Positions 1 to 64,000 of a DNA stretch of 64,000 bases are shown piece after piece. The notes beneath the pieces were generated by a model. The model saw only the letters and a list, made by a program, of their open reading frames with translations. It was not told the origin of the DNA and ran no database searches. The stretch spans positions 84,632,001 through 84,696,000 of the forward strand of contig NC_058368.1 in NCBI RefSeq assembly GCF_018350175.1, in the 5' to 3' direction. A program made the position numbers and the translations under genes. Every line of letters starts with the position of its first letter. Position 1 is the first letter of the stretch. The stretch comes from Felis catus (lineage: Eukaryota).

Positions 1-438
1 GACATCAAAATCCAGGAAGCACAGAGGACCCCCATTAGATTCAACAAAAACCGACCATCAACAAGGAATATCATAGTCAAATTCACAAAATACTCAGGCA
101 AGGAGAGAATCATGAATGCAGCAAGGGAAAAAAGTCCCTAACCTACAAGGGAAGACAGATCAGGTTTGCAGCAGACCTATCCAGAGAAACTTGGAAGGCC
201 ATAAAGGAGTGGCAGGATATATTCAGTGTGCTGAATCAGAAAAAAAATATGCAGCCAAGAATTCTTTATCCAGCAAGGCTGTCATTCAAAATAGAAGGAG
301 AGATAAAAGTTTCCCAGACAAACAAAAATTAAAGGAGTTTGTGACCACTAAACCAGCCCTGCAAGAAATTTTAAGGTGGACTCTCTGAGGGGAGAAAAGA
401 TAAATATATACCAAAAGCTACAAAGCTTAGAAAGGACT
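1..438 (+). mobile_element. LINE-1 ORF1 3' end and inter-ORF spacer (felid L1)
   Basis: Translates as ORF1p C-terminus (IKIQEAQRTPIRFNKNRPSTRNIIVKF...LKEFVTTKPALQEIL, stop at 388); 349-438 closely matches 56461-56570. Confidence 0.93.
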
Positions 439-460
439 TACTTCACTTAGCACAATATCC

Positions 461-2934
461 TTAATAGAAAGGATACAAATTATATACAATTTTAATACAT
501 GCAAAAAGAGCATTTGAGAAAGTACAACATCCATTAATGGTAATAACCCACAACAATGTAGGTTTAGAGGGATCATATCTCAAGGAAATAAAGGCCATGG
601 ATGAAAAATACCACAGTTAACCTCATACTCAGTGGGGGAAAAAATTAAAGCTTTTTCCCTAAGGTCAGGAATAAGACAAGAATATCCACCCAAATCCTTT
701 TAATTCTATATAGTACTAGAATTCCTAACCACAGCAATCAGAGAAAAAATAAATAAATAAATAAAATAAAATTCTCCAAATCAGTAGGAAGAGATAAAAC
801 TTCCACTATTTGCACCTAACATGATATTATGTATGGAAAACCCTGAAGACTGAACAAACACATACAGAAAAGTACTAGAACTGGTAAATTCAGTAAAGTC
901 ACAGGATACAAAATAAATAGTCAGAAATCAGTTACATTTCTAAACACTAATAATGTCTCAGCAGATATATAAATACCTAAAAATGTAGATATATAAGTAC
1001 CTAAAAATAAACTTAACCATTAGCTAAAAGACCTTAATCTGAAGACTATTTAAAAAAAATTGAAAGAAAATGAAGACATAAAGAAATGGAAGATATTGTA
1101 TGCTCATGGATTGGAAGAATAAATATTGTTAAAATGTCTAAACTACCCAAAGAAATACACACTTTCGATTAAATCCCTATGACATTACCAATGGAATTTA
1201 TCACAGACCTAGAACATATGTATGGAACCAAAAAACACCCTAGAAAGCCAAAGTAACCTTGAAAAAGAAAAACAAAACTGGAAGTATCACAATTCCAGAC
1301 TTCAAGTTATACTACAAATCTGTGGTAAATTAAACAGTATGCTATTGGCAGAAGAGTAGACACTTAGATCAATGAAACAGAAAATAAAATCCAGAATAAA
1401 ATCCACAATTATGTTGTCAATTAATCTTCAACAAAGAAAGAAGAATATCCACTGGTAAAAAAAGACAGTCTCTTCAACAACACCAACAAATGGTATTGGG
1501 AAAACTAGACAGCCACATACAAATGATAAAACTGGAACAATTTCTTACACCATACACATAAACTCAAAATAGACTAGGTACCTAAATGTAAGACTTAAAG
1601 TCATAAACATACTAGAGGGGAACAGGCAGTAATTTATCTGACATTAAATATAGCAAAATCTTTCTAGATATGCCTTCTGAGGCAAGAGAAACAAAGGCAA
1701 AAATAAACAATTTAGATCACATCAAAATAAAAAGCTTCTGGTGCACCTGGTGAGCTCAGTCAGTTAAGTGTATGATTTTTTTTCCCCTCAGGTCATTGTC
1801 TCACATTTTGTAGGTTCAAGGCAGCATGGAGGCTGTTTGGGATTTTCTCTTTCTTCCCTCACTCTCCATTCCCTCCCCCACCCCATATAAATAAATAAAC
1901 TTTAAATATATATATAAAAAAACTTCATAGGGAAGAAAACAATCAATAAAACTGAAAGGCAAACTTCAGAATGGGAGGTGATATTTGCAAATGACATATC
2001 AATAAAGTGTTAGTAACAAAAATATATAAAGAAGTGATTAAGTCAATGGCTGAAAAAAATCTAATTTTAAAAGAGTGGAATAAATAGACATTTATCCAAA
2101 AAAGACATCCACATGACCAATAGCTATATGAAAATTTGATTAACATTAGTCATCATCAGGGAAATGCAAATAGAAACTACAATGAGATATTACCTCACAC
2201 CTCTCAGAATGGGTAAAATTAAGAAATAAAACACATAAGAGAAAAAAAAAAGAAACGTGTTGGTGAGGATGTGGAGAAAAAGGGACCCTCTTGCACTGAA
2301 AACTGGTTCAGCCACTGTGAAAACAGTATGGAGATTCCTCAACTAGTCAAAAATAGAAACACACTCCATTTCAATAATCACAGTACAAAATATTTACACA
2401 CAGAATACAAAACACAGTTATTCAAAGGGATTATTGCGACCCAATGTTTATGGAAGCTTTGTTTGAAATTGCCAAATTATAGAAGCATCCCAAATGTCCA
2501 CGGACAGATGCAAGGAATAAACAAGATGTTCTATATATGTATATAAAATGAAATATTATTCATCCATGAAAATAATGAAATCTTGCTATTTGCAATGACG
2601 TGGATGGAGCCAGAGAATATTGTGCTAAGCAAAATAAGTGAGACAGAGGAAAACAAATACCATATTATTTCACTCATATGTGGAATTTTAAGAAAAAATA
2701 AAGGAAGAAAAAAAGAAAACAGAAAGAGGGATAAACCGAGAAACAGACTCAGAACTACAGAGAAGAAACTGACCATTAACAAAGGGAAAAGGGGTGAGGT
2801 GGATGATTGAACTAGGTGTGACTTCGTCATGATAAGCAGTGAATAATGTATGGAATTGTTGAGTTAATATATTCCACAATTGAAACTAATATAACACTCT
2901 ATGTTAACTACACTGGAATTAAAAAAAAAAAAAA
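461..2934 (+). mobile_element. Degenerate LINE-1 ORF2 (RT to C-terminus), 3'UTR and poly(A)
   Basis: Decayed [12 protein letters not shown] and FAxDM-type RT motifs; FAMTWMEPENIVLSKISE near the ORF2 end; A-tail at ~2921-2934; interrupted by a SINE. Confidence 0.93.
1740..1920 (+). mobile_element. Can-SINE (degenerate)
   Basis: ggtgcacctggtgagctcagtcagttaag head, CT-rich tract, aataaa tail. Confidence 0.85.
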
Positions 2935-2974
2935 GATCCATTCATGATGTTACCTAAAGCAAAGTTTTCCCCTT

Positions 2975-3225
2975 TTTAAAGTTTTTATTCAAATTTCAGT
3001 TAGTTTTCAGATAGTGTAATACTAGTCTCAGTTGTACAATATAGTGATTCAACACTTTCATACAACACCTGGTGCTCAACACAATAAATGCACTCTTTAA
3101 TAACCATCACCTATTTAATCCATCTGACTATCCACTTCCCCTCTGGTAATCATGTTTGTTTTCTTTAGTTAAGAGTATATTTCTGGTTTGCCTCACTCTC
3201 TCTCTTTGTCCTTTGTCTTTTGTTG
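2975..3225 (-). mobile_element. LINE-1 3' end fragment
   Basis: Reverse complement of a carnivore L1 3'UTR (atacaacacctggtgctc..., ctttagttaagagt). Confidence 0.85.
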
Positions 3226-3229
3226 CTTC

Positions 3230-5880
3230 TCCTTTTATTCTACTTCACTATTCTCCATGATTTTATCTTCTATATTGCTATTTCACTGCTCTGCGTCATC
3301 CATCCTTGTCATTGTGGTATCCTTTTGAGATTGTATCTCAGTTATAGCATTTTGAATTTCAGGCATACAAGATTTTATTTCTCTTTTCTCTGCAGAAAAG
3401 GCTTCTCTGGTGTGTTTCATGCTTTTTTTTTTCATCCCCAGCTGGTATTTTTATTATCATCGTTCTAAATTCTAAGTTCAGACATCTTGCTTGTATCTGT
3501 GTTAAGTCCCTGGCTGTCATTTCTTCCTGTGCTTTCTTTGGGTGTAAATTTCTTTGTTTTGTCATTTTGTAGGAAGAAAAAAATAAATGAAATAAAAAAT
3601 AAAAGCTAAAAAATTAAAACAAAACAAAAATATCAAAAAGGAAGCTAGATCCAAGTGTTTTGGTCTGCTTGTTGAACAAAGTTTGATAGAATAGATTTAA
3701 AAAAAGAAGGGAAGGAAAAGAAAAAAAAGAAGGAAAATTTTTAATTAAAATTATATAAATACAATAAATAAAGTAAATGAAGTAGAAAAAATTAAAAATA
3801 AAAACCATGTAAAAAATTAAAAGTATTTTTTTCTCTTCCTGTACCCATGAAAGAGAAGGAAAATAAAGAGGTAAAAAAAAGAAAATTTAAGCAAAACAAA
3901 GGCAAAGAAAACAAATAATTGAACCAGCAAACAGAATGAAAAGTGAATGAAATTATATCTAGTTTCCCCTATCCCTGGAACTATGAATCAGTCTATAATC
4001 CATAGACTAAGCAGGTGGTGTGACTTGTGCTGGTCTTTTGGCGGATTGCTTAGAGGGTGTAGGTGGGCAGGGCTTGGTGAAATAGCTCCATTCTCCACCA
4101 GGTGGCGCTGCTTAGCTTACTGGGTTGGATCAGAGTCCATGCAGGAGAGTTGGAAAGGGATTCACCCAGCTTCCTAAATCTCTGGGGCATGAATGCCCTG
4201 CTCTCACCAACCTGCAATCAAGCACCCCTCCTTTGTCTCAGGCATCCATCCACTCCTCATCTCTACTCTATCCATTTCCTCTCCCCATCTCTACATTGTC
4301 CATGTCCAAGCTGTCCCTCTACCAGGCAGAACCTCCTTCAAGAGTTTCATCTTGGATGGGATTGAGTTTCAAAAGCCCACACTTCAGAGACCCCCCCCAA
4401 CTAGGACACATACTAACTTTCTGGGGGAAGGTCTCCCTCAGTAATGGGAAGGTGCTGGCTTGCCTCAGAAAACGTTGATGTGATTTTAGAGCAGTAGAGG
4501 TTTAGAGATTATGGAAAATCATAACATAGCCAGCACCAGGTTTCTCCCTGCACTCTGGCACTTTTGTCCCAACACCACGAAACGTGTCTCCTCTCCAGGG
4601 TTCACTGGGACCTTTGCCTGTGCAGTGGCCATATGGCTTCTACCAAATGCACACCAAGCAGGGAACCACTTCTCCCTCTGTGCCATATGGACTGCCAGAC
4701 TGTGTTGCCTGCTCTTGGGGGTTTGCCTTACTTCCTCACTAGAGCACAGCCAGGCACTGAACTCTGAAACTTCAGACTCTGCACTCCCTTGTTTATAAAA
4801 TCCTGGTGGTATTGAAACCTTCTCCACTCTCCCCATCATTGATTTTGGTGAACAGATTTCTTGTTCAGTCCCCTGCGAGTGTTTTCACTCTTTCTCTCCA
4901 GCTACTTTTGAGGGTAATGCTTTTACTGCCTAAACCCGATGGGCTGCACTCTCCCCTTTTCTTGTTTTCTCTCTGTCTTCACTCTGCATAAATGCCTCTC
5001 TACCCTCTGTGGCTTTTCTATCCCCCAGTTCACCTCTCCACATTGTGTGCCTTCTGAGTTCTGTGACTCAGTTTATGCACATTGGTTGCATTAATCCTCA
5101 GATCAATTTTGTAGGTGTTCAAAAATGGTTTGATACTGATCTAGCTGCATTTCAGGGATGAGACAAGCTCAGGGTCTCCATGCTGCTCTACCATCTCAGC
5201 ACCCCTTTCCATCCTTCTGTTTGGACTGACTTGCTAGGTAGGGTATTCTTGGCTGCATTTTTTTTCCATTCAGGACATTGAATATATCTTGTCACTAATT
5301 TCTGGCTTGCCAAGTTTCTGTGGACAGCTCTCCTATGAATATTATCTGACTTCCCTTGTAGTTTAAGGATTATTTTTCCCCTGGCGTTTACAGGATTCAT
5401 TCTTTATCTGTATAATTTGTGAATTTGACTATGATATGTTTTGGCCAGCTTTTGTTGAATTTAATGGGGGTTCTCTGTTTTTTTTTTTTTTTTTTTTTTT
5501 TTTGGACTTTGGTGTCTTTGTCCTTCCCCAGATTTGGGACATTTTCCACTACAATATTCTCACATAAACCTTCTGCCCCTTTATCTCTGTCTTCATTTTC
5601 TGGGACTCCTTTGAAAGGTATTGTTATTACATTTTAATACATTATTGATTTTCCTAAGTTTGACTTCCTGATCTCACCTTTGTTTCCTTATTTTCAGCTT
5701 TACTATTTTTCATAAATATATCTTCCACATCACTAATTTGCTTCTCTGCCTACTCCATCCTTGCTTTTATGGCCTCCATTTGGGTTTGCATCTTGGTTTT
5801 GACATTTTTAATTTTGGCCTGACTATATTTTTGTGTTTTTTTGCAGAGAGGGATTTTCTGATGTCTTCTATGCTTTTTAT
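3230..5880 (-). mobile_element. LINE-1 5'UTR/ORF1 fragments
   Basis: Minus-strand ORF1-like peptides (QEEMTARDLTQ...EFRTMIIKI; LQGKSDNI...NLASQK) flanking 5'UTR-like sequence; probably two elements. Confidence 0.8.
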
Positions 5881-6936
5881 AGATGTAGTCCATTTAAATT
5901 CAGAGTAATTATCAATACATAATAGTGTTATTGTATTACCTGGAAAGTTGCTGTTTAGGGAGATTCTCTCTGTACCTTTCTAGGTTTTTTTTGTTTTTGT
6001 TTTGTTTTTGTTTTTTTTGTTTTGTTTTTTTGTTTTTGGGTTTTCTTCACCACTCAAAGAGTCCCATTTAATATTTCTTGCAGAGGTGGTTTAGTGGTCA
6101 TGAACTCCTTCAGTTTTTGTTTGTTTGAGAAATTATTTTATCTCTCCTTCTATTCTGACTGACAGTAATGCTGGATAAAGTATTTTTGGCTGCAGATTTT
6201 CCCCCTTATCTCGTTGAATATATCTTGCCTTTTTTTTCTGGCCTGCTAGGTGTCTGTGGAGAGATCTGCTGCTAAACTGATTTATCTTCCTTTGTAGTTT
6301 AGAGATTCCTTTTTTTCTTTATACTTTCAGAATTCTTTTATTATCTCTATATTTTGAAAATTTTGCTATGCTATGTCTTGGTGTTGGCCGGGTTTTATTG
6401 AATTTGATGGGAGTTATTGGTGCCTCCTGGATTAGATGTTTGCTTTCTTCCCCAGATTAGGGAAGTTTCCAGCTATAATTTGCTCAAATAAACCTTCTTC
6501 CCCCTTTACCTTTTCTTCATCTGTGTCTCTTATGATACAAATGTTATTATGCTTTATGTATTTGCTCAATTTGCTAAGTTTACATTAGTGACACAATAAT
6601 TTTCTCCTCTTCTTTTCGGCTTTATTATTTTCCATAATTTTATCTTCTATATGTCTGATTTGATTTCTCTGCTTCTTCCCTCCTTGTTGTCATTACATAC
6701 AATCAGTTTTGCATCTCAGTTACAAAAAAATTTTTTTGACCTGACTAGTTTTTAGTTCTTTTATGTCTGCACTAAGTGATTTTCTACTATTTTCTAGCCT
6801 TTTCTAAAGCCTAGATCATATCCTTATGATTGCTGTTTTGAATTCTGGTTCATATCCCTGGCCATGACCTCTTCTTGTTCTTTCTTTGAGGTAAATTTCT
6901 ACTTCATCTTTTGTCATTTTTTTCTAGAGTACTGTG

Positions 6937-6983
<47 letters not shown>

Positions 6984-7530
6984 TTGGCAAGCCTGTTGTA
7001 TTTAATGCTCCTGAGAGTAATATCCGTATTATCAAGAGGCCCTATACTGTCCAGGGCCTAGCACCTCAGGAAGTGTTTCAGAGTGTGCACTCTCTTGTGT
7101 TTGGTCTTTCTTTCCCTCAGGTCAGTCCTCTGCAGAATGTCTCTTTGCCTGTAGTAGGGAGTGTGTGGGTCTTGTCCAGGTTTGGGCATTTTGACTAGGT
7201 GTGCTTGCACTGTTTGCTAAAACAAGCTTGATCTTATTTCTGGTACAGGTGAAGCTTTGCAGCAATGATCATTATCTTAGTGTATATGAGCAGTTTATGC
7301 TGGTATTCTGGGGGAGAAGCTGGCTGTGCTCATTCTCAGGCTGTCTTTCTCTAGGAAGGATGCACCTTCCATGATGTGCCTTCTTTACTCCTCCTAGTTC
7401 TGCAGTTTGTTCTCTCAGGATTCAGATAGATTTCTTGGGTGTTCAGAATGATTTGGTATTTATCTTGATGTGTTAGAGTGATGAAGAAAGCTGAGAGTTC
7501 CTCTACTGCTTATCCAACTTAATTTTCCTC
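5881..7530 (-). mobile_element. LINE-1 ORF1 and 5'UTR remnant
   Basis: Similar to 5210-5880 and 8910-9900 (ttcccagattagggaagttt, aactccttcagtttttgtttg); contains a (TG)n at 6940-6980. Confidence 0.8.
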
Positions 7531-7805
7531 TTTCTTTTATGTTTGTTATCAGTAGTTTTATATGACTGGGTACTTCCATGTTAGGTGTATAAATATTTAC
7601 TATTGTTGGATCTTCTTGTTTATCCCCTTTATGACTATATAGTGCTCTTATTAATCTCTTGTTAGAGTCTTTGGTTAAAGTCCAGTTTGTCTGATATTAG
7701 TATTACTACTAAAGGTTTCTTTTGACAAACATTTTTATGATGAATATTTCTCCATGGCCTCACTTTCAATGTGCAGTTATCTTTAGGTCTAAAATAAGTC
7801 TCCTG

Positions 7806-8494
7806 CTATAGATGCTGGAGAGGATGTGGAGAAACAGGAACCCTCTTGCACTGTTGGTGGGAATGCAAACTGGTGCAGCCACTCTAGAAAACAGTGTGGA
7901 GGTTCCTCAAAAAATTAAAAATAAACCTACCGTATGACCCAGCAGTAGCACTGCTAGGAATTTACCCAAGGGATACAGGAGTACTGATGCATAGGGACAC
8001 TTGTACCCCAATGTTTATAGTAGCACTCTCAACAATAGCCAAATTATGGAAAGAGCCTAAATGTCCATCAACTGATGAATGGATAAAGAAATTGTGGTTT
8101 ATATACACAATGGAGTGCTATGTGGCAATGAGAAAGAATGAAATATGGCCCTTTGTAGCAACGTGGATGGAACTGGAGACTGTGATGCTAAGTGAAATAA
8201 GCCATACAGAGAAAGACAGATACCATATGGTTTCACTCTTATGTGGATCCTGAGAAACTTAACAGGAACCCATGGGAGAGGGGAAGGAAACAAAAAAGAG
8301 GTTAGAGTGGGAGAGAGCCAAAGCATAAGAGACTCTTAAAAATGGAGAACAAACTGAGTGTTGATGGGAGGTGGGAGGGAGGGGAGGGTGGGTGATGGGT
8401 ATTGGGGGGCATCTTTTGGGATGAGCACTGGATGTTGTATGGAAACCAATTTGACAATAAATTTCATATATTAAAAAAATTAAAAAAATAAAAT
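7806..8494 (+). mobile_element. 5'-truncated young felid L1 with TSD
   Basis: ORF2 C-terminus WRFLKKLKINLPYDPA...YHMVSLLCGS; TSD aaaat(a/g)agtctcctg at 7791-7805 and 8495-8509. Confidence 0.95.
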
Positions 8495-8560
8495 AAAATG
8501 AGTCTCCTGTAGGCAACAAATAGATTGGCCTTTTTCAAATACATTTTTACACTCTATGTC

Positions 8561-8758
8561 TTTTTTTTTTTAATGTTTATTTATTTATTTTGAGAGAGAG
8601 AGAAAGCACAAGTCATGGAGTGGCAGAGTGAGAGAGAATCCCAAGTAGGCTCTATGCTCAGCACAGAGTCCAATGCAGGGCTTGATCTCACAACCATGAG
8701 ATCATTCCTGAGCCAAATTCAAGAGTTGGCCCAACTGTCTGAGCCACCCAGGCACCCT
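8561..8758 (-). mobile_element. Can-SINE
   Basis: poly-T, tttattt, gagccacccaggcaccc end; t(a/g)tgtcttttt on both flanks. Confidence 0.9.
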
Positions 8759-9237
8759 GCTGTGTCTTTTTATTGGAGCATTAGTGAGTTTATATTCACA
8801 ATAATTATTGATTTGTATTTATTTCCATATTATTACTTGTTATATTATTGTTTCCAGAGATTTTCTCTGATTCTTTCTTGTCTTTATCACTTCTGATCTT
8901 TCTTTTCCACTCAAAGAGTCCTTTTTATATTTCTTGAAGTACTTTATTTAAAGGTCACAAACTCCTTTAGTTTTTGTTGTCTTGAAAATTCTTTGTGTCT
9001 CCTTGTATTCTGAATGTCAGCCTTTTGGGATAGACTATTCTTGATTGGAAAAATTTTCTATTCTGCATATTGAATACATCATGCCACTACCCTATGTTTT
9101 GCCAAGTTTTCTGTGGTGACATCTGTTGCTAGCCTTATGGGTCTTCTCTTGTAAGTAAGAGTTATCTTTTGTTCTGGTGCTTTTAGGATTTTTCTTTATC
9201 ACTATATTTTGCTAATTTAATTAAAATGTGTCTTGGT

Positions 9238-9440
9238 GGGGTGCCTGGGTGGCTCAGTCGGTTAAGCGGCCAACTTTGGCTCAGGTCACGATCTCGCCGT
9301 CCGTGAGTTTGAGCCCCGCATCGGGCTCTGTGCTGACAGCTCAGAGCCTGGAGCCTGTTTCGGATTCTGTATCTCCCTCTCTCTCTGCCCCTCCCCTGTT
9401 CATGCTCTGTCTCTCTCTGTCTCAAAAATAAATAAACGTT
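9238..9440 (+). mobile_element. Young felid Can-SINE
   Basis: Full head with CpGs retained; TSD ttaaaatgtgtcttggtg at 9221-9238 and 9439-9456. Confidence 0.97.
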
Positions 9441-11724
9441 AAAATGTGTCTTGGTGTTGGCTTACTTTTGTTGAAATTGATGGGGGTTCCTGTGACTCCT
9501 GAATTTGGATGTCTGTTTCCTTCCCAGGTTAGGGATGTTTTGCCTATTATTTCTTCAAATACCTTTTCTGTCCCCTTTTCTCTCTCTCTTCATCTGGGAT
9601 TTCTATAATACAAATATCATTATGTTTGATGGAGTCACTGAGTTCCCTAAGTCTCCCCTCATGACTCATATTTCTTCTTTCTCTCTTTTGTTCACATTCA
9701 ATATTTTCCTTTTTTTTTGTCTAAGTCACTAATCCATTTTTCTTTTAATTTTTCCAGTCTGATGTTCATTGCATCAAGATAACTGATGCTTTTTTGACTC
9801 ATCTATCTTTATGGTAAGAGTCTCACTGATGATTTTTATTCTTTTCTAAATTCCAGTGAGTATATTTATGAATATTGCTTTAAATTGTCCATCAAGAATG
9901 TTATATGTGTTCTGCTTAAATGTCTGGCTATGAATTTATCTTGGTATTCCACTTTGGATGAATTCCTCTGTTTTGACATTTTGTCTAAGTCTATGTCTTC
10001 TTCTCTGAAGAAAGCCAGTTACATTGCCTGCTTTTGTGAGTAATGACCTTATGAAGAATAGGTCATGTCGTGTCTAGGCCAGATGATTCATGGAATAGAT
10101 CTGGTGAGTGATGTGTGTCTCTCCTGTTGTGTTTTTGTTGCTCTACCCTTTAGGCTAGTTGTCTACAGAGGGCCTGCTTGCCTGCAGTGTGAATTTTGGT
10201 CCCTGGCCTGCATACTGTGAATTTTAACTAGGTGTTCTCTGGTATGCTTATGAAATGAGACCTGACACCACCTCCATAAGAACTGAGGCCTTTCAGAACT
10301 CTCTGGTTAGGGATGTGGTGTGAACAGGGGTTTGTGCTAGTCTTCTGAGGGAAGGTCCTACCATGCTGGCACTGGACAAGTTTGACTGAGAAGGGCAGTC
10401 CCACTAAAGCACATGGCTCTGGGTCTTGAGGTAAGTAAGTAAAGTAGCCAGTGTCAGTGCCACGATGCTTCCTGTGAATGGCTCTGTGTTTATGCTGAGG
10501 GACAGGGAAAAAATGGTTCCAGCAACTCTTTTATTCCTAGAAAGACATCTCCATGAATTCTGCTTCTCTGATACATGCTCCAAGAAAAGCAAATTATCTC
10601 CCTCTGTGTTTCCCAATGGTTTTTCTGATCACTGTTTTTTGTTTCAATGCTGTCTGCCCCTGGGTTGTTTGCCTGACTTTTCTCCAGGAGTAGACAAGTG
10701 CCCTTGGGGCTCTATTGTAGCCTACCTAGCCTGCTGCCCTTTAAAAAGTCAGGCTTTCTTCCTTGCTAATTGCAAGAACTCATGAAATTCAGCCCCTCTC
10801 ATTTTTCAAGCCAGAGTCCTTGGGAAAATATTCTGCTTGTGCTTTTGCCTGTGTGCTTCTCTCTCTGTCTCAACTGTCTCCATGATCTTGGCTCTGTTCC
10901 CTCCACAAAATCCATGGTCCATTTCTTCCCTAAACCATGTCTCCATTTTTCCTACCTTACTTGATGTGGCCTCTTCTCTCCCTTTAGTTCTGGACTTTGT
11001 TCTGTTAGTCTTCAGGTCAATTTATGGTGGGTTTATGATGAATAATAGTTATCTAGTTGTGTTCATTGGACAAGACAAGCCTAGGGTCCTCTTATTCTGC
11101 CACCATTTTCCTTTCCCCTGTAAATAATACTTACATTAATATATAGAATTTATAAAACCAAAAATGTTAAAAGAGTGAAATGATATTACTTGTTTGCCAA
11201 TGCTTTTAATGCTTGTTATCTTTATGTAGTCTTCAACCACAACAGCCACCTGGAACTGAGGGATTCTTGAGGCTGGGAGGTGATACACATTCCAAGGCTG
11301 GAGTTCCAATGGTCATGTGGATGCTTCAGTTTTGGACTCCCTATTTTAGCTGTCTTTTTACCCTATTGTGTACTAAACAACTTCACTATTGGATTTGCTG
11401 CTCCCTGAAGCCATGCTTAGTTCTCACTGATACAAAGAGAGCTAATACCACCTGCTTCAGGGTGTGGCTCCAAGGATCAGTCAAGAATCTGTGAAATACT
11501 TGGCCAGCAGATGCATGTGCAAGGACATCACAATTTCATTTCCACCAGAGTAAATGAGCATGTGAATGTTGGGCTCAGCCATGTATTTTCTTTCCTACAC
11601 TCTAGTAAACTCAAGAATTCTACTATTCTGTCATTTATAAAAAGACTTTGATGAAAGCTTACTGTCACAGACCTACTGGGCCTCATGATGCACCAAGAAA
11701 AAAAATCATTAGAAAAAATGACTT

Positions 11725-12151
11725 ATTATTTATTTATTTAAATGTTTATTTAATTTGTAAAGAGAGAGAGAACAAATGGGGGAAGGGCAGAGAGAAGCAG
11801 ACAGAGGATCTAAAGTGGGCTCTGCACTGACAATAGTGAGTCTGATGTAGGGCTCGAATTCATGAACCACGAGTTCATGACCTCAGCTGAAGTTGGACAC
11901 TCAACCAACTGAGCCACCCAGGTGCTCCTATTTTTCTTTTTTCTTTTTTTTTAATTTGAAAGAGAACACATGTGAGTGGGGAGGGAGAGGGACAGAAAGT
12001 GAGAGGGAGAGAGAATCCCAAGTAGGCTCCATGCTTACAGCATGCTTACAGCATGGAGCCCAATGCAGGACTCAATCTCATGAACTATGAGATCATGAAC
12101 TGAGCCCAAATCAAGAGCCAGATCTTTAACCACTTGAGCCACCCAGGTGCC
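11725..12151 (-). mobile_element. Two adjacent Can-SINEs
   Basis: Two gagccacccaggtgc ends at ~11925 and ~12150. Confidence 0.9.
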
Positions 12152-12729
12152 TTCAGAAAATACATAAATAAATAAATAAATAAATCCATTTCCTTCTACA
12201 CTTATAAAGGAAAGAAAGAAATCTAAATATGCTCAGTTTCCCTTTATAAGCTGGCAGTTCTACCTCTCCTCTTCCACTTTTCCTGATGACGCTGCTTCTC
12301 AACATAGATTCCCAGAGGAACCTGTTTACTCACTGTTCTTGCACAATTTTCCTTAATCTAATAATATGGATGTGCATGCTCATGTGTGTTCCTTCCTTAT
12401 AAACCAGTTTGGACATATAATGTTACCTCATGTGTTAATTTAAATGTTACAATAATTCCAGTAGACAGGTTTACTGTAAAAAAAATTTAAGGGCATAGAT
12501 CCCATTTGTGGGAAATTTGATTCACCTGATATAAAAGTAAAAGAGAAGGGAAATTTTTCAGAACTACATTAGTGGAATTTTTTTGTGTGCAGGTAGTTTC
12601 AGGTGGTCAGCAAGCAATTTACCCACTGGCAGTCTCTTTTATGGACTTGTTCCTTACTTCAGTATTTCAAATATATTCCACATTCAATCAAGTCACTGAA
12701 CTGATAGAAAGAGTTACAATGTAATAAGT

Positions 12730-12880
12730 CAGAATGCCAGCTCTGGAGGAAGACCATCTGGTTTAAATATTTGCTCTCCCCTTACTAGTCTGTGATATCA
12801 TTGGCATGTTACCAGCTTTCAATTGGGCCTCATATTCTTTATCTGTAATATAGAGACAACAGTGCATACCTCACAAACTG
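12730..12880 (+). mobile_element. MIR fragment
   Basis: Core-like cttactagtctgtgat...gggcctcatattctttatctgtaatatagag...atacctcac. Confidence 0.6.
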
Positions 12881-13797
12881 ATAAGTGCATCCTTGAGTGT
12901 CCCAAAGTAGTTATTAACATTGAGAAAATGTCTATACCACCGTGGCCCAACTTAATTACTTAGTTCACATAACATATCCCAAAGAGACAAGTTATAGAAG
13001 TCACTGAGTTTACAGTAAAGTGAAGAAAATCCCACAGCCACACCAGAGACACAAAAAGTTGGACTTATCATTTCTGACAGTTACATAGTGAATTTCTACC
13101 ATTACAAATGTGGAATACAATTTTTCTTTTCAATTAAAAATATATACTCTGAAAATTTATTACATAGATTCTAAACACTTATCATTTATAGAATGTCCTA
13201 AAAATCTTTGCCAAGCAAGATATAGATATAAAGATATATGAAGATATTTCCCTTTATAAATATCAATGTAAAATGAAAAAAATCAAGGCAATCATATTTC
13301 CTTTTGTTCTTCATTTTTAAATGCCATTCTCTATTGTTTTGTAAAGATTTCCATGCATTCATTCAAACATACTTTGAAGTTCACTTGCCCATTTAAGGCA
13401 GAATGCAGGAATTTTAGAGGATATGAACTAAACATTGTCTTGATGGGGCTGAAGCAAGAACTCTGTCAGGGTCATTCTGGCCTCCCAGTCTTGCCCTTCT
13501 GCAGATATGGAACCTCATCTTTGTTGGTCATCACAACTACTATGTCTAAATGTGTCCATTTAGGTGAGACACAGATTCCTTCAGGAATGCTGCGGCTATA
13601 CATACTTCTGCAGAACTGAAGAGAAAGACAAGAGTCATTATGTAACCCCATGTAAATGTGCACCGAACTTTTATTAGGATCCTCCATTCTTACTAACGAA
13701 CCTCTATGACCAGAGAGCAAAAGTCAAGCTTAGGAGATATAGTCAGAAGTTAACCCAGAAATGACTGTCAGAAAATTCTTTCTCAAAAATAGCTTTA

Positions 13798-14007
13798 GGG
13801 ACACCTGGGTGGCTTAGTCAGTTAAGAGTCCAACTTCAGCTCAGGTCATGATCTCACAGTTTGTGAGTTTGAGCCCTGTGTTGATCTCTATGCTAACAGC
13901 TCAGAGCCTGAAGCCTACTTTGGATTCTGTGCCTCCCTCTCTGTGCCCCTCCCCCACTTCCTTGCTCTTTCTCTCTCTCAAAATTAAACATTAAAAATAA
14001 AAAAAAA
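13798..14007 (+). mobile_element. Can-SINE
   Basis: gggacacctgggtggcttag head; aaaaatagcttta on both flanks. Confidence 0.93.
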
Positions 14008-14215
14008 TAGCTTTAAGCAGTAAAGGAAAAATTCTAGTTTCCTTTTCCACATGTTAATGAATTTCCATCTTCTCCATCTTTTCCCCTTACCATTTGCTGA
14101 AAATGAACTTTAGATTTGAAAACATGCAAAATTTTGAGAACCAGTTGAAAAATACCTTGATAATTAAAGGCATTATAAATTAGTGCTTACAGGCACTGTA
14201 TCAAAGGAAATTGGA

Positions 14216-14773
14216 TCATTTGCAACTACATGGATGGAAGTAGAGCATATTATGCTGAGTGAAATTAGTCAGTCAGAGAAAGACAAATATCATATGACTG
14301 TACTCGTATGAGGACTTTAAGATACCAAACAGATGAACATAAGGTAAGGGGAACAAATATAATATAAAAACAGGAAGGGGGCAAAACATAAGAGACTCTT
14401 AAATATATGGGGTCCTTGGGTGGCTTGGTTGGTTGAGAACCTGACTTCAGCTCAGGTCATGATCTCACAGTTTGTGGGTTCAAGCCCCACATTTGGCTTC
14501 TGTGCTGACAGCTCAGAGCCTGGAGTCTGCTTTGGATTCTGTGTCTCCCTTTCCTGCTCGCATTCTATCTCTCAAAAAATAAATAAACTTAAAAAAAAAA
14601 GAGACTCTTAAATATAGAGGACAAAAAGAGGGTTGCTGGAGGGGTTGTGGGAGGGGAGGGGATGGGCTAAATGGGTAAGGGGCATTAAGAAATCTACTCC
14701 TGAAATCAGTGTTGCATTATATGCTAACTAACTTGGATGTAAATTAAAAAAAATAATAAATTAATGAATTAAA
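14216..14773 (+). mobile_element. L1 3' end with a nested Can-SINE (14409-14600)
   Basis: Matches 60342-60680; L1 TSD aaa(g/t)gaaattgga; SINE TSD aagagactcttaaatata. Confidence 0.92.
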
Positions 14774-14976
14774 AAATGAAATTGGAAAGTTAAACCTAAT
14801 TATGTGAACAGACATAAACTGGTCATTTGGGGACATATTGATTGCAAAAATGTACTTTTATAACTCATGTTACAAACCTATGTTTTCTAATATTATGAAG
14901 ATCAACAAGTTGGCAATCTACATCTCATCTGAATATGTTCAAAGAAAGGTATCCTCCAGACATAGTCCCCTGTTTC

Positions 14977-15202
14977 TTTTTTCTTTTTTTTTTTAATTTT
15001 TTTAATGTTTATTTATTTTTGAGACAGAGAGACAGAGCATGAACGGGGGAGGGTCAGAGAGAGGGGGAGACAGAATCCGAAGCAGGCTCCAGGCTCTGAG
15101 CAGTCAGCACAGAGCCCGACACGGGGCTCGAACTCACAGACCGCGAGATCGTGACCTGAGCCAAAGTCGGACGCTTAACCGACTGAGCCACCCAGGCGCC
15201 CC
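14977..15202 (-). mobile_element. Young felid Can-SINE
   Basis: CpG-rich; perfect 16-bp TSD catagtcccctgtttc at 14961-14976 and 15203-15218. Confidence 0.97.
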
Positions 15203-16299
15203 CATAGTCCCCTGTTTCAATGCTGGCCTAGAGAAGGAATACGTATAATAGCTGGAAGGCAGGATTAAGCATGTCTGGTCCTCTATAAAATCACAGCACT
15301 GGCATATTAAATTTAGGAAGGAAAGAACTCTTCTGACTTTAAAACATGATATTATACAATAAGCTCCAGAATCACTTCACTTATTTAAAAGACTTACTTT
15401 AGAATTATGAAAGAAACTGAGAGTGTTATAAAATACTCTCACATATTTGTATAGAATTTCTTAAAATGATGACACTAATATTAGCTGTGTCAGTTTATAC
15501 TAATAAACTGGTGTCCTGTAGTGCATCCCAGCTTTGCAGATTGGATCAAGGTAAAGTGATCATGAAGCTTATGGCCATGGTGTACTGAGAAACACATGTC
15601 TGGGACTTCATCACTGAAGACCACAGCTTAAAACAAAGTGCTCTCCTTTTTCGTCCACTCAATGGCTACAGAGCAACCAGGTGTTGGGGATATAAAGACA
15701 TTGAATATCTGAGCTAACAAAGGGCCCATCAGCAGTGGGAGAGACAGATACACAAACAGATTGTTCTAACACACTGTGGTCAAAGACCCAAGAGTAAAAA
15801 GTTAGAAAGTATCATTAGAAGCTGTTATTTTGAGTGATGACTAAATAGTAGATGAAGCAGCCAAAGGTTGAAAGTGGATGCCAATGGGAAAATATACTAT
15901 TGACTCTTGTAGACTGCTGAATGGCATGTGAAAGTTTATGCACATATAAATTTGATTATTTTGAGAAGAGGAAACTTTAAAAATCAAAACAAATGACAGT
16001 GTTGTTGGTTGATAAAGAGGGACATCGGCTGTATGTCATGCCAGAGGAAACCTCTCTCACCCTAGAAGGAGACAAGTGAGCTGAGGAGCACAGGGTTTAG
16101 ATGGGTAGAGAAAGTTTAGCACCTTAAACCAATATCAAAAATGTGTTCAAGAACCTTCCATGTTTGTCCCCACTGTCATATAATAAGCTCCCATGTATTA
16201 CTTGTTGAAAGGTTGAGGTGCCAAATGGAGCCATCTCGTCCCAAGCAGATACACAGGGTCTGGAGGTCTGGAAGGGACAAGAGTCCTGAGCATCACAGA

Positions 16300-18960
16300 T
16301 TCCATATTATATATATTCATATATAGAGCGTTAATATTTTCAGAGCACTTACATGAGGAAGCATTGTTTCTCTTCAACCACATGAAAATACTACATGTGC
16401 CATAATAAAATTTTAGAAAACAATCACATCAGCAGTCACACATACATCATGATTTTACATTTCAATACCTAACAAAGAAATATATACATCTTCCCAGCAC
16501 TATATTTCCCCATAAACACTGCCTATTTCCAGTCTAGCACATGTTTTCTAACTTGCTTGTAGAAACTACAGCTCTTAATCTCTAACAGCAGATATTTTGG
16601 AAGTTCCATTCTTTCCAGATTCAAATTTAAATGAGGAACTTGCCATTTTCAAATAACAACCAATTTTTTTAATGGGTATGGTGAAGCTTATCCAGCACAA
16701 TGTGAAGAAATATTGCATGTAAGTAAAAATCATTAAAGCTATCATAAGGAATCTTTACATTATAGTTGAGAACACTTAAAAATAAAGCTGCAATTGAAGT
16801 TTTATAAAGCAACTATTTATATTAAAATTATAGGTGTTCAACAAATCTGATGAAAAGACTGATTTGTGGGGTTCCTGGGTAGGTCAGTTGTTTAAGCGTC
16901 CAGCTTCAGCTCAGGTCATAATCTCATGGTTTGTGAATTTGAGACCCATGTACAGCTCTGTGCTGACAGCTCAGAGCCTGGAGCCTGGTTCAGATTCTGT
17001 GTCTTCCTCTCTCTCTGCTCCTTCCCTGATCACACTGTATCTTTCTCGGTCTCTCAAAAATAAATAAACATTTAAAAATTAAAAAAAATAAAATAAACTG
17101 ATTTGGTAAAGGTTCAAAGAATTTCACACCTCACTACTGTATGGCTCCAGCTGCAATGGGCCACAGTGATGACATACCGCATGTTCTGACATAGGCAGTA
17201 GGTCTCAATAGGCCATGCACTCCCCTTATGTCATATTACCTATTACAGACCAGTGAATTCTTAGAGACGAAAAATATAAAAATTTCAGGACACTGCATTT
17301 TAATAACATACAGCATCAGAAATTGTTCAGAAGAAGGTCTGAAAAGAGTCTTTTAATGCAAGCCTGAATCTTCAAGCACATAAATGTATTTCTTATGCTT
17401 GATTTCAACATCACTGGAAATAGATACCAATCACCAATCCCTGATATACATTCTTAATGAGACCCAGAATCCTTGTTCAAGTTTTCCTACAAGGGCTGCT
17501 CCATTCACAGTGGACATTCTGTTTCTGTCTCCCTTTGTTAACACCTGCAGGTGTGAGTATAAGAATCTGTAGAATGTTTGACAGGGAAAAGAATCTGTAG
17601 AATGTTTGACAGGGAAATATTACCCATGATGCTATCTGCATCATTCACTACCAGCAGCCCATGCACCTCAGCCCACCATATGCTGTCCAGGATATCTCCT
17701 GTATCTCCAGATTACTGCACCTCACAACACCCATGAAATGCTGTGAGAAGTGCTGATGGGTCTGGGCCACTGTGATATCTAGGTTAGGGTATGTTTTTTC
17801 AGCAGCAAGATTAATTACATCAGATTTAGAGTAAATATCTACAACTTTTCATGACTCATGCAACATAAGCAAGCCTGATACTTGTTTACACAAAGGTTCA
17901 AGGCTCCACTGAAGGGAGTGTCTGGGTGGATAAAGGCGATGTTGCAGTGGGTCCCAAATGCAAGAGCATCTAGGTCCCGCTTCATGAAAGCAGACTTTGG
18001 AATATCAGAGACACAAACCTGAGGAACTTGAGGATTCTTTTGTGGTTAAGTATATGAAGTGCATTCCACTTACCGGATCAACAATTGGCAATGTGTGGAT
18101 TTTCATTTTTGATCAAGTATACAACATGAAAGAGGCTTGCATCTGAAGCTGTATTCACTGAAGGTAAATGTTTCTTGTAAATAAACTCCCTCCAAGTTTC
18201 TGTCCTATGTTCCTCTAATTCATAAAATGTACCATGATGGATAGTATCTACTGGTGTATTTATGAATTCTAATTGTTAGCATTCCTACAAGATTTTGTTC
18301 TGAACTCTCCCACAGTGATGCTGCTGGAACACCATTGGCTTCTAAGATAAAGAAGGCCTTTCTAACTTATCATGCACTACCAGAGACACCAAGTTTTGAA
18401 CTGGTTTGACTGATGTGGTAACACTTATGTGACCTCATGAATCTCCTGTAAACACACTTTCTGAGTCTTGTGCCTCTTCTTCTAACTGGAATTTTTCAGT
18501 GTGCCAGTTTCCTGGTCCATGGAGATACGGGGTTATGGAAGGGAGTGGAGGGTACCAGAGAGGGTTTGTGGGCACATGGGTGCGTGGGGGATACCAACCA
18601 GACCAGGGATGAGGTGGGACCAGTGGGACATGAGGGTGTGCAGGGAGAAATGGAGCTGTGGTGGAGAGGGGATATGGGGGTGTGGGAGTATAGATAAGGG
18701 AAGTGGGAGTGTGGGGAGGAGGAATGGGGAGGAGTGGGAATGGGGGAAGGGGAGACTCGAGAGTACAATGGGGACATGCAGGTGGGCGGTGCAGAGATGC
18801 AAGGGTGCAGGAGGGAGGAGAAGGTGGGAGTGGGATTGTGAGAGACTTGGGGGTGCTGCACAAGGTAAGTGGGGTCAGCAGTGTCTGGGACAGTGCAGGA
18901 GTGCAAGTGGGATGCATGGGGTGCTGGTGCCCAGGTTATCAAGGCTGAGGGGAATGTGAA
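16300..18960 (-). pseudogene. PRKAG2: Processed pseudogene of AMPK gamma-2 (CDS remnant ~18502-17514, 3'UTR to ~16300, putative 5'UTR to ~18960)
   Basis: With frameshifts the minus strand reads [135 protein letters not shown]-like end. This matches the recalled PRKAG2 CBS region, without introns. The downstream sequence matches the recalled 3'UTR (gtattgaaatgtaaaatcatgatgt; gtaagtgctctgaaaat). Confidence 0.93.
16867..17095 (+). mobile_element. Can-SINE inserted in the PRKAG2 retrocopy 3'UTR
   Basis: ggggttcctgggtaggtcag head; actgatttg on both flanks. Confidence 0.92.
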
Positions 18961-20129
18961 CCATGTGCTTGTCAGCTCCTTGACACAGAAAGAAATCCAG
19001 TAGTTCGCCTCCATTTGGGGAGGTTCTAGAGGTGGATACTTTACCTTCTGGTTGCTTTTTTCAACTGCAGCTTCTTATCTGTGTCTCAGGGCAGACAAAT
19101 CTACTTACAGCTCTCCAGAACTATCCCTCCGCACTGAGGTTAGCATGCTGAGGGTGGGATCCCCTGTGTTATTGGGTCTCTGTCTCTCTTGCCTCTCTCT
19201 GTGCTGTATCTGCATCTTACCTTGTGCTGAATCTATTTGGAGGGCCCTCACCTCCTCTTCAGGAGGAACTCCTCCATAAATAGATGTAAATGTGGTGTGT
19301 CCATGGAGGAAGTGAGTTTACCTCCTCACCTTAGATTAGGTGAGTTAGGTCCCCATCTTGGACCCCGACTCATCTTTATAAACTTGCTCGAGCTATTTCA
19401 CTTGTTAGTATCATCTTCCTGTCTGTGAAATAGACCTTTTTTTTTTTGATGATCTAATAAGATTACATTTCTAAGGTTACTGGCACACAGCAAGTACTTA
19501 TTAAATGTTTCTTCTTCCTCTTGTCCAACATTGTGCCTTCCAAAACAAACATGACCCTTGTTTTTGCAGATACAAATTGCTCCTCCCACCCTCAATGTGT
19601 GAAATTTCTGAGCAGAGTTTGAGAAAACCCACCCTCCTCCTAGGCTTGGCACCTCAGGTCACCACAGGTCACCTTGACAACTTTACCCATACCACTTTCT
19701 TGCTTTCTCTCCATCTAGTCAACTGAACTGTGAAAATGACTTACTCCAGCCTCCTCTATCAACCCTCCTCCTTGGAAGGAAGCTAACTTCAGAATCCATC
19801 AAGGTTCATTCATAACTTAGCAGCCAAGATTAATACTGAGAGTTGGAAAGTCTTCCCAAGGTTTTTAGAAACCCACTGCTAATGGTTTGATTTTGGAGAA
19901 AATGTCAGTAGAGGGCCTATGTGGAAGTTTGAAGTTGAGAACTGTAGGCTTAACAAAGCTATAATATGGATTATGAGCATCACAGACTGAGGAGAGTTTC
20001 CATCAAATCTTGCAGCAGGAATCAGATGTGAAATGGACAAGGACAAAAGGGCATAATATTTGTTATGTGCCCACAGTGTAAGCCTCAGGGTAAGGATAAG
20101 GGAATTGATATAGGACTTTTCCGTTAACC

Positions 20130-20500
20130 TTCAAACAGTTCCACAAAGTGGCCATTTTCTTGTTTATCCCTATTTTATAGATGAGGAAAGTGACATTGGT
20201 TGGACTTCATTTAACATGTAGAGGCGATGTATCATGATGCATAAAAGGAGGCTATACAGCCTACTGGGCTTGGATTCGCATCATAGCTCCACTGCTTCCT
20301 AGCTGTGTGACATTGAGTGCATTAATGAACTTCTCTGATTTTCAGTCATGTCATCTACAACATGGAGAGAGCAATGCCTACCTCATAAATTTGTTTGAAG
20401 ATTAAAATGACATAATAAACATTAAATCCTTAGCAGTGTTTATAGCACATGGTAAACACTTAAGAAATCCTGGTTGTTCTTATTTTTACTATTATTGATG
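20130..20500. mobile_element. MIR fragments
   Basis: tatccctattttatagatgaggaaagtga; ctccactgcttcctagctgtgtgacattg...tcatctacaacatggag...cctacctcata. Confidence 0.75.
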
Positions 20501-20639
20501 TTATTGCCACAAATCATGTGCTAAAAATATGCTTTGATTCAAACCTAAATCCTTCTGGATCCAAAATGAGAAGAAATAGAGCCATAACTATGTCTAGAAG
20601 AAAGCTGGTCATATTATTTCCTTCAAGATTTTTACAACA

Positions 20640-20970
20640 AATGCATTATGGAACTGGAAAGAAGAAAAACAAATACCATATTATTATTTAATTTGTGGAA
20701 TTTAAGAAACAAAACAGAGGAATATATGAGAAGGGGTGGAAGAGGAGAGAGGGAAACAAATCACTAGAGACTCTTCATGATAGAGAACAAACTGAGGATT
20801 GATGTGGGAGGTGGGTGGGAGTTGAGCTAGATGGGTGACGGGTACTAAGGAGGGCACTTGTTGTGATGAGGAATAGGTGTTGTAAGTGTTGAATCACTAA
20901 ATTCTATTCCTGAAACCAATATTGTACTGCATGTTGGCTAACTCTAATTTACATTAAAAAAAGAAAAAAA
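20640..20970 (+). mobile_element. L1 3' end fragment
   Basis: atagagaacaaactgagg...cctgaaaccaatattg...A-tail. Confidence 0.88.
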
Positions 20971-21239
20971 TATGCTTGACTTCTTTATTAATGCCAGACT
21001 TGGTGCTTGCTGGTCACTGGAAAAACAGAATAAATAAGACAATTCCCTTTAGGGATTATAGGCTAGAAGAGTAAGGTAAGTTGTCTTATTTGTCCCCATG
21101 TTTTCACCTTTCCTTCCTGGACACGGCCCTCCCAGTGGACCACATTTAATTTTCTTTTCAAATGGGCTTGGCTGTTTGACCGGCTTTGGTCAATGGGATG
21201 TGAATGGCATAGTTGGAAACCACGAATTTTACTGGCCCG

Positions 21240-23490
21240 ATCTTAGGGCCAAGTTTTGTCACAAACTGTTTGTGAGGTCTCAGGTCAGAAATTGTCTATG
21301 CAGAAATACCTGTGTGCAGACATTCTGTTTCCAATTTCCTTTCTATCAGAATGGCACTCACCTCAGCAGCTGTCCTTGAGTTCTAGAGGAGTCAACATGT
21401 GTAATAAATTTGACTACGATGGGCAGGTTGTGCTGAGTGTTACCTCCCTGTAGTATCCTTTCTCAGAGCCATGGAGACCCTTGCTCACTCTCTGGAGAAT
21501 GCAGTGAGTAGTGTGGTGCAGCGGTGACTATGATCCTGAGCTGTGCATTACAAATACCAGAAACTCTTCATTTGCATTCCAACACATCTATTTAAAACTG
21601 GTAGACACCCTGAATGTCATGCCACTCCCATTCCAGAAGCTAAATCACACACCACCACAGCTTTCCTTCTATGTCCTCCTGGGGTAAGCATGTGTCATTA
21701 CCTCTGTCCTTTGAAAATGTGGCCTGGAAGTCAAAAATTCCAAGGAAGCACTGAATTTGGAAAAAGAATCTCTGAAGCTCAGGGACATAAGCCTGGCCCT
21801 GACATCCCCACCTCCAGTTTGGATGACCTCTCCTTAGACTGAAGGAGCTCAGCCTGTGACTCCTCTGCTCTCAGGTCCTGGGTCTCCTCCCTTTCTACCA
21901 GCCCCTGTCTCATGTTGGGCCATGTCCAGGGAGCCCTGGCCCTCTGGCAAGGTCTTTCAATGTTGTCCTTCAGGTACACAAAATTAAAAAGCAGATTTTA
22001 CATACTTTGATGTTCTTTTACACACACTGTGAGGGAATTCTTTAGCTTAGACTTTTTTGGAGATTTATCACTGTGCCTGCCTGTGTTAAAAGCCATTTGT
22101 ATAAATGTGAGCTTTGTACCCAATTCTCCCAAAGCTGTATCTATGGCTTTCATTCCCAAAGACAGCTTCCCAGATGCAGGTCTTTCTCTTGTCCTTAGTC
22201 ATGGCAGAGAGAACTCCCCAAAAGATAAACTCTCCCCAAGTGATATGTTACCAGGCCATCAGACTGAAGTTGGCCTCAGGCCTGCAGGTCAGAGACTCAC
22301 CAACACCTGGGCACAGAGATCCAATGTGTGTACTGAAATTTGAATAGCTGAAAGCACCAGCTGAGTCTTGGCATCCAGCCATGAATCACTGACATGTGGG
22401 AGTAAACCCCCAACAGATGGAACAACCTCTACTTCCACAGGGGACCCTACACCTTACCCTCTACTGGAGGGAGGATTTGTGCCTGAGCAATAGCCTCAAA
22501 TTCCTCATGTCTGGGTACACATGCCCCACCTTTCTGGGTTTGGGTTGTTCTTCCTGCTGTGTCCTGACCTTCCATGTGCCTTACAGAGTCACAGATCGTG
22601 TTAGGGTGGAAGGGGCCCTGGGTCCAGTTTGCCCATTTCTGACAATGGGGGCACCACCTGGGGGCCAAGAACGTGTTCATGGCCAGGGCTATTAGGAGGC
22701 AGTGGGAGGTTTCTGAGGCCCCTGTCCTCACTGCCTGCAACTTCTGGGCTCACGTTCATGGAAGGCAGCATGGGATGGGTGGGGACTGGTAGCAGACTCC
22801 TCCAGCCAGCTCCCCTGGAACAGCCAGTGATACTGAATTGCACAGGCAGAGAACAGCTCTGAGAACAGTGAAGGAAAGCCTGGGGCTGGACCCTCACTGT
22901 GCATGTGGGTGAGTCTTAGAGGGTGAGGGACGGGTAGGCAGCTGGCTTTACTGTGTGCAGTGTCTGCAGGGGCACAGAGGTGCAGGTGCCTCTCCGTGTA
23001 CACAATAAGCTTCCCTTTGCTGAGCATGGAGTGTGTTGTGAAAACCATACAATTAGAAAAGGGATGTGGGCTTGTTTCATGAATCTCTGAGGGCAGGTTG
23101 GGGGCTGTCCCTTGCTGACTGTGTGGTAAGGAACCATTGGCATGGGAGGGGCAATGTAACCCTGTCTCTCTACACTGGGAGTCTTGAGTGCCTGGATTTT
23201 ATAATGGCCTTCTGCCCCTAACATTAGTTACAGCACCATGCGGCTCTCAGCATGGGCTCGCTTACAGGACCAACCACCAGATGGCTGTCCCCTTCATTTT
23301 CTGAACAATCAGCAGGTGGCTCTCAGCTGTGGTCTCACTAAATTCTTCAATCATTAAGCAGATCGACCAGCCATTCATCAGACAGGTTGCTGGGCCAATC
23401 ACCAGGAAACTCTCTGCGTTTTCTAACTCAAATGGCCAATCACAAAGCAGCTCTCACAATGGTGTCACTCCTGTGTCCAATCACCAGGCA
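21240..23490 (-). pseudogene. Cassette A: decayed paralog of the unidentified intronless gene, with shared downstream flank
   Basis: Shares tttcctttctatcagaatg (21335 vs 30424) and gagaactccccaaaaga (22209 vs 31147) with B. Minus-strand ttataaaatccaggcactcaagac (from 23204) resembles ttataaaagccagtcaagac (44454). (V)RVQPQAFL at 22897 resembles MTLQPQLFL in C. Confidence 0.6.
23197..23490. promoter_or_regulatory. Phased CCAAT-box array plus minus-strand TATA box
   Basis: CCAATCA at 23395, 23436 and 23477; variants at 23270, 23305 and 23347; TTATAAAA on the minus strand at 23197-23204. Confidence 0.6.
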
Positions 23491-23739
23491 GCTCTCACCC
23501 CACCCTCCTTCCCTCATTCCCCAGGGACCATCATGGATCCTGCAGTAGAGGAAACAGCATGAACGCATGTCCTCTCCCCATATCCCCTGTGGCACAGCCT
23601 TCCTGTCCCAGGTGAGAAACTGTAGGTGGGACAGTAACCTGAGGCTCACAGGTCCCGGGGGATGCAGTGTGATCAGGGTTGGACCTGTCCTGCATCGGTT
23701 GTGTTTCTTGTGTCATCAAGCCAGGATCTTAATCCTGAG

Positions 23740-25260
23740 AAGAGGTCAGTGCAGGTGTCTCATTTCAGGTGGGTAGGATGCACCAAAGTTGGGGTGTGTT
23801 TGGATCCAGTTTTTAAAGGGAATTTCTGTGGAAACAAAAGGAAGAAAGGTTGAGATTGGAGCAGATCATAGACTGGAGAAGATTATAACCCCAGGTCTGA
23901 GTTCTGGAGGAATTGGAGAGAGGGGGAGGGAGAAAAAATAAATGTGTTCATTCTGCTGACTAAGGTATCATTTCCCAAATTGAGGTAAGTCATAGATAGC
24001 TGGAAAGGAAAGGTGTTCTTATATCTGGCAACAAAATACTAAGGAAACAGCAACAAGTTTTCCAACAAGTCATAACAATTCTGATCATCTGATAACAATT
24101 CTGATCATCCATAGTTTATTCGCTCATGTAATTAATTTTTGCACTTTCAAATTTTTAAATTAGTCCTAGAAAGTTTTACCCAGGTCAGTTTTATGACCTT
24201 AACATTAACAGAAACCTGTTCTCTAGGATCTTTTTCATGAACTCCTTGAAGATGAAGCATTTTTGCAGTAACACTTTTGTGAAAAGATTTGGGTAAAAGA
24301 ATAACTGACTGTAAATTGTAAAAGACTTAAGATTGGCATGGATAAAAGTTTGGTCATTACAGACCAATTGAGGAAATTTGGTTATTTTAGTACAAATATT
24401 TTAACACAGTAACCAGAATTACAGGTGTTAACAATACATGAGGACATATCAGATCTCTTAGAATTTTGTACAGTTTCTGGGCTGCTGACATTAATAGCAC
24501 GTATCCACATAAATAAAATCTCGGAAGGATTAGAGTCAAATGTTTTATGATACTTCCTGTATAATTTAACCATGCTTAAATAGCCTGATTAGTTGAACAT
24601 TTCCCTTTTTATAGGAGAAAGAATAAATTCATTTTGATCTTGACCCACTTGACCACATATTAAAATTTCTTCTCAAAGATTCCTTTTCCACGACGCTTCT
24701 ACAATTTTTTTAATTCATATTTTGTCCTAAGTTTTCATTCTTTAAATAATCACCCTCACTTTTGGACCCAATTGCTTTTTATTTCTTCAACATAAACTGA
24801 TTTCCTTTGCTTTTCTTTAACTAAAGACTGCATCCTATTTTTCTGCAAGGAGAGATGTTTCCCATATTCATTCTAGTTGCTTCAACTGCATAGAAAATTC
24901 TTAACACTTTTTTTCTAACAGAACTAAGTATTAAGCAATTGTGAACTGTCTGCTGTGCCACCATTTGTTTGAGAGGAAAATTTCTGAATACATTTCATAA
25001 GTCCTAGAAACGTGTACTTTTTCACAGATCAATCTTTCAGTAAATCACAAGACATGTTTACTAAGAGACCCAAATTTATCTTCAGTTTCTCTGTAATGAG
25101 GAAGCCAAAAGTAGGTCAACTTGTGTTCAGTAAGGAATGTTTCCTTATTTAATCTTATTTGGAAATGATCCAGATATGCAGTGGCACATTTAACTTAACA
25201 CAGCCCTTAACTTCATCCTAATTGAAGATTTAAAGTTACCAAAAGATGTGGAGAAACTAT
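23740..25260. mobile_element. Probable ERV1-class internal fragment
   Basis: AT-rich block abruptly interrupting GC-richer sequence; resembles recalled non-coding internal regions of MER4/MER34-group elements; no ORF support. Confidence 0.45.
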
Positions 25261-28200
25261 GTGAAAAGTGTACCTAAATTTCTGGTGTGATACCAGAGTG
25301 AAGTGGACACAATGGGCCTGGAGGTGGGTGAGGTGGTGGCCCCTGCTGAGGACTGTGCTGGCCCTGGGTCAGTGTGGAGGTCCCAGGAATCAGCTGGATG
25401 GAAATTCAGGTGCCCATGTTCCATCCTGTCACAGGGAATGACCCACTCTGGAGGTGGGGGACGTGCTTTCAGGTGCTGCTGATGGGAGCCAAGGACTGAG
25501 ACATGCTGGCAAGGACCTAGTGGGTGGACGGGCCACAGCAGTGAGTGAGGCTCAGTCATACCAAGCTCCTTCATTTACCTGAAGGGGACTCTGGGGACTC
25601 CCATCTCCTGCCCCTGTTCCTCAGATGCAGAAAGACACTGATGTGGAGACCCATGTGCAGGAGGACGTGAGGCGTCAGGTGAGCACTCTGGCACCTGCAG
25701 ACCAGGAGGTCCCCTGGAGCTAACTATCAATTCCATGCCTGCCCCTTCCTGGTGAGGACAGGCCCACCAACCCACAGCCTGCCTCTTCCCTGCTGTCACA
25801 CCTCAACGGAAGGTGAATCAGTGGCCAGGTGATGATGTTATTTGTTGTTCACCCACACAGATTTCAAGATATTGATACATGAAGAGTATTTAGGTGACAC
25901 CACTTGTGTGTCCGCAGGACAGAGTCTGGTGTGCAGCATCCCAGACATGCCTGGGGGCCTGGTGACCTTGGTCTGCTGTGTGTCCAGACATAGACCAGCA
26001 GGGAGGCGGGCAGGGCACTCTTTCCTTTTCACTGTTAGGCTGTGCATGTAAACAATCAAGCTCTGGGTGAAAGGCCGCTATCTGGGCCAGCATCACAGAA
26101 ATTGTCCCTGCATCCTGGAGAACACAAATTCTGTGTGATCTCAGTGCAGTGTGTCCCCTAGATGACCTCCAGGGGGGATGCATGGGGTAATCAGACCTTC
26201 TGGGTCCTATGTCAGAAGGTTGTACCCTGGTCATAAAATGACAATTTAACATGTCAGGATGTTTCACTGCTGCTGCCAAGATTGTTTACATTAATAACTT
26301 GTTTGTTCTGGAAAAGTAAACTGAAGCTACATGCACAAAATCACTACATTACAGAGACAACAAAGGGGGAAGGAAAGCATGAATATCAAGAAATCCAGCT
26401 AATTCTGACTTAGCATCGGGCCACCTGCTCCCTCTGCTCACTGAACCTACAAGATAACCCCAGGTGAAGTTTTTGCTCTTGAAGGTGTCAGGAGAAAGGG
26501 ACTGGATTTTCATTCAACAGTTCATTCTGGAGACCTCAGTCCAAGGAGATCTGGTGCTTCATGCCAGCAGCACACGACTGACTGTGAGGAAGAGACAAGA
26601 CCTCAAGCTAAGGATCCCAAATTCATGGTGCTCCTCCACACTTCTTCTCCTCATCCATGTGTGGGTGTGGTGGGGTTACAATTCTGAAAGCTCAGATCTG
26701 TTAGTGCCCAGAAGGATCCAGTGTTCCCCAGAGCCCTGGTCATGGCCAGAAACCTTTCGTCTGAGGATGGAGGCTCCATACTGGTGGACAGTTCGAGAGC
26801 TGTCACCACACCCCATCTCCAAATCCTATGTCCTATTATTTCCTTTGGCCCCACCCCTGACTGCACTGAGGGAGGGTTCTAGGTCCTGGCGCTGATGCTG
26901 ATGGTGCTGGGAGTCCCACAGGGTACAATCTGGGTCTGTTAGGGGGTGTGTAGGTGGAGGAGGGATGAGGGCTCAGGGGCCAACCTGGCTCAGGTTCATG
27001 TAGGTGGAGGACTGAGTGGACAACCTGGCTCTGGGTGTATGAACCTCTGATGTTGTCTCTCAGTGTTGCTGAGATCCCTTTCTCCAATAAGAAGACTTAT
27101 CAGGGGCCAGAGGCTACAGTCCAGATGTCACTATGTGAGCAGGTACTCTTTCCAGGAAGGTCTTCACCCACAGATGGTAAAGCCACCTGACCTCAGCCCC
27201 ACTGAGGCTTGAAGAGTCACAGGCATCCAAGACTTTTCCTAAATGATTACATGGTTGAAGAAACATGGGAACAGAGATGGTTACAGTCAGGGAAAACTTA
27301 CCTTATATGATAAAGGGCACTGGAATAGTTAAAATACCTACCTGTTCTTTACAAAAGGTGAGAAGCCAGTTAACCTGCCATTCTACCTACCTTTGTCCAA
27401 GCTCTTGTTATGCCCAGTGGCTTGTGTTGAAGGAACCAGTAAGCCTGGGACTTGGGTACATGCCAGCTCATGGAGTGTCCTGTCTGAATGCAGACTTCTC
27501 CAGGCACATCCTGTGTCTGCAGTGCCCTCACAGTGGTGCTGGTTGGAAGAACTACTTCCCCAGTGGCCTCCAAGTACACCTGCAAAACAAGCCAGACGCT
27601 ATGTCTTGTATGGTCACAATCTTCTGCAGAGTTATGGGCATAAATTACTCCTGCATCACCCAGGCCAGACAGCCAAGGCTCAGGGTGTCCTGGGGATGAC
27701 CTACCTGGGAGGCACGTCTGCCACTGAACCACTAAATGGCCTTAGTGAGTCATTATGCAGAGTAGTCCATGAAGCACTCTACAGGAGCCCAGGATGCAGA
27801 AGTTTGAGGTTGGACACTGAACCCAAAGAGGGACACAAGGGCACCATTGGTCACCTCATCCCACCTGCAGCCCTGAGGAGAAGGGTTGAGAGATGCCCAT
27901 GGGGAGTGCATACTTGATGCCTGTTTGAAGCACCCAGAGTCTGAAATGTTCCCAACAGTTATGGCCATGGACCTTTCAGAGCTGTGGCTTTAGTCCCCAA
28001 CTCCCTACCATGGTCCTGTCCTGAAGCTCCATCTGCCCTGTGGTCTCGTCTCCATTTGAATTTAATGCATGGTTTACCAAACAACAAATCATGCTGACTC
28101 TGGGTTCAGGGAAGTACTCTATCCTGTTCACCAGGACAATTCTTTAGGGAAAAGGCACTTAATAAAGATTTGGAGTCAGTGGGGACTCGGATGAACAGCT

Positions 28201-29319
28201 ACTGTTTAGATATTACACCATATCACATAGAACTAGATTGAATTAGACTGTATCTTTCTATGTGGCTTGACCTAAAGAACAATGTATTCATTAGTGCAAA
28301 ATACCAGCAGGCACTTACCCACTGGGTAAGGGTTCAATCCCTGTGCTCATGGAGGTAATGTTCTGGGAGAAAGAACACAGTGAAGTGAGGCAATCACAAT
28401 GAGTCCTGGGGCCAGAGTGTTAGCTCAGGGGATGGATTGAGAAGGCGATGGACTAGTTTGTCAAGGGAGACTTTCTCCTAAGGGTTCCTAAAGTAATGCT
28501 GAAGGGACCAGGCACATGGAGATTCACCCTCACAGTACCCGGGGAATTGCTGCAGTTGTGCCTGGATCAGCCCCTCCAGTCCTCCACCATGCAGTCCAGT
28601 CCTCCCACTGCTGCCACACTGAGGAGCACAGCATGAACAAGCTGACTCATCTTCAGTTTCCCTGTGTGGAATTTAAATGCCTGACTTTGAGAAGTGGTTA
28701 TGGACATCACTTCCATTTCAGGAAACCCACTCTTGCAGGAAAGTGTTAGTGTTAAGTGTGACAAAAAAAAAAGTTTCCCAAAGATATGTTTTACTTAGAC
28801 CATAATGAATGGACTCTCCCATTTGAGGGGCCAGACTGATGGACTGTATGGGGAGGTGTTCTGGTAGAGACATGCTTGTGTTGAAATGACTTGGAGGTAC
28901 AAGGATATTCCCTTCAATCTAATTGGAGTGATCTGAAAAGTCAACTTATTCCAGCCATTCTGTGTCACTGTGGAGATGATGGCTCTGTCTAAAGAGAATA
29001 AGAGGTAACCTGTCAGGAAACAAGCACCTGAGGCTTAGAGCTCAGAGATGGCTGGACCAGGGATGGGCATGGTCCTGGATGTATGTATGAAGGGAGAACA
29101 ACTCTTTAGACCCCTGGTTCTTAAGTCAGTGGTGAGAGGTCCACATCCCTAGGTGGTGCCAAGGTGGATGTCAGAGGACCCCACACCTGCTTCAGGTTCA
29201 TGCAGAGAGAGGGAGAGACTGGCCTTTGTGCTTCCAGGTGAGCTGACCACCAGGCTATTCTCCATTTGTGACTCCATGTGGTGGTGATGTCATTCCCAAG
29301 CAGACATTTGTGAAGGTTG

Positions 29320-32300
29320 GGTATAAAGGAGTGTGTCCCATAACACACAAGTCAGCACACCAGCTCAGAGCTCCCCCCACTCCTGACCTGATCCCTATCA
29401 GGAGGTCCTGGGGGATGGTACTTAGGCTGAGGACACATATAAGTGGGGCCACCTTGATTTAAGTTTTGACAAATCCGAAGACCCACAACAATCTTTTCAG
29501 TAAACCCTTCCTTACCTACTTCCTTCAGTGTAAACTAAACCTCTCCATGCTGTCAACACACAGTACACACTTCCCAGCCTCCCCACTGGCTCTTGAAATC
29601 AGCAATCTTCTTACCATCTTAGACATCATCCATCTTAGAGATTCCAGCCTCTCTCTTCCCAAGTCCACCTCAAATTTATCTTTTCCCAAAGAGCCAGGTT
29701 CTTCTTCTCACTTCTTCCCAGGTTCTATAAGCACACTTCCTTGAGCTCCATAGAGAGATTATGACGCTATGCTCTCCTCCACCTTGGCTGCAGCCACAGG
29801 CAAGCCCTAGCTCATTGGATCCTACAAGGGGCCTGAGCTCCCATGTAGTCCCTGGATGTGAAAGGGGCCATCTCCAGGAACAAGCAGTACCTCAAACCTT
29901 ACTTTCCACCTTCTTTCTGTCCCATTCATGACTGATTCTCATCTCTGCCTTTTAGAAGAGTCCAACTTCTTCCATATCTTCAGACTACCTCTAGTAGTCT
30001 GCCTTACTTTATCCAGCTTCTCTGCCTTACTTTATCCTGCTACCCCTCCACCTGGATCCACCAGTAGGAATGTGGATGTCTCCCCCAAATCCTGCAGTGC
30101 TTCTGTGGCTCAGCGAAGAAAGCCCACCCTTTATGTGACTTCCTCTAGCCTCTAACTGCTTGCCTTACCCCACAGCATCTCATCCAGAGACAGGGTTTGG
30201 TCTCTGGAATCTCTCTGCCCTGGTTGCCTAGTTGTCTTGTCACATTTGATCTTAGAAGGTCTGCATCAGACAGGAACCTATAGTCAGGAAATATCTGCTG
30301 TGGTGGCCAGAGTTTGGAAACTTCACATCAAGGTCCAACCTCAAGTTTAGCAACAATCTGCCAGGAGGTCTCAGCCTAGAAATGTTTTATGCAGAAATAC
30401 CTGTACAGACATACTGCTTCTCTTTTCCTTTCTATCAGAATGTCAACTTCAGGTGGTGTTGGGCTCTAGAAGTCAATGTATTGGGAAATATTGATGGGGA
30501 CAAGCAGGTTGTGCTCAGTGCTCAGTGTCAGCTCCCTGTAGTTCACTGACACTTTTTCAGATCCATGGAGACCTCCTCACGCAATCAGGAAAATGGTGAT
30601 TATTCATAAGATGTGTTCATAACTACAAGCTGAACTGCACATCAGTATCACCGAGGGGTTGTTTTTCCTAAATTAATTATTCAGAAATGATCATTCAAAA
30701 TTATTTTTTAACGCTCATATAAATTGTAAACTCATATCATGCCCCCAGTCATGGAGATGACCCCACGTTTCCCTGCTTCCATTTTATGACATCTTGGGTG
30801 GGTGAGTGCAGAGACATCACCTCTTAGACAACATCTCCTGGAAGGGAAAAGCTTCCAGAAAGTCCATAGTGTATGCAAAGAATCTCTCCACCTTATGGAG
30901 CTGAAGCTGTCTCTCTCCCCACTGCTTGGCCTGTTCTTCTAGGGCTTCCACCTCTCCCTCCAGGTGGGAACACCTCTCCTTTATCTGGAGGACCTCAACC
31001 AATTACTCCTCTGTACCCAGGGCCTGAGTCTCCTCTGCAAATTCCTCCCATCCCCCATCCTTATGTCTGGAAGTGAGTTTTAATAAAAAGTCTTTGAACC
31101 ACTTGTCTTTCTCTTCTTTGATTGAATGGTGTTGTTTTCTTGTGAGGAGAACTCCCCAAAAGAGAAAGGTTGCACAGGTGACAGTCCACAAGGACCTCTT
31201 GCTGAAGTCCATCTCAGACCAGTGGGAACTCAGTTGCCCTGTTTCTTCCTGTGTTGAAGGTTTCCCAGTTGACTTGGTGTCCTGGAGACTTGTTTGCCCA
31301 GTATAAAGCTGGGTTAGAGGAGTCATTACCAAAGAGCTCCCCATAGACCTAGTATTCTGTACATCCGATTGTCCTATAATGTGCTGGGTGGCAGGGGTTT
31401 TGTTCTGAAGCCACCTGGCTAGCCTGTTGTCTGGGGAGATTCTATTCCAGCATTGGGATGTGGTAATTATGGTCCACGGGCTCCAAGTTTGTCTGGTGTT
31501 CTCACAACTAGGTTTCCAGGTCTCTGCTGGCTTGGAGGTCTCCCATCAGAGGGCATATGGTAAGTCTGGTGTCTGAGTTGTCCATGTGTCATGGAGATGT
31601 CATGGTCTCAGGGATTCCAGTGGGCCTGGTATTATGGGGACTTGGTTGCTCCATTCTCTGCTAAATTAGAAGGCTCCTCCGATTTGTCTCAGATTCCAGG
31701 TGACTTCTTTTCTTGCTGCAGAGTTGGATTGGAGGACTTATGCTCCTAAGGTTCCTGGTCATCCTGTTGTCCAGATAACACATTTGTCCAGTGCTGAGCT
31801 TGGCTAGTAGGCTTGTTATGTAAGGGTTCCCAGTAAGCCCAATGTCTGAGGGACTCATTTGCCCAGTGCCAAGCTTGGTTGCAGAGGTTTGGGTCAATGT
31901 ACTCCTGGAAGTCTTGGTATTCTTGGGACTTGATGGCCTTATTCTCTGCTGGGTTGGGGAGCTTGTTGTCTGAGGGCTCCTGCACTGTCCAATGTCCTGG
32001 AAACTCATCTGCTCAGTGCCAGATGGGGTTGGAGGTCTCCCAGCCTGAGGTCAACCGTTTTCTGGGGAAACTGCCCTGTGCTCTGTTGGTCAGGCCTTTT
32101 GATAAGAGGGCTTCTGGTCAGCCTGGTATCCAGGGGATTCTTGTGTACAGTGCTCAGCTCTTTTGGTAGGCTTGTGGTTTGAGGGCTCCTGGTGGGTGTA
32201 GTGTTCTGGGGACTCGATGACCCTGTGCTCTGCTTGGTTGAAAGGCTCATGAGCTGAGGGCTCCTTGTCAGCACAGTATACAGATGACTCCTTTTTCAAG

Positions 32301-32875
32301 TGCTGAGCTGGGTACAAGGACATGGGCCGAAGGATTCCAGTTGGTCTGGTGTTGTGAGGACCCAATAGCATTATTCTCTTCTGGGAAAGAGAACTCCAAG
32401 TTAGAGAACTCCCACTCACCATGTCTAGGGGTCTCCTTTGTCAGTGTCCATCTGGGTTGGAAGGCTCATGGTTTTCAGGTTCCTCCCAAGCCTGGTATTC
32501 TTGGACTTGGCTGCCTTCTGATCTTCTTGTTTGGAGGGCTACTGTTCAGAGGAATGTCCCTCAGCCTGGTGCCCAGGGTCTTCACTTGCACATTGCCCAG
32601 CTGGGTTGGAGGTCTCAGGTGTCCCAGAAGGCCTGGTGTTCTGGGCACTCAATTTTCCTGTCCTTTGTTGAATTTGAGGGCTCCCACTTAGCCCACTGTC
32701 TGGGTGATTCTTTTTCCCAGTGCAGACATGGGTTGCATTTCTTATGCTCTTAAGGCTCCTAATGGCTCCATTGTCCAGGTGTCATGTTTGTCCGGTGCTA
32801 ACCTTGGTTGCAGGGGTTTGGCAAGAGTGCTGCTGGTAAGCCTGGTGTGTGGGCACTCAATTGCCCTATGATTCA
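29320..32875 (-). pseudogene. Cassette B: disabled gene body with a 75-bp coding-type repeat plus downstream flank; 5' end cut by L1
   Basis: Minus-strand peptides repeat every ~25 aa (EPSNHKPTKRAEHCTQESPGYQADQ; EPLHNKPTSQAQHWTNVLSGQQDDQ; WHWANES) with in-frame stops; inverted homology to 44500-46800. Confidence 0.7.
31345..32875 (-). repeat. Diverged ~75-bp tandem repeat, about 21 units
   Basis: Equivalent gcctggt...ggact motifs at ~31763, 31838, 31912, 31988, 32121, 32196, 32270, 32345, 32420, 32490, 32564, 32631 and 32840. Confidence 0.85.
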
Positions 32876-34265
32876 CTGGAAGTCATAGATACAGAAATTA
32901 GGAAACCAAAAGAAAGAAAAGGCATCCAAATTGTTAAGGAAGAATGAAAACTTTCACTATTTGCAGATGACATGATACTCTATAGATAAAACCCTAAACA
33001 CTCTACCAAAAAATACTAAATCTGATAAATGAATTCAATAAATTTCAGGATAATGAATGAATGTTCAGAAATCTGTTGCATTTCTATCCATTACTAATGA
33101 AATAGCAGAAAGAAAAACTAAGAAAACAATGCCACTTGCAATTGCACCAAAAATAATAAGATGCTTAAGAATAAACCTAACCAAAGGGGTGAAAGGGCAT
33201 TGAGGAGGGCACCTGTTGGGATGAGCACTGGGTGTTGTATGGAAACGAATTTGACAATAAATTATATTTAATATAAAAATAATCAACGTGAATATGAAAG
33301 ATCATACTCATCCAAAGTAAAAAAAAAAAAAGGAAAAGAATAAGAATACAAAGTTGCAAATAAAATTTTAGATAGAAATAAGAATTTACTTAGAATAACA
33401 AAGAAATTATAACAAATTACAAATTTAACAAAGTTTCCAAATACTATAAACATTAAAAAATTCAGAAAAATATAATGTTTTTATTAAATAACTACCTGTC
33501 AAGTTTCCATATTTTTTCTGTTTTTTGCTTGCCTATTCTTTGATTGCTTTTTACGTGACAATGCTTTTCTGTTACCCTGTGCAAAGAGAGAATAAAAAGA
33601 GAATTCAGTCTTTCCTCCAGAAAAAAAATATACTCTGAAATCTACAAAATATGGATGAAAGAAATTGAAGATGACACAAAGAAATTATAAGCCATTCAAT
33701 ATTCATGGATAGGAATAACAAATATTAATAAAATGTATCTACTACCCCAAGCAATCCACAAATCCATGCCATATCTATCAAAATACCACCAGCACTTTTC
33801 ACAGAACTAGAGAAAACAATCCTAAAATTTATATGGAACCTCAATAGAGCAAGAATATCGAATGCAATCTTAAAAACTAAAAACTGGAGGCATCACAATT
33901 CTGGACTTCAAGTTACATTACAAAAGTGTCATAAACAATACAATATGATGACATCATAGAAACAGACATATAGATCAGTGGAATGGAAAGAAAACTCAGA
34001 GATAAACCCACAGTTATATGGTCAATTATTCTTGGACAAATCAAGAAAGAACGAACAATGGGAAAAAAATCTCTTCAGCAACTAGTATTGGGAAAACTGG
34101 AAAGCAACATGCAGAAGAATGAAACTGGAGCACTTTGTTACAGCATACAAAAAAGTAAATTCAAAATGAATGAAAGACCTAAAGATGAGACCTGAAGTCA
34201 TCAAAATCTTAGAGAACAGAGGCAGTAACCTCTTTGACATTGGTTGTAGCAACTTCTCATCAATG
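32876..34265 (+). mobile_element. LINE-1 ORF2 fragment (RT FADDM region onward)
   Basis: ctttcactatttgcagatgacatgatactc; GINLTK-like and later ORF2 motifs; interrupted at 33195-33628. Confidence 0.92.
33195..33628 (+). mobile_element. Short young L1 3' end with probable 3'-transduced sequence
   Basis: 33195-33270 matches 8398-8470, followed by non-L1 DNA, AATAAA at 33591 and A8 at 33621-33628; host L1 then resumes. Confidence 0.65.
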
Positions 34266-36130
34266 ACACTGAAGTGTGTAACAGAATTCATTTTGTACTT
34301 ACAAGTTGAAAATGTTCCTCAGTGTATGCTTTGAAACAGTTATATGAGTTTGAAAAACATATGTATCAATGACCAGTCCTGCTCTTGATCAATTAATAAA
34401 ACAGTATAATTTAATTCTCAGTGGAAAAAATAAACTATATAGAGATGAAAATAACACAGGGACACATATATGACATAGAAATATAAAATAGAAAACACCT
34501 AACCATAAAAAAGCACATACATTTAGCATATTGTAAAATGAAATGTTACTTGAATAAAACCAGTCACTAATGTAGCTCAGGTTTTGTTAAGATTTCATGT
34601 CTACCCACAATAGACACACACATTATACAACTGTTGTGACTCTGTTACGTTTTGATGACTTTCAGAAAGGTGTTCTTCTGTATCTTTCATGCCCCCAGTG
34701 GGTTCTCAACTTTGCTACTTAGAGCTTGTCTGATTCAATTGAATTATAAATATAATATGCCTAGTACCCACCAGTTGTTCACAGTGGACCATTGGTCAAT
34801 GTCAAGATACTCAACAGTGTGGCTATTTCATTTCAATCTGCATCCATTGAAATAGAAGTGATTTAAAGCCATTTCAAAAATTTTGTTATAAGTGTTTCAG
34901 TGCCTGTACCCCATACAATTACCAAAAAGTATCATTTAAGAGAGATTTCATCTTCTTTGCATATAATCCTATGTTGTTGTAAATGTTAGGCACCCATAGA
35001 TAGACATTTAAGTAATCCATGATGAGGTTTTCCACCAGGGTCACCTGTAATATTGATACTTCCCTTCCCTCATTTAAACCTAGCCCAGGAAAACCGTGTT
35101 TGCTGTCTTGTTGTTGTTTGTTTGTTTTCACAAGTGTAAGCTAAATATATTGAATAAGCATGTTATAATAATAGTCTTGTTTCCAAAAAATACACTGAAA
35201 TCAAGGTGTTTTAAATTTACTCTTTTTGGATTTCAATCCAGCTTTCTTTGTTTTTGAATACTATTAATACTAATTTGTGTAAGGGTCCTGGTGAAAACAG
35301 AAATGCCCTTAACCCTTTCTGTGTTGGGAACACTTTGAAATTTATGTCACTAAGACTGACAGTGTTAATGATAAGCAACACTGGAAGGACAGGAGTTACA
35401 CTGCAGTGATCCAGGCACTTGTCCTTCAGAAACACACTCTGTGCTAATGTAAGTACAGAGAGGGTAATTCTCATACACTCACTGGGTCACACTCTGATTC
35501 CATACAGTCAAGAGGGCAGGTTTGCCAAGGAGAACCCTGAGGTGTGCTGTGTCCCAGAAATGCACCACACCTCTGTAAACTCTTTAGCATAAACATGTTA
35601 AAATGGATAGAAAATTAATGCCCTACTTCATCAGATGTGTGCATGTGTCCTCTCTCTGTGGTGATCTTGTTTGCCTTTCTTTTTCTGTTTTCCCCACATC
35701 TCCTTTTCTAGATGATCAGAGCAGCTGCCACAGGTTGTGTGTGTGTGAGTGTTGGTATTTATACATTTATGATCATGGCTCCTAACAGAAAAAACTGCCT
35801 TAGAAAAGTGTTTTCTATTTCTCTCTTTCATAACACAAAATTATGTTTCTATCAAAGAACTGGTCTTAACCTGAAAAACAAAATTGTTTCATTTCTTGGT
35901 TTATGTTATTCAACAGCAAAACAAACCAAAAATGTCTTTTTGGAAATTATTGTTAATCATAATAAATTACTCAATTTCTTGCTGGAAGCCACAAATTGAT
36001 ATTTTGTACCTACCCACTATTATTTGCACACATGCACTTATACATACTATACCTGCAGGAGACTAAATTTAATCGAAAAGTCTCAAATGACATTCTTCAA
36101 TTGCCAGCTACTTTTAATTGTAAACCAAAC

Positions 36131-36316
36131 TATTTATTTGAGAGAGAGGATGAGAGTCAGGGAAGGACAGAGAGAGAAGGAGTAAGAGAATCAAAACAGG
36201 CTCCACACTGTCAGTGCAGATCCTGATGTGGGGCTCAAACCCACAAAGTATGAGATCATGACCTGAGCTGAAATCAAGAGTTGGATATTTAACCAAGTGA
36301 GCCACCCAGGCTCCCC
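36131..36316 (-). mobile_element. Can-SINE
   Basis: tatttatttgagagag...gagccacccaggctcccc. Confidence 0.9.
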
Positions 36317-36379
36317 TTGCAGTGTATATTTTTGGTACTGAGAACAGTAAATTAAGTATTTAGACACACAAGTTTTGTG

Positions 36380-37496
36380 TCAGACATGCCACTTGATGTG
36401 TATCAGGAGTTTTATTGTGTGTACTGATAGTTGTGTTCACTACACTAGTGTATATACCAGCATGTGTACTTATGTCTGCCACTGTGTGTGCTAATGTGTT
36501 CTAGGTGTACCAGTGTGTACTAGTGTGTATAATAGCATATGTACTACAGTATGTGCTAGTATGTGTACTAGGTGTGCCAGTGAGTGTACAGCTAATGCTA
36601 GGGTGCGCTCATGTGCATATTAGCATGTGTATTTGTGTGTGCTTGTGTGTGTACTAGTATGTATGTTCAGTGTGCCAGTAAGTGTACAACTAATCCTAGT
36701 GTGTCATAATGTGTATACTAACATGTGATATGTGTGTGTGCTAATGTGTTGTAGGTGTGCCAGTGTGCACTTGTGTGTATACCAGTATATGTACTAGAGT
36801 GTGTGATAGTATGTGCACTAAGTGTGCCAATGAGTGTACAACTAGCACTAGTGCACACTCATGTGTATATAGCAAGTGTACTTGTGTCTGCTATTGTAGT
36901 TGCTTGTATGTGTACTAGGTGTGCCAGTGAGTGTAGAAATAATGCTGGAGTGTGCTCTTGTTTATACTAACGTGTACTTGCATATGCTTGTGTGTGTGCT
37001 AATAGTTGTACTCGTGTGAAATAATATTTGGGAACTAGCATGTGTACAAGTGTGTATGAGTGTATATGAGATGTGCTAATATATGCTAGTATGTACTAGT
37101 GTGTGTACTAGTAAATGACAGTGTATATACTAGCGTGCACTAGTATTAACATATATACTAGTGTGTGATAGTGTGTAATAGGTTTACAACTCTGTGTGCT
37201 AGCTAGCATGTGTTCTAGCTGTGTGTTAGTACTTGTGCTACATTGAGCATAGCTTGTGTGCTGCAGTGTATTAGTGCGTAGTAGTATGTACTGGACATAC
37301 TATTGTGTGTACTGACATAGCAGTTTTATACTAGCGTGTACTCATGTGTTTACTAGCCATTTACTTGTATTTGTGCTAATATGAGTACTAATTTGTGTGC
37401 TATTGTATCCTAGTGAGTAGTAGAGTGTGCTAGACATGATGCTGTGGTCTACTGTGTGTCCTAAATGTGTACTAATGTACACCCCTGTGTACACTA

Positions 37497-37536
<40 letters not shown>

Positions 37537-37565
37537 ACGCTAGTGTGTGCTAGGTGTGTGCACTA
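36380..37565. repeat. Complex degenerate TG/CTAG-rich simple repeat with higher-order units
   Basis: Recurrent gtgtgtactag and gtgtgccagtgagtgtaca; ends in a pure (TG)n at ~37504-37533. Confidence 0.9.
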
Positions 37566-37569
37566 GGAA

Positions 37570-37886
37570 GAATAATGGAGGATTGCATCACAAATGACAT
37601 CATGGCAACATCCCAAGCAGTATGCCTTGGGAATACATGATGTCATAGAGGACCAGCCAATCAGAATCCTCCCCAGCCTGTGGTCCTCTGGTGGGTGGCG
37701 GTGGTTGGGAGTGAAGGCAGAGTTTGAAGCAGGAGTTTCCAGGGTACCCACAGTCCTGGACCTAGGAACCTCCCCACAGTGGGCGTGCAGCATAGCTCCT
37801 GAAGTTCCACCCCCTGGAGTCCCTCCCTCCCACATCTCCTCAGATATCCTGTCACCTGAGCCTGCAGTTATCTACTTCAGGTGAGT
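37570..37886 (+). promoter_or_regulatory. Putative promoter and first exon (CRE-like, X-box-like, CCAAT, splice donor)
   Basis: tgacatca~37595, catggcaac~37601, tgatgtca~37638, gccaatcag~37656; CAG|GTGAGT at 37880/37881. Confidence 0.4.
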
Positions 37887-37929
37887 TACTTTTTAGGGAA
37901 TGTTCATCACTTGTGCTCTGAATTAGTTT

Positions 37930-38375
37930 TGCTATTTGAAGGTCCTGGGTTTGAATCCTTGCCCTACTGTTTGCTGTCTTGGGAAAATTGCTTAATTTCA
38001 GTAAGCCTGAGTGTCATTGTCTACAAAATGAGCTAGTGTGCAGGTCTTTTTAGGGTTGTTTATTGTTTTTTTTTTTTTTAATTTTTTTTTTCAATGTTTA
38101 TTTTATTTTGGGGACAGAGAGAGACAGAGCATGAACGGGGGAGGGGCAGAGAGAGAGGGAGACACAGAATCTGAAACAGGCTCCAGGCTCTGAGCCGTCA
38201 GCCCAGAGCCCGACGCGGGGCTCGAACTCACGGACCGCGAGATCGTGACCTGGCTGAAGTCGGACGCTTAACCGACTGCGCCACCCAGGCGCCCCGGGTT
38301 GTTTATTGTTTAAATGAGATAATCTGAGTTAAATACTGAGCACATTGTCTATCCTAAGAAAGTACCCAATAAGGA
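37930..38375 (+). mobile_element. MIR split by a SINE
   Basis: cctgggtttgaatcc...gcctgagtgtcattgtctacaaaatg | aaatgagataat...gagcacattgtct. Confidence 0.7.
38069..38295 (-). mobile_element. Very young felid Can-SINE
   Basis: CpGs intact; perfect TSD gggttgtttattgttt at 38053-38068 and 38296-38311. Confidence 0.97.
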
Positions 38376-38454
38376 TCACCAGTAAGGGTAATATACCCTT
38401 AATCATTAAATATTCATGTTCTTCCAATGTATCTTCTTACACCTTGTATGGTGT

Positions 38455-38847
38455 TTTTTTAATTGAGATGTAAATGATATATTACATTAGTTTTATGTGT
38501 ACAAAATAATGATTTTATATATAGTGTAAAAATATCAACAAAATACATGTTAATATTCACCACCATGAATATTCACAATATCTCTCATAGTGAAAATCAA
38601 CTTTTAGCAAGTGTTAGACAAGATCACTAGCTAGAGTCACCATGCTGCTTTTTAACCACCTTCAGCCAATTTGCCCACCTCCTGACCCCACTTCTGTCAA
38701 CTACTAATCTCTTCTTTATGAGATTCCACATATAAGTGATCGTGTGTATTTGTCTCTTATTTCCATGAGCATAATGACTTCAAGGTCAATCCATGTTGAC
38801 AAAGTGGTCAGATTTCATTCTTTTCATGGCTAAATAGTAACTGCAGT

Positions 38848-38895
<48 letters not shown>

Positions 38896-39870
38896 TGTCT
38901 CCTGTACCCATTCATCCATCTATGGTCACATAGGCTGTTTCCAGATGTTGGCTATTGTAAATACTGCTGCAGTGAATGTGAGGGTGGGTATATCTCTTAG
39001 GATTAGTGTTTTTGTTTCCTTCAGATGAATGCCCAGAAGCGAATTGCTGGATTTTATGGTAGTTCCATTTTTATTGTTTTTGAGGACCCTCCATGCTGTT
39101 TTCCAGAGGGTCTGTACCAAGTTACTTTCACACCAATGGTGCACAGGATTCCTTTTATCCACAGTCCTGCCAAACTTTGTTATTTCTTGTCTTTTTTAGT
39201 AAGATCTGTTGTGACAGGTGTGAGGTGATAGCCTTTGTGATGTTGCTTGTCATTTCCATGCTGGTTAGTAATTTCAGCACCTTCCACAGCTTCATTGTTT
39301 GGCTATTGTGTCCTATCCAGTATACACACAAGTCTCTTTTCACATTATGATTTGAAAATATTTTCTCCCATTCAAAAGGTTGTCTTTTAATTTTTACTGA
39401 TTGTTTCTTTTGATGTGCTGAACTTTTTAGTTTGATGTAGTCCCACTTGTTTATTTTATATTTATCCTTTACTTGTGGTATCAACCTCCCCCCCCCCCCC
39501 AAATCATCTCAAAGACTAATGTCAAGATGATTCCCACCTATGTTTTCTTCTGGTAGTTTTATAGTTTCAGGTCTTATGTTTCACTCCTTAACACATATCG
39601 AAGTGACTTTTGGGTGTGGTTGACGACAGGGGCCTAGGCTCCTTTTTTTTGTTTGTTTGCTTTGCATGTGGCTGTCTGTTCTCCCAGCACCATTTATTGA
39701 ACAGATTGTCCTTTCCCCATTGTGTGTTTTTGGCTCCTTCATTGTAAATTCATTAGTTATATGTGTGTGGTTTCATTTCTATTCTCTCCATTCTTTTCCA
39801 TTGATCCATGTGCTTATTTTTATGCCAGTACCATGCTGTTTTGTGTAATATCTCTTTGTAATTGGAGTTG
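38455..39870 (-). mobile_element. Older L1 3' region
   Basis: Minus-strand KINKWDYIKLKS, KRQPFEWEKIF and FTAAVFTIANIWKQP. Confidence 0.9.
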
Positions 39871-40304
39871 CTTTTGTATTTTGGTAGTAGTTATGTTATG
39901 AGAAGATAGGGGATTTTAGTAAGTGGCACAGGGGCAGGTTGTCTCCTGGTGATGCCCACGTCCAGCTCACAAATGGGAGTCAGACTCAGAGAAAAAGAGA
40001 CATTCCTGTGTGTGGATAAAGAAACTTTAACTGCCACCACCTTCCCCATATCTTAAATCCTGGTCGTGTGAGTTTGACGCTGTGTATAAAAACACAGTTG
40101 AGCATGAATATAGTTTGAAAATGGATGTGTGTTTCAGGCTGCATGGGCAAAAATATTTTCCTGTTGGAATGTACATTCAAAGGTTTGAGATAACTGATTT
40201 ATAGCACAGATGAATCTATTCTGTCTGGGAGGAGGATGGGACATATTTGTGGTGTGCTACACCATAAAGAAAAGGGGTGGGAAAGATGTAGAGCAGAATT
40301 TAGC

Positions 40305-40776
40305 TTTTTGTAAATTTTAATTTTTTATTATTTTTTAAAATACAATTTATTTTCAAATTGGTTTCCATACAACACCCAAGTGCTCATCTCAACAAATGCC
40401 TTCCTCCATGCCCATCACCCACTTTCCCCTCTCCCCCACCCCCCCATCAACTTTCAGTTTGTTCTCCGTCCTTAAGAGTCTCTTAAGGTTTGCCTCCCTT
40501 CCCTCTATGTAACATTTCCCCCCTACCCTTCCCCCATGGTCTTCTGTTAAGTTTCTCAAGATCCACATATGAGTGAAAACATATGGTATCTGTATTTCTC
40601 TGTCTTATTTCACTTAGCATAATACCCTCCAGTTCCATCCATGTTTCTGCAAATGACAAGATTTCATTCTCTCTCATTGCCAAGTAATATTTCATTGTAT
40701 ATATAAACCACATCTTCTTTATCCATTCATCAGTTGATGGACATTTAGGCTCTTTCTATAATTTGGCTATTGAAAG
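40305..40776 (-). mobile_element. 5'-truncated felid L1
   Basis: MWFIYTMKYYLAMRENEILSFAETWMELEGIMLSEI; 3'UTR like that of 7806-8494. Confidence 0.93.
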
Positions 40777-41889
40777 TAAGCAGCATCTAGCAGCATGACA
40801 GAGGTGGCTCTGTCATGAGTATTTGCTGGAAGACTAGCCCTGTAGATGTCTTGACCAAAGCTGACCACTAGGGCTGTAAAACATAAAACCTTTTAGTGGC
40901 TACATGTTTTCTTGAGATAAGACCAAATTTTGACCATGGACTCCCTAGCTCTGTGTATTCCGCTCTTTACTCCAGAACCAATCCCTCCTCTGACCAATGA
41001 GGCATTTTTTTTCCTTTGGTCTTCCAATTACCCTCCCCCAACACATGCATCGCCTCCTCTGTGGACTTGTCCCTGGTGCCCTTTTTAACATGTACCAGTA
41101 AGCCAGGTTCCATGAAGCAGAGACCACCTGTGTTCCCCCTGCCCCTCATGTGTCTCTTTGCTAATACAGTAGTAGCAGATAGCAAGTGCTTGAGGAGTGT
41201 TCGCAAATCAGGGAAGGAGGCAGTTTTGTGTCAGACCCTGTCTTTCATCCCTGTCTTCAAGGAACTCCTGACTGTGCAGTGGAAGAAACAGATAGCTGTG
41301 CTGTGGGATCAGTGCTCTAGCAGAAGAAAACCCAGGGCACTCTGAGGAAACACATGGGTGTGTCTGTCAAAAACACCTTCACAGAGAAAAGGAAACTCAA
41401 AAGGGCATTTGCACAAAGCCAGGGGAAAGGGAAGAGAGAGGAGTTACTGTAGGCTCCCTCTGCTGGTGGTTAATCACCCACCCTGTCTTCTCTCAAGACT
41501 GAGCTCCATGGCCTCATTCTCATTTCTTATCTCCCTCCTTGTGATCTGTGTGAGCCTCTATTATACTCCCTCCAGTGGGTCATGGCAGCTGCTTGCCAGC
41601 TTTTAATTTCTATGAGTATACTTCCCTTTGAGGTCTCTGGCTTTTCCTTCTACTTGCTTGGTAAATGTCTTGTGGTGGAATGACTTTGTTGTGATCATGT
41701 ACTGTTATTGTGGGAGGAAAATTTGGAGTTCATCCCCTCCTTTTATGGATAGACAAACTGATTCTCAGCAGATAAATTACTTGCCCAAAGACAAACCCTT
41801 GGTTTGTGCAAATGAGGACCAGCACTTAGGTATCCTGACTATTGAGGCAATGGCTCCATCCTAAGCATACTTCCTTTTTGTTTTCCTTG

Positions 41890-41985
41890 TCTTCTCCTTC
41901 TCCTTCTCCTTCTCCTTCTCCTTCTCCTTCTCCTTCTCCTTCTTCTCCTCCTTCTCCTCCTCCTCCTCATTTTTCTTCTCCTTCT
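41890..41985. repeat. (CCTTCT)n microsatellite
   Basis: Direct inspection; probably derived from the tail of the adjacent L1. Confidence 0.95.
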
Positions 41986-42483
41986 TTTTTCAATTTAAAG
42001 TTAGTTGACATAAATTGTATTCTTAGCTTCAGGAGTAGAGCCTAGTGATTCATCTCTTACATATGACACGTAGCGCTCAATCCATAAATTGCACTTCTTC
42101 ATGCCCATTACCCATTTAACCCATTCCCATACCCACCCCTCCTCCAGCAACCATTAGTTTCTTCTGTGTGTTTAAGATCTCTTATGGTTTGCTCCCTCTC
42201 TGTTTTTATCTTATTTTTCATTCCCTTACCCTGTGTTCATCTGTTGTGTTTCTTAAATTCCACATATGAATGAAATATGATATCTGTCTTTCTCTGACTG
42301 ACACTCCATCCATGTCATTGCAAATGGCAAGATGTCATTCTTTTTTTTATGGCTGAGTAATATCCCATTGCCTATATACACTACACCTTCTTTATCCATT
42401 CATCAGCTCTTGGACATTTGGGTTCTTTCCATAGTTTAGATTTTATTCATATAACTGCTATAAACTTTGGGGTGTATGTGCTC
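41986..42483 (-). mobile_element. L1 3' end
   Basis: cttaaattccacatatgaatgaaat; attgcaaatggcaagat; ttctttatccattcatc. Confidence 0.9.
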
Positions 42484-42499
42484 AAGGATTTATAACTTG

Positions 42500-44130
42500 A
42501 TTCTTTAATCTGTCACCTCTGCCATCAAATAATATTTCCTCGCATATATATGTTACTTCACTAGATGAACAATATACAACCGAACACAATAATAAACTTC
42601 CATTTCCCCTTTCTGACCTTTGTGACATTCATGTCTTCTGTTTTACTTGACACTTGCTATAGACTAAGCAGTATGTTGCTTTTACATTTCCTTAAACCTT
42701 ACTGTATCTTTTAGAGGAAAATTTTAAATGAGATGATGAAAGTCTGATATTTTTCCAGTTACTATTTGTACCCTCTTCATTACTTCCTACATACCAGTGC
42801 CCATCTGTTACCATTGTCTGTTGGCCTGAAGAACTCTCATCGACATTTCTTGTAGTGTGAGTCTATTCTATGACACTTGCAGTGTTGATATGCCTGAAAT
42901 GGATTTATTTGTCTTCATTTACTTAAGGAAACTTTTCTAGATGTGGAATTTGAGATTGTCATTGGCATTTTCCTTCTTTCATGATTTAAAGATGTCATTT
43001 AACATTATTGGTTTATAATTTCTTCTAATAAAGAGTTGGCAGCCCATTTAGCCTTTACCCATATGTATCATGTGTGCTTTCTGAATGTTTTCAGATTTTT
43101 CTTTCTCACTCATTTCCACAATTTCATTATTATAGGTCACTGTCTGATTTTGTGTTTGTGTTTTTCTACTTGGGGTTCACAGAAACTTTTGCATGGATGG
43201 GTTTATGGTTTTATCCAGTTTGGAGATTTAAGGCAATTACTGTTGGGTCTCACCCATTCTTGTGTTGTCCCAAGAGTCACTGATGCTCTTTACATTTATC
43301 TCCTATCTCTTAGTGTCTCTGGGCTTCCATTTGCATAGTTCCTATTGCTGTATCTTCAAGTTCTCACACTTTGTCTGCATCAACCCATCATTCTTTCTTG
43401 TTTGATTTTGTTTATATTTATTTATTTTTGAGAAAGAAACAGAACATGAGTAGTGGAGTGACAGAAAGGGAAACACAGAGTCTGAAGCAAGGTCTTGTCT
43501 CTGAGCTGTCAGCACAGAACAAGACGTGGTGCTTGAACCAACAAACCATGAGATCATAACCTGCACCGAAGTCAGATGCTTAATTGACTCAGCCACCAAG
43601 GTGCCACTCATCCCTTCATTCTTAAAGCCCATTTGGTATAGTTTTTCATTTCACATATCCTAGTTTCAGCTCTGTAAATTCTATTATTCTTTATGATTTC
43701 CCTTTGTCCCCGCATCACATGTATATTTTCCTTTAATTCCTGAGCATATTTATAATGGCTCTTTTCACATTTTCACCTGCCATTTGGGGTCTTTGTCTGT
43801 GGACTGCTTATTCTCATTGTCACGAGTCCCATTACCCTGCTTATTTGGATGTCAAGTAATTTTTTATTGGAGGGTGGACATGAGACTGTGACAGTGTTGA
43901 AAATCTGGATTTTTTATACCCTTCTTATGAGTGCTGAATGTCATTTTGGCAATTAGTTGATAATTTCTGTCTCAGCTTCATCTTCTCTAGGTTTAATGTT
44001 TTTATTATGGTAAGATATACAATGCATAGTATGTACAATTTCCTCGACTTATTTTTAGGCTTTGATGGATGAGTTGAGATTAGCATTTGTTCTAAAGTCA
44101 TGTTGTTAGATTTAATACTGAAATGTGACC
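42500..44130 (-). mobile_element. Ancient L1 remnant with a nested Can-SINE (~43400-43606)
   Basis: gcctgaagaactc...catttcttgtagtg; tttaaagatgtcatt; ttatccagtttggaga, typical of old L1 ORF1 antisense. Confidence 0.6.
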
Positions 44131-44329
44131 TTTCATGGGGTCTCCTGATCCATGTATTGATTCATTTTGCTGTGTTGTATTTAAAGATGACTCTGAGTGA
44201 CACATTTGGGTTTGTATTGTTTGACTCTTTTGGCCTCACCATGACTTTAGTAAAAATAGATCTCACATATTAATTTTTCATCATGAAGGAAAGTTAACAT
44301 TCCTTTAAAATGTAGTGTCCAAGTGACGA

Positions 44330-44465
44330 TGTCAGGAAGGCCAATGAGCCTTCAGTGATTGGCCAGCTGAACAAGGCCAACCTGAGGGAGCCCTGGTGAT
44401 TTTCCAGGCATGGTTGTGACATCACTAAAAGGCATTGTGACACACCAGTGCTGTTATAAAAGCCA
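44330..44465 (+). promoter_or_regulatory. Promoter of cassette C
   Basis: CCAAT at 44341, ATTGG at 44358, TGACATCA at 44417-44424, TATAAAA at 44455-44461, ATG 35 bp after the TATA box. Confidence 0.65.
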
Positions 44466-44495
44466 GTCAAGACCCAGGTGGTACTGAGGAGAGTC

Positions 44496-44960
44496 ATGAC
44501 ACTTCAGCCACAACTGTTCCTGCCATTCCTCCTGTTGTTTGCCTGGGTTGTCTTCCCCTGTTGATGGCAAACCCATTGCCCACTATGAGCCTTCAAACTA
44601 TAAGCCCTCCATCTCAGCTTAGCATTGGACAGAAAACTCACTGGGAAACCAGCCTGAACTGGTAGCTCTTTGACTGGGAGCCCTCCAACTCAGCAGACAA
44701 GTAAGCAATTGATTTCCCAGGACAACAGGCCCACTAAGAGCATTGTGAGACCAGGCCTTCTGTTCTAGTTTGGCACTGGGCCAATGAGTCCCCTGGACAG
44801 TGTGCTGACCAGGAGAGTTTCCACCAAAATTTCTGCATGCCAGTAGAGCACAGGACAACTGAGTCCTTATCACCCAGGATTGACTTCAGCCTTAAGTCCT
44901 TTTGGCCTGTCACCTGAATTTTTCCTCTTTCAGGGAGTTCTCCTCAGAATAAAACAATAC
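44496..44960 (+). pseudogene. Cassette C: intronless pseudogene with signal-peptide-like start and ~4 repeat units
   Basis: MTLQPQLFLPFLLLFAWVVFP, frameshift (TGA at 44562), VDGKPIAHYEPSNYKPSISA*HWTENSLGNQ...WEPSNSADK*AIDFPGQQAH...WHWANESPGQCADQE; AATAAA at 44948-44953. Confidence 0.7.
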
Positions 44961-45975
44961 CAGGCCCTAAAAGATGAGACAAACCAGTAATTTGAAGACT
45001 TTGTATTAAACTTCACGACAGGAGAAGAGGGGGTTGGGAGGAATTTGTAGAGGCGACCCAGGCCCTTAGCACAGAGGGGTCACTGTCTGAGGTCCTCCAG
45101 ATTAAAGCGAGGTGCTTCCACCTGGAGGGAGAGGTGCAGACCTTAGAACAGGTGTAGTAGTGGGGTGACAGGAAGACTCAGCTCCATGAAGTGCAGAGAT
45201 TAATTGTGCACACAAAGGACTTCCTGGAAGATTTTGCTTCCTAGGCAATATTGTCCAAGGGGTAACGTATTCCCACCCACCAAAGATGGCATAAAAGGGG
45301 GGCTGAGAAAAGTGTGATCATCTCCAGAAGTGGGGGCATTGCATGAGTTTACAATTTACATGAATTTTAAATAAATAATTTAAGGTGATCATTTCAGAAT
45401 AATTAAGAGAAACAATCCGTGGGTTATTGTAATGCACATCCCAGGTTGCAGGCAATATTGCATCTTATGACTCATCATATTGTCATGGTGGTGGATAGGG
45501 GTCTCTACAGCTCTGAGAATGTGTCATTGAACTATAGAGAGCTGACACTGAGTACAATCTGCCTGTATGCATCAACACTTTCTCAAACATTGACTTATAG
45601 AACTCAAGGACAGCTGCTGAGGTCAGCACATTCTGATAGAAAGTAAAAAGCAGTATGAGAGCAAATGTGACAAGAGCAGAGAACCAGGATGGAGGGAGGC
45701 CAGAGGCATTGTACCATTCCCTGTCTCTGTTTGAGAGTGTGTGGTATCAGTGTGGTAGGCAAAGAAAGAGGTGCGAGGAGCTATGATGGTGGGCTTTGTT
45801 CTGACCAAGGAAGCAATTCAGTTATTGGGAGGGACATGTGGGATTCAAATTGGGTCTTTAAGGGTTTGGGAGGCAGAGTAAGGCAGAGAGTGAGAGAGGT
45901 GGGAACAGGTGTGCCTTGGAGACTGTAGGGTGTGCATGGGCATGAAGGAAAGTGGCTACTCTCAAGAACAGAGTT

Positions 45976-46210
45976 GGGGCACCTGGGTGACTCAGTCAGT
46001 CAGACATTGGACTTCAGCTCAGGTCATGATTTCATGGTTTGTGGGTTTAAGCACCACATCAGGCTCTGTGGAACCTGTTTTGGACACATCTTGGAACCTG
46101 TTTTGGATTCTGTGTCTCCCTCCCTCTTTCTGTCCCTCCCCCACTCACAATCTGTCTCTCTCTGTCTCAAAAATAATTAAATATTTAAAAGATAAAAAAA
46201 ATAAACAAAA
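45976..46210 (+). mobile_element. Can-SINE
   Basis: ggggcacctgggtgactcag head; TSD aagaacagagtt. Confidence 0.93.
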
Positions 46211-47239
46211 AGAACAGAGTTGAGAGTCCATGATGAATTGGGCACTTGGGACTAGAAGGGAATTCAATTATAAGGTTCCAGGCTCAGCTCTTCCTGGAAA
46301 ATGGTCCCTCTTAGCTCCAGGAATGTGGATTTGAAGCTTAGGTGAGGTGCAGATCACAGTAGGCTGGGGCCTATCTGTGACTCCAGCTGAGGTGCAGGGG
46401 AAAAGTCTAGTCCCATGGCTACTGAGTTGTGCTCAGGACAGGGTGCTCCTAGCACCTGGGCATAAACTGATGGAAACCATGAGAAAGATAACTCTGGAGG
46501 TGGAACATGAATTTCAGGGGGACATGGGAAGTAGGAAGCTTGTTTCTCTAAGATGGGTGGTATCTGACATGACATGAGGGCTCCTGATTTTAGGAGCCTG
46601 TGGGGAGGCCAGTGGAGTCCAAGTCACTTAGATGTAAGGCGGATGTGGGTCGCTTTTGTGATCCCATCCTTTGGAAACTCCTGGTTATAGCAGCTCAGAC
46701 CCTGTTCAGCACACCCTGGTTTTCCAGAAACATCAGGCTCCTGGATGGGCTGAGAGCTCAGAACTCCTCACTCCTTGAATCTCCATTCCTTTATATATAA
46801 AATGCAGACAACCTGGAGTGGGGGTGTTGTCAAGTGAAAAGGAGACACAGGAGATGTCAGGGTTCAGGAGAGGATAAAAAGGGCAAATGAGAGGTGGTCT
46901 CCTAAGGAAAGATAAAAATTGGGACAGTCCACTGTGAGCCAGGTCTTGGTTCTGGCCCATCCATCTCAAAGGAAAAGCATCAGCTCTAGAGGAGTAGTCT
47001 GGGTTCTGCTTCTGTTACACACCTGGTTAAAGTCTGTCACAGCTCAGCACCTGCCCAGTCACAGCCCAGCACCAGACCCCTTTTACCTCTTTCCCTGCTG
47101 CTTGACACCCACGGGTTATGGTTCTGGGAAGGCTTGGAGCTCCAGGGAGCCAGGGTGGGACTGCTAGATTTAGGCAACTATTCTGAGAAGTGATGACAGG
47201 TAGAGCATTAATATAGGTAGGTAGGTATGTAGGTAGGTA

Positions 47240-50200
47240 GATTTATAGATTAACAGGAAGCTGCAAGTAGTACAGAAAGGTCATTTCACAAAGGCAGCAT
47301 CTATTCATTTTGCCCCAGTGTAACATCTTACATCACTGCAGGACAATATTAACATCAGGAAACTGACAGTGGCACAATGGGCATGTCTGGCTCTGTCAGT
47401 TTGTCATGTACATTCACACATCCAACAGCACAATCCATGTGTGGAACAGCTCCATCATCCAAAAGATCCCCCTCATGCTACTCACCCCTCCCCCCCAACA
47501 TCGCTGGCCATGACAATTAACCATTTATTTTACATTTGGGGAGTTTTGTCTTTTTTGTTTCATGAAGGGAATCCTACAGCCATGACCTGTGATGTTGTTT
47601 GTTTGTTTCCACTCAGGGTAATACCCTACAGATCCATCCAAGTTTTGTGTATCACAACTTCAGCTTTATGGCCTCTTTATCACTGAGTAGAATTCCCTAG
47701 TGTGGATATGTCACAGTTTGTTCATCCAGTCACCTTTTGAGGGATATTTTGTTTGTTTTCTACTCTTTTGGCTATTACAAATAAACCTTCAGTGAACATC
47801 TGTGCACAGTGTTTTATGGTATCTCAATCAGTCCAGGAGACTGATTGCTGTGTTTTAAAGTTTAAAAATAGCTTGTATTGAATGCATCAAACTCTCTTAC
47901 CAGAGTGGCTGTGCCATTTCATTTATATTCCCACCAATTATGTTTGAAAGAGCTGCTTCTTTCCAACATTTCATGTTCGTACTGTTTTTTTTTTTTTTCC
48001 AGCTCTTCTAACAGGTGACATTTTCATTTACATTTCCCTCATGGCTGTGATGTTGATTTTTTTGTTTTGTTTTTTTCATGTGCTTATTTGCCACCTACAT
48101 GTTCTCTTTGATGTAATGTCTGTTCATTTGTTTTGCCCATTTTCTCTTTGAGTAGTTTTTTTTTTCCTTTTGAGTGTTGAATGTTCCTTAAATATTCTAG
48201 TGAGAAGTTTTTTTTTGTTTGTTTGTTTGTTTTATCAGATATGTGGTTTGCAAATATTTTTACCTAGTCTATAGCTTGTCTTTTCATGCTCCTTGTAGGA
48301 GCAAATGCTCTTACTAGAATAAATGTTTTCAATTTTGGTAAAGTTCTGTTTATCAAGTGTTTTCATTTTTAGTGCTTGGGTTAAGAACACACCAATCCCT
48401 AGGTCTTAAAGATCTTCTCCTGTGCCTCCACTGTAAAAGTTTTATAGCTTTATGTTTTGTTTTGAATCTATGCTGTGATAATTTGAGTTCACATTTGTAT
48501 AAGAAGTGAAGTTTAGATCAAGGTATTTTTGTTTCTTTTGTTTTTGTTTCTTTGCCAATGCATGTCTAATGGCTTTGACACCTGTTGCTGACAAGACTCT
48601 CCTCACAAAGTGCATTATTTACCTTTGCCAAAAATCAGTGATTCATATTGTCATAGTTCTATTTCTTTGTCCCCTCTTCCCTATTGAATCTGTGTCTTTG
48701 TCTCCACCAATACCACATCTTCAGATGGAGCATATTAATTTCTCCAATTTTATTCCTTTTCAAAGCTGTTTGACCTCTCCTAATTCCTTTTCATTTCCAT
48801 TCCATTCCATTTCATTTTTCATTTCTAGAAAATGAAGCTGTGTCTATAAAATAAATATTACTTGGCTTTCCACAGGAAATGTGTGAAACCTATCTATCAA
48901 TATGGAGAGATGACATTTTTACTATGTTGTATCTTCTTACCTGTGAGCATGATATGTCTCTCATTTATTTAGATGTTTGATTTCTTTCATCAGTGCTGTA
49001 CAGATTTCAGCATACAAGTCTTGTGCATGGTTTTTAGTCTTTGATCTTAGTGTTGTAATGACGACAAATTGTGTATTAAAATTTCATCTGCAATGTTTTC
49101 ATTGCTAGTGAATAGAAATAAAGGTATTCTTCTATGTTTGTCCTGTATCCTGGCAGCTTCCTGAATTCACATGTTAGATCTAAAGCAGTTTCTGTTTTGT
49201 TGTGGTTCACTAGAACTTTCTAGATAGATAACTGCTGGAATTTCCTACATATGCAAACATGCTATACTAATGTATGGACAATTTTATTTTTCTCTTTCCA
49301 GTCTACATACCTCCTTCACACCTTTCTTTCCTTTATTGCTAGTCTAGAATTTTAGCACTGCATTGAATAAGAATGGTGGGAGAACATGACCTTGACTTGT
49401 TTCTGATCTTTAGGAAGAAAACATCAGTTTTTCACTATTGTGTATAATGTGGGTAGAGCTTTTTTATAGAGATATTTCATGAAGTTGAGGAATTCCTTCT
49501 ATTTTTCTGTTTTCTGAGGGTTTTTTTGGTGAATGTGTATTGAATTTTGTGAATTGCTTTTCTGCATCACCTGACATGATCATGTGGTTATTCTTTAGTA
49601 GCCTGGGGATAGGATGGGTTATTTTTTTAATTGATTTTTAAATATTGTAATTGTCTCACATTTCTGAAATAATCTCCATGTGGGCATGGTGTATGGATCT
49701 TTTTCTGTAGGAATGAATTCTATTTGATAATGTTTTGTGTGGAATTTGGGAGGTGTATTCATGAAAGATGTTAGCCTGTATTTTTTTATTGATATTCTTT
49801 TTCATGTTTAGATTCAAGGTAATGCCAGCTTCATAAAAAAAAAAAAAAAAAAAAAGAAGTGTACTTCCTTGTTTTCTTTCTATTTTCTGGAAAATATGCA
49901 AAACAGAGGTCAATTTTGTTAAAATGCTTGGAAGAATTCTCCATTTAAATAATCTACATCTGGATGTAACATTTTTAGAGTATTAAAATTACAAATCTGA
50001 TTTATTTCATAGTTATAGGAGTATCCCAAATACCTATTTCAACGGAGGGCATGGAGTAGTATGTGCTTTTTGCAATCTTGGTCCTTTCTTCTCAGATGTC
50101 CTATTTGTATAGGTACAGTATTTCCTTATTAATCTTTTCATATGTGCAGAGTCTGAATTCATACCGCTAGTTCATTCCTGATCCTGAGAATTTGTGTTTT

Positions 50201-50785
50201 CTTTTTTCATCCATTTGCCAGAGTTTGGTTAACTTTACGGATCACTCTTTCACTAAGTTCCCTCTTTTTTTCAACCAATTTCATTAATTTCTGCTCTAAT
50301 TTTTATTATTAATATTATTTTTTACTTATTTTGGCTAATTTTGCCCTTCTGTTTTATGTTTCTCACGATGTGAATTTTGATTATTGCTTTGAGGCTTTTC
50401 TTCCTCAATGTAAGCACTTAATCCTTGCATTAACACTCTCTCAGGGCAACTTTAACTGTGCCCCACAAATTTTAGTATGCCATATATTATTATAATTTAA
50501 TTGTTTTACTTTCAATGGAGACTTCTTCTTCCACCAATGGATTATATAGAGTTTTATTTTATCTTTTAATTGTTTAGGGGTTTTCTTATATTTTTTATTT
50601 CATTCCTTAGTATGATTTTATTGTGCTTGAACAATATAGTCTGTATGATTTTAATTCTTTCAAATTTGTTGAGGTTTGTTTTATGACCCAAGATACAGCC
50701 TAACTTCCTATATGTTCTGCAGGCACTAGAAAACAATATAAATTTTGTAGTTATTGGTAGGATTGTTTTGTAAGTGTCTATGTCA
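47240..50785 (-). mobile_element. Ancient L1 (3'UTR plus much of ORF2)
   Basis: Antisense L1 hallmarks: atcagatatgtggtttgcaaatattt, ttttctgcatc, FYEAGITL peptide, aaatttgttgaggtttgttttatgaccc. Confidence 0.88.
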
Positions 50786-51239
50786 ATGAGCTAAAGTTGT
50801 ACTACAACAAACTAGAAAAAGGAAAAGCAAAATAAGCCCAAGCTAAGCAGGAGGAAGGAAAAAATAAAAATGAGAAGACATCAAGGAAACTAAAACAAGA
50901 ACTTCTTTCCATCTGCTCATATGCTTTTCTTTGTATGAGTGCATGACCTGAGAGCATGTGCTCTCTGTTGCCTCCATCTTCTTCATCCCCTGGCGACCTC
51001 CGTTAGGATCCTCACAGAGAGCGCCGCCCCCCCCCCCCAATCTAGCCTATATCCCAGACCACCCTGCCCCTCTCCTGTGCACACACACTGGTGGCATCAG
51101 GATGCTACAGTAAATGTGATTGCTTCTTCTATCTATAGTTCCCCCACCCCCAGAATGTGACCTCTGAGGGCACAGGGACTGAACTCCTCAATCTAGTCCA
51201 TGCAGAATAGGTATTTTGCCCTAACAGATGCATTGTTCT

Positions 51240-51600
51240 TTAGGGCAGGCCACATTTAAAGAAACAAAGCCAATTTAGTACTATGCAGTATAGAGTTGTA
51301 GTTGAACAGGAGCTATCCATCCAGGTTCTTTCTTTAAACCGTATTAAGTGCCTGTGCCACAAAGCACTGTCCCAGTGAACAGGACAGTGTATTTCCCAGG
51401 ACACAGTGTGCTCCTTCTCCATTGTTGGGTGAACCATGCATTGAATCCCTATGGAGATAACCAATTCCTGGACATATGGGAGTGGGCATGAATTCACAGC
51501 TCCCAGAGGACCTGTTTCCAGAGGCACCGTTATCTTTGTAGTGCAGTTCAAATACCTTATACCATGTTTATAAGGTCCTACCTGGTGGGACTCCCATTTG
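51240..51600 (-). mobile_element. Possible ERVL-like protease-region fragment
   Basis: KITVPLETGPLGAV...VQELVISIGI loosely resembles the recalled ERVL motif VRLTVGPVGP...PECIIGID. Confidence 0.3.
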
Positions 51601-51789
51601 CCTCTCCTGCTGCATCCTACAACTCTCCCCTGTTGACCCGTATCCTCCGGTGCATTAGGTCTTTATTCAGTCCATATGGTTTCCATTCCTGGCCTTTGCC
51701 TAATTCTCCCCTTGATGGGGAACACTACCCCACACAACTCACAAATTTACCTGCCTCGTCCTGTCTAGTTTTACTAATCTTTTTGTTTT

Positions 51790-52128
51790 AGGGTTCTTAG
51801 GTAGTATAAAGACTTTTTATGTGTTGATCTTAGTCTAGAACTTTACTAAATTTGTTTTTGTTCTAACTGTAGTTGTTTTATGTACATATATTTAGAATTA
51901 AGCCATCTGCAAACAAATATATATTTACTGTTTCCTTTCAGACTTGGATGCCCTTATTTGTTTTAATCCAATTACTTTGGCTAGCAATTACAATATAATA
52001 TTGAATAGGAGGCATGAGAATGGACATTTTTTTCCTTATTTAAATTATATAAGGAAAAGCTTTAGTTTTTCCACCACTGAGCATGATGTAAGCTGTGAGA
52101 TTGAGTTTTGTGGCCTGTATTGTGTGGT
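51790..52128 (-). mobile_element. L1 ORF2 fragment
   Basis: catctgcaaacaa, ggatgcccttattt, ttgaataggaggcatgagaatggacat. Confidence 0.85.
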
Positions 52129-52152
52129 ATATGTGCTGCCGAAGTGAGCACA
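52127..52152 (-). pseudogene. RNU6: Tailless U6 snRNA 5' fragment (nt 1-25)
   Basis: Reverse complement GTGCTCACTTCGGCAGCACATATAC vs U6 GTGCTCGCTTCGGCAGCACATATAC; 17-bp direct repeat ggcctgtattgtgtggt at 52112-52128 and 52153-52169. Confidence 0.9.
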
Positions 52153-52164
52153 GGCCTGTATTGT

Positions 52165-52817
52165 GTGGTCTCTCCATGAGCACTACAGCATCCTCCAGGA
52201 CATCAGCAGCAGCCCTAGCACCTCCTGGTTGTCAGGGTTTAAACATAAGTACATACAGTACATCTTCCATTTTTTTTTTATCATCCTAGGAGTTCTGTTT
52301 GTCTCTTGATAGTAACTGCATCTTCTATAGTGCTGCTTCTTCTACTGTGACCCAGAGATATCTACTGCATGTCAGTAAATATGGCTCACTTTCCTCCATG
52401 AGCTCTATCAACAGGGGACTCCTCATTTTGACATTACCCAGGGATGTTTTCTTTATAGGAGTCATGCTGTTGTCAAGTGAATACATGGCGATTCTCTTGC
52501 CCATTCATCAGAGGCAGTACCAGCACCTTCACAGTACCAGCCCCTCCTCAAGAGTCTCCACAGAGAGAAGGGCCACGCAGACTGTCCTGTTGGTGAGTTT
52601 CTCTGTGGTCATATACTGGGTGGACGTCATCATCTCATTCTCTTCATGTTTGCTACGGGGATATTATCCAGTCATCCTGGATTTTCAGAAGCTTGTGTCC
52701 AATGTGTATGCCACTGTCAATGCATTGGTGGTAATTTGTCCTGATAAAAAGATAAAAATGTGCTTCAAAAGTGTGGAAAAATTTCAACCAATGTATAACT
52801 ACATATTCATGAAATAG
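52165..52817 (+). pseudogene. Vomeronasal type-1 receptor (V1R) pseudogene, 5'-truncated
   Basis: V1R motifs: GLSMSTT, SPSTSWLSGFKHK, RDVFFIGVMLLSSEYMAILL..HQRQYQHLHSTSPSSRVSTERRATQTVLLVSFSVVIYWVD, NVYATVNALV; frameshifts present; TM1-3 missing. Confidence 0.92.
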
Positions 52818-53364
52818 TTGCCTCCAAAACTGATTATTTTGCTTTTATTCAAAAAGCAGAGTATTTATGTAACATTTAAAATTCAATTTTAATTTAAGTA
52901 TAATTTAACATCATGTCCTAATTTATCTAAATGTATTTGAAACTTATGATGCCAAGGACATTCCAGTGTCAGTAGTATAGTATTCAGGAAGATTTGGTAG
53001 TCCCATGTTTACAAGGTCATTCATTTTGCATTTTATTTCTCATCTCCATTAAGGAAAATTTTCTCTCTATACAAGGAAGTTATACTCTAATACAGCACTA
53101 TTGTACTTTAGTACAATGTTGGTATTCCTTATAGATAGCATAATATTTTTATATTAATTTCAATTTTAATTTCAAGATATTTAGTTACGTATACAATTTT
53201 AGATGAAATGACATTTTCTCTCTGCACGATTTACATTTATTTCTCTTATGTTCTGGCTTCTTTTAAGGCTAAAAAGATTTTTGCTCCCACATTTGTATGT
53301 TTTCTCTATTTTACCTTTCACTACTTTCAAATGTGTTTCTCTTTCTCTAAATGCTTTTATTTTT

Positions 53365-53772
53365 TTTTTCTTTTCTTTTTTAAAGTTTTCATTTGAATTC
53401 CAGGTAATTAAATACAATGAACTATTATTTTCAGGTGTACAAAATAGCGATTCAACATTCCCATACAACACCTGGTATGCATCACAACAGGTGCATTCCT
53501 TAATCCTGATCACAGATTTAACCCATCCCCTCACCCACCTTCCTTCTAGTAGCCATGTGTTTTCTATAGTTAAGAGTCTCTTTCTTGGTTTGCCTCTCTT
53601 TTTTCGCCTTTACTTGTTTGTCTTATTTCATAACTTCCACATATGAGTAAAATCTGATGGTATTTGCCTTTCTCTCACGGACTTATTTCATTTAGCATAA
53701 TATGCTCTAGCTCCATTGCTATTGTTGCAAATGACAAGATTTCATTCATTTTTAATGGCAGAGTTATATTCC

Positions 53773-53806
<34 letters not shown>

Positions 53807-53935
53807 CACACCACATCTTCTTTATCCATTCATCAGTCTATAGACTTTTGTACAGTGTCCAGAATTTAGCTACTGTAGATAATACTGCTGTAAATATCTG
53901 AGGGCATGTATCCCTTTCAATTAGTATACCCTATG
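53365..53935 (-). mobile_element. L1 3' end
   Basis: ccatacaacacctggt, ttctatagttaagagtct, cttatttcatttagcataat; internal (TG)n. Confidence 0.9.
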
Positions 53936-54387
53936 GATATTCCTTTTCTTTGGTGTTTCATTATTTATCTATTTTGTTACAGTGCATTTCTGATTTGAAC
54001 ATCTTTGTCTAGTTTTTAAATTAGAAACTTATTAATCATTCTTGTATTTTATACTATTGTTATTGTATACTCTAGTGAAACAATTAAATGATTTTTCTTC
54101 TTATCCTGATCTTTATTTATCTGTAGTGACTACTGCATTTTACATGAATGTCCAGTCTTTAATGTCCTTGGCTGTGATATTTCTGCTCAATATTCTAGTT
54201 TACTATTTCTTTCATCAACTTGGACTCATTTAATGTTTAATTACAATTTTGTTTTCTAAATTAACTTATTTTAGCCTAATTATATAAGCTCTTTTACCAA
54301 TATTCTTCACCAGAGTATAGCTTGTTTCTCTTTCCATGTATTTTGATTTCCTATTTTTCCATTGTATTTATTGAAATACTTTGAACA

Positions 54388-54590
54388 GGGGCACCTGGGT
54401 GGCACAGTTGGTTAGGCCTCTGACTCTTGATCTTGGATCAGGTCATGATCTCACAGCTCGTGGATTTGGGCCAGCATCAGGCTCTGTGCTGACAGCATGG
54501 AGCCTGCTTAGGATTCTGTCTCCCCTTTTCTCTGCTCCTCCCCGCTCCTGTGCACTCTCTCTCTCTCAAAATAAATAAACTTATTTTTTA
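54388..54590 (+). mobile_element. Can-SINE
   Basis: ggggcacctgggtggcacag head; aaata(c/t)tttgaa on both flanks. Confidence 0.92.
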
Positions 54591-55835
54591 AATATTTTGA
54601 ATATATTGATTATATCTGTATTATGTGACCCTTTATTCATTAGCTTATTTATCTGTGTGTCTCACCCTTTCTAATTTGGTTACAAATTTTGTACATATCA
54701 CATTTTGGATTTCTTCACTCTCTCTGTTCCACTCACTCTCAGGGTAGATTGGAAAATCGACACAGGTTCAATCTATTGCCTTGTGGTCAACCAGGATCTG
54801 GATGGAGAAGTGGGTTCTTAGTTTGATTACTCTTGTAGATCCTGCTATGGACTCACTTCAGGTCCTGGAATGTTCTTATATTTTATTAGCTTTGTTGGAT
54901 ATTTTAAGGGTTCTTTTAAATTTTGAGTACTTTTAGTTATCTGCACTAAAGGAATTTGGAACCCATTTATTATTATTATTATTATTTTACTAAAACTGCA
55001 GATATTCACAAGTACACATGAGGAAAATATTTCATATAAACACTTTTTGACAGACAACATCTTATAAATATTTCTTTTTTATACATATGGACAATTTCTG
55101 CCACATTTTAAGTAACTGTATCACAATATAATTTTTACAACATAATTAATTTAATAATACTTGTAAGTATTTTTGTGTTTTGCACAAATTTCTGATTGGG
55201 TAATCAGTCACTATTAATGGAGTGTGTCTGTGTATCACAATGCATTACTGTTTTTCTATAACATTATGTTACTCTTGGTAGAACTACTTTGTGTATTCAA
55301 GTCCTTTTGCTTCACTTAATATGCTTTATTAGTATATACAAGTTGTTGTAGAAGTAATTTCGATTTGGATTTTCTACCTGGTAGTTATGCAAAAGATGTT
55401 ATTTGAGATATTTGTTTAGTGAGATGCTACTTGTTGATTTTCCTTAAATTGATAGATTCTATTGTCATTTCACAGAGCCCAAAAATATGACATGTAAGAT
55501 TTTTACTTTCATATATTTTATGGTTTTTTAAGCCTTAAAATGTGCCTTTTGAATTAATTACTCTGGCATGTGTTTCTCTGGCATCCTCCTTTTCCTCATC
55601 AAAAATGCTTCCAATTTATCTCCTGAATTACTCAAACTTTCTAATAAAGCTATTTAGCACTTGTAAAGAGTGTTTTGTTTGCCATATATACAAACTACTT
55701 TATGACTATGATGATTTTATTGTCACCTAATGTAATTTTAGATGTCTTAGTGTCTGTCTTACATGAATATTTGTTTTAAATATTGAACTCATTTGAATTA
55801 TATCTATATGAGTATACATCTTGCATGTGTAATTG

Positions 55836-56196
55836 TTTTTTTTATTTTTTAAATAATTTTTAAATGCGTTTTTATTTTTGAGGGAAAGAGACTGAGCAAG
55901 CACTATGATGTGGAGCTTAAACTTGGGCCCCTCAAAATCATGCTCTGAGCTGAGGTCAGATACTTAACCAATTGAGCCATCCAAGCACCCCTTTTTTAAA
56001 TTTTTGTTTAATGTTTATTTTGAAAGAGAGTGTGAGCGGGGGAGAGGCAAAGAGAGAGGGAGGTACAGAATTCAAAGCAGGCTTCAGACAATGAGCTGTC
56101 AGCACAGAGCCTGAAACAGGGCCCAAAATCAGGAGCCATGAGATCATAACCTAAGTAGAAATAGGATGCTTAACCAACTGAGCCACCCAGGTGTCC
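55836..56196 (-). mobile_element. Two Can-SINEs in tandem within one target-site repeat
   Basis: Heads end at ~55990 and ~56196; atgtgtaattgtt at ~55825 and ~56199. Confidence 0.88.
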
Positions 56197-56460
56197 CGTA
56201 TGTGTAATTGTTAGCCACTTCTTGCATAAAATTTTCACATCTCAACACCATTCTTTATTCATGTCATTTTGTATGTCTTTATTCAAATTTATTTTGATTC
56301 TCTAATTATTGATGTAGAAGAGAAGGTCAGATTAGTCTCTGGTCTTGATAAAATTCACAATCAAATGGCACAGTTCCCTATTTTTGTTTTTGTTTTTTTT
56401 TGTTTTTGATCATGTACTGTGTCCACACAGTAAATGTAAGTAGAAAGTACAGTGGTGGTT

Positions 56461-59400
56461 AAACCAGCCCTGCAAGAAATTTTAAGGGGGAACTCTCTGA
56501 GGGGAAAAAAGATGAAAAAAAAATATATATATATATATATACCAAAAGCAAAAATATATTAGAAAGGACCAGAGAACAACACCAGAAACTCCAACTCTAC
56601 AAGCATCATGATGGCAATAAATTCATATCTTTCAGTACTCACTCTAAATGTCAATGGACTCAATGCTCCAATCAAGAGACGTAGGGTAACAGAATGGATA
56701 AGAAAACAAGACCTATCTATATGCTGTTTACAAAAGACCCACTTTAGACCTAAAGACACCTACAAATTGAAAATAAGGGGATGGAGAACAATCTATCATA
56801 CTAATGGTCAACAAAAGAAAGCCGGAGTAGCCATACTTATATCAGACAACCTAGACTTTAAAATAAAAACTGTATCAAGAGATGCAGAGGGACATTATAT
56901 CATAATCAAGGGGTCTATCCACCAAGAAGACCTAACCATTGTAAACATTTATGCGCCAAATGTGGCAGTACCCACATATATAAATCAAGTAATCACAAAC
57001 ATAAAGAAACTCATCGATAGTAATACCATAATAGTAGGAGACTTCAACACCCCACTCACAGCAATGGACAGATCATCTAATAAAAAAATCAGCAAGAAAA
57101 CAAGGGCTTTGAATGACACACTGGGCCAGATGGACTTAAAATATATACTCAGAACATTTCATCCTAAATCAGCAGAACATAAATTTTTCTCCAGTGCACA
57201 TGGAACGTTCTCCAGAATAGAGCATATACTGGGGCACTAATCAGCCCTAAGTAAGTTCAAAAAGATTGAGATCAAACCGTGCATATTTTCAGACCACAAT
57301 GCTATGCAACTCAAAATGAACCACAAGAAAAAATTTGGAAAGGTAACAAATATTTGGAGACTGAAGAACATCCTACTAAAGAATGAATGGGCTAACCAAG
57401 AAGTTAAAGAGGAAATTTAAAAATATATGGAAGTCAATGAAAATGATAACACCACAACCCAAAACCTCTGATATGTGGCAAAGGTGGTCATAAAAGGAAA
57501 GCATATATCAATCCAGGCCTTCCCAAAGAAAGAAGAAAGATCTCAGATTCACAACCTAACTTTATGCCTTAAGGAGCTGGAAAAAGAACAGCAAATAAAA
57601 CCCAAAACCAGCAGGAGACAGGAAATAATAAAGATTAGAGCAGAAATTAATGCTATCAAAACCCCCAAAACAGTGGAAGAGATCAATGAAACCAGAAGAT
57701 GGTTCTTTGAAAGAATTATCAAAATTGATAAACAACCACTAGCCAGTTTGATCAAAAAGAAAAAAAGGAAAGGACCCAAATAAAATCAAGAATGAAGGAA
57801 GACAGATCACAACCAACACAGCAGAAATAAAAACAAGAGAATATTATGAGCAATTACATGCCAATAAAATGGGCATTCTGGAAGAAATGGACAAATTCCT
57901 AGAAAGAAATACACTACCAAAACTGAAACAGGAAAAAATAGAAATTTGAACAGACCAATAACCAATAATGAAATCGAATGAGTAATCAAAAATCTGCCAA
58001 AAAACAAGAGTCCAGGGCCAGATGGCCTCCAGAGGAATTGTACCAAACATTTAAGGAAGAGTTAACACATATTCTCTTGAAACTGTTCCAAAAAAATAGA
58101 AATGGAAGGAAAACATCCAAACTCTTTCTATGAAGCCAGCATTACCTTGATTCCAAAACCAGAGACCTCACTAATAACAAGAACTATAGACCAATTTCCC
58201 TGATGAACATGGATGCAAAAATCCTGAAGATATTAGTCAACCAGATCCAATAATACATTAAAAAAATATTCACCACAACCAAGTGGGATTTATACCTGGG
58301 ATGCAGGCCTGGTTCAATATCCACAAAACAATTAACGTGATTCATCACATCAATAAAAGAAAGGAAAAGAACCTTATGATCCTCTCAATAGATGCAGAGA
58401 AAGCATTTGACAAAATACAGCATCCTTTCTTGATAAAAAACCTCAAGAAAGTAGGGATAGAAGGAGCATACCTCGAGATCATAAAAGCCATATATGAGCG
58501 ATCCAACACTAATATCATCCTCAATGGGGAAAAACTGAGAGCTTCCCCCCTAAGGTCAGGAACAAGATGGGATGGCCACTCTTGCCACTGTTATTCAACA
58601 TAGTATTGGAAGTCATAGCCTCTGCTATCAGACAACACAAAGAAATAAAAGGCATCCAAATCAGCCAAGAGGAGGTCAAATTTTCACTCTTCGCAGATTA
58701 CATGATAGTCTAAATGGAAAACCCAAAAGATTCCAGCAAAAAACTTCTAGGACTGATTCATGAATTCAGCAAAGTTGCAGGATATAAGATCATTGCACAG
58801 AAACCGGTTGCATTCCCATACACCAACAATGAGGTGACAGAAAGAGAAATCAAGAAATTGATCCCATTTACAGTTGCACTAAAAACCATAAAGTACCTAG
58901 GAATAAATCTAACCAAAGAGGTGAAAAATCTATACACTGAAAACTATAGAAAGATTATGAAAGAATTTGAAGAAGACACAAAGAAATGGAAAAAGATTTC
59001 ATGCTCCTGGATAGGAAGAACAAATATTGTTAAAATGTCAGTACTACCCAAAGCACTCTACATATTCAATGCAATCCCTATCAAAATAACACCAGCATTC
59101 TTCACAGAGCTAGAACAAAGAATCCTAAAATTTGTATGGAACGAGAAAAGACCCCAAATAGCCAAAGCAATCTTGAAAAAGAAAACCAAAACAGGAGGCA
59201 TCACAAGCCCAGACTTTAGCCTCTACTACAAAGCTGTAATCATCAAGACAGCATGGTACTGGCACAAGAACAGACAGATCAATGGAACAGAATAGAGAAC
59301 CCAGAAATGGACCCACAAACGTATGGGTAGCTAATCTTTGACAAAGCAGGAAAGAATATCCAATGGAATAAAGACAGTCTCTTCAGCAAGTGGTGCTGAG

Positions 59401-60257
59401 AAAAATGGACAACGACATGCAGAAGAATGAACCTGGACTGCCTTCTTACACCATACACAAAAATAAACTCAAAGTGGAAGAAAGTCCTCAATCTGAGATA
59501 GGAAGCCATCAAAATCCTCGAGGAGAAAGCAGGCAAAAACCTCTTTGATCTTGCCCGCAGCAGTTTCTTACTCAACATGTCTCTGGAAGCAAGGGAAACA
59601 AAAACAAAAATGAACTACTGGGACCTCATCAAACTAAAAATCTTCTGCATAGTGAAGGAAACAATCAGCAAAACTAAAAGGCAACCGACAGAATGGGAGA
59701 AGATATTTGCAAGTGACATATCAGATAAAGGGTTAGTATCCAAAATCTACAAAGAACTTATCAAACTAACCAAAAAACAAAGAATCCAGTGAAGAAATGG
59801 GCAAAAGACATGAATAGACACTTCTCCAAAGAAGACATCCAGATGGCCAACTGACACATGAAAAAATGCTCAACATCACTCATCATCAGGGAAATACAAA
59901 TCAAAACTACAATGAGATACCACCTTACACCGGTCAGAATGGCTCACATTAACCACCCAGGCAACAACAGATGTTGGTGAGGATGAGGAGAAAGAGGATG
60001 TATTTTGCATTGTTGGTGGGAATGTAAGCTGGTACAGCCACTCTGGAAAACAGTATGGAGGTTTCTCAAAAAAACTGAAAATAGAATTACCCTACGACCC
60101 TGCAATTGTACTGCTAGGCATTTATCCACAGGATACAGGTGTGCTATTTCAAAGCTATTAACATGCTCCCCCATGTTAATAGCAGCACTATCAACAATAG
60201 CCAAAGTATGGAAAGAGCCCAAATGTCCATCAATGGATGAATGGATAAAGAAGATGT

Positions 60258-60301
<44 letters not shown>

Positions 60302-60700
60302 ATGGAGTATTACTTGGCAATCGAAAAGAATGAAATCTTGCCATTTGCAACTACATGGTTGGAACTGGAGGGTATTATGCTAAGTGAAATTAGTCAGTCA
60401 GAGAAAGACAAAAATCACATGACTTCACTCATATGAGGATTTTAAGAGACAAAACAGATGAATATAAGGGAAGGGAAACAAAAATAATATAAAAACAGGG
60501 AGGGGGACAAAACAGAAGAGACTCATAAATATGGAGAACAAACTGAGGGTTTCCTGAAGGGTTGTGGGAGGGGCTATGGGCTAAATGGGTAAGGGGCATT
60601 AAGGAATCTACTCCTGAAATCATTGTTTCACTATATACTCACTAATTTGGATGTAAATTTTAAAAAATAAAAAATAAATAAAGTTAAAATTAAAAAAAAA
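56461..60700 (+). mobile_element. Felid LINE-1, truncated at the ORF1 end; full-length but disrupted ORF2, 3'UTR and poly(A)
   Basis: ORF2 starts at 56608 (MMAINSYLSVLTLNVNGLNAPIKR, EN domain) with RT motifs [12 protein letters not shown] and [13 protein letters not shown]; many stops and frameshifts; imperfect TSD aagtaca..gtggt(g/a)gtt. Confidence 0.97.
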
Positions 60701-61456
60701 GTACACCAGTGGTAGTTATACTTGTTTCCTAAAACAGAAAACCCTGTGAAAGTAGTATTCATTGTCTCCCCAAAATCTCATTCTTCTATATTATTATTCC
60801 TTATTTATCCATCTCAACTGAGTATATACATACATGAAATACTCCAAACTAAATTTATATTTCTATATAGATAAACACACATTATCTGAATACATTCAAG
60901 AGGGAATATTATATATGAATAAATCTATAAAAAGTAAAAAGAGTAAAGAAACATTCTTACACACACAAAAGTCCAAACTCATATGGATTTCTTCTTAATT
61001 TATGAAAGATTAAAAAAATATATGCCAATCCTTTGTAAACCTTTCAAAAACAGAGAATGAACTGGGAAATTGACCAATCATTTGCCAATTCATTTTATGA
61101 GACCTGCCAGTATGAGACCCAGAAAAGAGAGTCAGATAAAACCATCATGAGTAATTACAGATCATTATCTCTCATAAATGTAGACACATGAATTATTTTT
61201 TAAAAAACGTGCAAATTGCAGCATATGAAAACAATTATATACAGTGAGTGATGGATCACAGAATTCTACTCCTGAAACCAGTATTGCATTATAAGTTAAC
61301 TAATAAAATTGAAATTACAAATAATTACATACAATGAACACGTATTATCTCTCAAAGACAAATGTTTAACATTTCCAAATCAATCAATGTGATGCACCAT
61401 ACTGATAGATTATAGAACTAAAACTAATACTTTCAATAAATATTGAAAGCACTTCA

Positions 61457-61665
61457 GGTTTCTGGGTGGCTCAGTCAAGCGTCCGACTTCAGCCCAGGTC
61501 ATGATCCCACGCTTCATGAGTTCGAGCCTCATGTCGGACTCTATGCTGAGAGCTCAGAGCCTGGAGCCTGCTTAAGATTCTGTGTCTCCCTCTCTCTTTG
61601 TCCCACCTCTACTTGCACTCTGACTCTGTATCCCAAAAATAAATATTAAAAAAATTAAAAAAAAT
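61457..61665 (+). mobile_element. Can-SINE within an old L1 ORF2 remnant (~60960-61705)
   Basis: ctgggtggctcagtc head; aaatatt(g/a)aaagca on both flanks. Confidence 0.9.
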
Positions 61666-61709
61666 ATTAAAAGCATTTGAAACTAAGACCCAATCATTAT
61701 AGAACCCTC

Positions 61710-62430
61710 AGAGGGAGCTAAGATGGTACACCCTAAGCTGGTCTCATCACTCTAACAGAACTAGATAATCATGAAACCATTCTGAATACCCATAAATTTT
61801 ACCTGAGGACTGACAGAGCAGACAGCACAAGTAGAGAGAGAGAGATGATACCACATCAAGTAATGTAGGAAGTGCAGAGATGTGGCTTGGGGGAGAACCA
61901 GATTACAGATTCTGCAGAGGGGAGGGAGCCCTGGTAATATAGAAAGGAGAGAGGCAGAGAGAAAGAGGAACACAGGATAATGCACAAGGACAACACTTCC
62001 TCAAAACCATTGGCTGGGAAAACTGGAGGGACTGATTTTCACCAGTTTTGGAAACCAGTGTGGCTCAGACTGGATTTTTAAAGGTTAGTGTGTTTGCCTG
62101 GGATAGACCTCTGAGGACTCTGTCCTACTCCTGGTGAAAAGACAGGCAAGCATCCTAAGGGCACAGGTATTATTTGAGGAACACCTAAGGCTCACAGGGA
62201 AGACATTGTTCACTCTTGGAGCATATCTGTGAGAAGTGGCATTTGCATAGATGTCTCTCCAGGGACAAAAGAATACTCAGCAGATATTTCCCTACCATGC
62301 TGCTCAGCATAGATGCAGAACCACCTACTGAGAGGAGCTCAGTGCAGCACTTGCTGTCTACTCTGTTTGCTGCAAGTCACATGCCCCTGAGCTCTGGCCT
62401 GTCTGCGATTATTGATAAAACTTGCATCAC
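61710..62430 (+). mobile_element. Carnivore L1 5'UTR fragment
   Basis: Starts gagggagctaagatgg; reverse-complement similarity to 10500-11110 (ctagataa..attc, ggagcat..tctg.gagaag). Confidence 0.75.
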
Positions 62431-62434
62431 ATAA

Positions 62435-63695
62435 ATGCCCTCCTTAATACCTACCACCTATGTTACCCAATCCCTACTTCCCTTCCAATAAACATCAGTT
62501 TGTCATCTATAGTTAAGAGTTTGTTTTTTCCTTTGTCTCTCTTTCCCCAATCCCCATGTTCTTTTCTTTATTAAATTCCACATATGATTGAAAGCATGCA
62601 ATATTTGTCTTACTCTGACTCATTTCATTTAGCATCGTAGTCTCTAGCTCCATCCATGTCATTGCAAATGAAAAAAAATTGCATTCTTTTCTTATTCTCA
62701 GTAATATTCCATTGTATATATGAGCAACTTCTTTATCATTTCAACAGTTGATGGACACTTGGGCTCTCCATAATTTAGCTACATATTTTTTGTTGTTGTT
62801 GGTATTGATGCTATAAACATCAGGGTGCATGTATCCCTTCAAATTAGTATTTTTATACTCTTTGGGTAGTTTCTAGTGAAATTGCTGGGTCATTCCATTT
62901 TTAATTTTTGAGTAAACTATATACTATTTTCCAGAGTGACTGCACCAGTTTGCACTGCCGTCAACAATGTAATTGAGATCCTTGCCAAAGTCCTTATGAT
63001 ATAGATTTTAGCCATTTTGAAAGGTATGAGGTCATACCTCATTGTAGTTTTAATTTGTATTTCCTTGATTATAAGTGATGTTGAGCATCTTTCATGTGTC
63101 TGTTGGAAATTTGGATGTCTTCTTTGGAAAATTGTCTATTCGTGTCTTCTGCCCATGTTCTAATTGGATTGTTCAGTTTTCAGGTGCTGAGTTTTTGTTT
63201 TAGTTTGTTTTTAGTTTATTTATTTTGAGATAGTCAGAGACAATGCAAGCAGGGGAGTTGCAGGGACAGATGAAGAGACAGAAAATACCAAACAGAGCCA
63301 GATGCAGGATTTGAATTCACAAAACTCTGAGATCATGACCTGACCCAAAACCAAGAGTCATGTTCAACTAACTAAGCTGCCCAGGTGCCCCTCAGGGATT
63401 GAGTTTAATAAATTTTTTAAAAAATATATTTTGGATAAGAACCAATTATCAGACATATCATTTGCAAATATCTTCTCCATCCTGAAGGTTGCCATTTACA
63501 TATGCTTATTGTTTCCTTCCCTGTGCAGAAGATTTTATCTTGATGAGGTCCCAATAGATTATCATTGTTTTTGTTTCTCTTGCCTCTGGAGACTTGTCTA
63601 GTATGAAGTTGCTACAGCCAATGTTAAAGACGTTACTGCCTGTGTTCCCTTCAAGGATATTAATGGTTTCCTGTCATAGACTCTAAGTCTAAAGT
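62435..63695 (-). mobile_element. L1 3' region with a nested Can-SINE (~63195-63391)
   Basis: atctatagttaagagt, gatgttgagcatctttcatgtgtctgttgg, atatcatttgcaaatatcttctcc. Confidence 0.92.
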
Positions 63696-64000
63696 TCTCT
63701 TTTGGCCAGCAAAAAAGTGGGACACAGGATGAGAAGCAAGAGATGGCTATGTCTGGGAAAAGACAAGAGCCCTGAGTAAGGGTCCTTGCCCCATATTTAC
63801 TAATATCAGAAGGCTTACAAACATGATGGGCGCACACAAAGAGACAAAGAAAATGGGCACATTAACTTGGGGATGTGAGAGAAAAGCGGGATTTTGAAGA
63901 TATACGGTGTTTAGAGTATGGGTCAATATAAAACAAAATCCTGGTGCTAGGCAGATGGGCCAATGGTTGTTAATGTCAGACAGGAGGTGCCATGTCTGTT

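Follow-up and report, generated by a model that had tools for sequence, protein, structure and literature searches.

Three pseudogenes at a felid locus from an old and probably intronless gene family of predicted single-pass membrane proteins, possibly TANGO1/cTAGE5-like

A 64,000-nt stretch of the Felis catus genome (here, the window) contains three related segments, A, B, and C, which a first-pass annotation described as disabled copies of a gene for a secreted, E/P/Q/H/W-rich repeat protein. Are these the remains of a real gene, and if so, what kind of protein did it encode? We tentatively propose that all three are broken members of an old gene family, likely without introns, whose predicted products are single-pass membrane proteins that may be TANGO1/cTAGE5-like.

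The three segments are homologous. In permissive blastn comparisons, B (31242-30410) matched C (44850-45657) at 72.7% identity over 842 nt (499 bits), A (21915-21250) matched B at 60.5% over 750 nt (142 bits), and A matched C at 61.0% over 611 nt (143 bits), while the top score from 50 dinucleotide shuffles of each pair was just 31-34 bits. The gene lies on the minus strand in A and B and on the plus strand in C, which confirms that A and B are co-oriented and C is inverted. Of the short anchors that had been proposed, the first lies at 21335 and 30424, the reverse complement of its core is at 45629-45643, and the 19/20 WHWANES match between B and C was reproduced. The second is a 17-mer at 22209 and 31147, although the string originally given has one A too many; C has a copy with two mismatches at 44926-44942 (3 matches versus 0.04 expected). 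A nearby V1R pseudogene is also supported: its open part (52290-52814, plus strand) matches the Pfam V1R model (E 1e-30), and its 5' half is broken. Rfam had no matches over positions 20000-49000 of the window, and of 101 candidate stretches in viral contigs, none was a match.

Copy C, on the plus strand, has all of the elements that were claimed for it. A promoter with two 41-nt units (44336-44461) includes CCAAT at 44341, ATTGG at 44358, a CRE-like site (TGACATCA) at 44417, and TATAAAA at 44455. An ATG and a 22-codon hydrophobic leader follow (44496-44564, with a stop at the end). The leader of this one copy is a putative signal peptide; of the window's 891 open 22-mers that begin with ATG, 3.8% reach the same hydrophobicity. 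None of the relatives that we retrieved includes the 5' end, so the leader is known from C alone. Within about 30 nt of the leader are four 75-nt repeat units (44593-44867; spacings of 76, 75, and 75 nt), followed by a conserved core (44885-45265) with several stops, deletions of 2, 4, and 3 nt, and a natural stop at 45263-45265. An AATAAA (45370-45375) lies about 105 nt past the natural stop, and in a related locus, L001, the AATAAA (449) is at a similar distance from the stop. The 3' flank of C (45266-48070) is collinear with L001 (63-77% identity) and is broken by a SINE-type repeat at 45975-46214. The end of segment C had been placed too early, at 46800; the unit reaches at least 48070.

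Copy B, on the minus strand, has a longer array (31223-32879): 23 diverged units, each about 75 nt or 25 codons in length, cut off on the 5' side by an L1-like piece that begins at 32877. We found no promoter unit for B and no AATAAA downstream of it. Its conserved core (30817-31209), which the first-pass annotation overlooked, encodes a hydrophobic segment (31194-31138) and then a coiled coil, with one premature stop (31005-31003) and a natural stop at 30819-30817. The 3' flank (29574-30816) is collinear with C and L001. Copy A, also on the minus strand, has a promoter of six to seven units of about 41 nt, most of them around a TGATTGG (reverse CCAAT) core (23234-23499), and a TATA box (23197-23203) whose flank aligns with the promoter of C. 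That alignment scored 43, which was reached in 1 of 300 shuffles and by other stretches of the window as well, and by itself it is marginal evidence of a shared promoter. The 41-nt CCAAT units are common to both. What else is left of A is a remnant of the hydrophobic-segment region (22165-22298) and a frameshifted coiled-coil remnant with 3' flank (21199-21915), whose closest relative is P0006 (77% identity over 26 residues); no 75-nt repeats were found in A.

All frames are broken, with 21-24 stops per frame over about 687 codons in B and 10-18 per frame over 257 codons in C. The view of an old local gene family, with repeats of a coding type, that is dead in all three copies is supported. 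In themselves, A, B, and C are ordinary pseudogenes. Assembly errors are an unlikely cause of the lesions in B, since 14 of the 24 sequencing runs listed contain 0.99 of the words sampled from B (12 of these runs, from 5 studies, were not flagged as a possible source). Two raw-read runs, whose tissue is not stated, gave no sign that B is expressed (0 and 3 poorly matching reads).

Did the family encode a protein elsewhere? Open frames in its relatives span 251-353 codons. In particular, P0049 (353 residues) and P0039, from otter, are identical at 155 of 251 positions (62%), and the single indel between them is exactly one 25-residue repeat. When we simulated the neutral evolution of this pair, none of 1,500 replicates kept a stop-free frame, and the expected number of frameshifts was about 15. 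Because a stop-free alignment of 251 residues with a unit-sized indel almost never arises neutrally, the family likely encoded a protein somewhere, and we are confident that it is a real family of coding genes. Amino acid identities within the main clade (62-75%) need not exceed what drift would give; frame retention alone does. L001, whose core is open, is also informative: compared to the core of B, identity is 80% at codon position 2 and 69-71% at the other positions, dN/dS is 0.64, and there are 3 gaps in 336 nt of coding sequence versus 39 in 1,299 nt of flank (p 0.017). Between L001 and C, dN/dS is 0.83 and the deficit of gaps is not significant (p 0.15). The position of the natural stop is common to B, C, and most relatives. 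If the segments were instead a non-coding segmental duplication with frames that are open by chance, identity to L001 should be alike in coding sequence and flank, and it is (73-74%). However, the frames retained by the relatives, the neutral simulation, which largely refutes chance, and the excess at codon position 2 and deficit of gaps in L001 versus B make this explanation extremely improbable.

The relative that carries a database name is from otter (Lutra lutra LOC125101263, XP_047587795.1, which is P0039). Among the cluster members that we read, no other named protein belongs to the family, and this one is annotated as uncharacterized; we found no paper that names this locus. P0039 has the same layout of repeats, hydrophobic segment, and coiled coil as B (36.5% identity over 236 residues). 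Unlike A, B, or C, it has an open frame, of 251 codons, which begins inside the repeats without a leader, and it belongs to a separate clade (support 100/99). A single-sequence search for long relatives yielded none from 127 candidates. P0024, a 400-residue cluster member without sequence kinship, was in alignment A2 and was later dropped.

The family's gene is likely intronless. An alternative C-terminal tail in P0010 and P0048 might have been a second exon or a sign of TANGO1 kinship, but L1 sequence at 1258-1323 of the window matches this tail (E 8e-6), and we rejected it as evidence for either. We also rejected splicing as the explanation for joints in run X19: one loose end continues like the genomic flank of L001, and the joints more likely reflect a further collinear paralogue. 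A single 322-nt contig from X20 and metagenome RNA entries were not counted as evidence of expression.

Which frame were the repeats read in? The units by themselves leave this undecided. pN/pS is 0.83 in an S/T/P/R-rich frame and 0.82 in the E/P/Q/H/W-rich frame, and stops are about as rare in the first (6/442 codons) as in the second (8/425), versus 28/445 in the third frame and about 15 in simulations. The ranking of raw column conservation by codon position (2>1>3) is as expected for the E/P/Q/H/W frame, but it is not significant (p 0.22, or 0.61 after adjusting for base composition). Also, units 2-4 of C run into the core in the E/P/Q/H/W frame. In contrast, in B, P0039, P0049, and P0021 it is the S/T/P/R frame that runs from the repeats into the core, as it does from unit 1 of C, so an E/P/Q/H/W-rich product is probably wrong. 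C reaches the other frame through its own +1/-1 indels: compared to B, its junction has a 1-nt deletion that offsets an earlier +1. This state of C is likely derived, as the flanks of C are nearer to those of L001 than the flanks of B are (76.7 versus 71.8%).

Even in C, the E/P/Q/H/W frame leads into the hydrophobic segment. In all five proteins that we scored, a 19-residue hydrophobic segment (Kyte-Doolittle 1.2-1.7) is in frame 3' of the repeats, followed by basic residues and then a coiled coil, so the claim of secretion is not supported. The first-pass view, in which an E/P/Q/H/W-rich repeat protein is secreted and the frame of the hydrophobic segment and coiled coil is secondary, is therefore very unlikely. 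Rather, the family's predicted product is probably membrane anchored, and its topology may be that of a single transmembrane helix whose C-terminal (cytosolic) side carries the coiled coil. In B, C, L001, P0039, and P0046, the frame stops about 110 residues past the hydrophobic segment. A structure model suggests a long helix (mean pLDDT 57, which is weak, and about 70 at the C-terminal end), and Foldseek found no match to this weak model. Searching the sequences of the PDB gave no match at E < 0.001; the best was a designed helix (0.005). Pfam searches with the core and 27 members of the alignment hit only generic coiled coils, below the cut-off.

The promoter raises the question of a retroelement. 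In PMC11853044, the U3 of LTR12 is described as containing CCAAT units of about 41 bp, and its U5 as containing 72-bp units. If this were an ERV9/LTR12-like element, the 41-nt CCAAT (NF-Y) units would be U3, the 75-nt units would be of U5 type, and the open frame would be incidental or co-opted. The two kinds of units do occur in the same order as in LTR12, and many diverged, mostly broken copies of the family occur in public contigs. The resemblance noted here is one of layout. Unlike in LTR12/ERV9, no AATAAA separates the TATA box (44455) from the repeats, no further copy of the promoter follows C as a partner LTR, and 2 kb of shared flank gave no retroviral Pfam match. The 75-nt units also stay in the frame of a protein core, and frames are retained over 251 codons with the unit-sized indel. 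More broadly, no Pfam family was found in 12 read-through frames from the flank of L001 and from between A and B, where very decayed retroviral remnants could escape. We consider a retroelement quite unlikely to explain the family, although the promoter alone may be of LTR origin.

Overall, our best reading is that the family evolved by birth and death and likely encoded single-pass membrane proteins. A promoter with a CCAAT array and a TATA box would have driven a single exon encoding a signal peptide, a luminal part with a variable number of 25-residue S/T/P/R-rich units, one membrane helix flanked C-terminally, on the cytosolic face, by basic residues, and then about 60 residues of coiled coil. 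The coiled coil would tether or scaffold secretory membranes, as a cut-down TANGO1/cTAGE5-like anchor. The unit would have spread by segmental duplication, which is suggested by the kilobases of shared flank, and copies would have died by stops, frameshifts, and insertion of L1 or SINE elements. From the type of promoter, we would guess that expression was in the germ line.

TANGO1-type ancestry is itself tentative. The best named clusters in the ESM Atlas are a TANGO1 homolog (score 0.89, with 173 of 256 features) and TGO1 (0.85). These are two of the top three matches, and the feature count of the better one is in the range for the same family. However, they are a lead only: the scores are below 0.9, the calibration is not for parts of proteins, and just 2 of the 10 best matches agree on a family, which usually indicates the wrong family. 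With P0016 as the query, the Atlas gave no usable match. In the two TANGO1-type clusters, 15-77% of members carry Pfam's NPIP; for our family, NPIP was not among the 25 of 42 Pfam families listed, nor was it found in a second Pfam search, and we found no paper covering both NPIP and TANGO1. At the level of motifs, the family may resemble TANGO1/cTAGE5 and, more weakly, TEX13 and the Bcl-2 BH2 motif; neither TEX13 nor the Bcl-2 family was among the Pfam results listed.

Alternatively, the same dead membrane-anchored family may be unrelated to TANGO1 and an independent, lineage-specific protein with a transmembrane helix and a coiled coil, such as an oligomerizing sperm or epithelial protein with a mucin-like stalk. 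The below-threshold Pfam hits, the poor agreement on a family in the Atlas, and the absence of TANGO1's SH3-like domain, CC2, and PRD would fit this, while the rank and feature count of the TANGO1-type clusters speak against it; we view it as possible but doubtful. In a more specific scenario, which we consider unlikely, an undescribed mammalian offshoot of TANGO1/cTAGE5 under an LTR-like NF-Y promoter has an array that is nearly open in two sense frames, so that single-base indels would allow paralogues to switch the luminal domain between S/T/P/R-rich and E/Q/H/W-rich, and it was kept in otter and other species and lost at the felid locus.

The family has no name and no Pfam model, yet it is found in at least three deep lineages and its frame is still open in some mammals. 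If the link to TANGO1 is true, then this is a case of ER-export machinery that was reduced and put to new use in a fast-evolving gene with many copies, and the loss at the felid locus is a natural comparison with otter. If the link is false, this is still a missing mammalian gene family for annotation to add.

As described in PMC5851698 and PMC7266638, a long luminal part in the TANGO1/cTAGE5 family leads to a single membrane helix and then to a coiled coil in the cytosol; in TANGO1 and cTAGE5, the helix is followed by CC1 (PMC5851698). Our family, with its predicted membrane helix and then a coiled coil, resembles TANGO1 (MIA3) and TALI-cTAGE5 (MIA2) in layout and through the Atlas clusters; no search returned a TANGO1 sequence to align. 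Unlike TANGO1 and MIA2, it lacks CC2 and a proline-rich tail, given where its frame ends; C has no SH3-like domain between its leader and repeats (nor any Pfam match to one); and no second membrane helix is evident. In place of these parts there are 25-residue repeats. Primate CTAGE retrocopies and NPIP are offshoots, either intronless or fast evolving, whose membrane region is TANGO1-like. Although its coiled coil is much shorter than theirs, our family resembles them in its lineage-specific multi-copy expansion.

The window holds three broken copies of one gene: A (21199-23499, minus strand), B (29574-32879, minus strand), and C (44336-48070, plus strand). In blastn comparisons, B and C share 72.7% identity over 842 nt, A and B 60.5% over 750 nt, and A and C 61.0% over 611 nt, all far beyond the scores of at most 34 bits from 50 shuffles per pair. 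L1- and SINE-type repeats are abundant in this mammalian window. The three segments are homologous and every copy is disabled, as the first-pass annotation had proposed; its anchor sequences were also recovered, although one carried a typing slip.

In a tree of 23 rows, A grouped with the protein relative P0006 and others (87/92), while the positions of B and C were not settled. One clade (100/99) comprised 13 relatives, including the otter (Lutra lutra) gene and L001, a relative locus from a metagenome scan. These placements make A, B, and C old paralogues rather than recent duplicates, and the otter gene's clade contains none of them. Contigs from a raw-read run (X19) over 30270-30992 resemble B's flank at about 85%, and the loose end of one runs on like L001. 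These diverged contigs suggest at least one additional family copy outside the window, which apparently has a stop in its core.

A and C have a promoter in common, with 41-nt units around TGATTGG and then TATAAAA (the direct alignment of the two promoters is marginal taken alone); a CRE-like site is present in C and not kept in A. Diverged units of about 75 nt number 23 in B and 4 in C, and A has none. A hand count of the 22 unit spacings in B gave 14 that are multiples of three, including 10 of exactly 75. The repeats are followed by a core of about 130 codons (30817-31209, minus strand, in B; 44885-45265, plus strand, in C), overlooked in the first pass, in which a 19-residue hydrophobic segment is followed by basic residues and a coiled coil. 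GC-rich sequence of about 830 nt (22300-23130) separates the TATA region of A from its core remnant; it has no 75-nt units and, apart from one weak match (E = 0.11), resembles nothing clearly in the rest of the window. It may be a 5' region peculiar to the A subfamily, or inserted sequence.

The unit consensus has two open sense frames, rich in S/T/P/R or in E/P/Q/H/W, and a stop in the third. Within the units, S/T/P/R and E/P/Q/H/W are nearly equal in pN/pS (0.83 versus 0.82) and in stops (6/442 versus 8/425), so the units alone cannot pick the frame, but the repeat-core junction can; the codon-position effect in the units was not significant. The earlier choice had been a secreted, E/P/Q/H/W-rich product. 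C's units 2-4 are indeed in that frame, owing to one spacing of 76 nt and to the loss of 1 nt ahead of the core, but the S/T/P/R frame runs into the core in B, the otter protein (P0039), and the relatives P0049/P0046 and P0021. C's unit 1, which resembles the last unit of the relatives, is in frame with the core in its S/T/P/R reading. Because C's flanks are closer to L001 than B's are, C's frame state is most simply derived; this argument uses the flanks, since the protein tree leaves the B/C order unsettled. The E/P/Q/H/W-rich reading is therefore probably wrong, and we consider a secreted protein quite improbable.

Was this a coding gene? P0049 (353 residues) is 62% identical to the otter model over 251 residues, and the single indel is exactly 25 residues. 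At this distance, none of 1,500 neutrally simulated pairs escaped stops, and about 15 frameshifts would be expected from the indel rate calibrated on the flanks; the pair was chosen for its length, but the margin over neutral is still several orders of magnitude. Between L001 and B, identity is 80% at codon position 2 and 69-71% at the others, dN/dS is 0.64, and there are 3 gaps in 336 nt versus 39 in 1,299 nt (deficit p = 0.017). The coding signs are weaker between L001 and C (dN/dS 0.83, gap p = 0.15). A non-coding origin is very hard to credit. Counting against a complete living gene, the frames of P0049 and P0055 differ at their 5' ends, the otter model begins within the repeats, many of the relatives are fragmentary, and the only leader-bearing 5' end retrieved was C's. 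B showed no sign of expression in the 1-2% of reads examined from two raw RNA runs of unstated tissue.

Searches of 1.84 billion representatives with the core found 14 proteins (E ≤ 0.001), two of which come from this locus itself. Profile searches found 18 relatives among 1,432 candidates and, among 7,997 longer proteins scored, one. Nearly all are unnamed gene calls from short contigs; one cluster has a named record, otter LOC125101263 (XP_047587795.1). The metagenome scan (34 of 64 parts) yielded one locus, L001, among 595 candidate stretches. Its core is open, and its 2.3-kb flank is collinear with C as far as 48070 and with B as far as 29574. At 310-375, L001 lacks about 14 nt close to the usual stop, which shifts its C-terminal tail; P0031 and P0032 have a similar tail at their ends. 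P0010, P0019, and P0048 represent two different paralogues that share one L1-derived tail, attached at an identical codon; this could stem from insertion of an L1, cryptic splicing, or a chimeric assembly. P0024 (400 residues) is unrelated in sequence to the 55-residue P0008 yet sits in its 90% cluster, a clustering error in the collection.

No paper we found names the otter locus (subscription journals or supplements could list it by identifier), and titles and abstract beginnings gave nothing on this family under TANGO1/CTAGE retrogenes, NPIP with TANGO1, felid losses of intronless genes, or the cat V1R cluster. Overall, the gene family is real, locally dead, and apparently undescribed.

As previously noted, a V1R pseudogene lies nearby (52000-52814, plus strand); its 3' half is open (Pfam V1R, E = 1e-30) and its 5' half has stops and shifts. 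Between A and B, AT-rich sequence (23700-25300) gives way to GC-rich sequence (25300-29400); by eye, this resembles a degraded LTR with its internal region, and no Pfam match was found there in six frames. Within it, 28049-28435 has an inverted copy (66%) at 51457-51068. About 1 kb at 17300-18500 has the appearance of decayed coding sequence, with no Pfam match in the three plus-strand frames. Between B and C, 36396-37580 is a long, TG-rich, diverged tandem array, for which TRF gives one 98-nt period.

Our favored, though tentative, reading is of a one-exon gene driven by an NF-Y/TATA promoter. The product would carry a predicted signal peptide and be a type I membrane protein, its repeat stalk in the lumen; the cytosolic, TANGO1-CC1-like coil might serve the secretory pathway as a tether or an oligomeric scaffold. 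The gene would have been copied by segmental duplication and then lost copy by copy. Homology, lesions, repeats, and frame retention are observed here; the signal peptide, topology, ancestry, tissue, and function are inferred. The same layout with no TANGO1 relationship is a somewhat less favored possibility.

The 41-nt plus 75-nt layout is reminiscent of LTR12, which has CCAAT units of about 41 bp and 72-bp units (PMC11853044). Here, however, no poly(A) signal after the TATA, partner LTR, or retroviral domains were found, and we consider an LTR-like element improbable. Pfam gave no family at its cutoff for the core and relatives, and PDB sequence and fold searches were empty. In the ESM Atlas, the best cluster was an unnamed chordate one (0.91), followed by a TANGO1 homolog (0.89; 173 of 256 features) and TGO1 (0.85). 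Because just 2 of the ten best family matches agree, the TANGO1 match is a lead only. In TANGO1 and cTAGE5, a transmembrane helix precedes a cytosolic coiled coil, CC1 (PMC5851698). The family here has only the transmembrane-plus-first-coil part, so we do not file it as a TANGO1 member.

Follow-up and report, generated by a model that had tools for sequence, protein, structure and literature searches.

A diverged 75-bp tandem repeat in the cat genome raises the question of whether it once encoded protein and, if so, in which frame and as part of what. We addressed this within a 64-kb stretch of DNA, called the window here, which is rich in L1 pieces and tRNA-derived SINEs. The window holds three copies of the same family, A, B, and C, all of them broken and lying near a V1R fragment (Table 1); the repeat belongs to copy B. 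Our answer is that the array is very probably the portion of a pseudogene that encoded its repeats; this pseudogene would belong to a small mammalian family, as yet unnamed, whose members combine repeats, one transmembrane helix, and a helical tail of about 105 residues.

RESULTS

Period, extent, and make-up of the array

The predicted period of about 75 bp was confirmed: within 31345 to 32875, identity at lag 75 was 0.372, against a mean of 0.263 (standard deviation, 0.018) for lags 1 to 399. Circular profile alignment found 24 diverged units rather than the roughly 21 that had been counted. The array had been placed at 31345 to 32875, but the units continue for about 140 bp past that lower limit, to about 31203. 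Mean pairwise identity among the units was 54%. It was higher at even lags (0.545 to 0.584) than at odd lags (0.509 to 0.532), which indicates a 150-bp dimer in which two subtypes alternate. Both the peptide phase that was first read and its second subtype are legible in the array. Tandem Repeats Finder, which had been suggested for checking the period, does not report the copy B array because its units share so little identity.

We searched the window with the unit profile at an E value of at most 3 and obtained 30 matches: 24 in copy B, 5 at 44578 to 44898, and 1 weak stray. Thus, 29 of the 30 fall in copies B and C, and none lies within the window's L1 pieces. Unit number differs among family members, with 24 in copy B, 4 to 5 in copy C, none detected in copy A, and a length equivalent to at least 8 to 9 units in the open relative P0028. 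We inferred 18 indels within the array, all of them deletions, and 11 of the 18 shift the frame, so the spacing is not cleanly the codon multiple that had been proposed. Codon multiples made up 7 of the 11 deletions of at least 3 nt (p = 0.039), an excess that is gone when all 18 are counted (7 of 18; p = 0.39). At its 5' end, the array is truncated by a plus-strand L1 ORF2 fragment, with the junction at 32877. We found no promoter or start remnant resembling that of copy C beyond the L1 fragments.

Table 1. Features of the locus, with positions in the window
Feature	Position	Strand	Remarks
3' flank	30342..30816	-	Common to copies A and C and to locus L001 of what appears to be another mammal (about 70% identity)
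Helical, coiled-coil-like C-terminal tail	30817..31137	-	Final stop 30819-30817, matching position in copy C and P0028
Premature tail stop	31003..31005	-	Seen again in DNA run X20; shared end point of proteins P0001 and P0017 (96% identical)
Open stretch of 172 codons in one frame	31006..31521	-	Last units, transmembrane-like segment, and first tail helix; first in-frame ATG 31344
Transmembrane-like segment, then basic residues	31138..31194	-	Weak hydropathy in copy B (best 19-residue mean, 1.22)
Copy B repeat array	31203..32880	-	24 units, alternating subtypes; probable former 25-residue Ser/Thr/Pro-rich repeat domain
Broken 5' part of array	31522..32880	-	11 frame-shifting deletions (two maybe one in-frame 15-nt deletion) and 5 coding-phase stops
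L1 ORF2 fragments and other inserts	32877..34250	+	Abut the array at its 5' end
Copy C, inverted paralog	44340..45660	+	CCAAT 44341, TATAAA 44455, ATG 44496, final stop 45263-45265, AATAAA 45370
Copy A, most decayed paralog	21250..23450 (approximate)	-	Shares CCAAT region, part of tail, and 3' flank
V1R fragment	52290..52817		PF03402, E = 1e-30

The coding frame of the repeats

Sequence comparison indicates that the array is a former coding sequence and that its coding phase is Ser/Thr/Pro-rich, one base off the His/Trp/Glu/Gln phase in which it was first read. In-register stops occupied 5 of 544 codons in the coding phase of copy B, 14 of 549 in the His/Trp/Glu/Gln phase, and 37 of 546 in the third phase, and the three antisense phases held 16 to 20 each. 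With copies B and C pooled, the coding phase had 7 stops, whereas a null in which the majority unit changes neutrally predicted 21.9 ± 4.6. Neither stop null is perfect: the column-resampling null gave a depletion of only p = 0.048 for the coding phase, and one antisense phase was also depleted (26 versus 42.5).

Substitution patterns did not separate the phases. Third-position bias, for which a check had been proposed, was absent in every phase (unit column identities by codon position, 0.518, 0.559, and 0.515; permutation p = 0.27). Inside the repeat, dN/dS was 0.70 in the coding phase versus 0.74 in the His/Trp/Glu/Gln phase, with no signal of selection at the codon level. We assigned the frame because of homology to open proteins and not from substitution patterns. 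P0028, an open protein of 353 aa, aligns to 31521 to 30853 in a single frame (37% over 238 aa; E = 1.8e-33), and P0024, open over 248 aa, aligns in that same frame to 31434 to 30787 (38% over 222 aa; E = 1.3e-37). A profile built on the Ser/Thr phase matched seven stretches in P0028, the first five of them in 25-residue register, four in P0040, and two in P0024; the best of these scored 8.5 bits, which is low, and the distal repeats of P0028 reached merely 0.5 to 2 bits each against the felid profile. The profile of the His/Trp/Glu/Gln phase found one or two stretches per protein among the open relatives, at best 4.2 bits. In copy B, the coding phase passes without a change of frame into a transmembrane-like segment and then into the helical tail.

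We consider it extremely improbable that the His/Trp/Glu/Gln phase coded for a secreted transglutaminase-substrate or metal-binding repeat protein. That phase is depleted of stops against both nulls in copies B and C (20 versus 34.4, or about 35) and keeps an open run of 116 codons at 32093 to 32440. In copy C it leads into the beginning of the transmembrane segment, a junction that a 1-nt deletion alone would create; a 2-nt deletion soon afterward returns the Ser/Thr phase to frame within the segment. However, it carries nearly three times the stops of the neighboring phase, in copy B it is out of frame with the conserved segment and tail, and it has neither a Pfam family nor a usable Atlas feature match. 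All three long open relatives (P0024, P0028, and P0040) use the other phase. Open relatives do exist, but they do not read as the original prediction supposed; its His/Trp/Glu pattern, and its stops at positions of Gln codons, are by-products of reading out of frame. Its former repetitive domain of about 500 aa survives as a decayed coding domain of 500 to 600 residues with a 25-residue unit; the frame, and hence the protein, does not.

Over its 544 codons, the coding phase of the array is rich in Thr, Ser, Leu, and Pro, with 48 Gln and 26 Lys (S+T, 28%; S+T+P, 37.5%). A purely secreted Gln/Lys/His repeat protein is at odds with the transmembrane-like segment and helical tail, and the suggested transglutaminase or metal-binding function is unsupported by a Thr/Ser-rich frame with a membrane segment. 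Involucrin, semenogelin, and trappin are transglutaminase-substrate repeat proteins. They resemble this locus in having one large exon of short tandem repeats and fast turnover, but the coding frame here is Thr/Ser-rich, not Gln/Lys-rich, and closes with a transmembrane segment followed by a coiled coil.

Absence of third-position bias, a dN/dS of about 0.7, frame-shifting lengths for 11 of 18 indels, and an abutting L1 fragment would also fit a noncoding minisatellite or transposon-UTR repeat that merely sits beside a short coding exon. We regard this reading as highly improbable, since open proteins can be aligned in frame to the final units, the unit-profile matches concentrate in copies B and C and avoid the L1 pieces, and the open relatives themselves have a period of 25 or 50 residues.

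The domain downstream of the array

Repeat, segment, and tail share one frame in copy B and in the open relatives. Two other readings of the domain at 30817 to 31200, as an LTR and as a separately spliced exon, were dropped because open proteins carry this domain and the repeats in one frame. The hydropathy of the relatives and a helix in an AlphaFold2 model point to a single transmembrane-like helix C-terminal to the repeats. The best 19-residue Kyte-Doolittle mean was 1.22 in the felid segment, which is weak, versus 1.68 to 1.93 in open relatives. Right after the segment, 2 to 3 basic residues occur in all 4 proteins inspected; 0 to 2 occur ahead of it. The frame ends about 105 residues past the segment in copies B and C, P0028, and P0024.

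AlphaFold2 run on an 18-sequence alignment predicted three helices (19 to 69, 74 to 85, and 89 to 145) with a mean pLDDT of 78. A full-length model built from 3 sequences had low confidence (pLDDT, 35) and is uninformative about disorder. Foldseek gave no match for the domain. VIA-align returned generic long helices only (best Z, 6.6; none at 8), a result that shows neither kinship nor novelty, and the PDB sequence search gave only short coiled coils (best E = 0.0016). In Pfam, the family alignment and full proteins had only subthreshold coiled-coil matches, and among 125 frames of the window only V1R and the L1 endonuclease exceeded the cutoffs. No SEA, EGF-like, or VWD family was matched by 6 proteins at an E value of at most 10 or by the array in three frames. 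The Atlas yielded no usable feature match for either query, and we discounted its structure matches, which are based on a model with a pLDDT of 0.25.

Open relatives in other genomes

The relatives P0024, P0025/P0028/P0033, and P0040, together with 20-odd shorter fragments, are automatic open reading frame calls on unannotated Logan/ENA contigs. A single-sequence search with the felid domain found no longer relative among 372 candidates. A three-sequence profile found 16 short proteins at an E value of at most 0.001 among 1.84 billion representatives; two of them, P0001 and P0002, are frames of this locus itself and are not independent evidence. A 17-sequence profile added two proteins among the best 8,000 candidates, P0024 and P0025 (326 aa; the longest members of its cluster reach 353 aa), both of which share 48% identity with the felid domain. 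A later profile search found 15 proteins, including P0040, among the best 8,000 candidates. The other aligned relatives were 35 to 56% identical to the felid domain, with one at 32%. Two candidates were rejected: L002 is a chance coiled-coil match, and P0020 is unrelated despite being listed in the cluster of P0004. A search of viral contigs gave 376 pattern matches with no relative among them.

P0028 is an open protein with the same segment and tail as copy B, preceded by repeats with internal periods of 50 and 25 residues (S+T, 25%; S+T+P, 36%). The repeats of the relatives contain Cys and Trp and differ from the felid ones in consensus and unit number, and the open reading frame calls begin inside the repeats. 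P0028 and P0024 both remain open at a mutual identity of 65% over 234 aa, a combination that neutral decay would rarely allow. The metagenome contig L001 codes for the P0024 tail in an open frame, and it remains collinear with the downstream flank of copy C for 2.3 kb at 69 to 78% identity; for these reasons, it is probably host DNA from the corresponding locus of another mammal. We built a tree from 16 rows that were each 60 residues or longer; alignment A5 supplied 13 of its 18 rows, and 3 came from elsewhere. The two felid copies fell in one clade and P0024 and P0026 in another, with support of 100/99 under a midpoint root.

None of the family members examined has a name or a precomputed Pfam domain, and no named relative appeared in the protein, profile, or Pfam searches; the label "uncharacterised" in curated mammalian (RefSeq) annotation is possible. 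We found no description of the family in the literature listings searched, and supplementary gene lists could hold its locus names.

Paralogs in the window

The original prediction had missed the nonrepetitive coding domain at 31200 to 30817 and the two paralogs in the window. Copy C has four full 75-bp units and a partial one, at 44578 to 44898, ahead of the shared domain, followed by the transmembrane-like segment and by a tail broken by 4 premature stops and another 2 frameshifts. Its stretch 44878 to 45657 is 73% identical over 813 bp to the region of copy B at 31200 to 30817, in inverted orientation, and both copies terminate at an equivalent position. The ATG of copy C opens a hydrophobic frame of 22 codons, and 22 of the 2,686 ATG sites in the window score as well. 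DNA around this ATG also matches residues 138 to 175 of P0028 in the neighboring frame (10 of 38 identical), which conflicts with reading it as a signal peptide. In copy A, the stretch paralogous to the downstream domain of copy B is 21250 to 21889, and the CCAAT-box region is common to copies A and C.

Decay, selection, and expression of copy B

We are confident that copy B is a pseudogene of this family. Its array carries 9 to 11 frameshifts and 5 stops, and its tail carries 1 stop. DNA run X20 is identical over 30200 to 32143 (4 contigs, no mismatches or gaps); thus, the breaks in that interval are not assembly errors, and 32147 to 32876 lies outside the coverage of X20. Between copies B and C, dN/dS over the segment and tail was 0.41 (bootstrap, 0.23 to 0.74; p = 0.03 to 0.11 versus neutral simulation), and the comparisons with L001 gave 0.63 and 0.76, no different from neutral.

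We then weighed whether copy B is partly alive, either through a 113-residue product running from ATG 31344 to the stop at 31005 and including the transmembrane segment or through a 3' part that stayed under selection long after the array broke. Of about 16 lesions along the 683 codons, only 1 lies within the final 234 (p = 0.011 to 0.016, with the boundary chosen post hoc), and RNA run X12 contributes one contig of 322 nt at depth 3 over 30820 to 31141. However, the lesion-poor run is unremarkable once the choice of boundary is corrected for (p = 0.15 to 0.16), the X12 contig may be DNA, and copy B has no promoter or start remnant that we could find. We therefore judge a partly living copy B to be improbable. 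Four of 24 listed runs were compared with copy B. In two of them, raw RNA runs of which about 1 to 2% each was sampled, there were no reads on copy B, a result that does not amount to a test of expression.

DISCUSSION

We somewhat favor the view that the product of the family spanned the membrane once, between a stalk like that of a mucin and a cytosolic coiled-coil tail; it apparently came from one coding exon and would be expected to begin with a signal peptide. The repeats would face the outside or the lumen and form an extended, probably O-glycosylated stalk whose length would be set by unit number, and the tail would oligomerize or anchor the protein as a coiled coil. The overall principle would be that of a membrane-tethered mucin or spacer. 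Under the positive-inside rule, basic residues that follow a hydrophobic segment favor a cytosolic C terminus, and we place the tail in the cytosol because basic residues come after the segment.

The opposite, type II orientation would put the repeats in the cytosol and the coiled coil outside, giving a fast-evolving tether like tetherin (BST2). The signal peptide is unproven, the family shows repeated duplication and loss, and the tetherin ectodomain is about as long as the helical tail, all of which would suit such a protein. Against it stand the 2 to 3 basic residues just after the segment, against 0 to 2 ahead of it, in the four proteins, and C termini that on inspection are charged and lack a GPI-type hydrophobic end. 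Tetherin, in contrast, has a GPI signal after its extracellular coiled coil, and the proteins examined here had no passing Pfam match. We consider a type II protein quite unlikely.

Among known systems, the single-pass reading is closest in architecture to membrane-tethered mucins and single-exon sialomucins of the MUC20/21/22, CD43/SPN, and PSGL-1/SELPLG type. They too have a variable number of Ser/Thr/Pro-rich tandem repeats, specified by one exon and placed before a single transmembrane helix, and weak codon-level constraint in the repeats. However, S+T in this family is only 23 to 28%, under the roughly 40% often used as the threshold for a mucin domain, although decay dilutes the felid value. 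The tail is a helical domain of about 105 residues, not short or disordered, the repeats of the relatives have Cys and Trp, and neither a SEA, EGF, or VWD match nor sequence homology was found. We do not place the family among the MUC proteins, as several of the features that define membership are absent or ambiguous.

A further proposal, compatible with the single-pass reading, concerns the origin of the segment and tail. They may descend from a retrocopied gene of the TANGO1 (MIA3)/cTAGE5 (MIA2) group, an origin also possible for the testis gene SPZ1. The repeats would have taken the place of the lumenal part, and in that case the site of action would be ER or secretory membranes. No intron is apparent, as expected for a retrocopy. 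The first coiled coil of TANGO1/cTAGE5 proteins presumably has a spacing of Leu, Gln-Glu, Trp, and His similar to that of the felid tail. TANGO1 and cTAGE5 are single-pass proteins with a cytoplasmic coiled coil adjoining the membrane (PMC5851698), and the order of parts, type I with a coiled coil after the helix, matches that of this family, whose membrane side is assigned from charges only. However, no protein of the TANGO1/cTAGE5 group appeared in profile, Pfam, or PDB sequence searches, and coiled coils resemble one another by chance. The family has tandem repeats on its N-terminal side and has no second coiled coil, proline-rich domain, or SH3-like domain. On balance, this origin seems unlikely.

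For the single-pass family, we envisage a history of local duplication, array expansion, and loss, in which copy B would have grown in unit number, been deprived of its 5' end next to an inserted L1, and then decayed. A role in the reproductive tract or germ cells is a tentative guess suggested by the single-exon birth-and-death pattern. More tentative still is the fullest version of our proposal: an undescribed mammalian family of single-pass proteins located by a V1R cluster, with a length-tunable stalk of 25-residue units and a coiled-coil tail, which would have multiplied and stayed intact in some lineages and disappeared from cats in three steps, would serve a lineage-specific reproductive or membrane-tethering role, and may owe its anchor and tail to a TANGO1/cTAGE5 retrocopy.

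As the locus illustrates, a coding repeat that has decayed can be persuasive even when it is read out of frame. The felid array is a fossil without demonstrable function, and its value is as a pointer to a fast-turnover family that is open in other mammals. If RefSeq lists uncharacterized loci for this family, the novelty would lie in its architecture and in its loss in cats. Families of this sort are often reproductive or immune genes overlooked by annotation, and P0028 is a ready candidate for expression, topology, and knockout studies.

Other features of the window

Several further features lie in the window around copy B, the decayed 75-bp-unit array with its transmembrane-like segment and tail.

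Coordinates of additional features in the window
Feature	Position	Strand	Details
Purine-rich stretch	18490-18940		GC skew 0.34 (bin 18001-19000)
Three CCAAT boxes (spacing ~42 bp) and two exon-like pieces	23390-23490, 25625-25678, 25861-25893	+
Inverted pair	28049-28305 and 51210-51457		71% identity across 257 bp
TG-rich tandem array	36480-37560		Periods 98 bp and ~250 bp
GC-richer stretch	37566-37880	+	CCAAT at 37657; strong donor CAG/GTGAGT at end
V1R fragment	52290-52817	+	PF03402 match, positions 133-291 of 292
Long broken L1	56563-60436	+	Endonuclease domain PF03372 at 56563-57237

Part of the three-CCAAT-box stretch is also found in the upstream region of copy C, a decayed paralog of copy B. 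The two small exon-like pieces are bounded by AG...GT. The boxes and pieces may be the remains of a spliced gene that has since decayed, or they may form a promoter that works in both directions. The GC-richer stretch looks like a first exon, which perhaps belongs to the V1R or to another gene. No N-terminal half of the V1R was found among the frames scanned with Pfam in the window. The surroundings of the fragment may be the equivalent of human 1q44/5q35. We also observed long open frames on both strands of the purine-rich stretch; a Pfam scan of these frames gave no match. The TG-rich array degenerates into TG runs, and the inverted pair is probably an interspersed repeat.

Relatives of copy B in the protein collection

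In the protein collection searched for relatives of the copy B family, P0020 (400 aa) was grouped in the 90% cluster of P0004 (55 aa). We rejected P0020 as a relative: despite the shared cluster it is unrelated, and its placement with P0004 is a clustering error of the collection. It resembles a bacterial RNA methyltransferase.

The open, unnamed 353-aa relative P0028, from another genome's contig, has two 25-residue repeat subtypes in alternation across residues 1 to 135. A Cys-Pro-Trp motif is present in these repeats, whereas the felid units, the diverged 75-bp repeats of copies B and C, lack it. With cysteine at 10 of 222 residues, disulfide or metal binding would be possible in the P0028 lineage.
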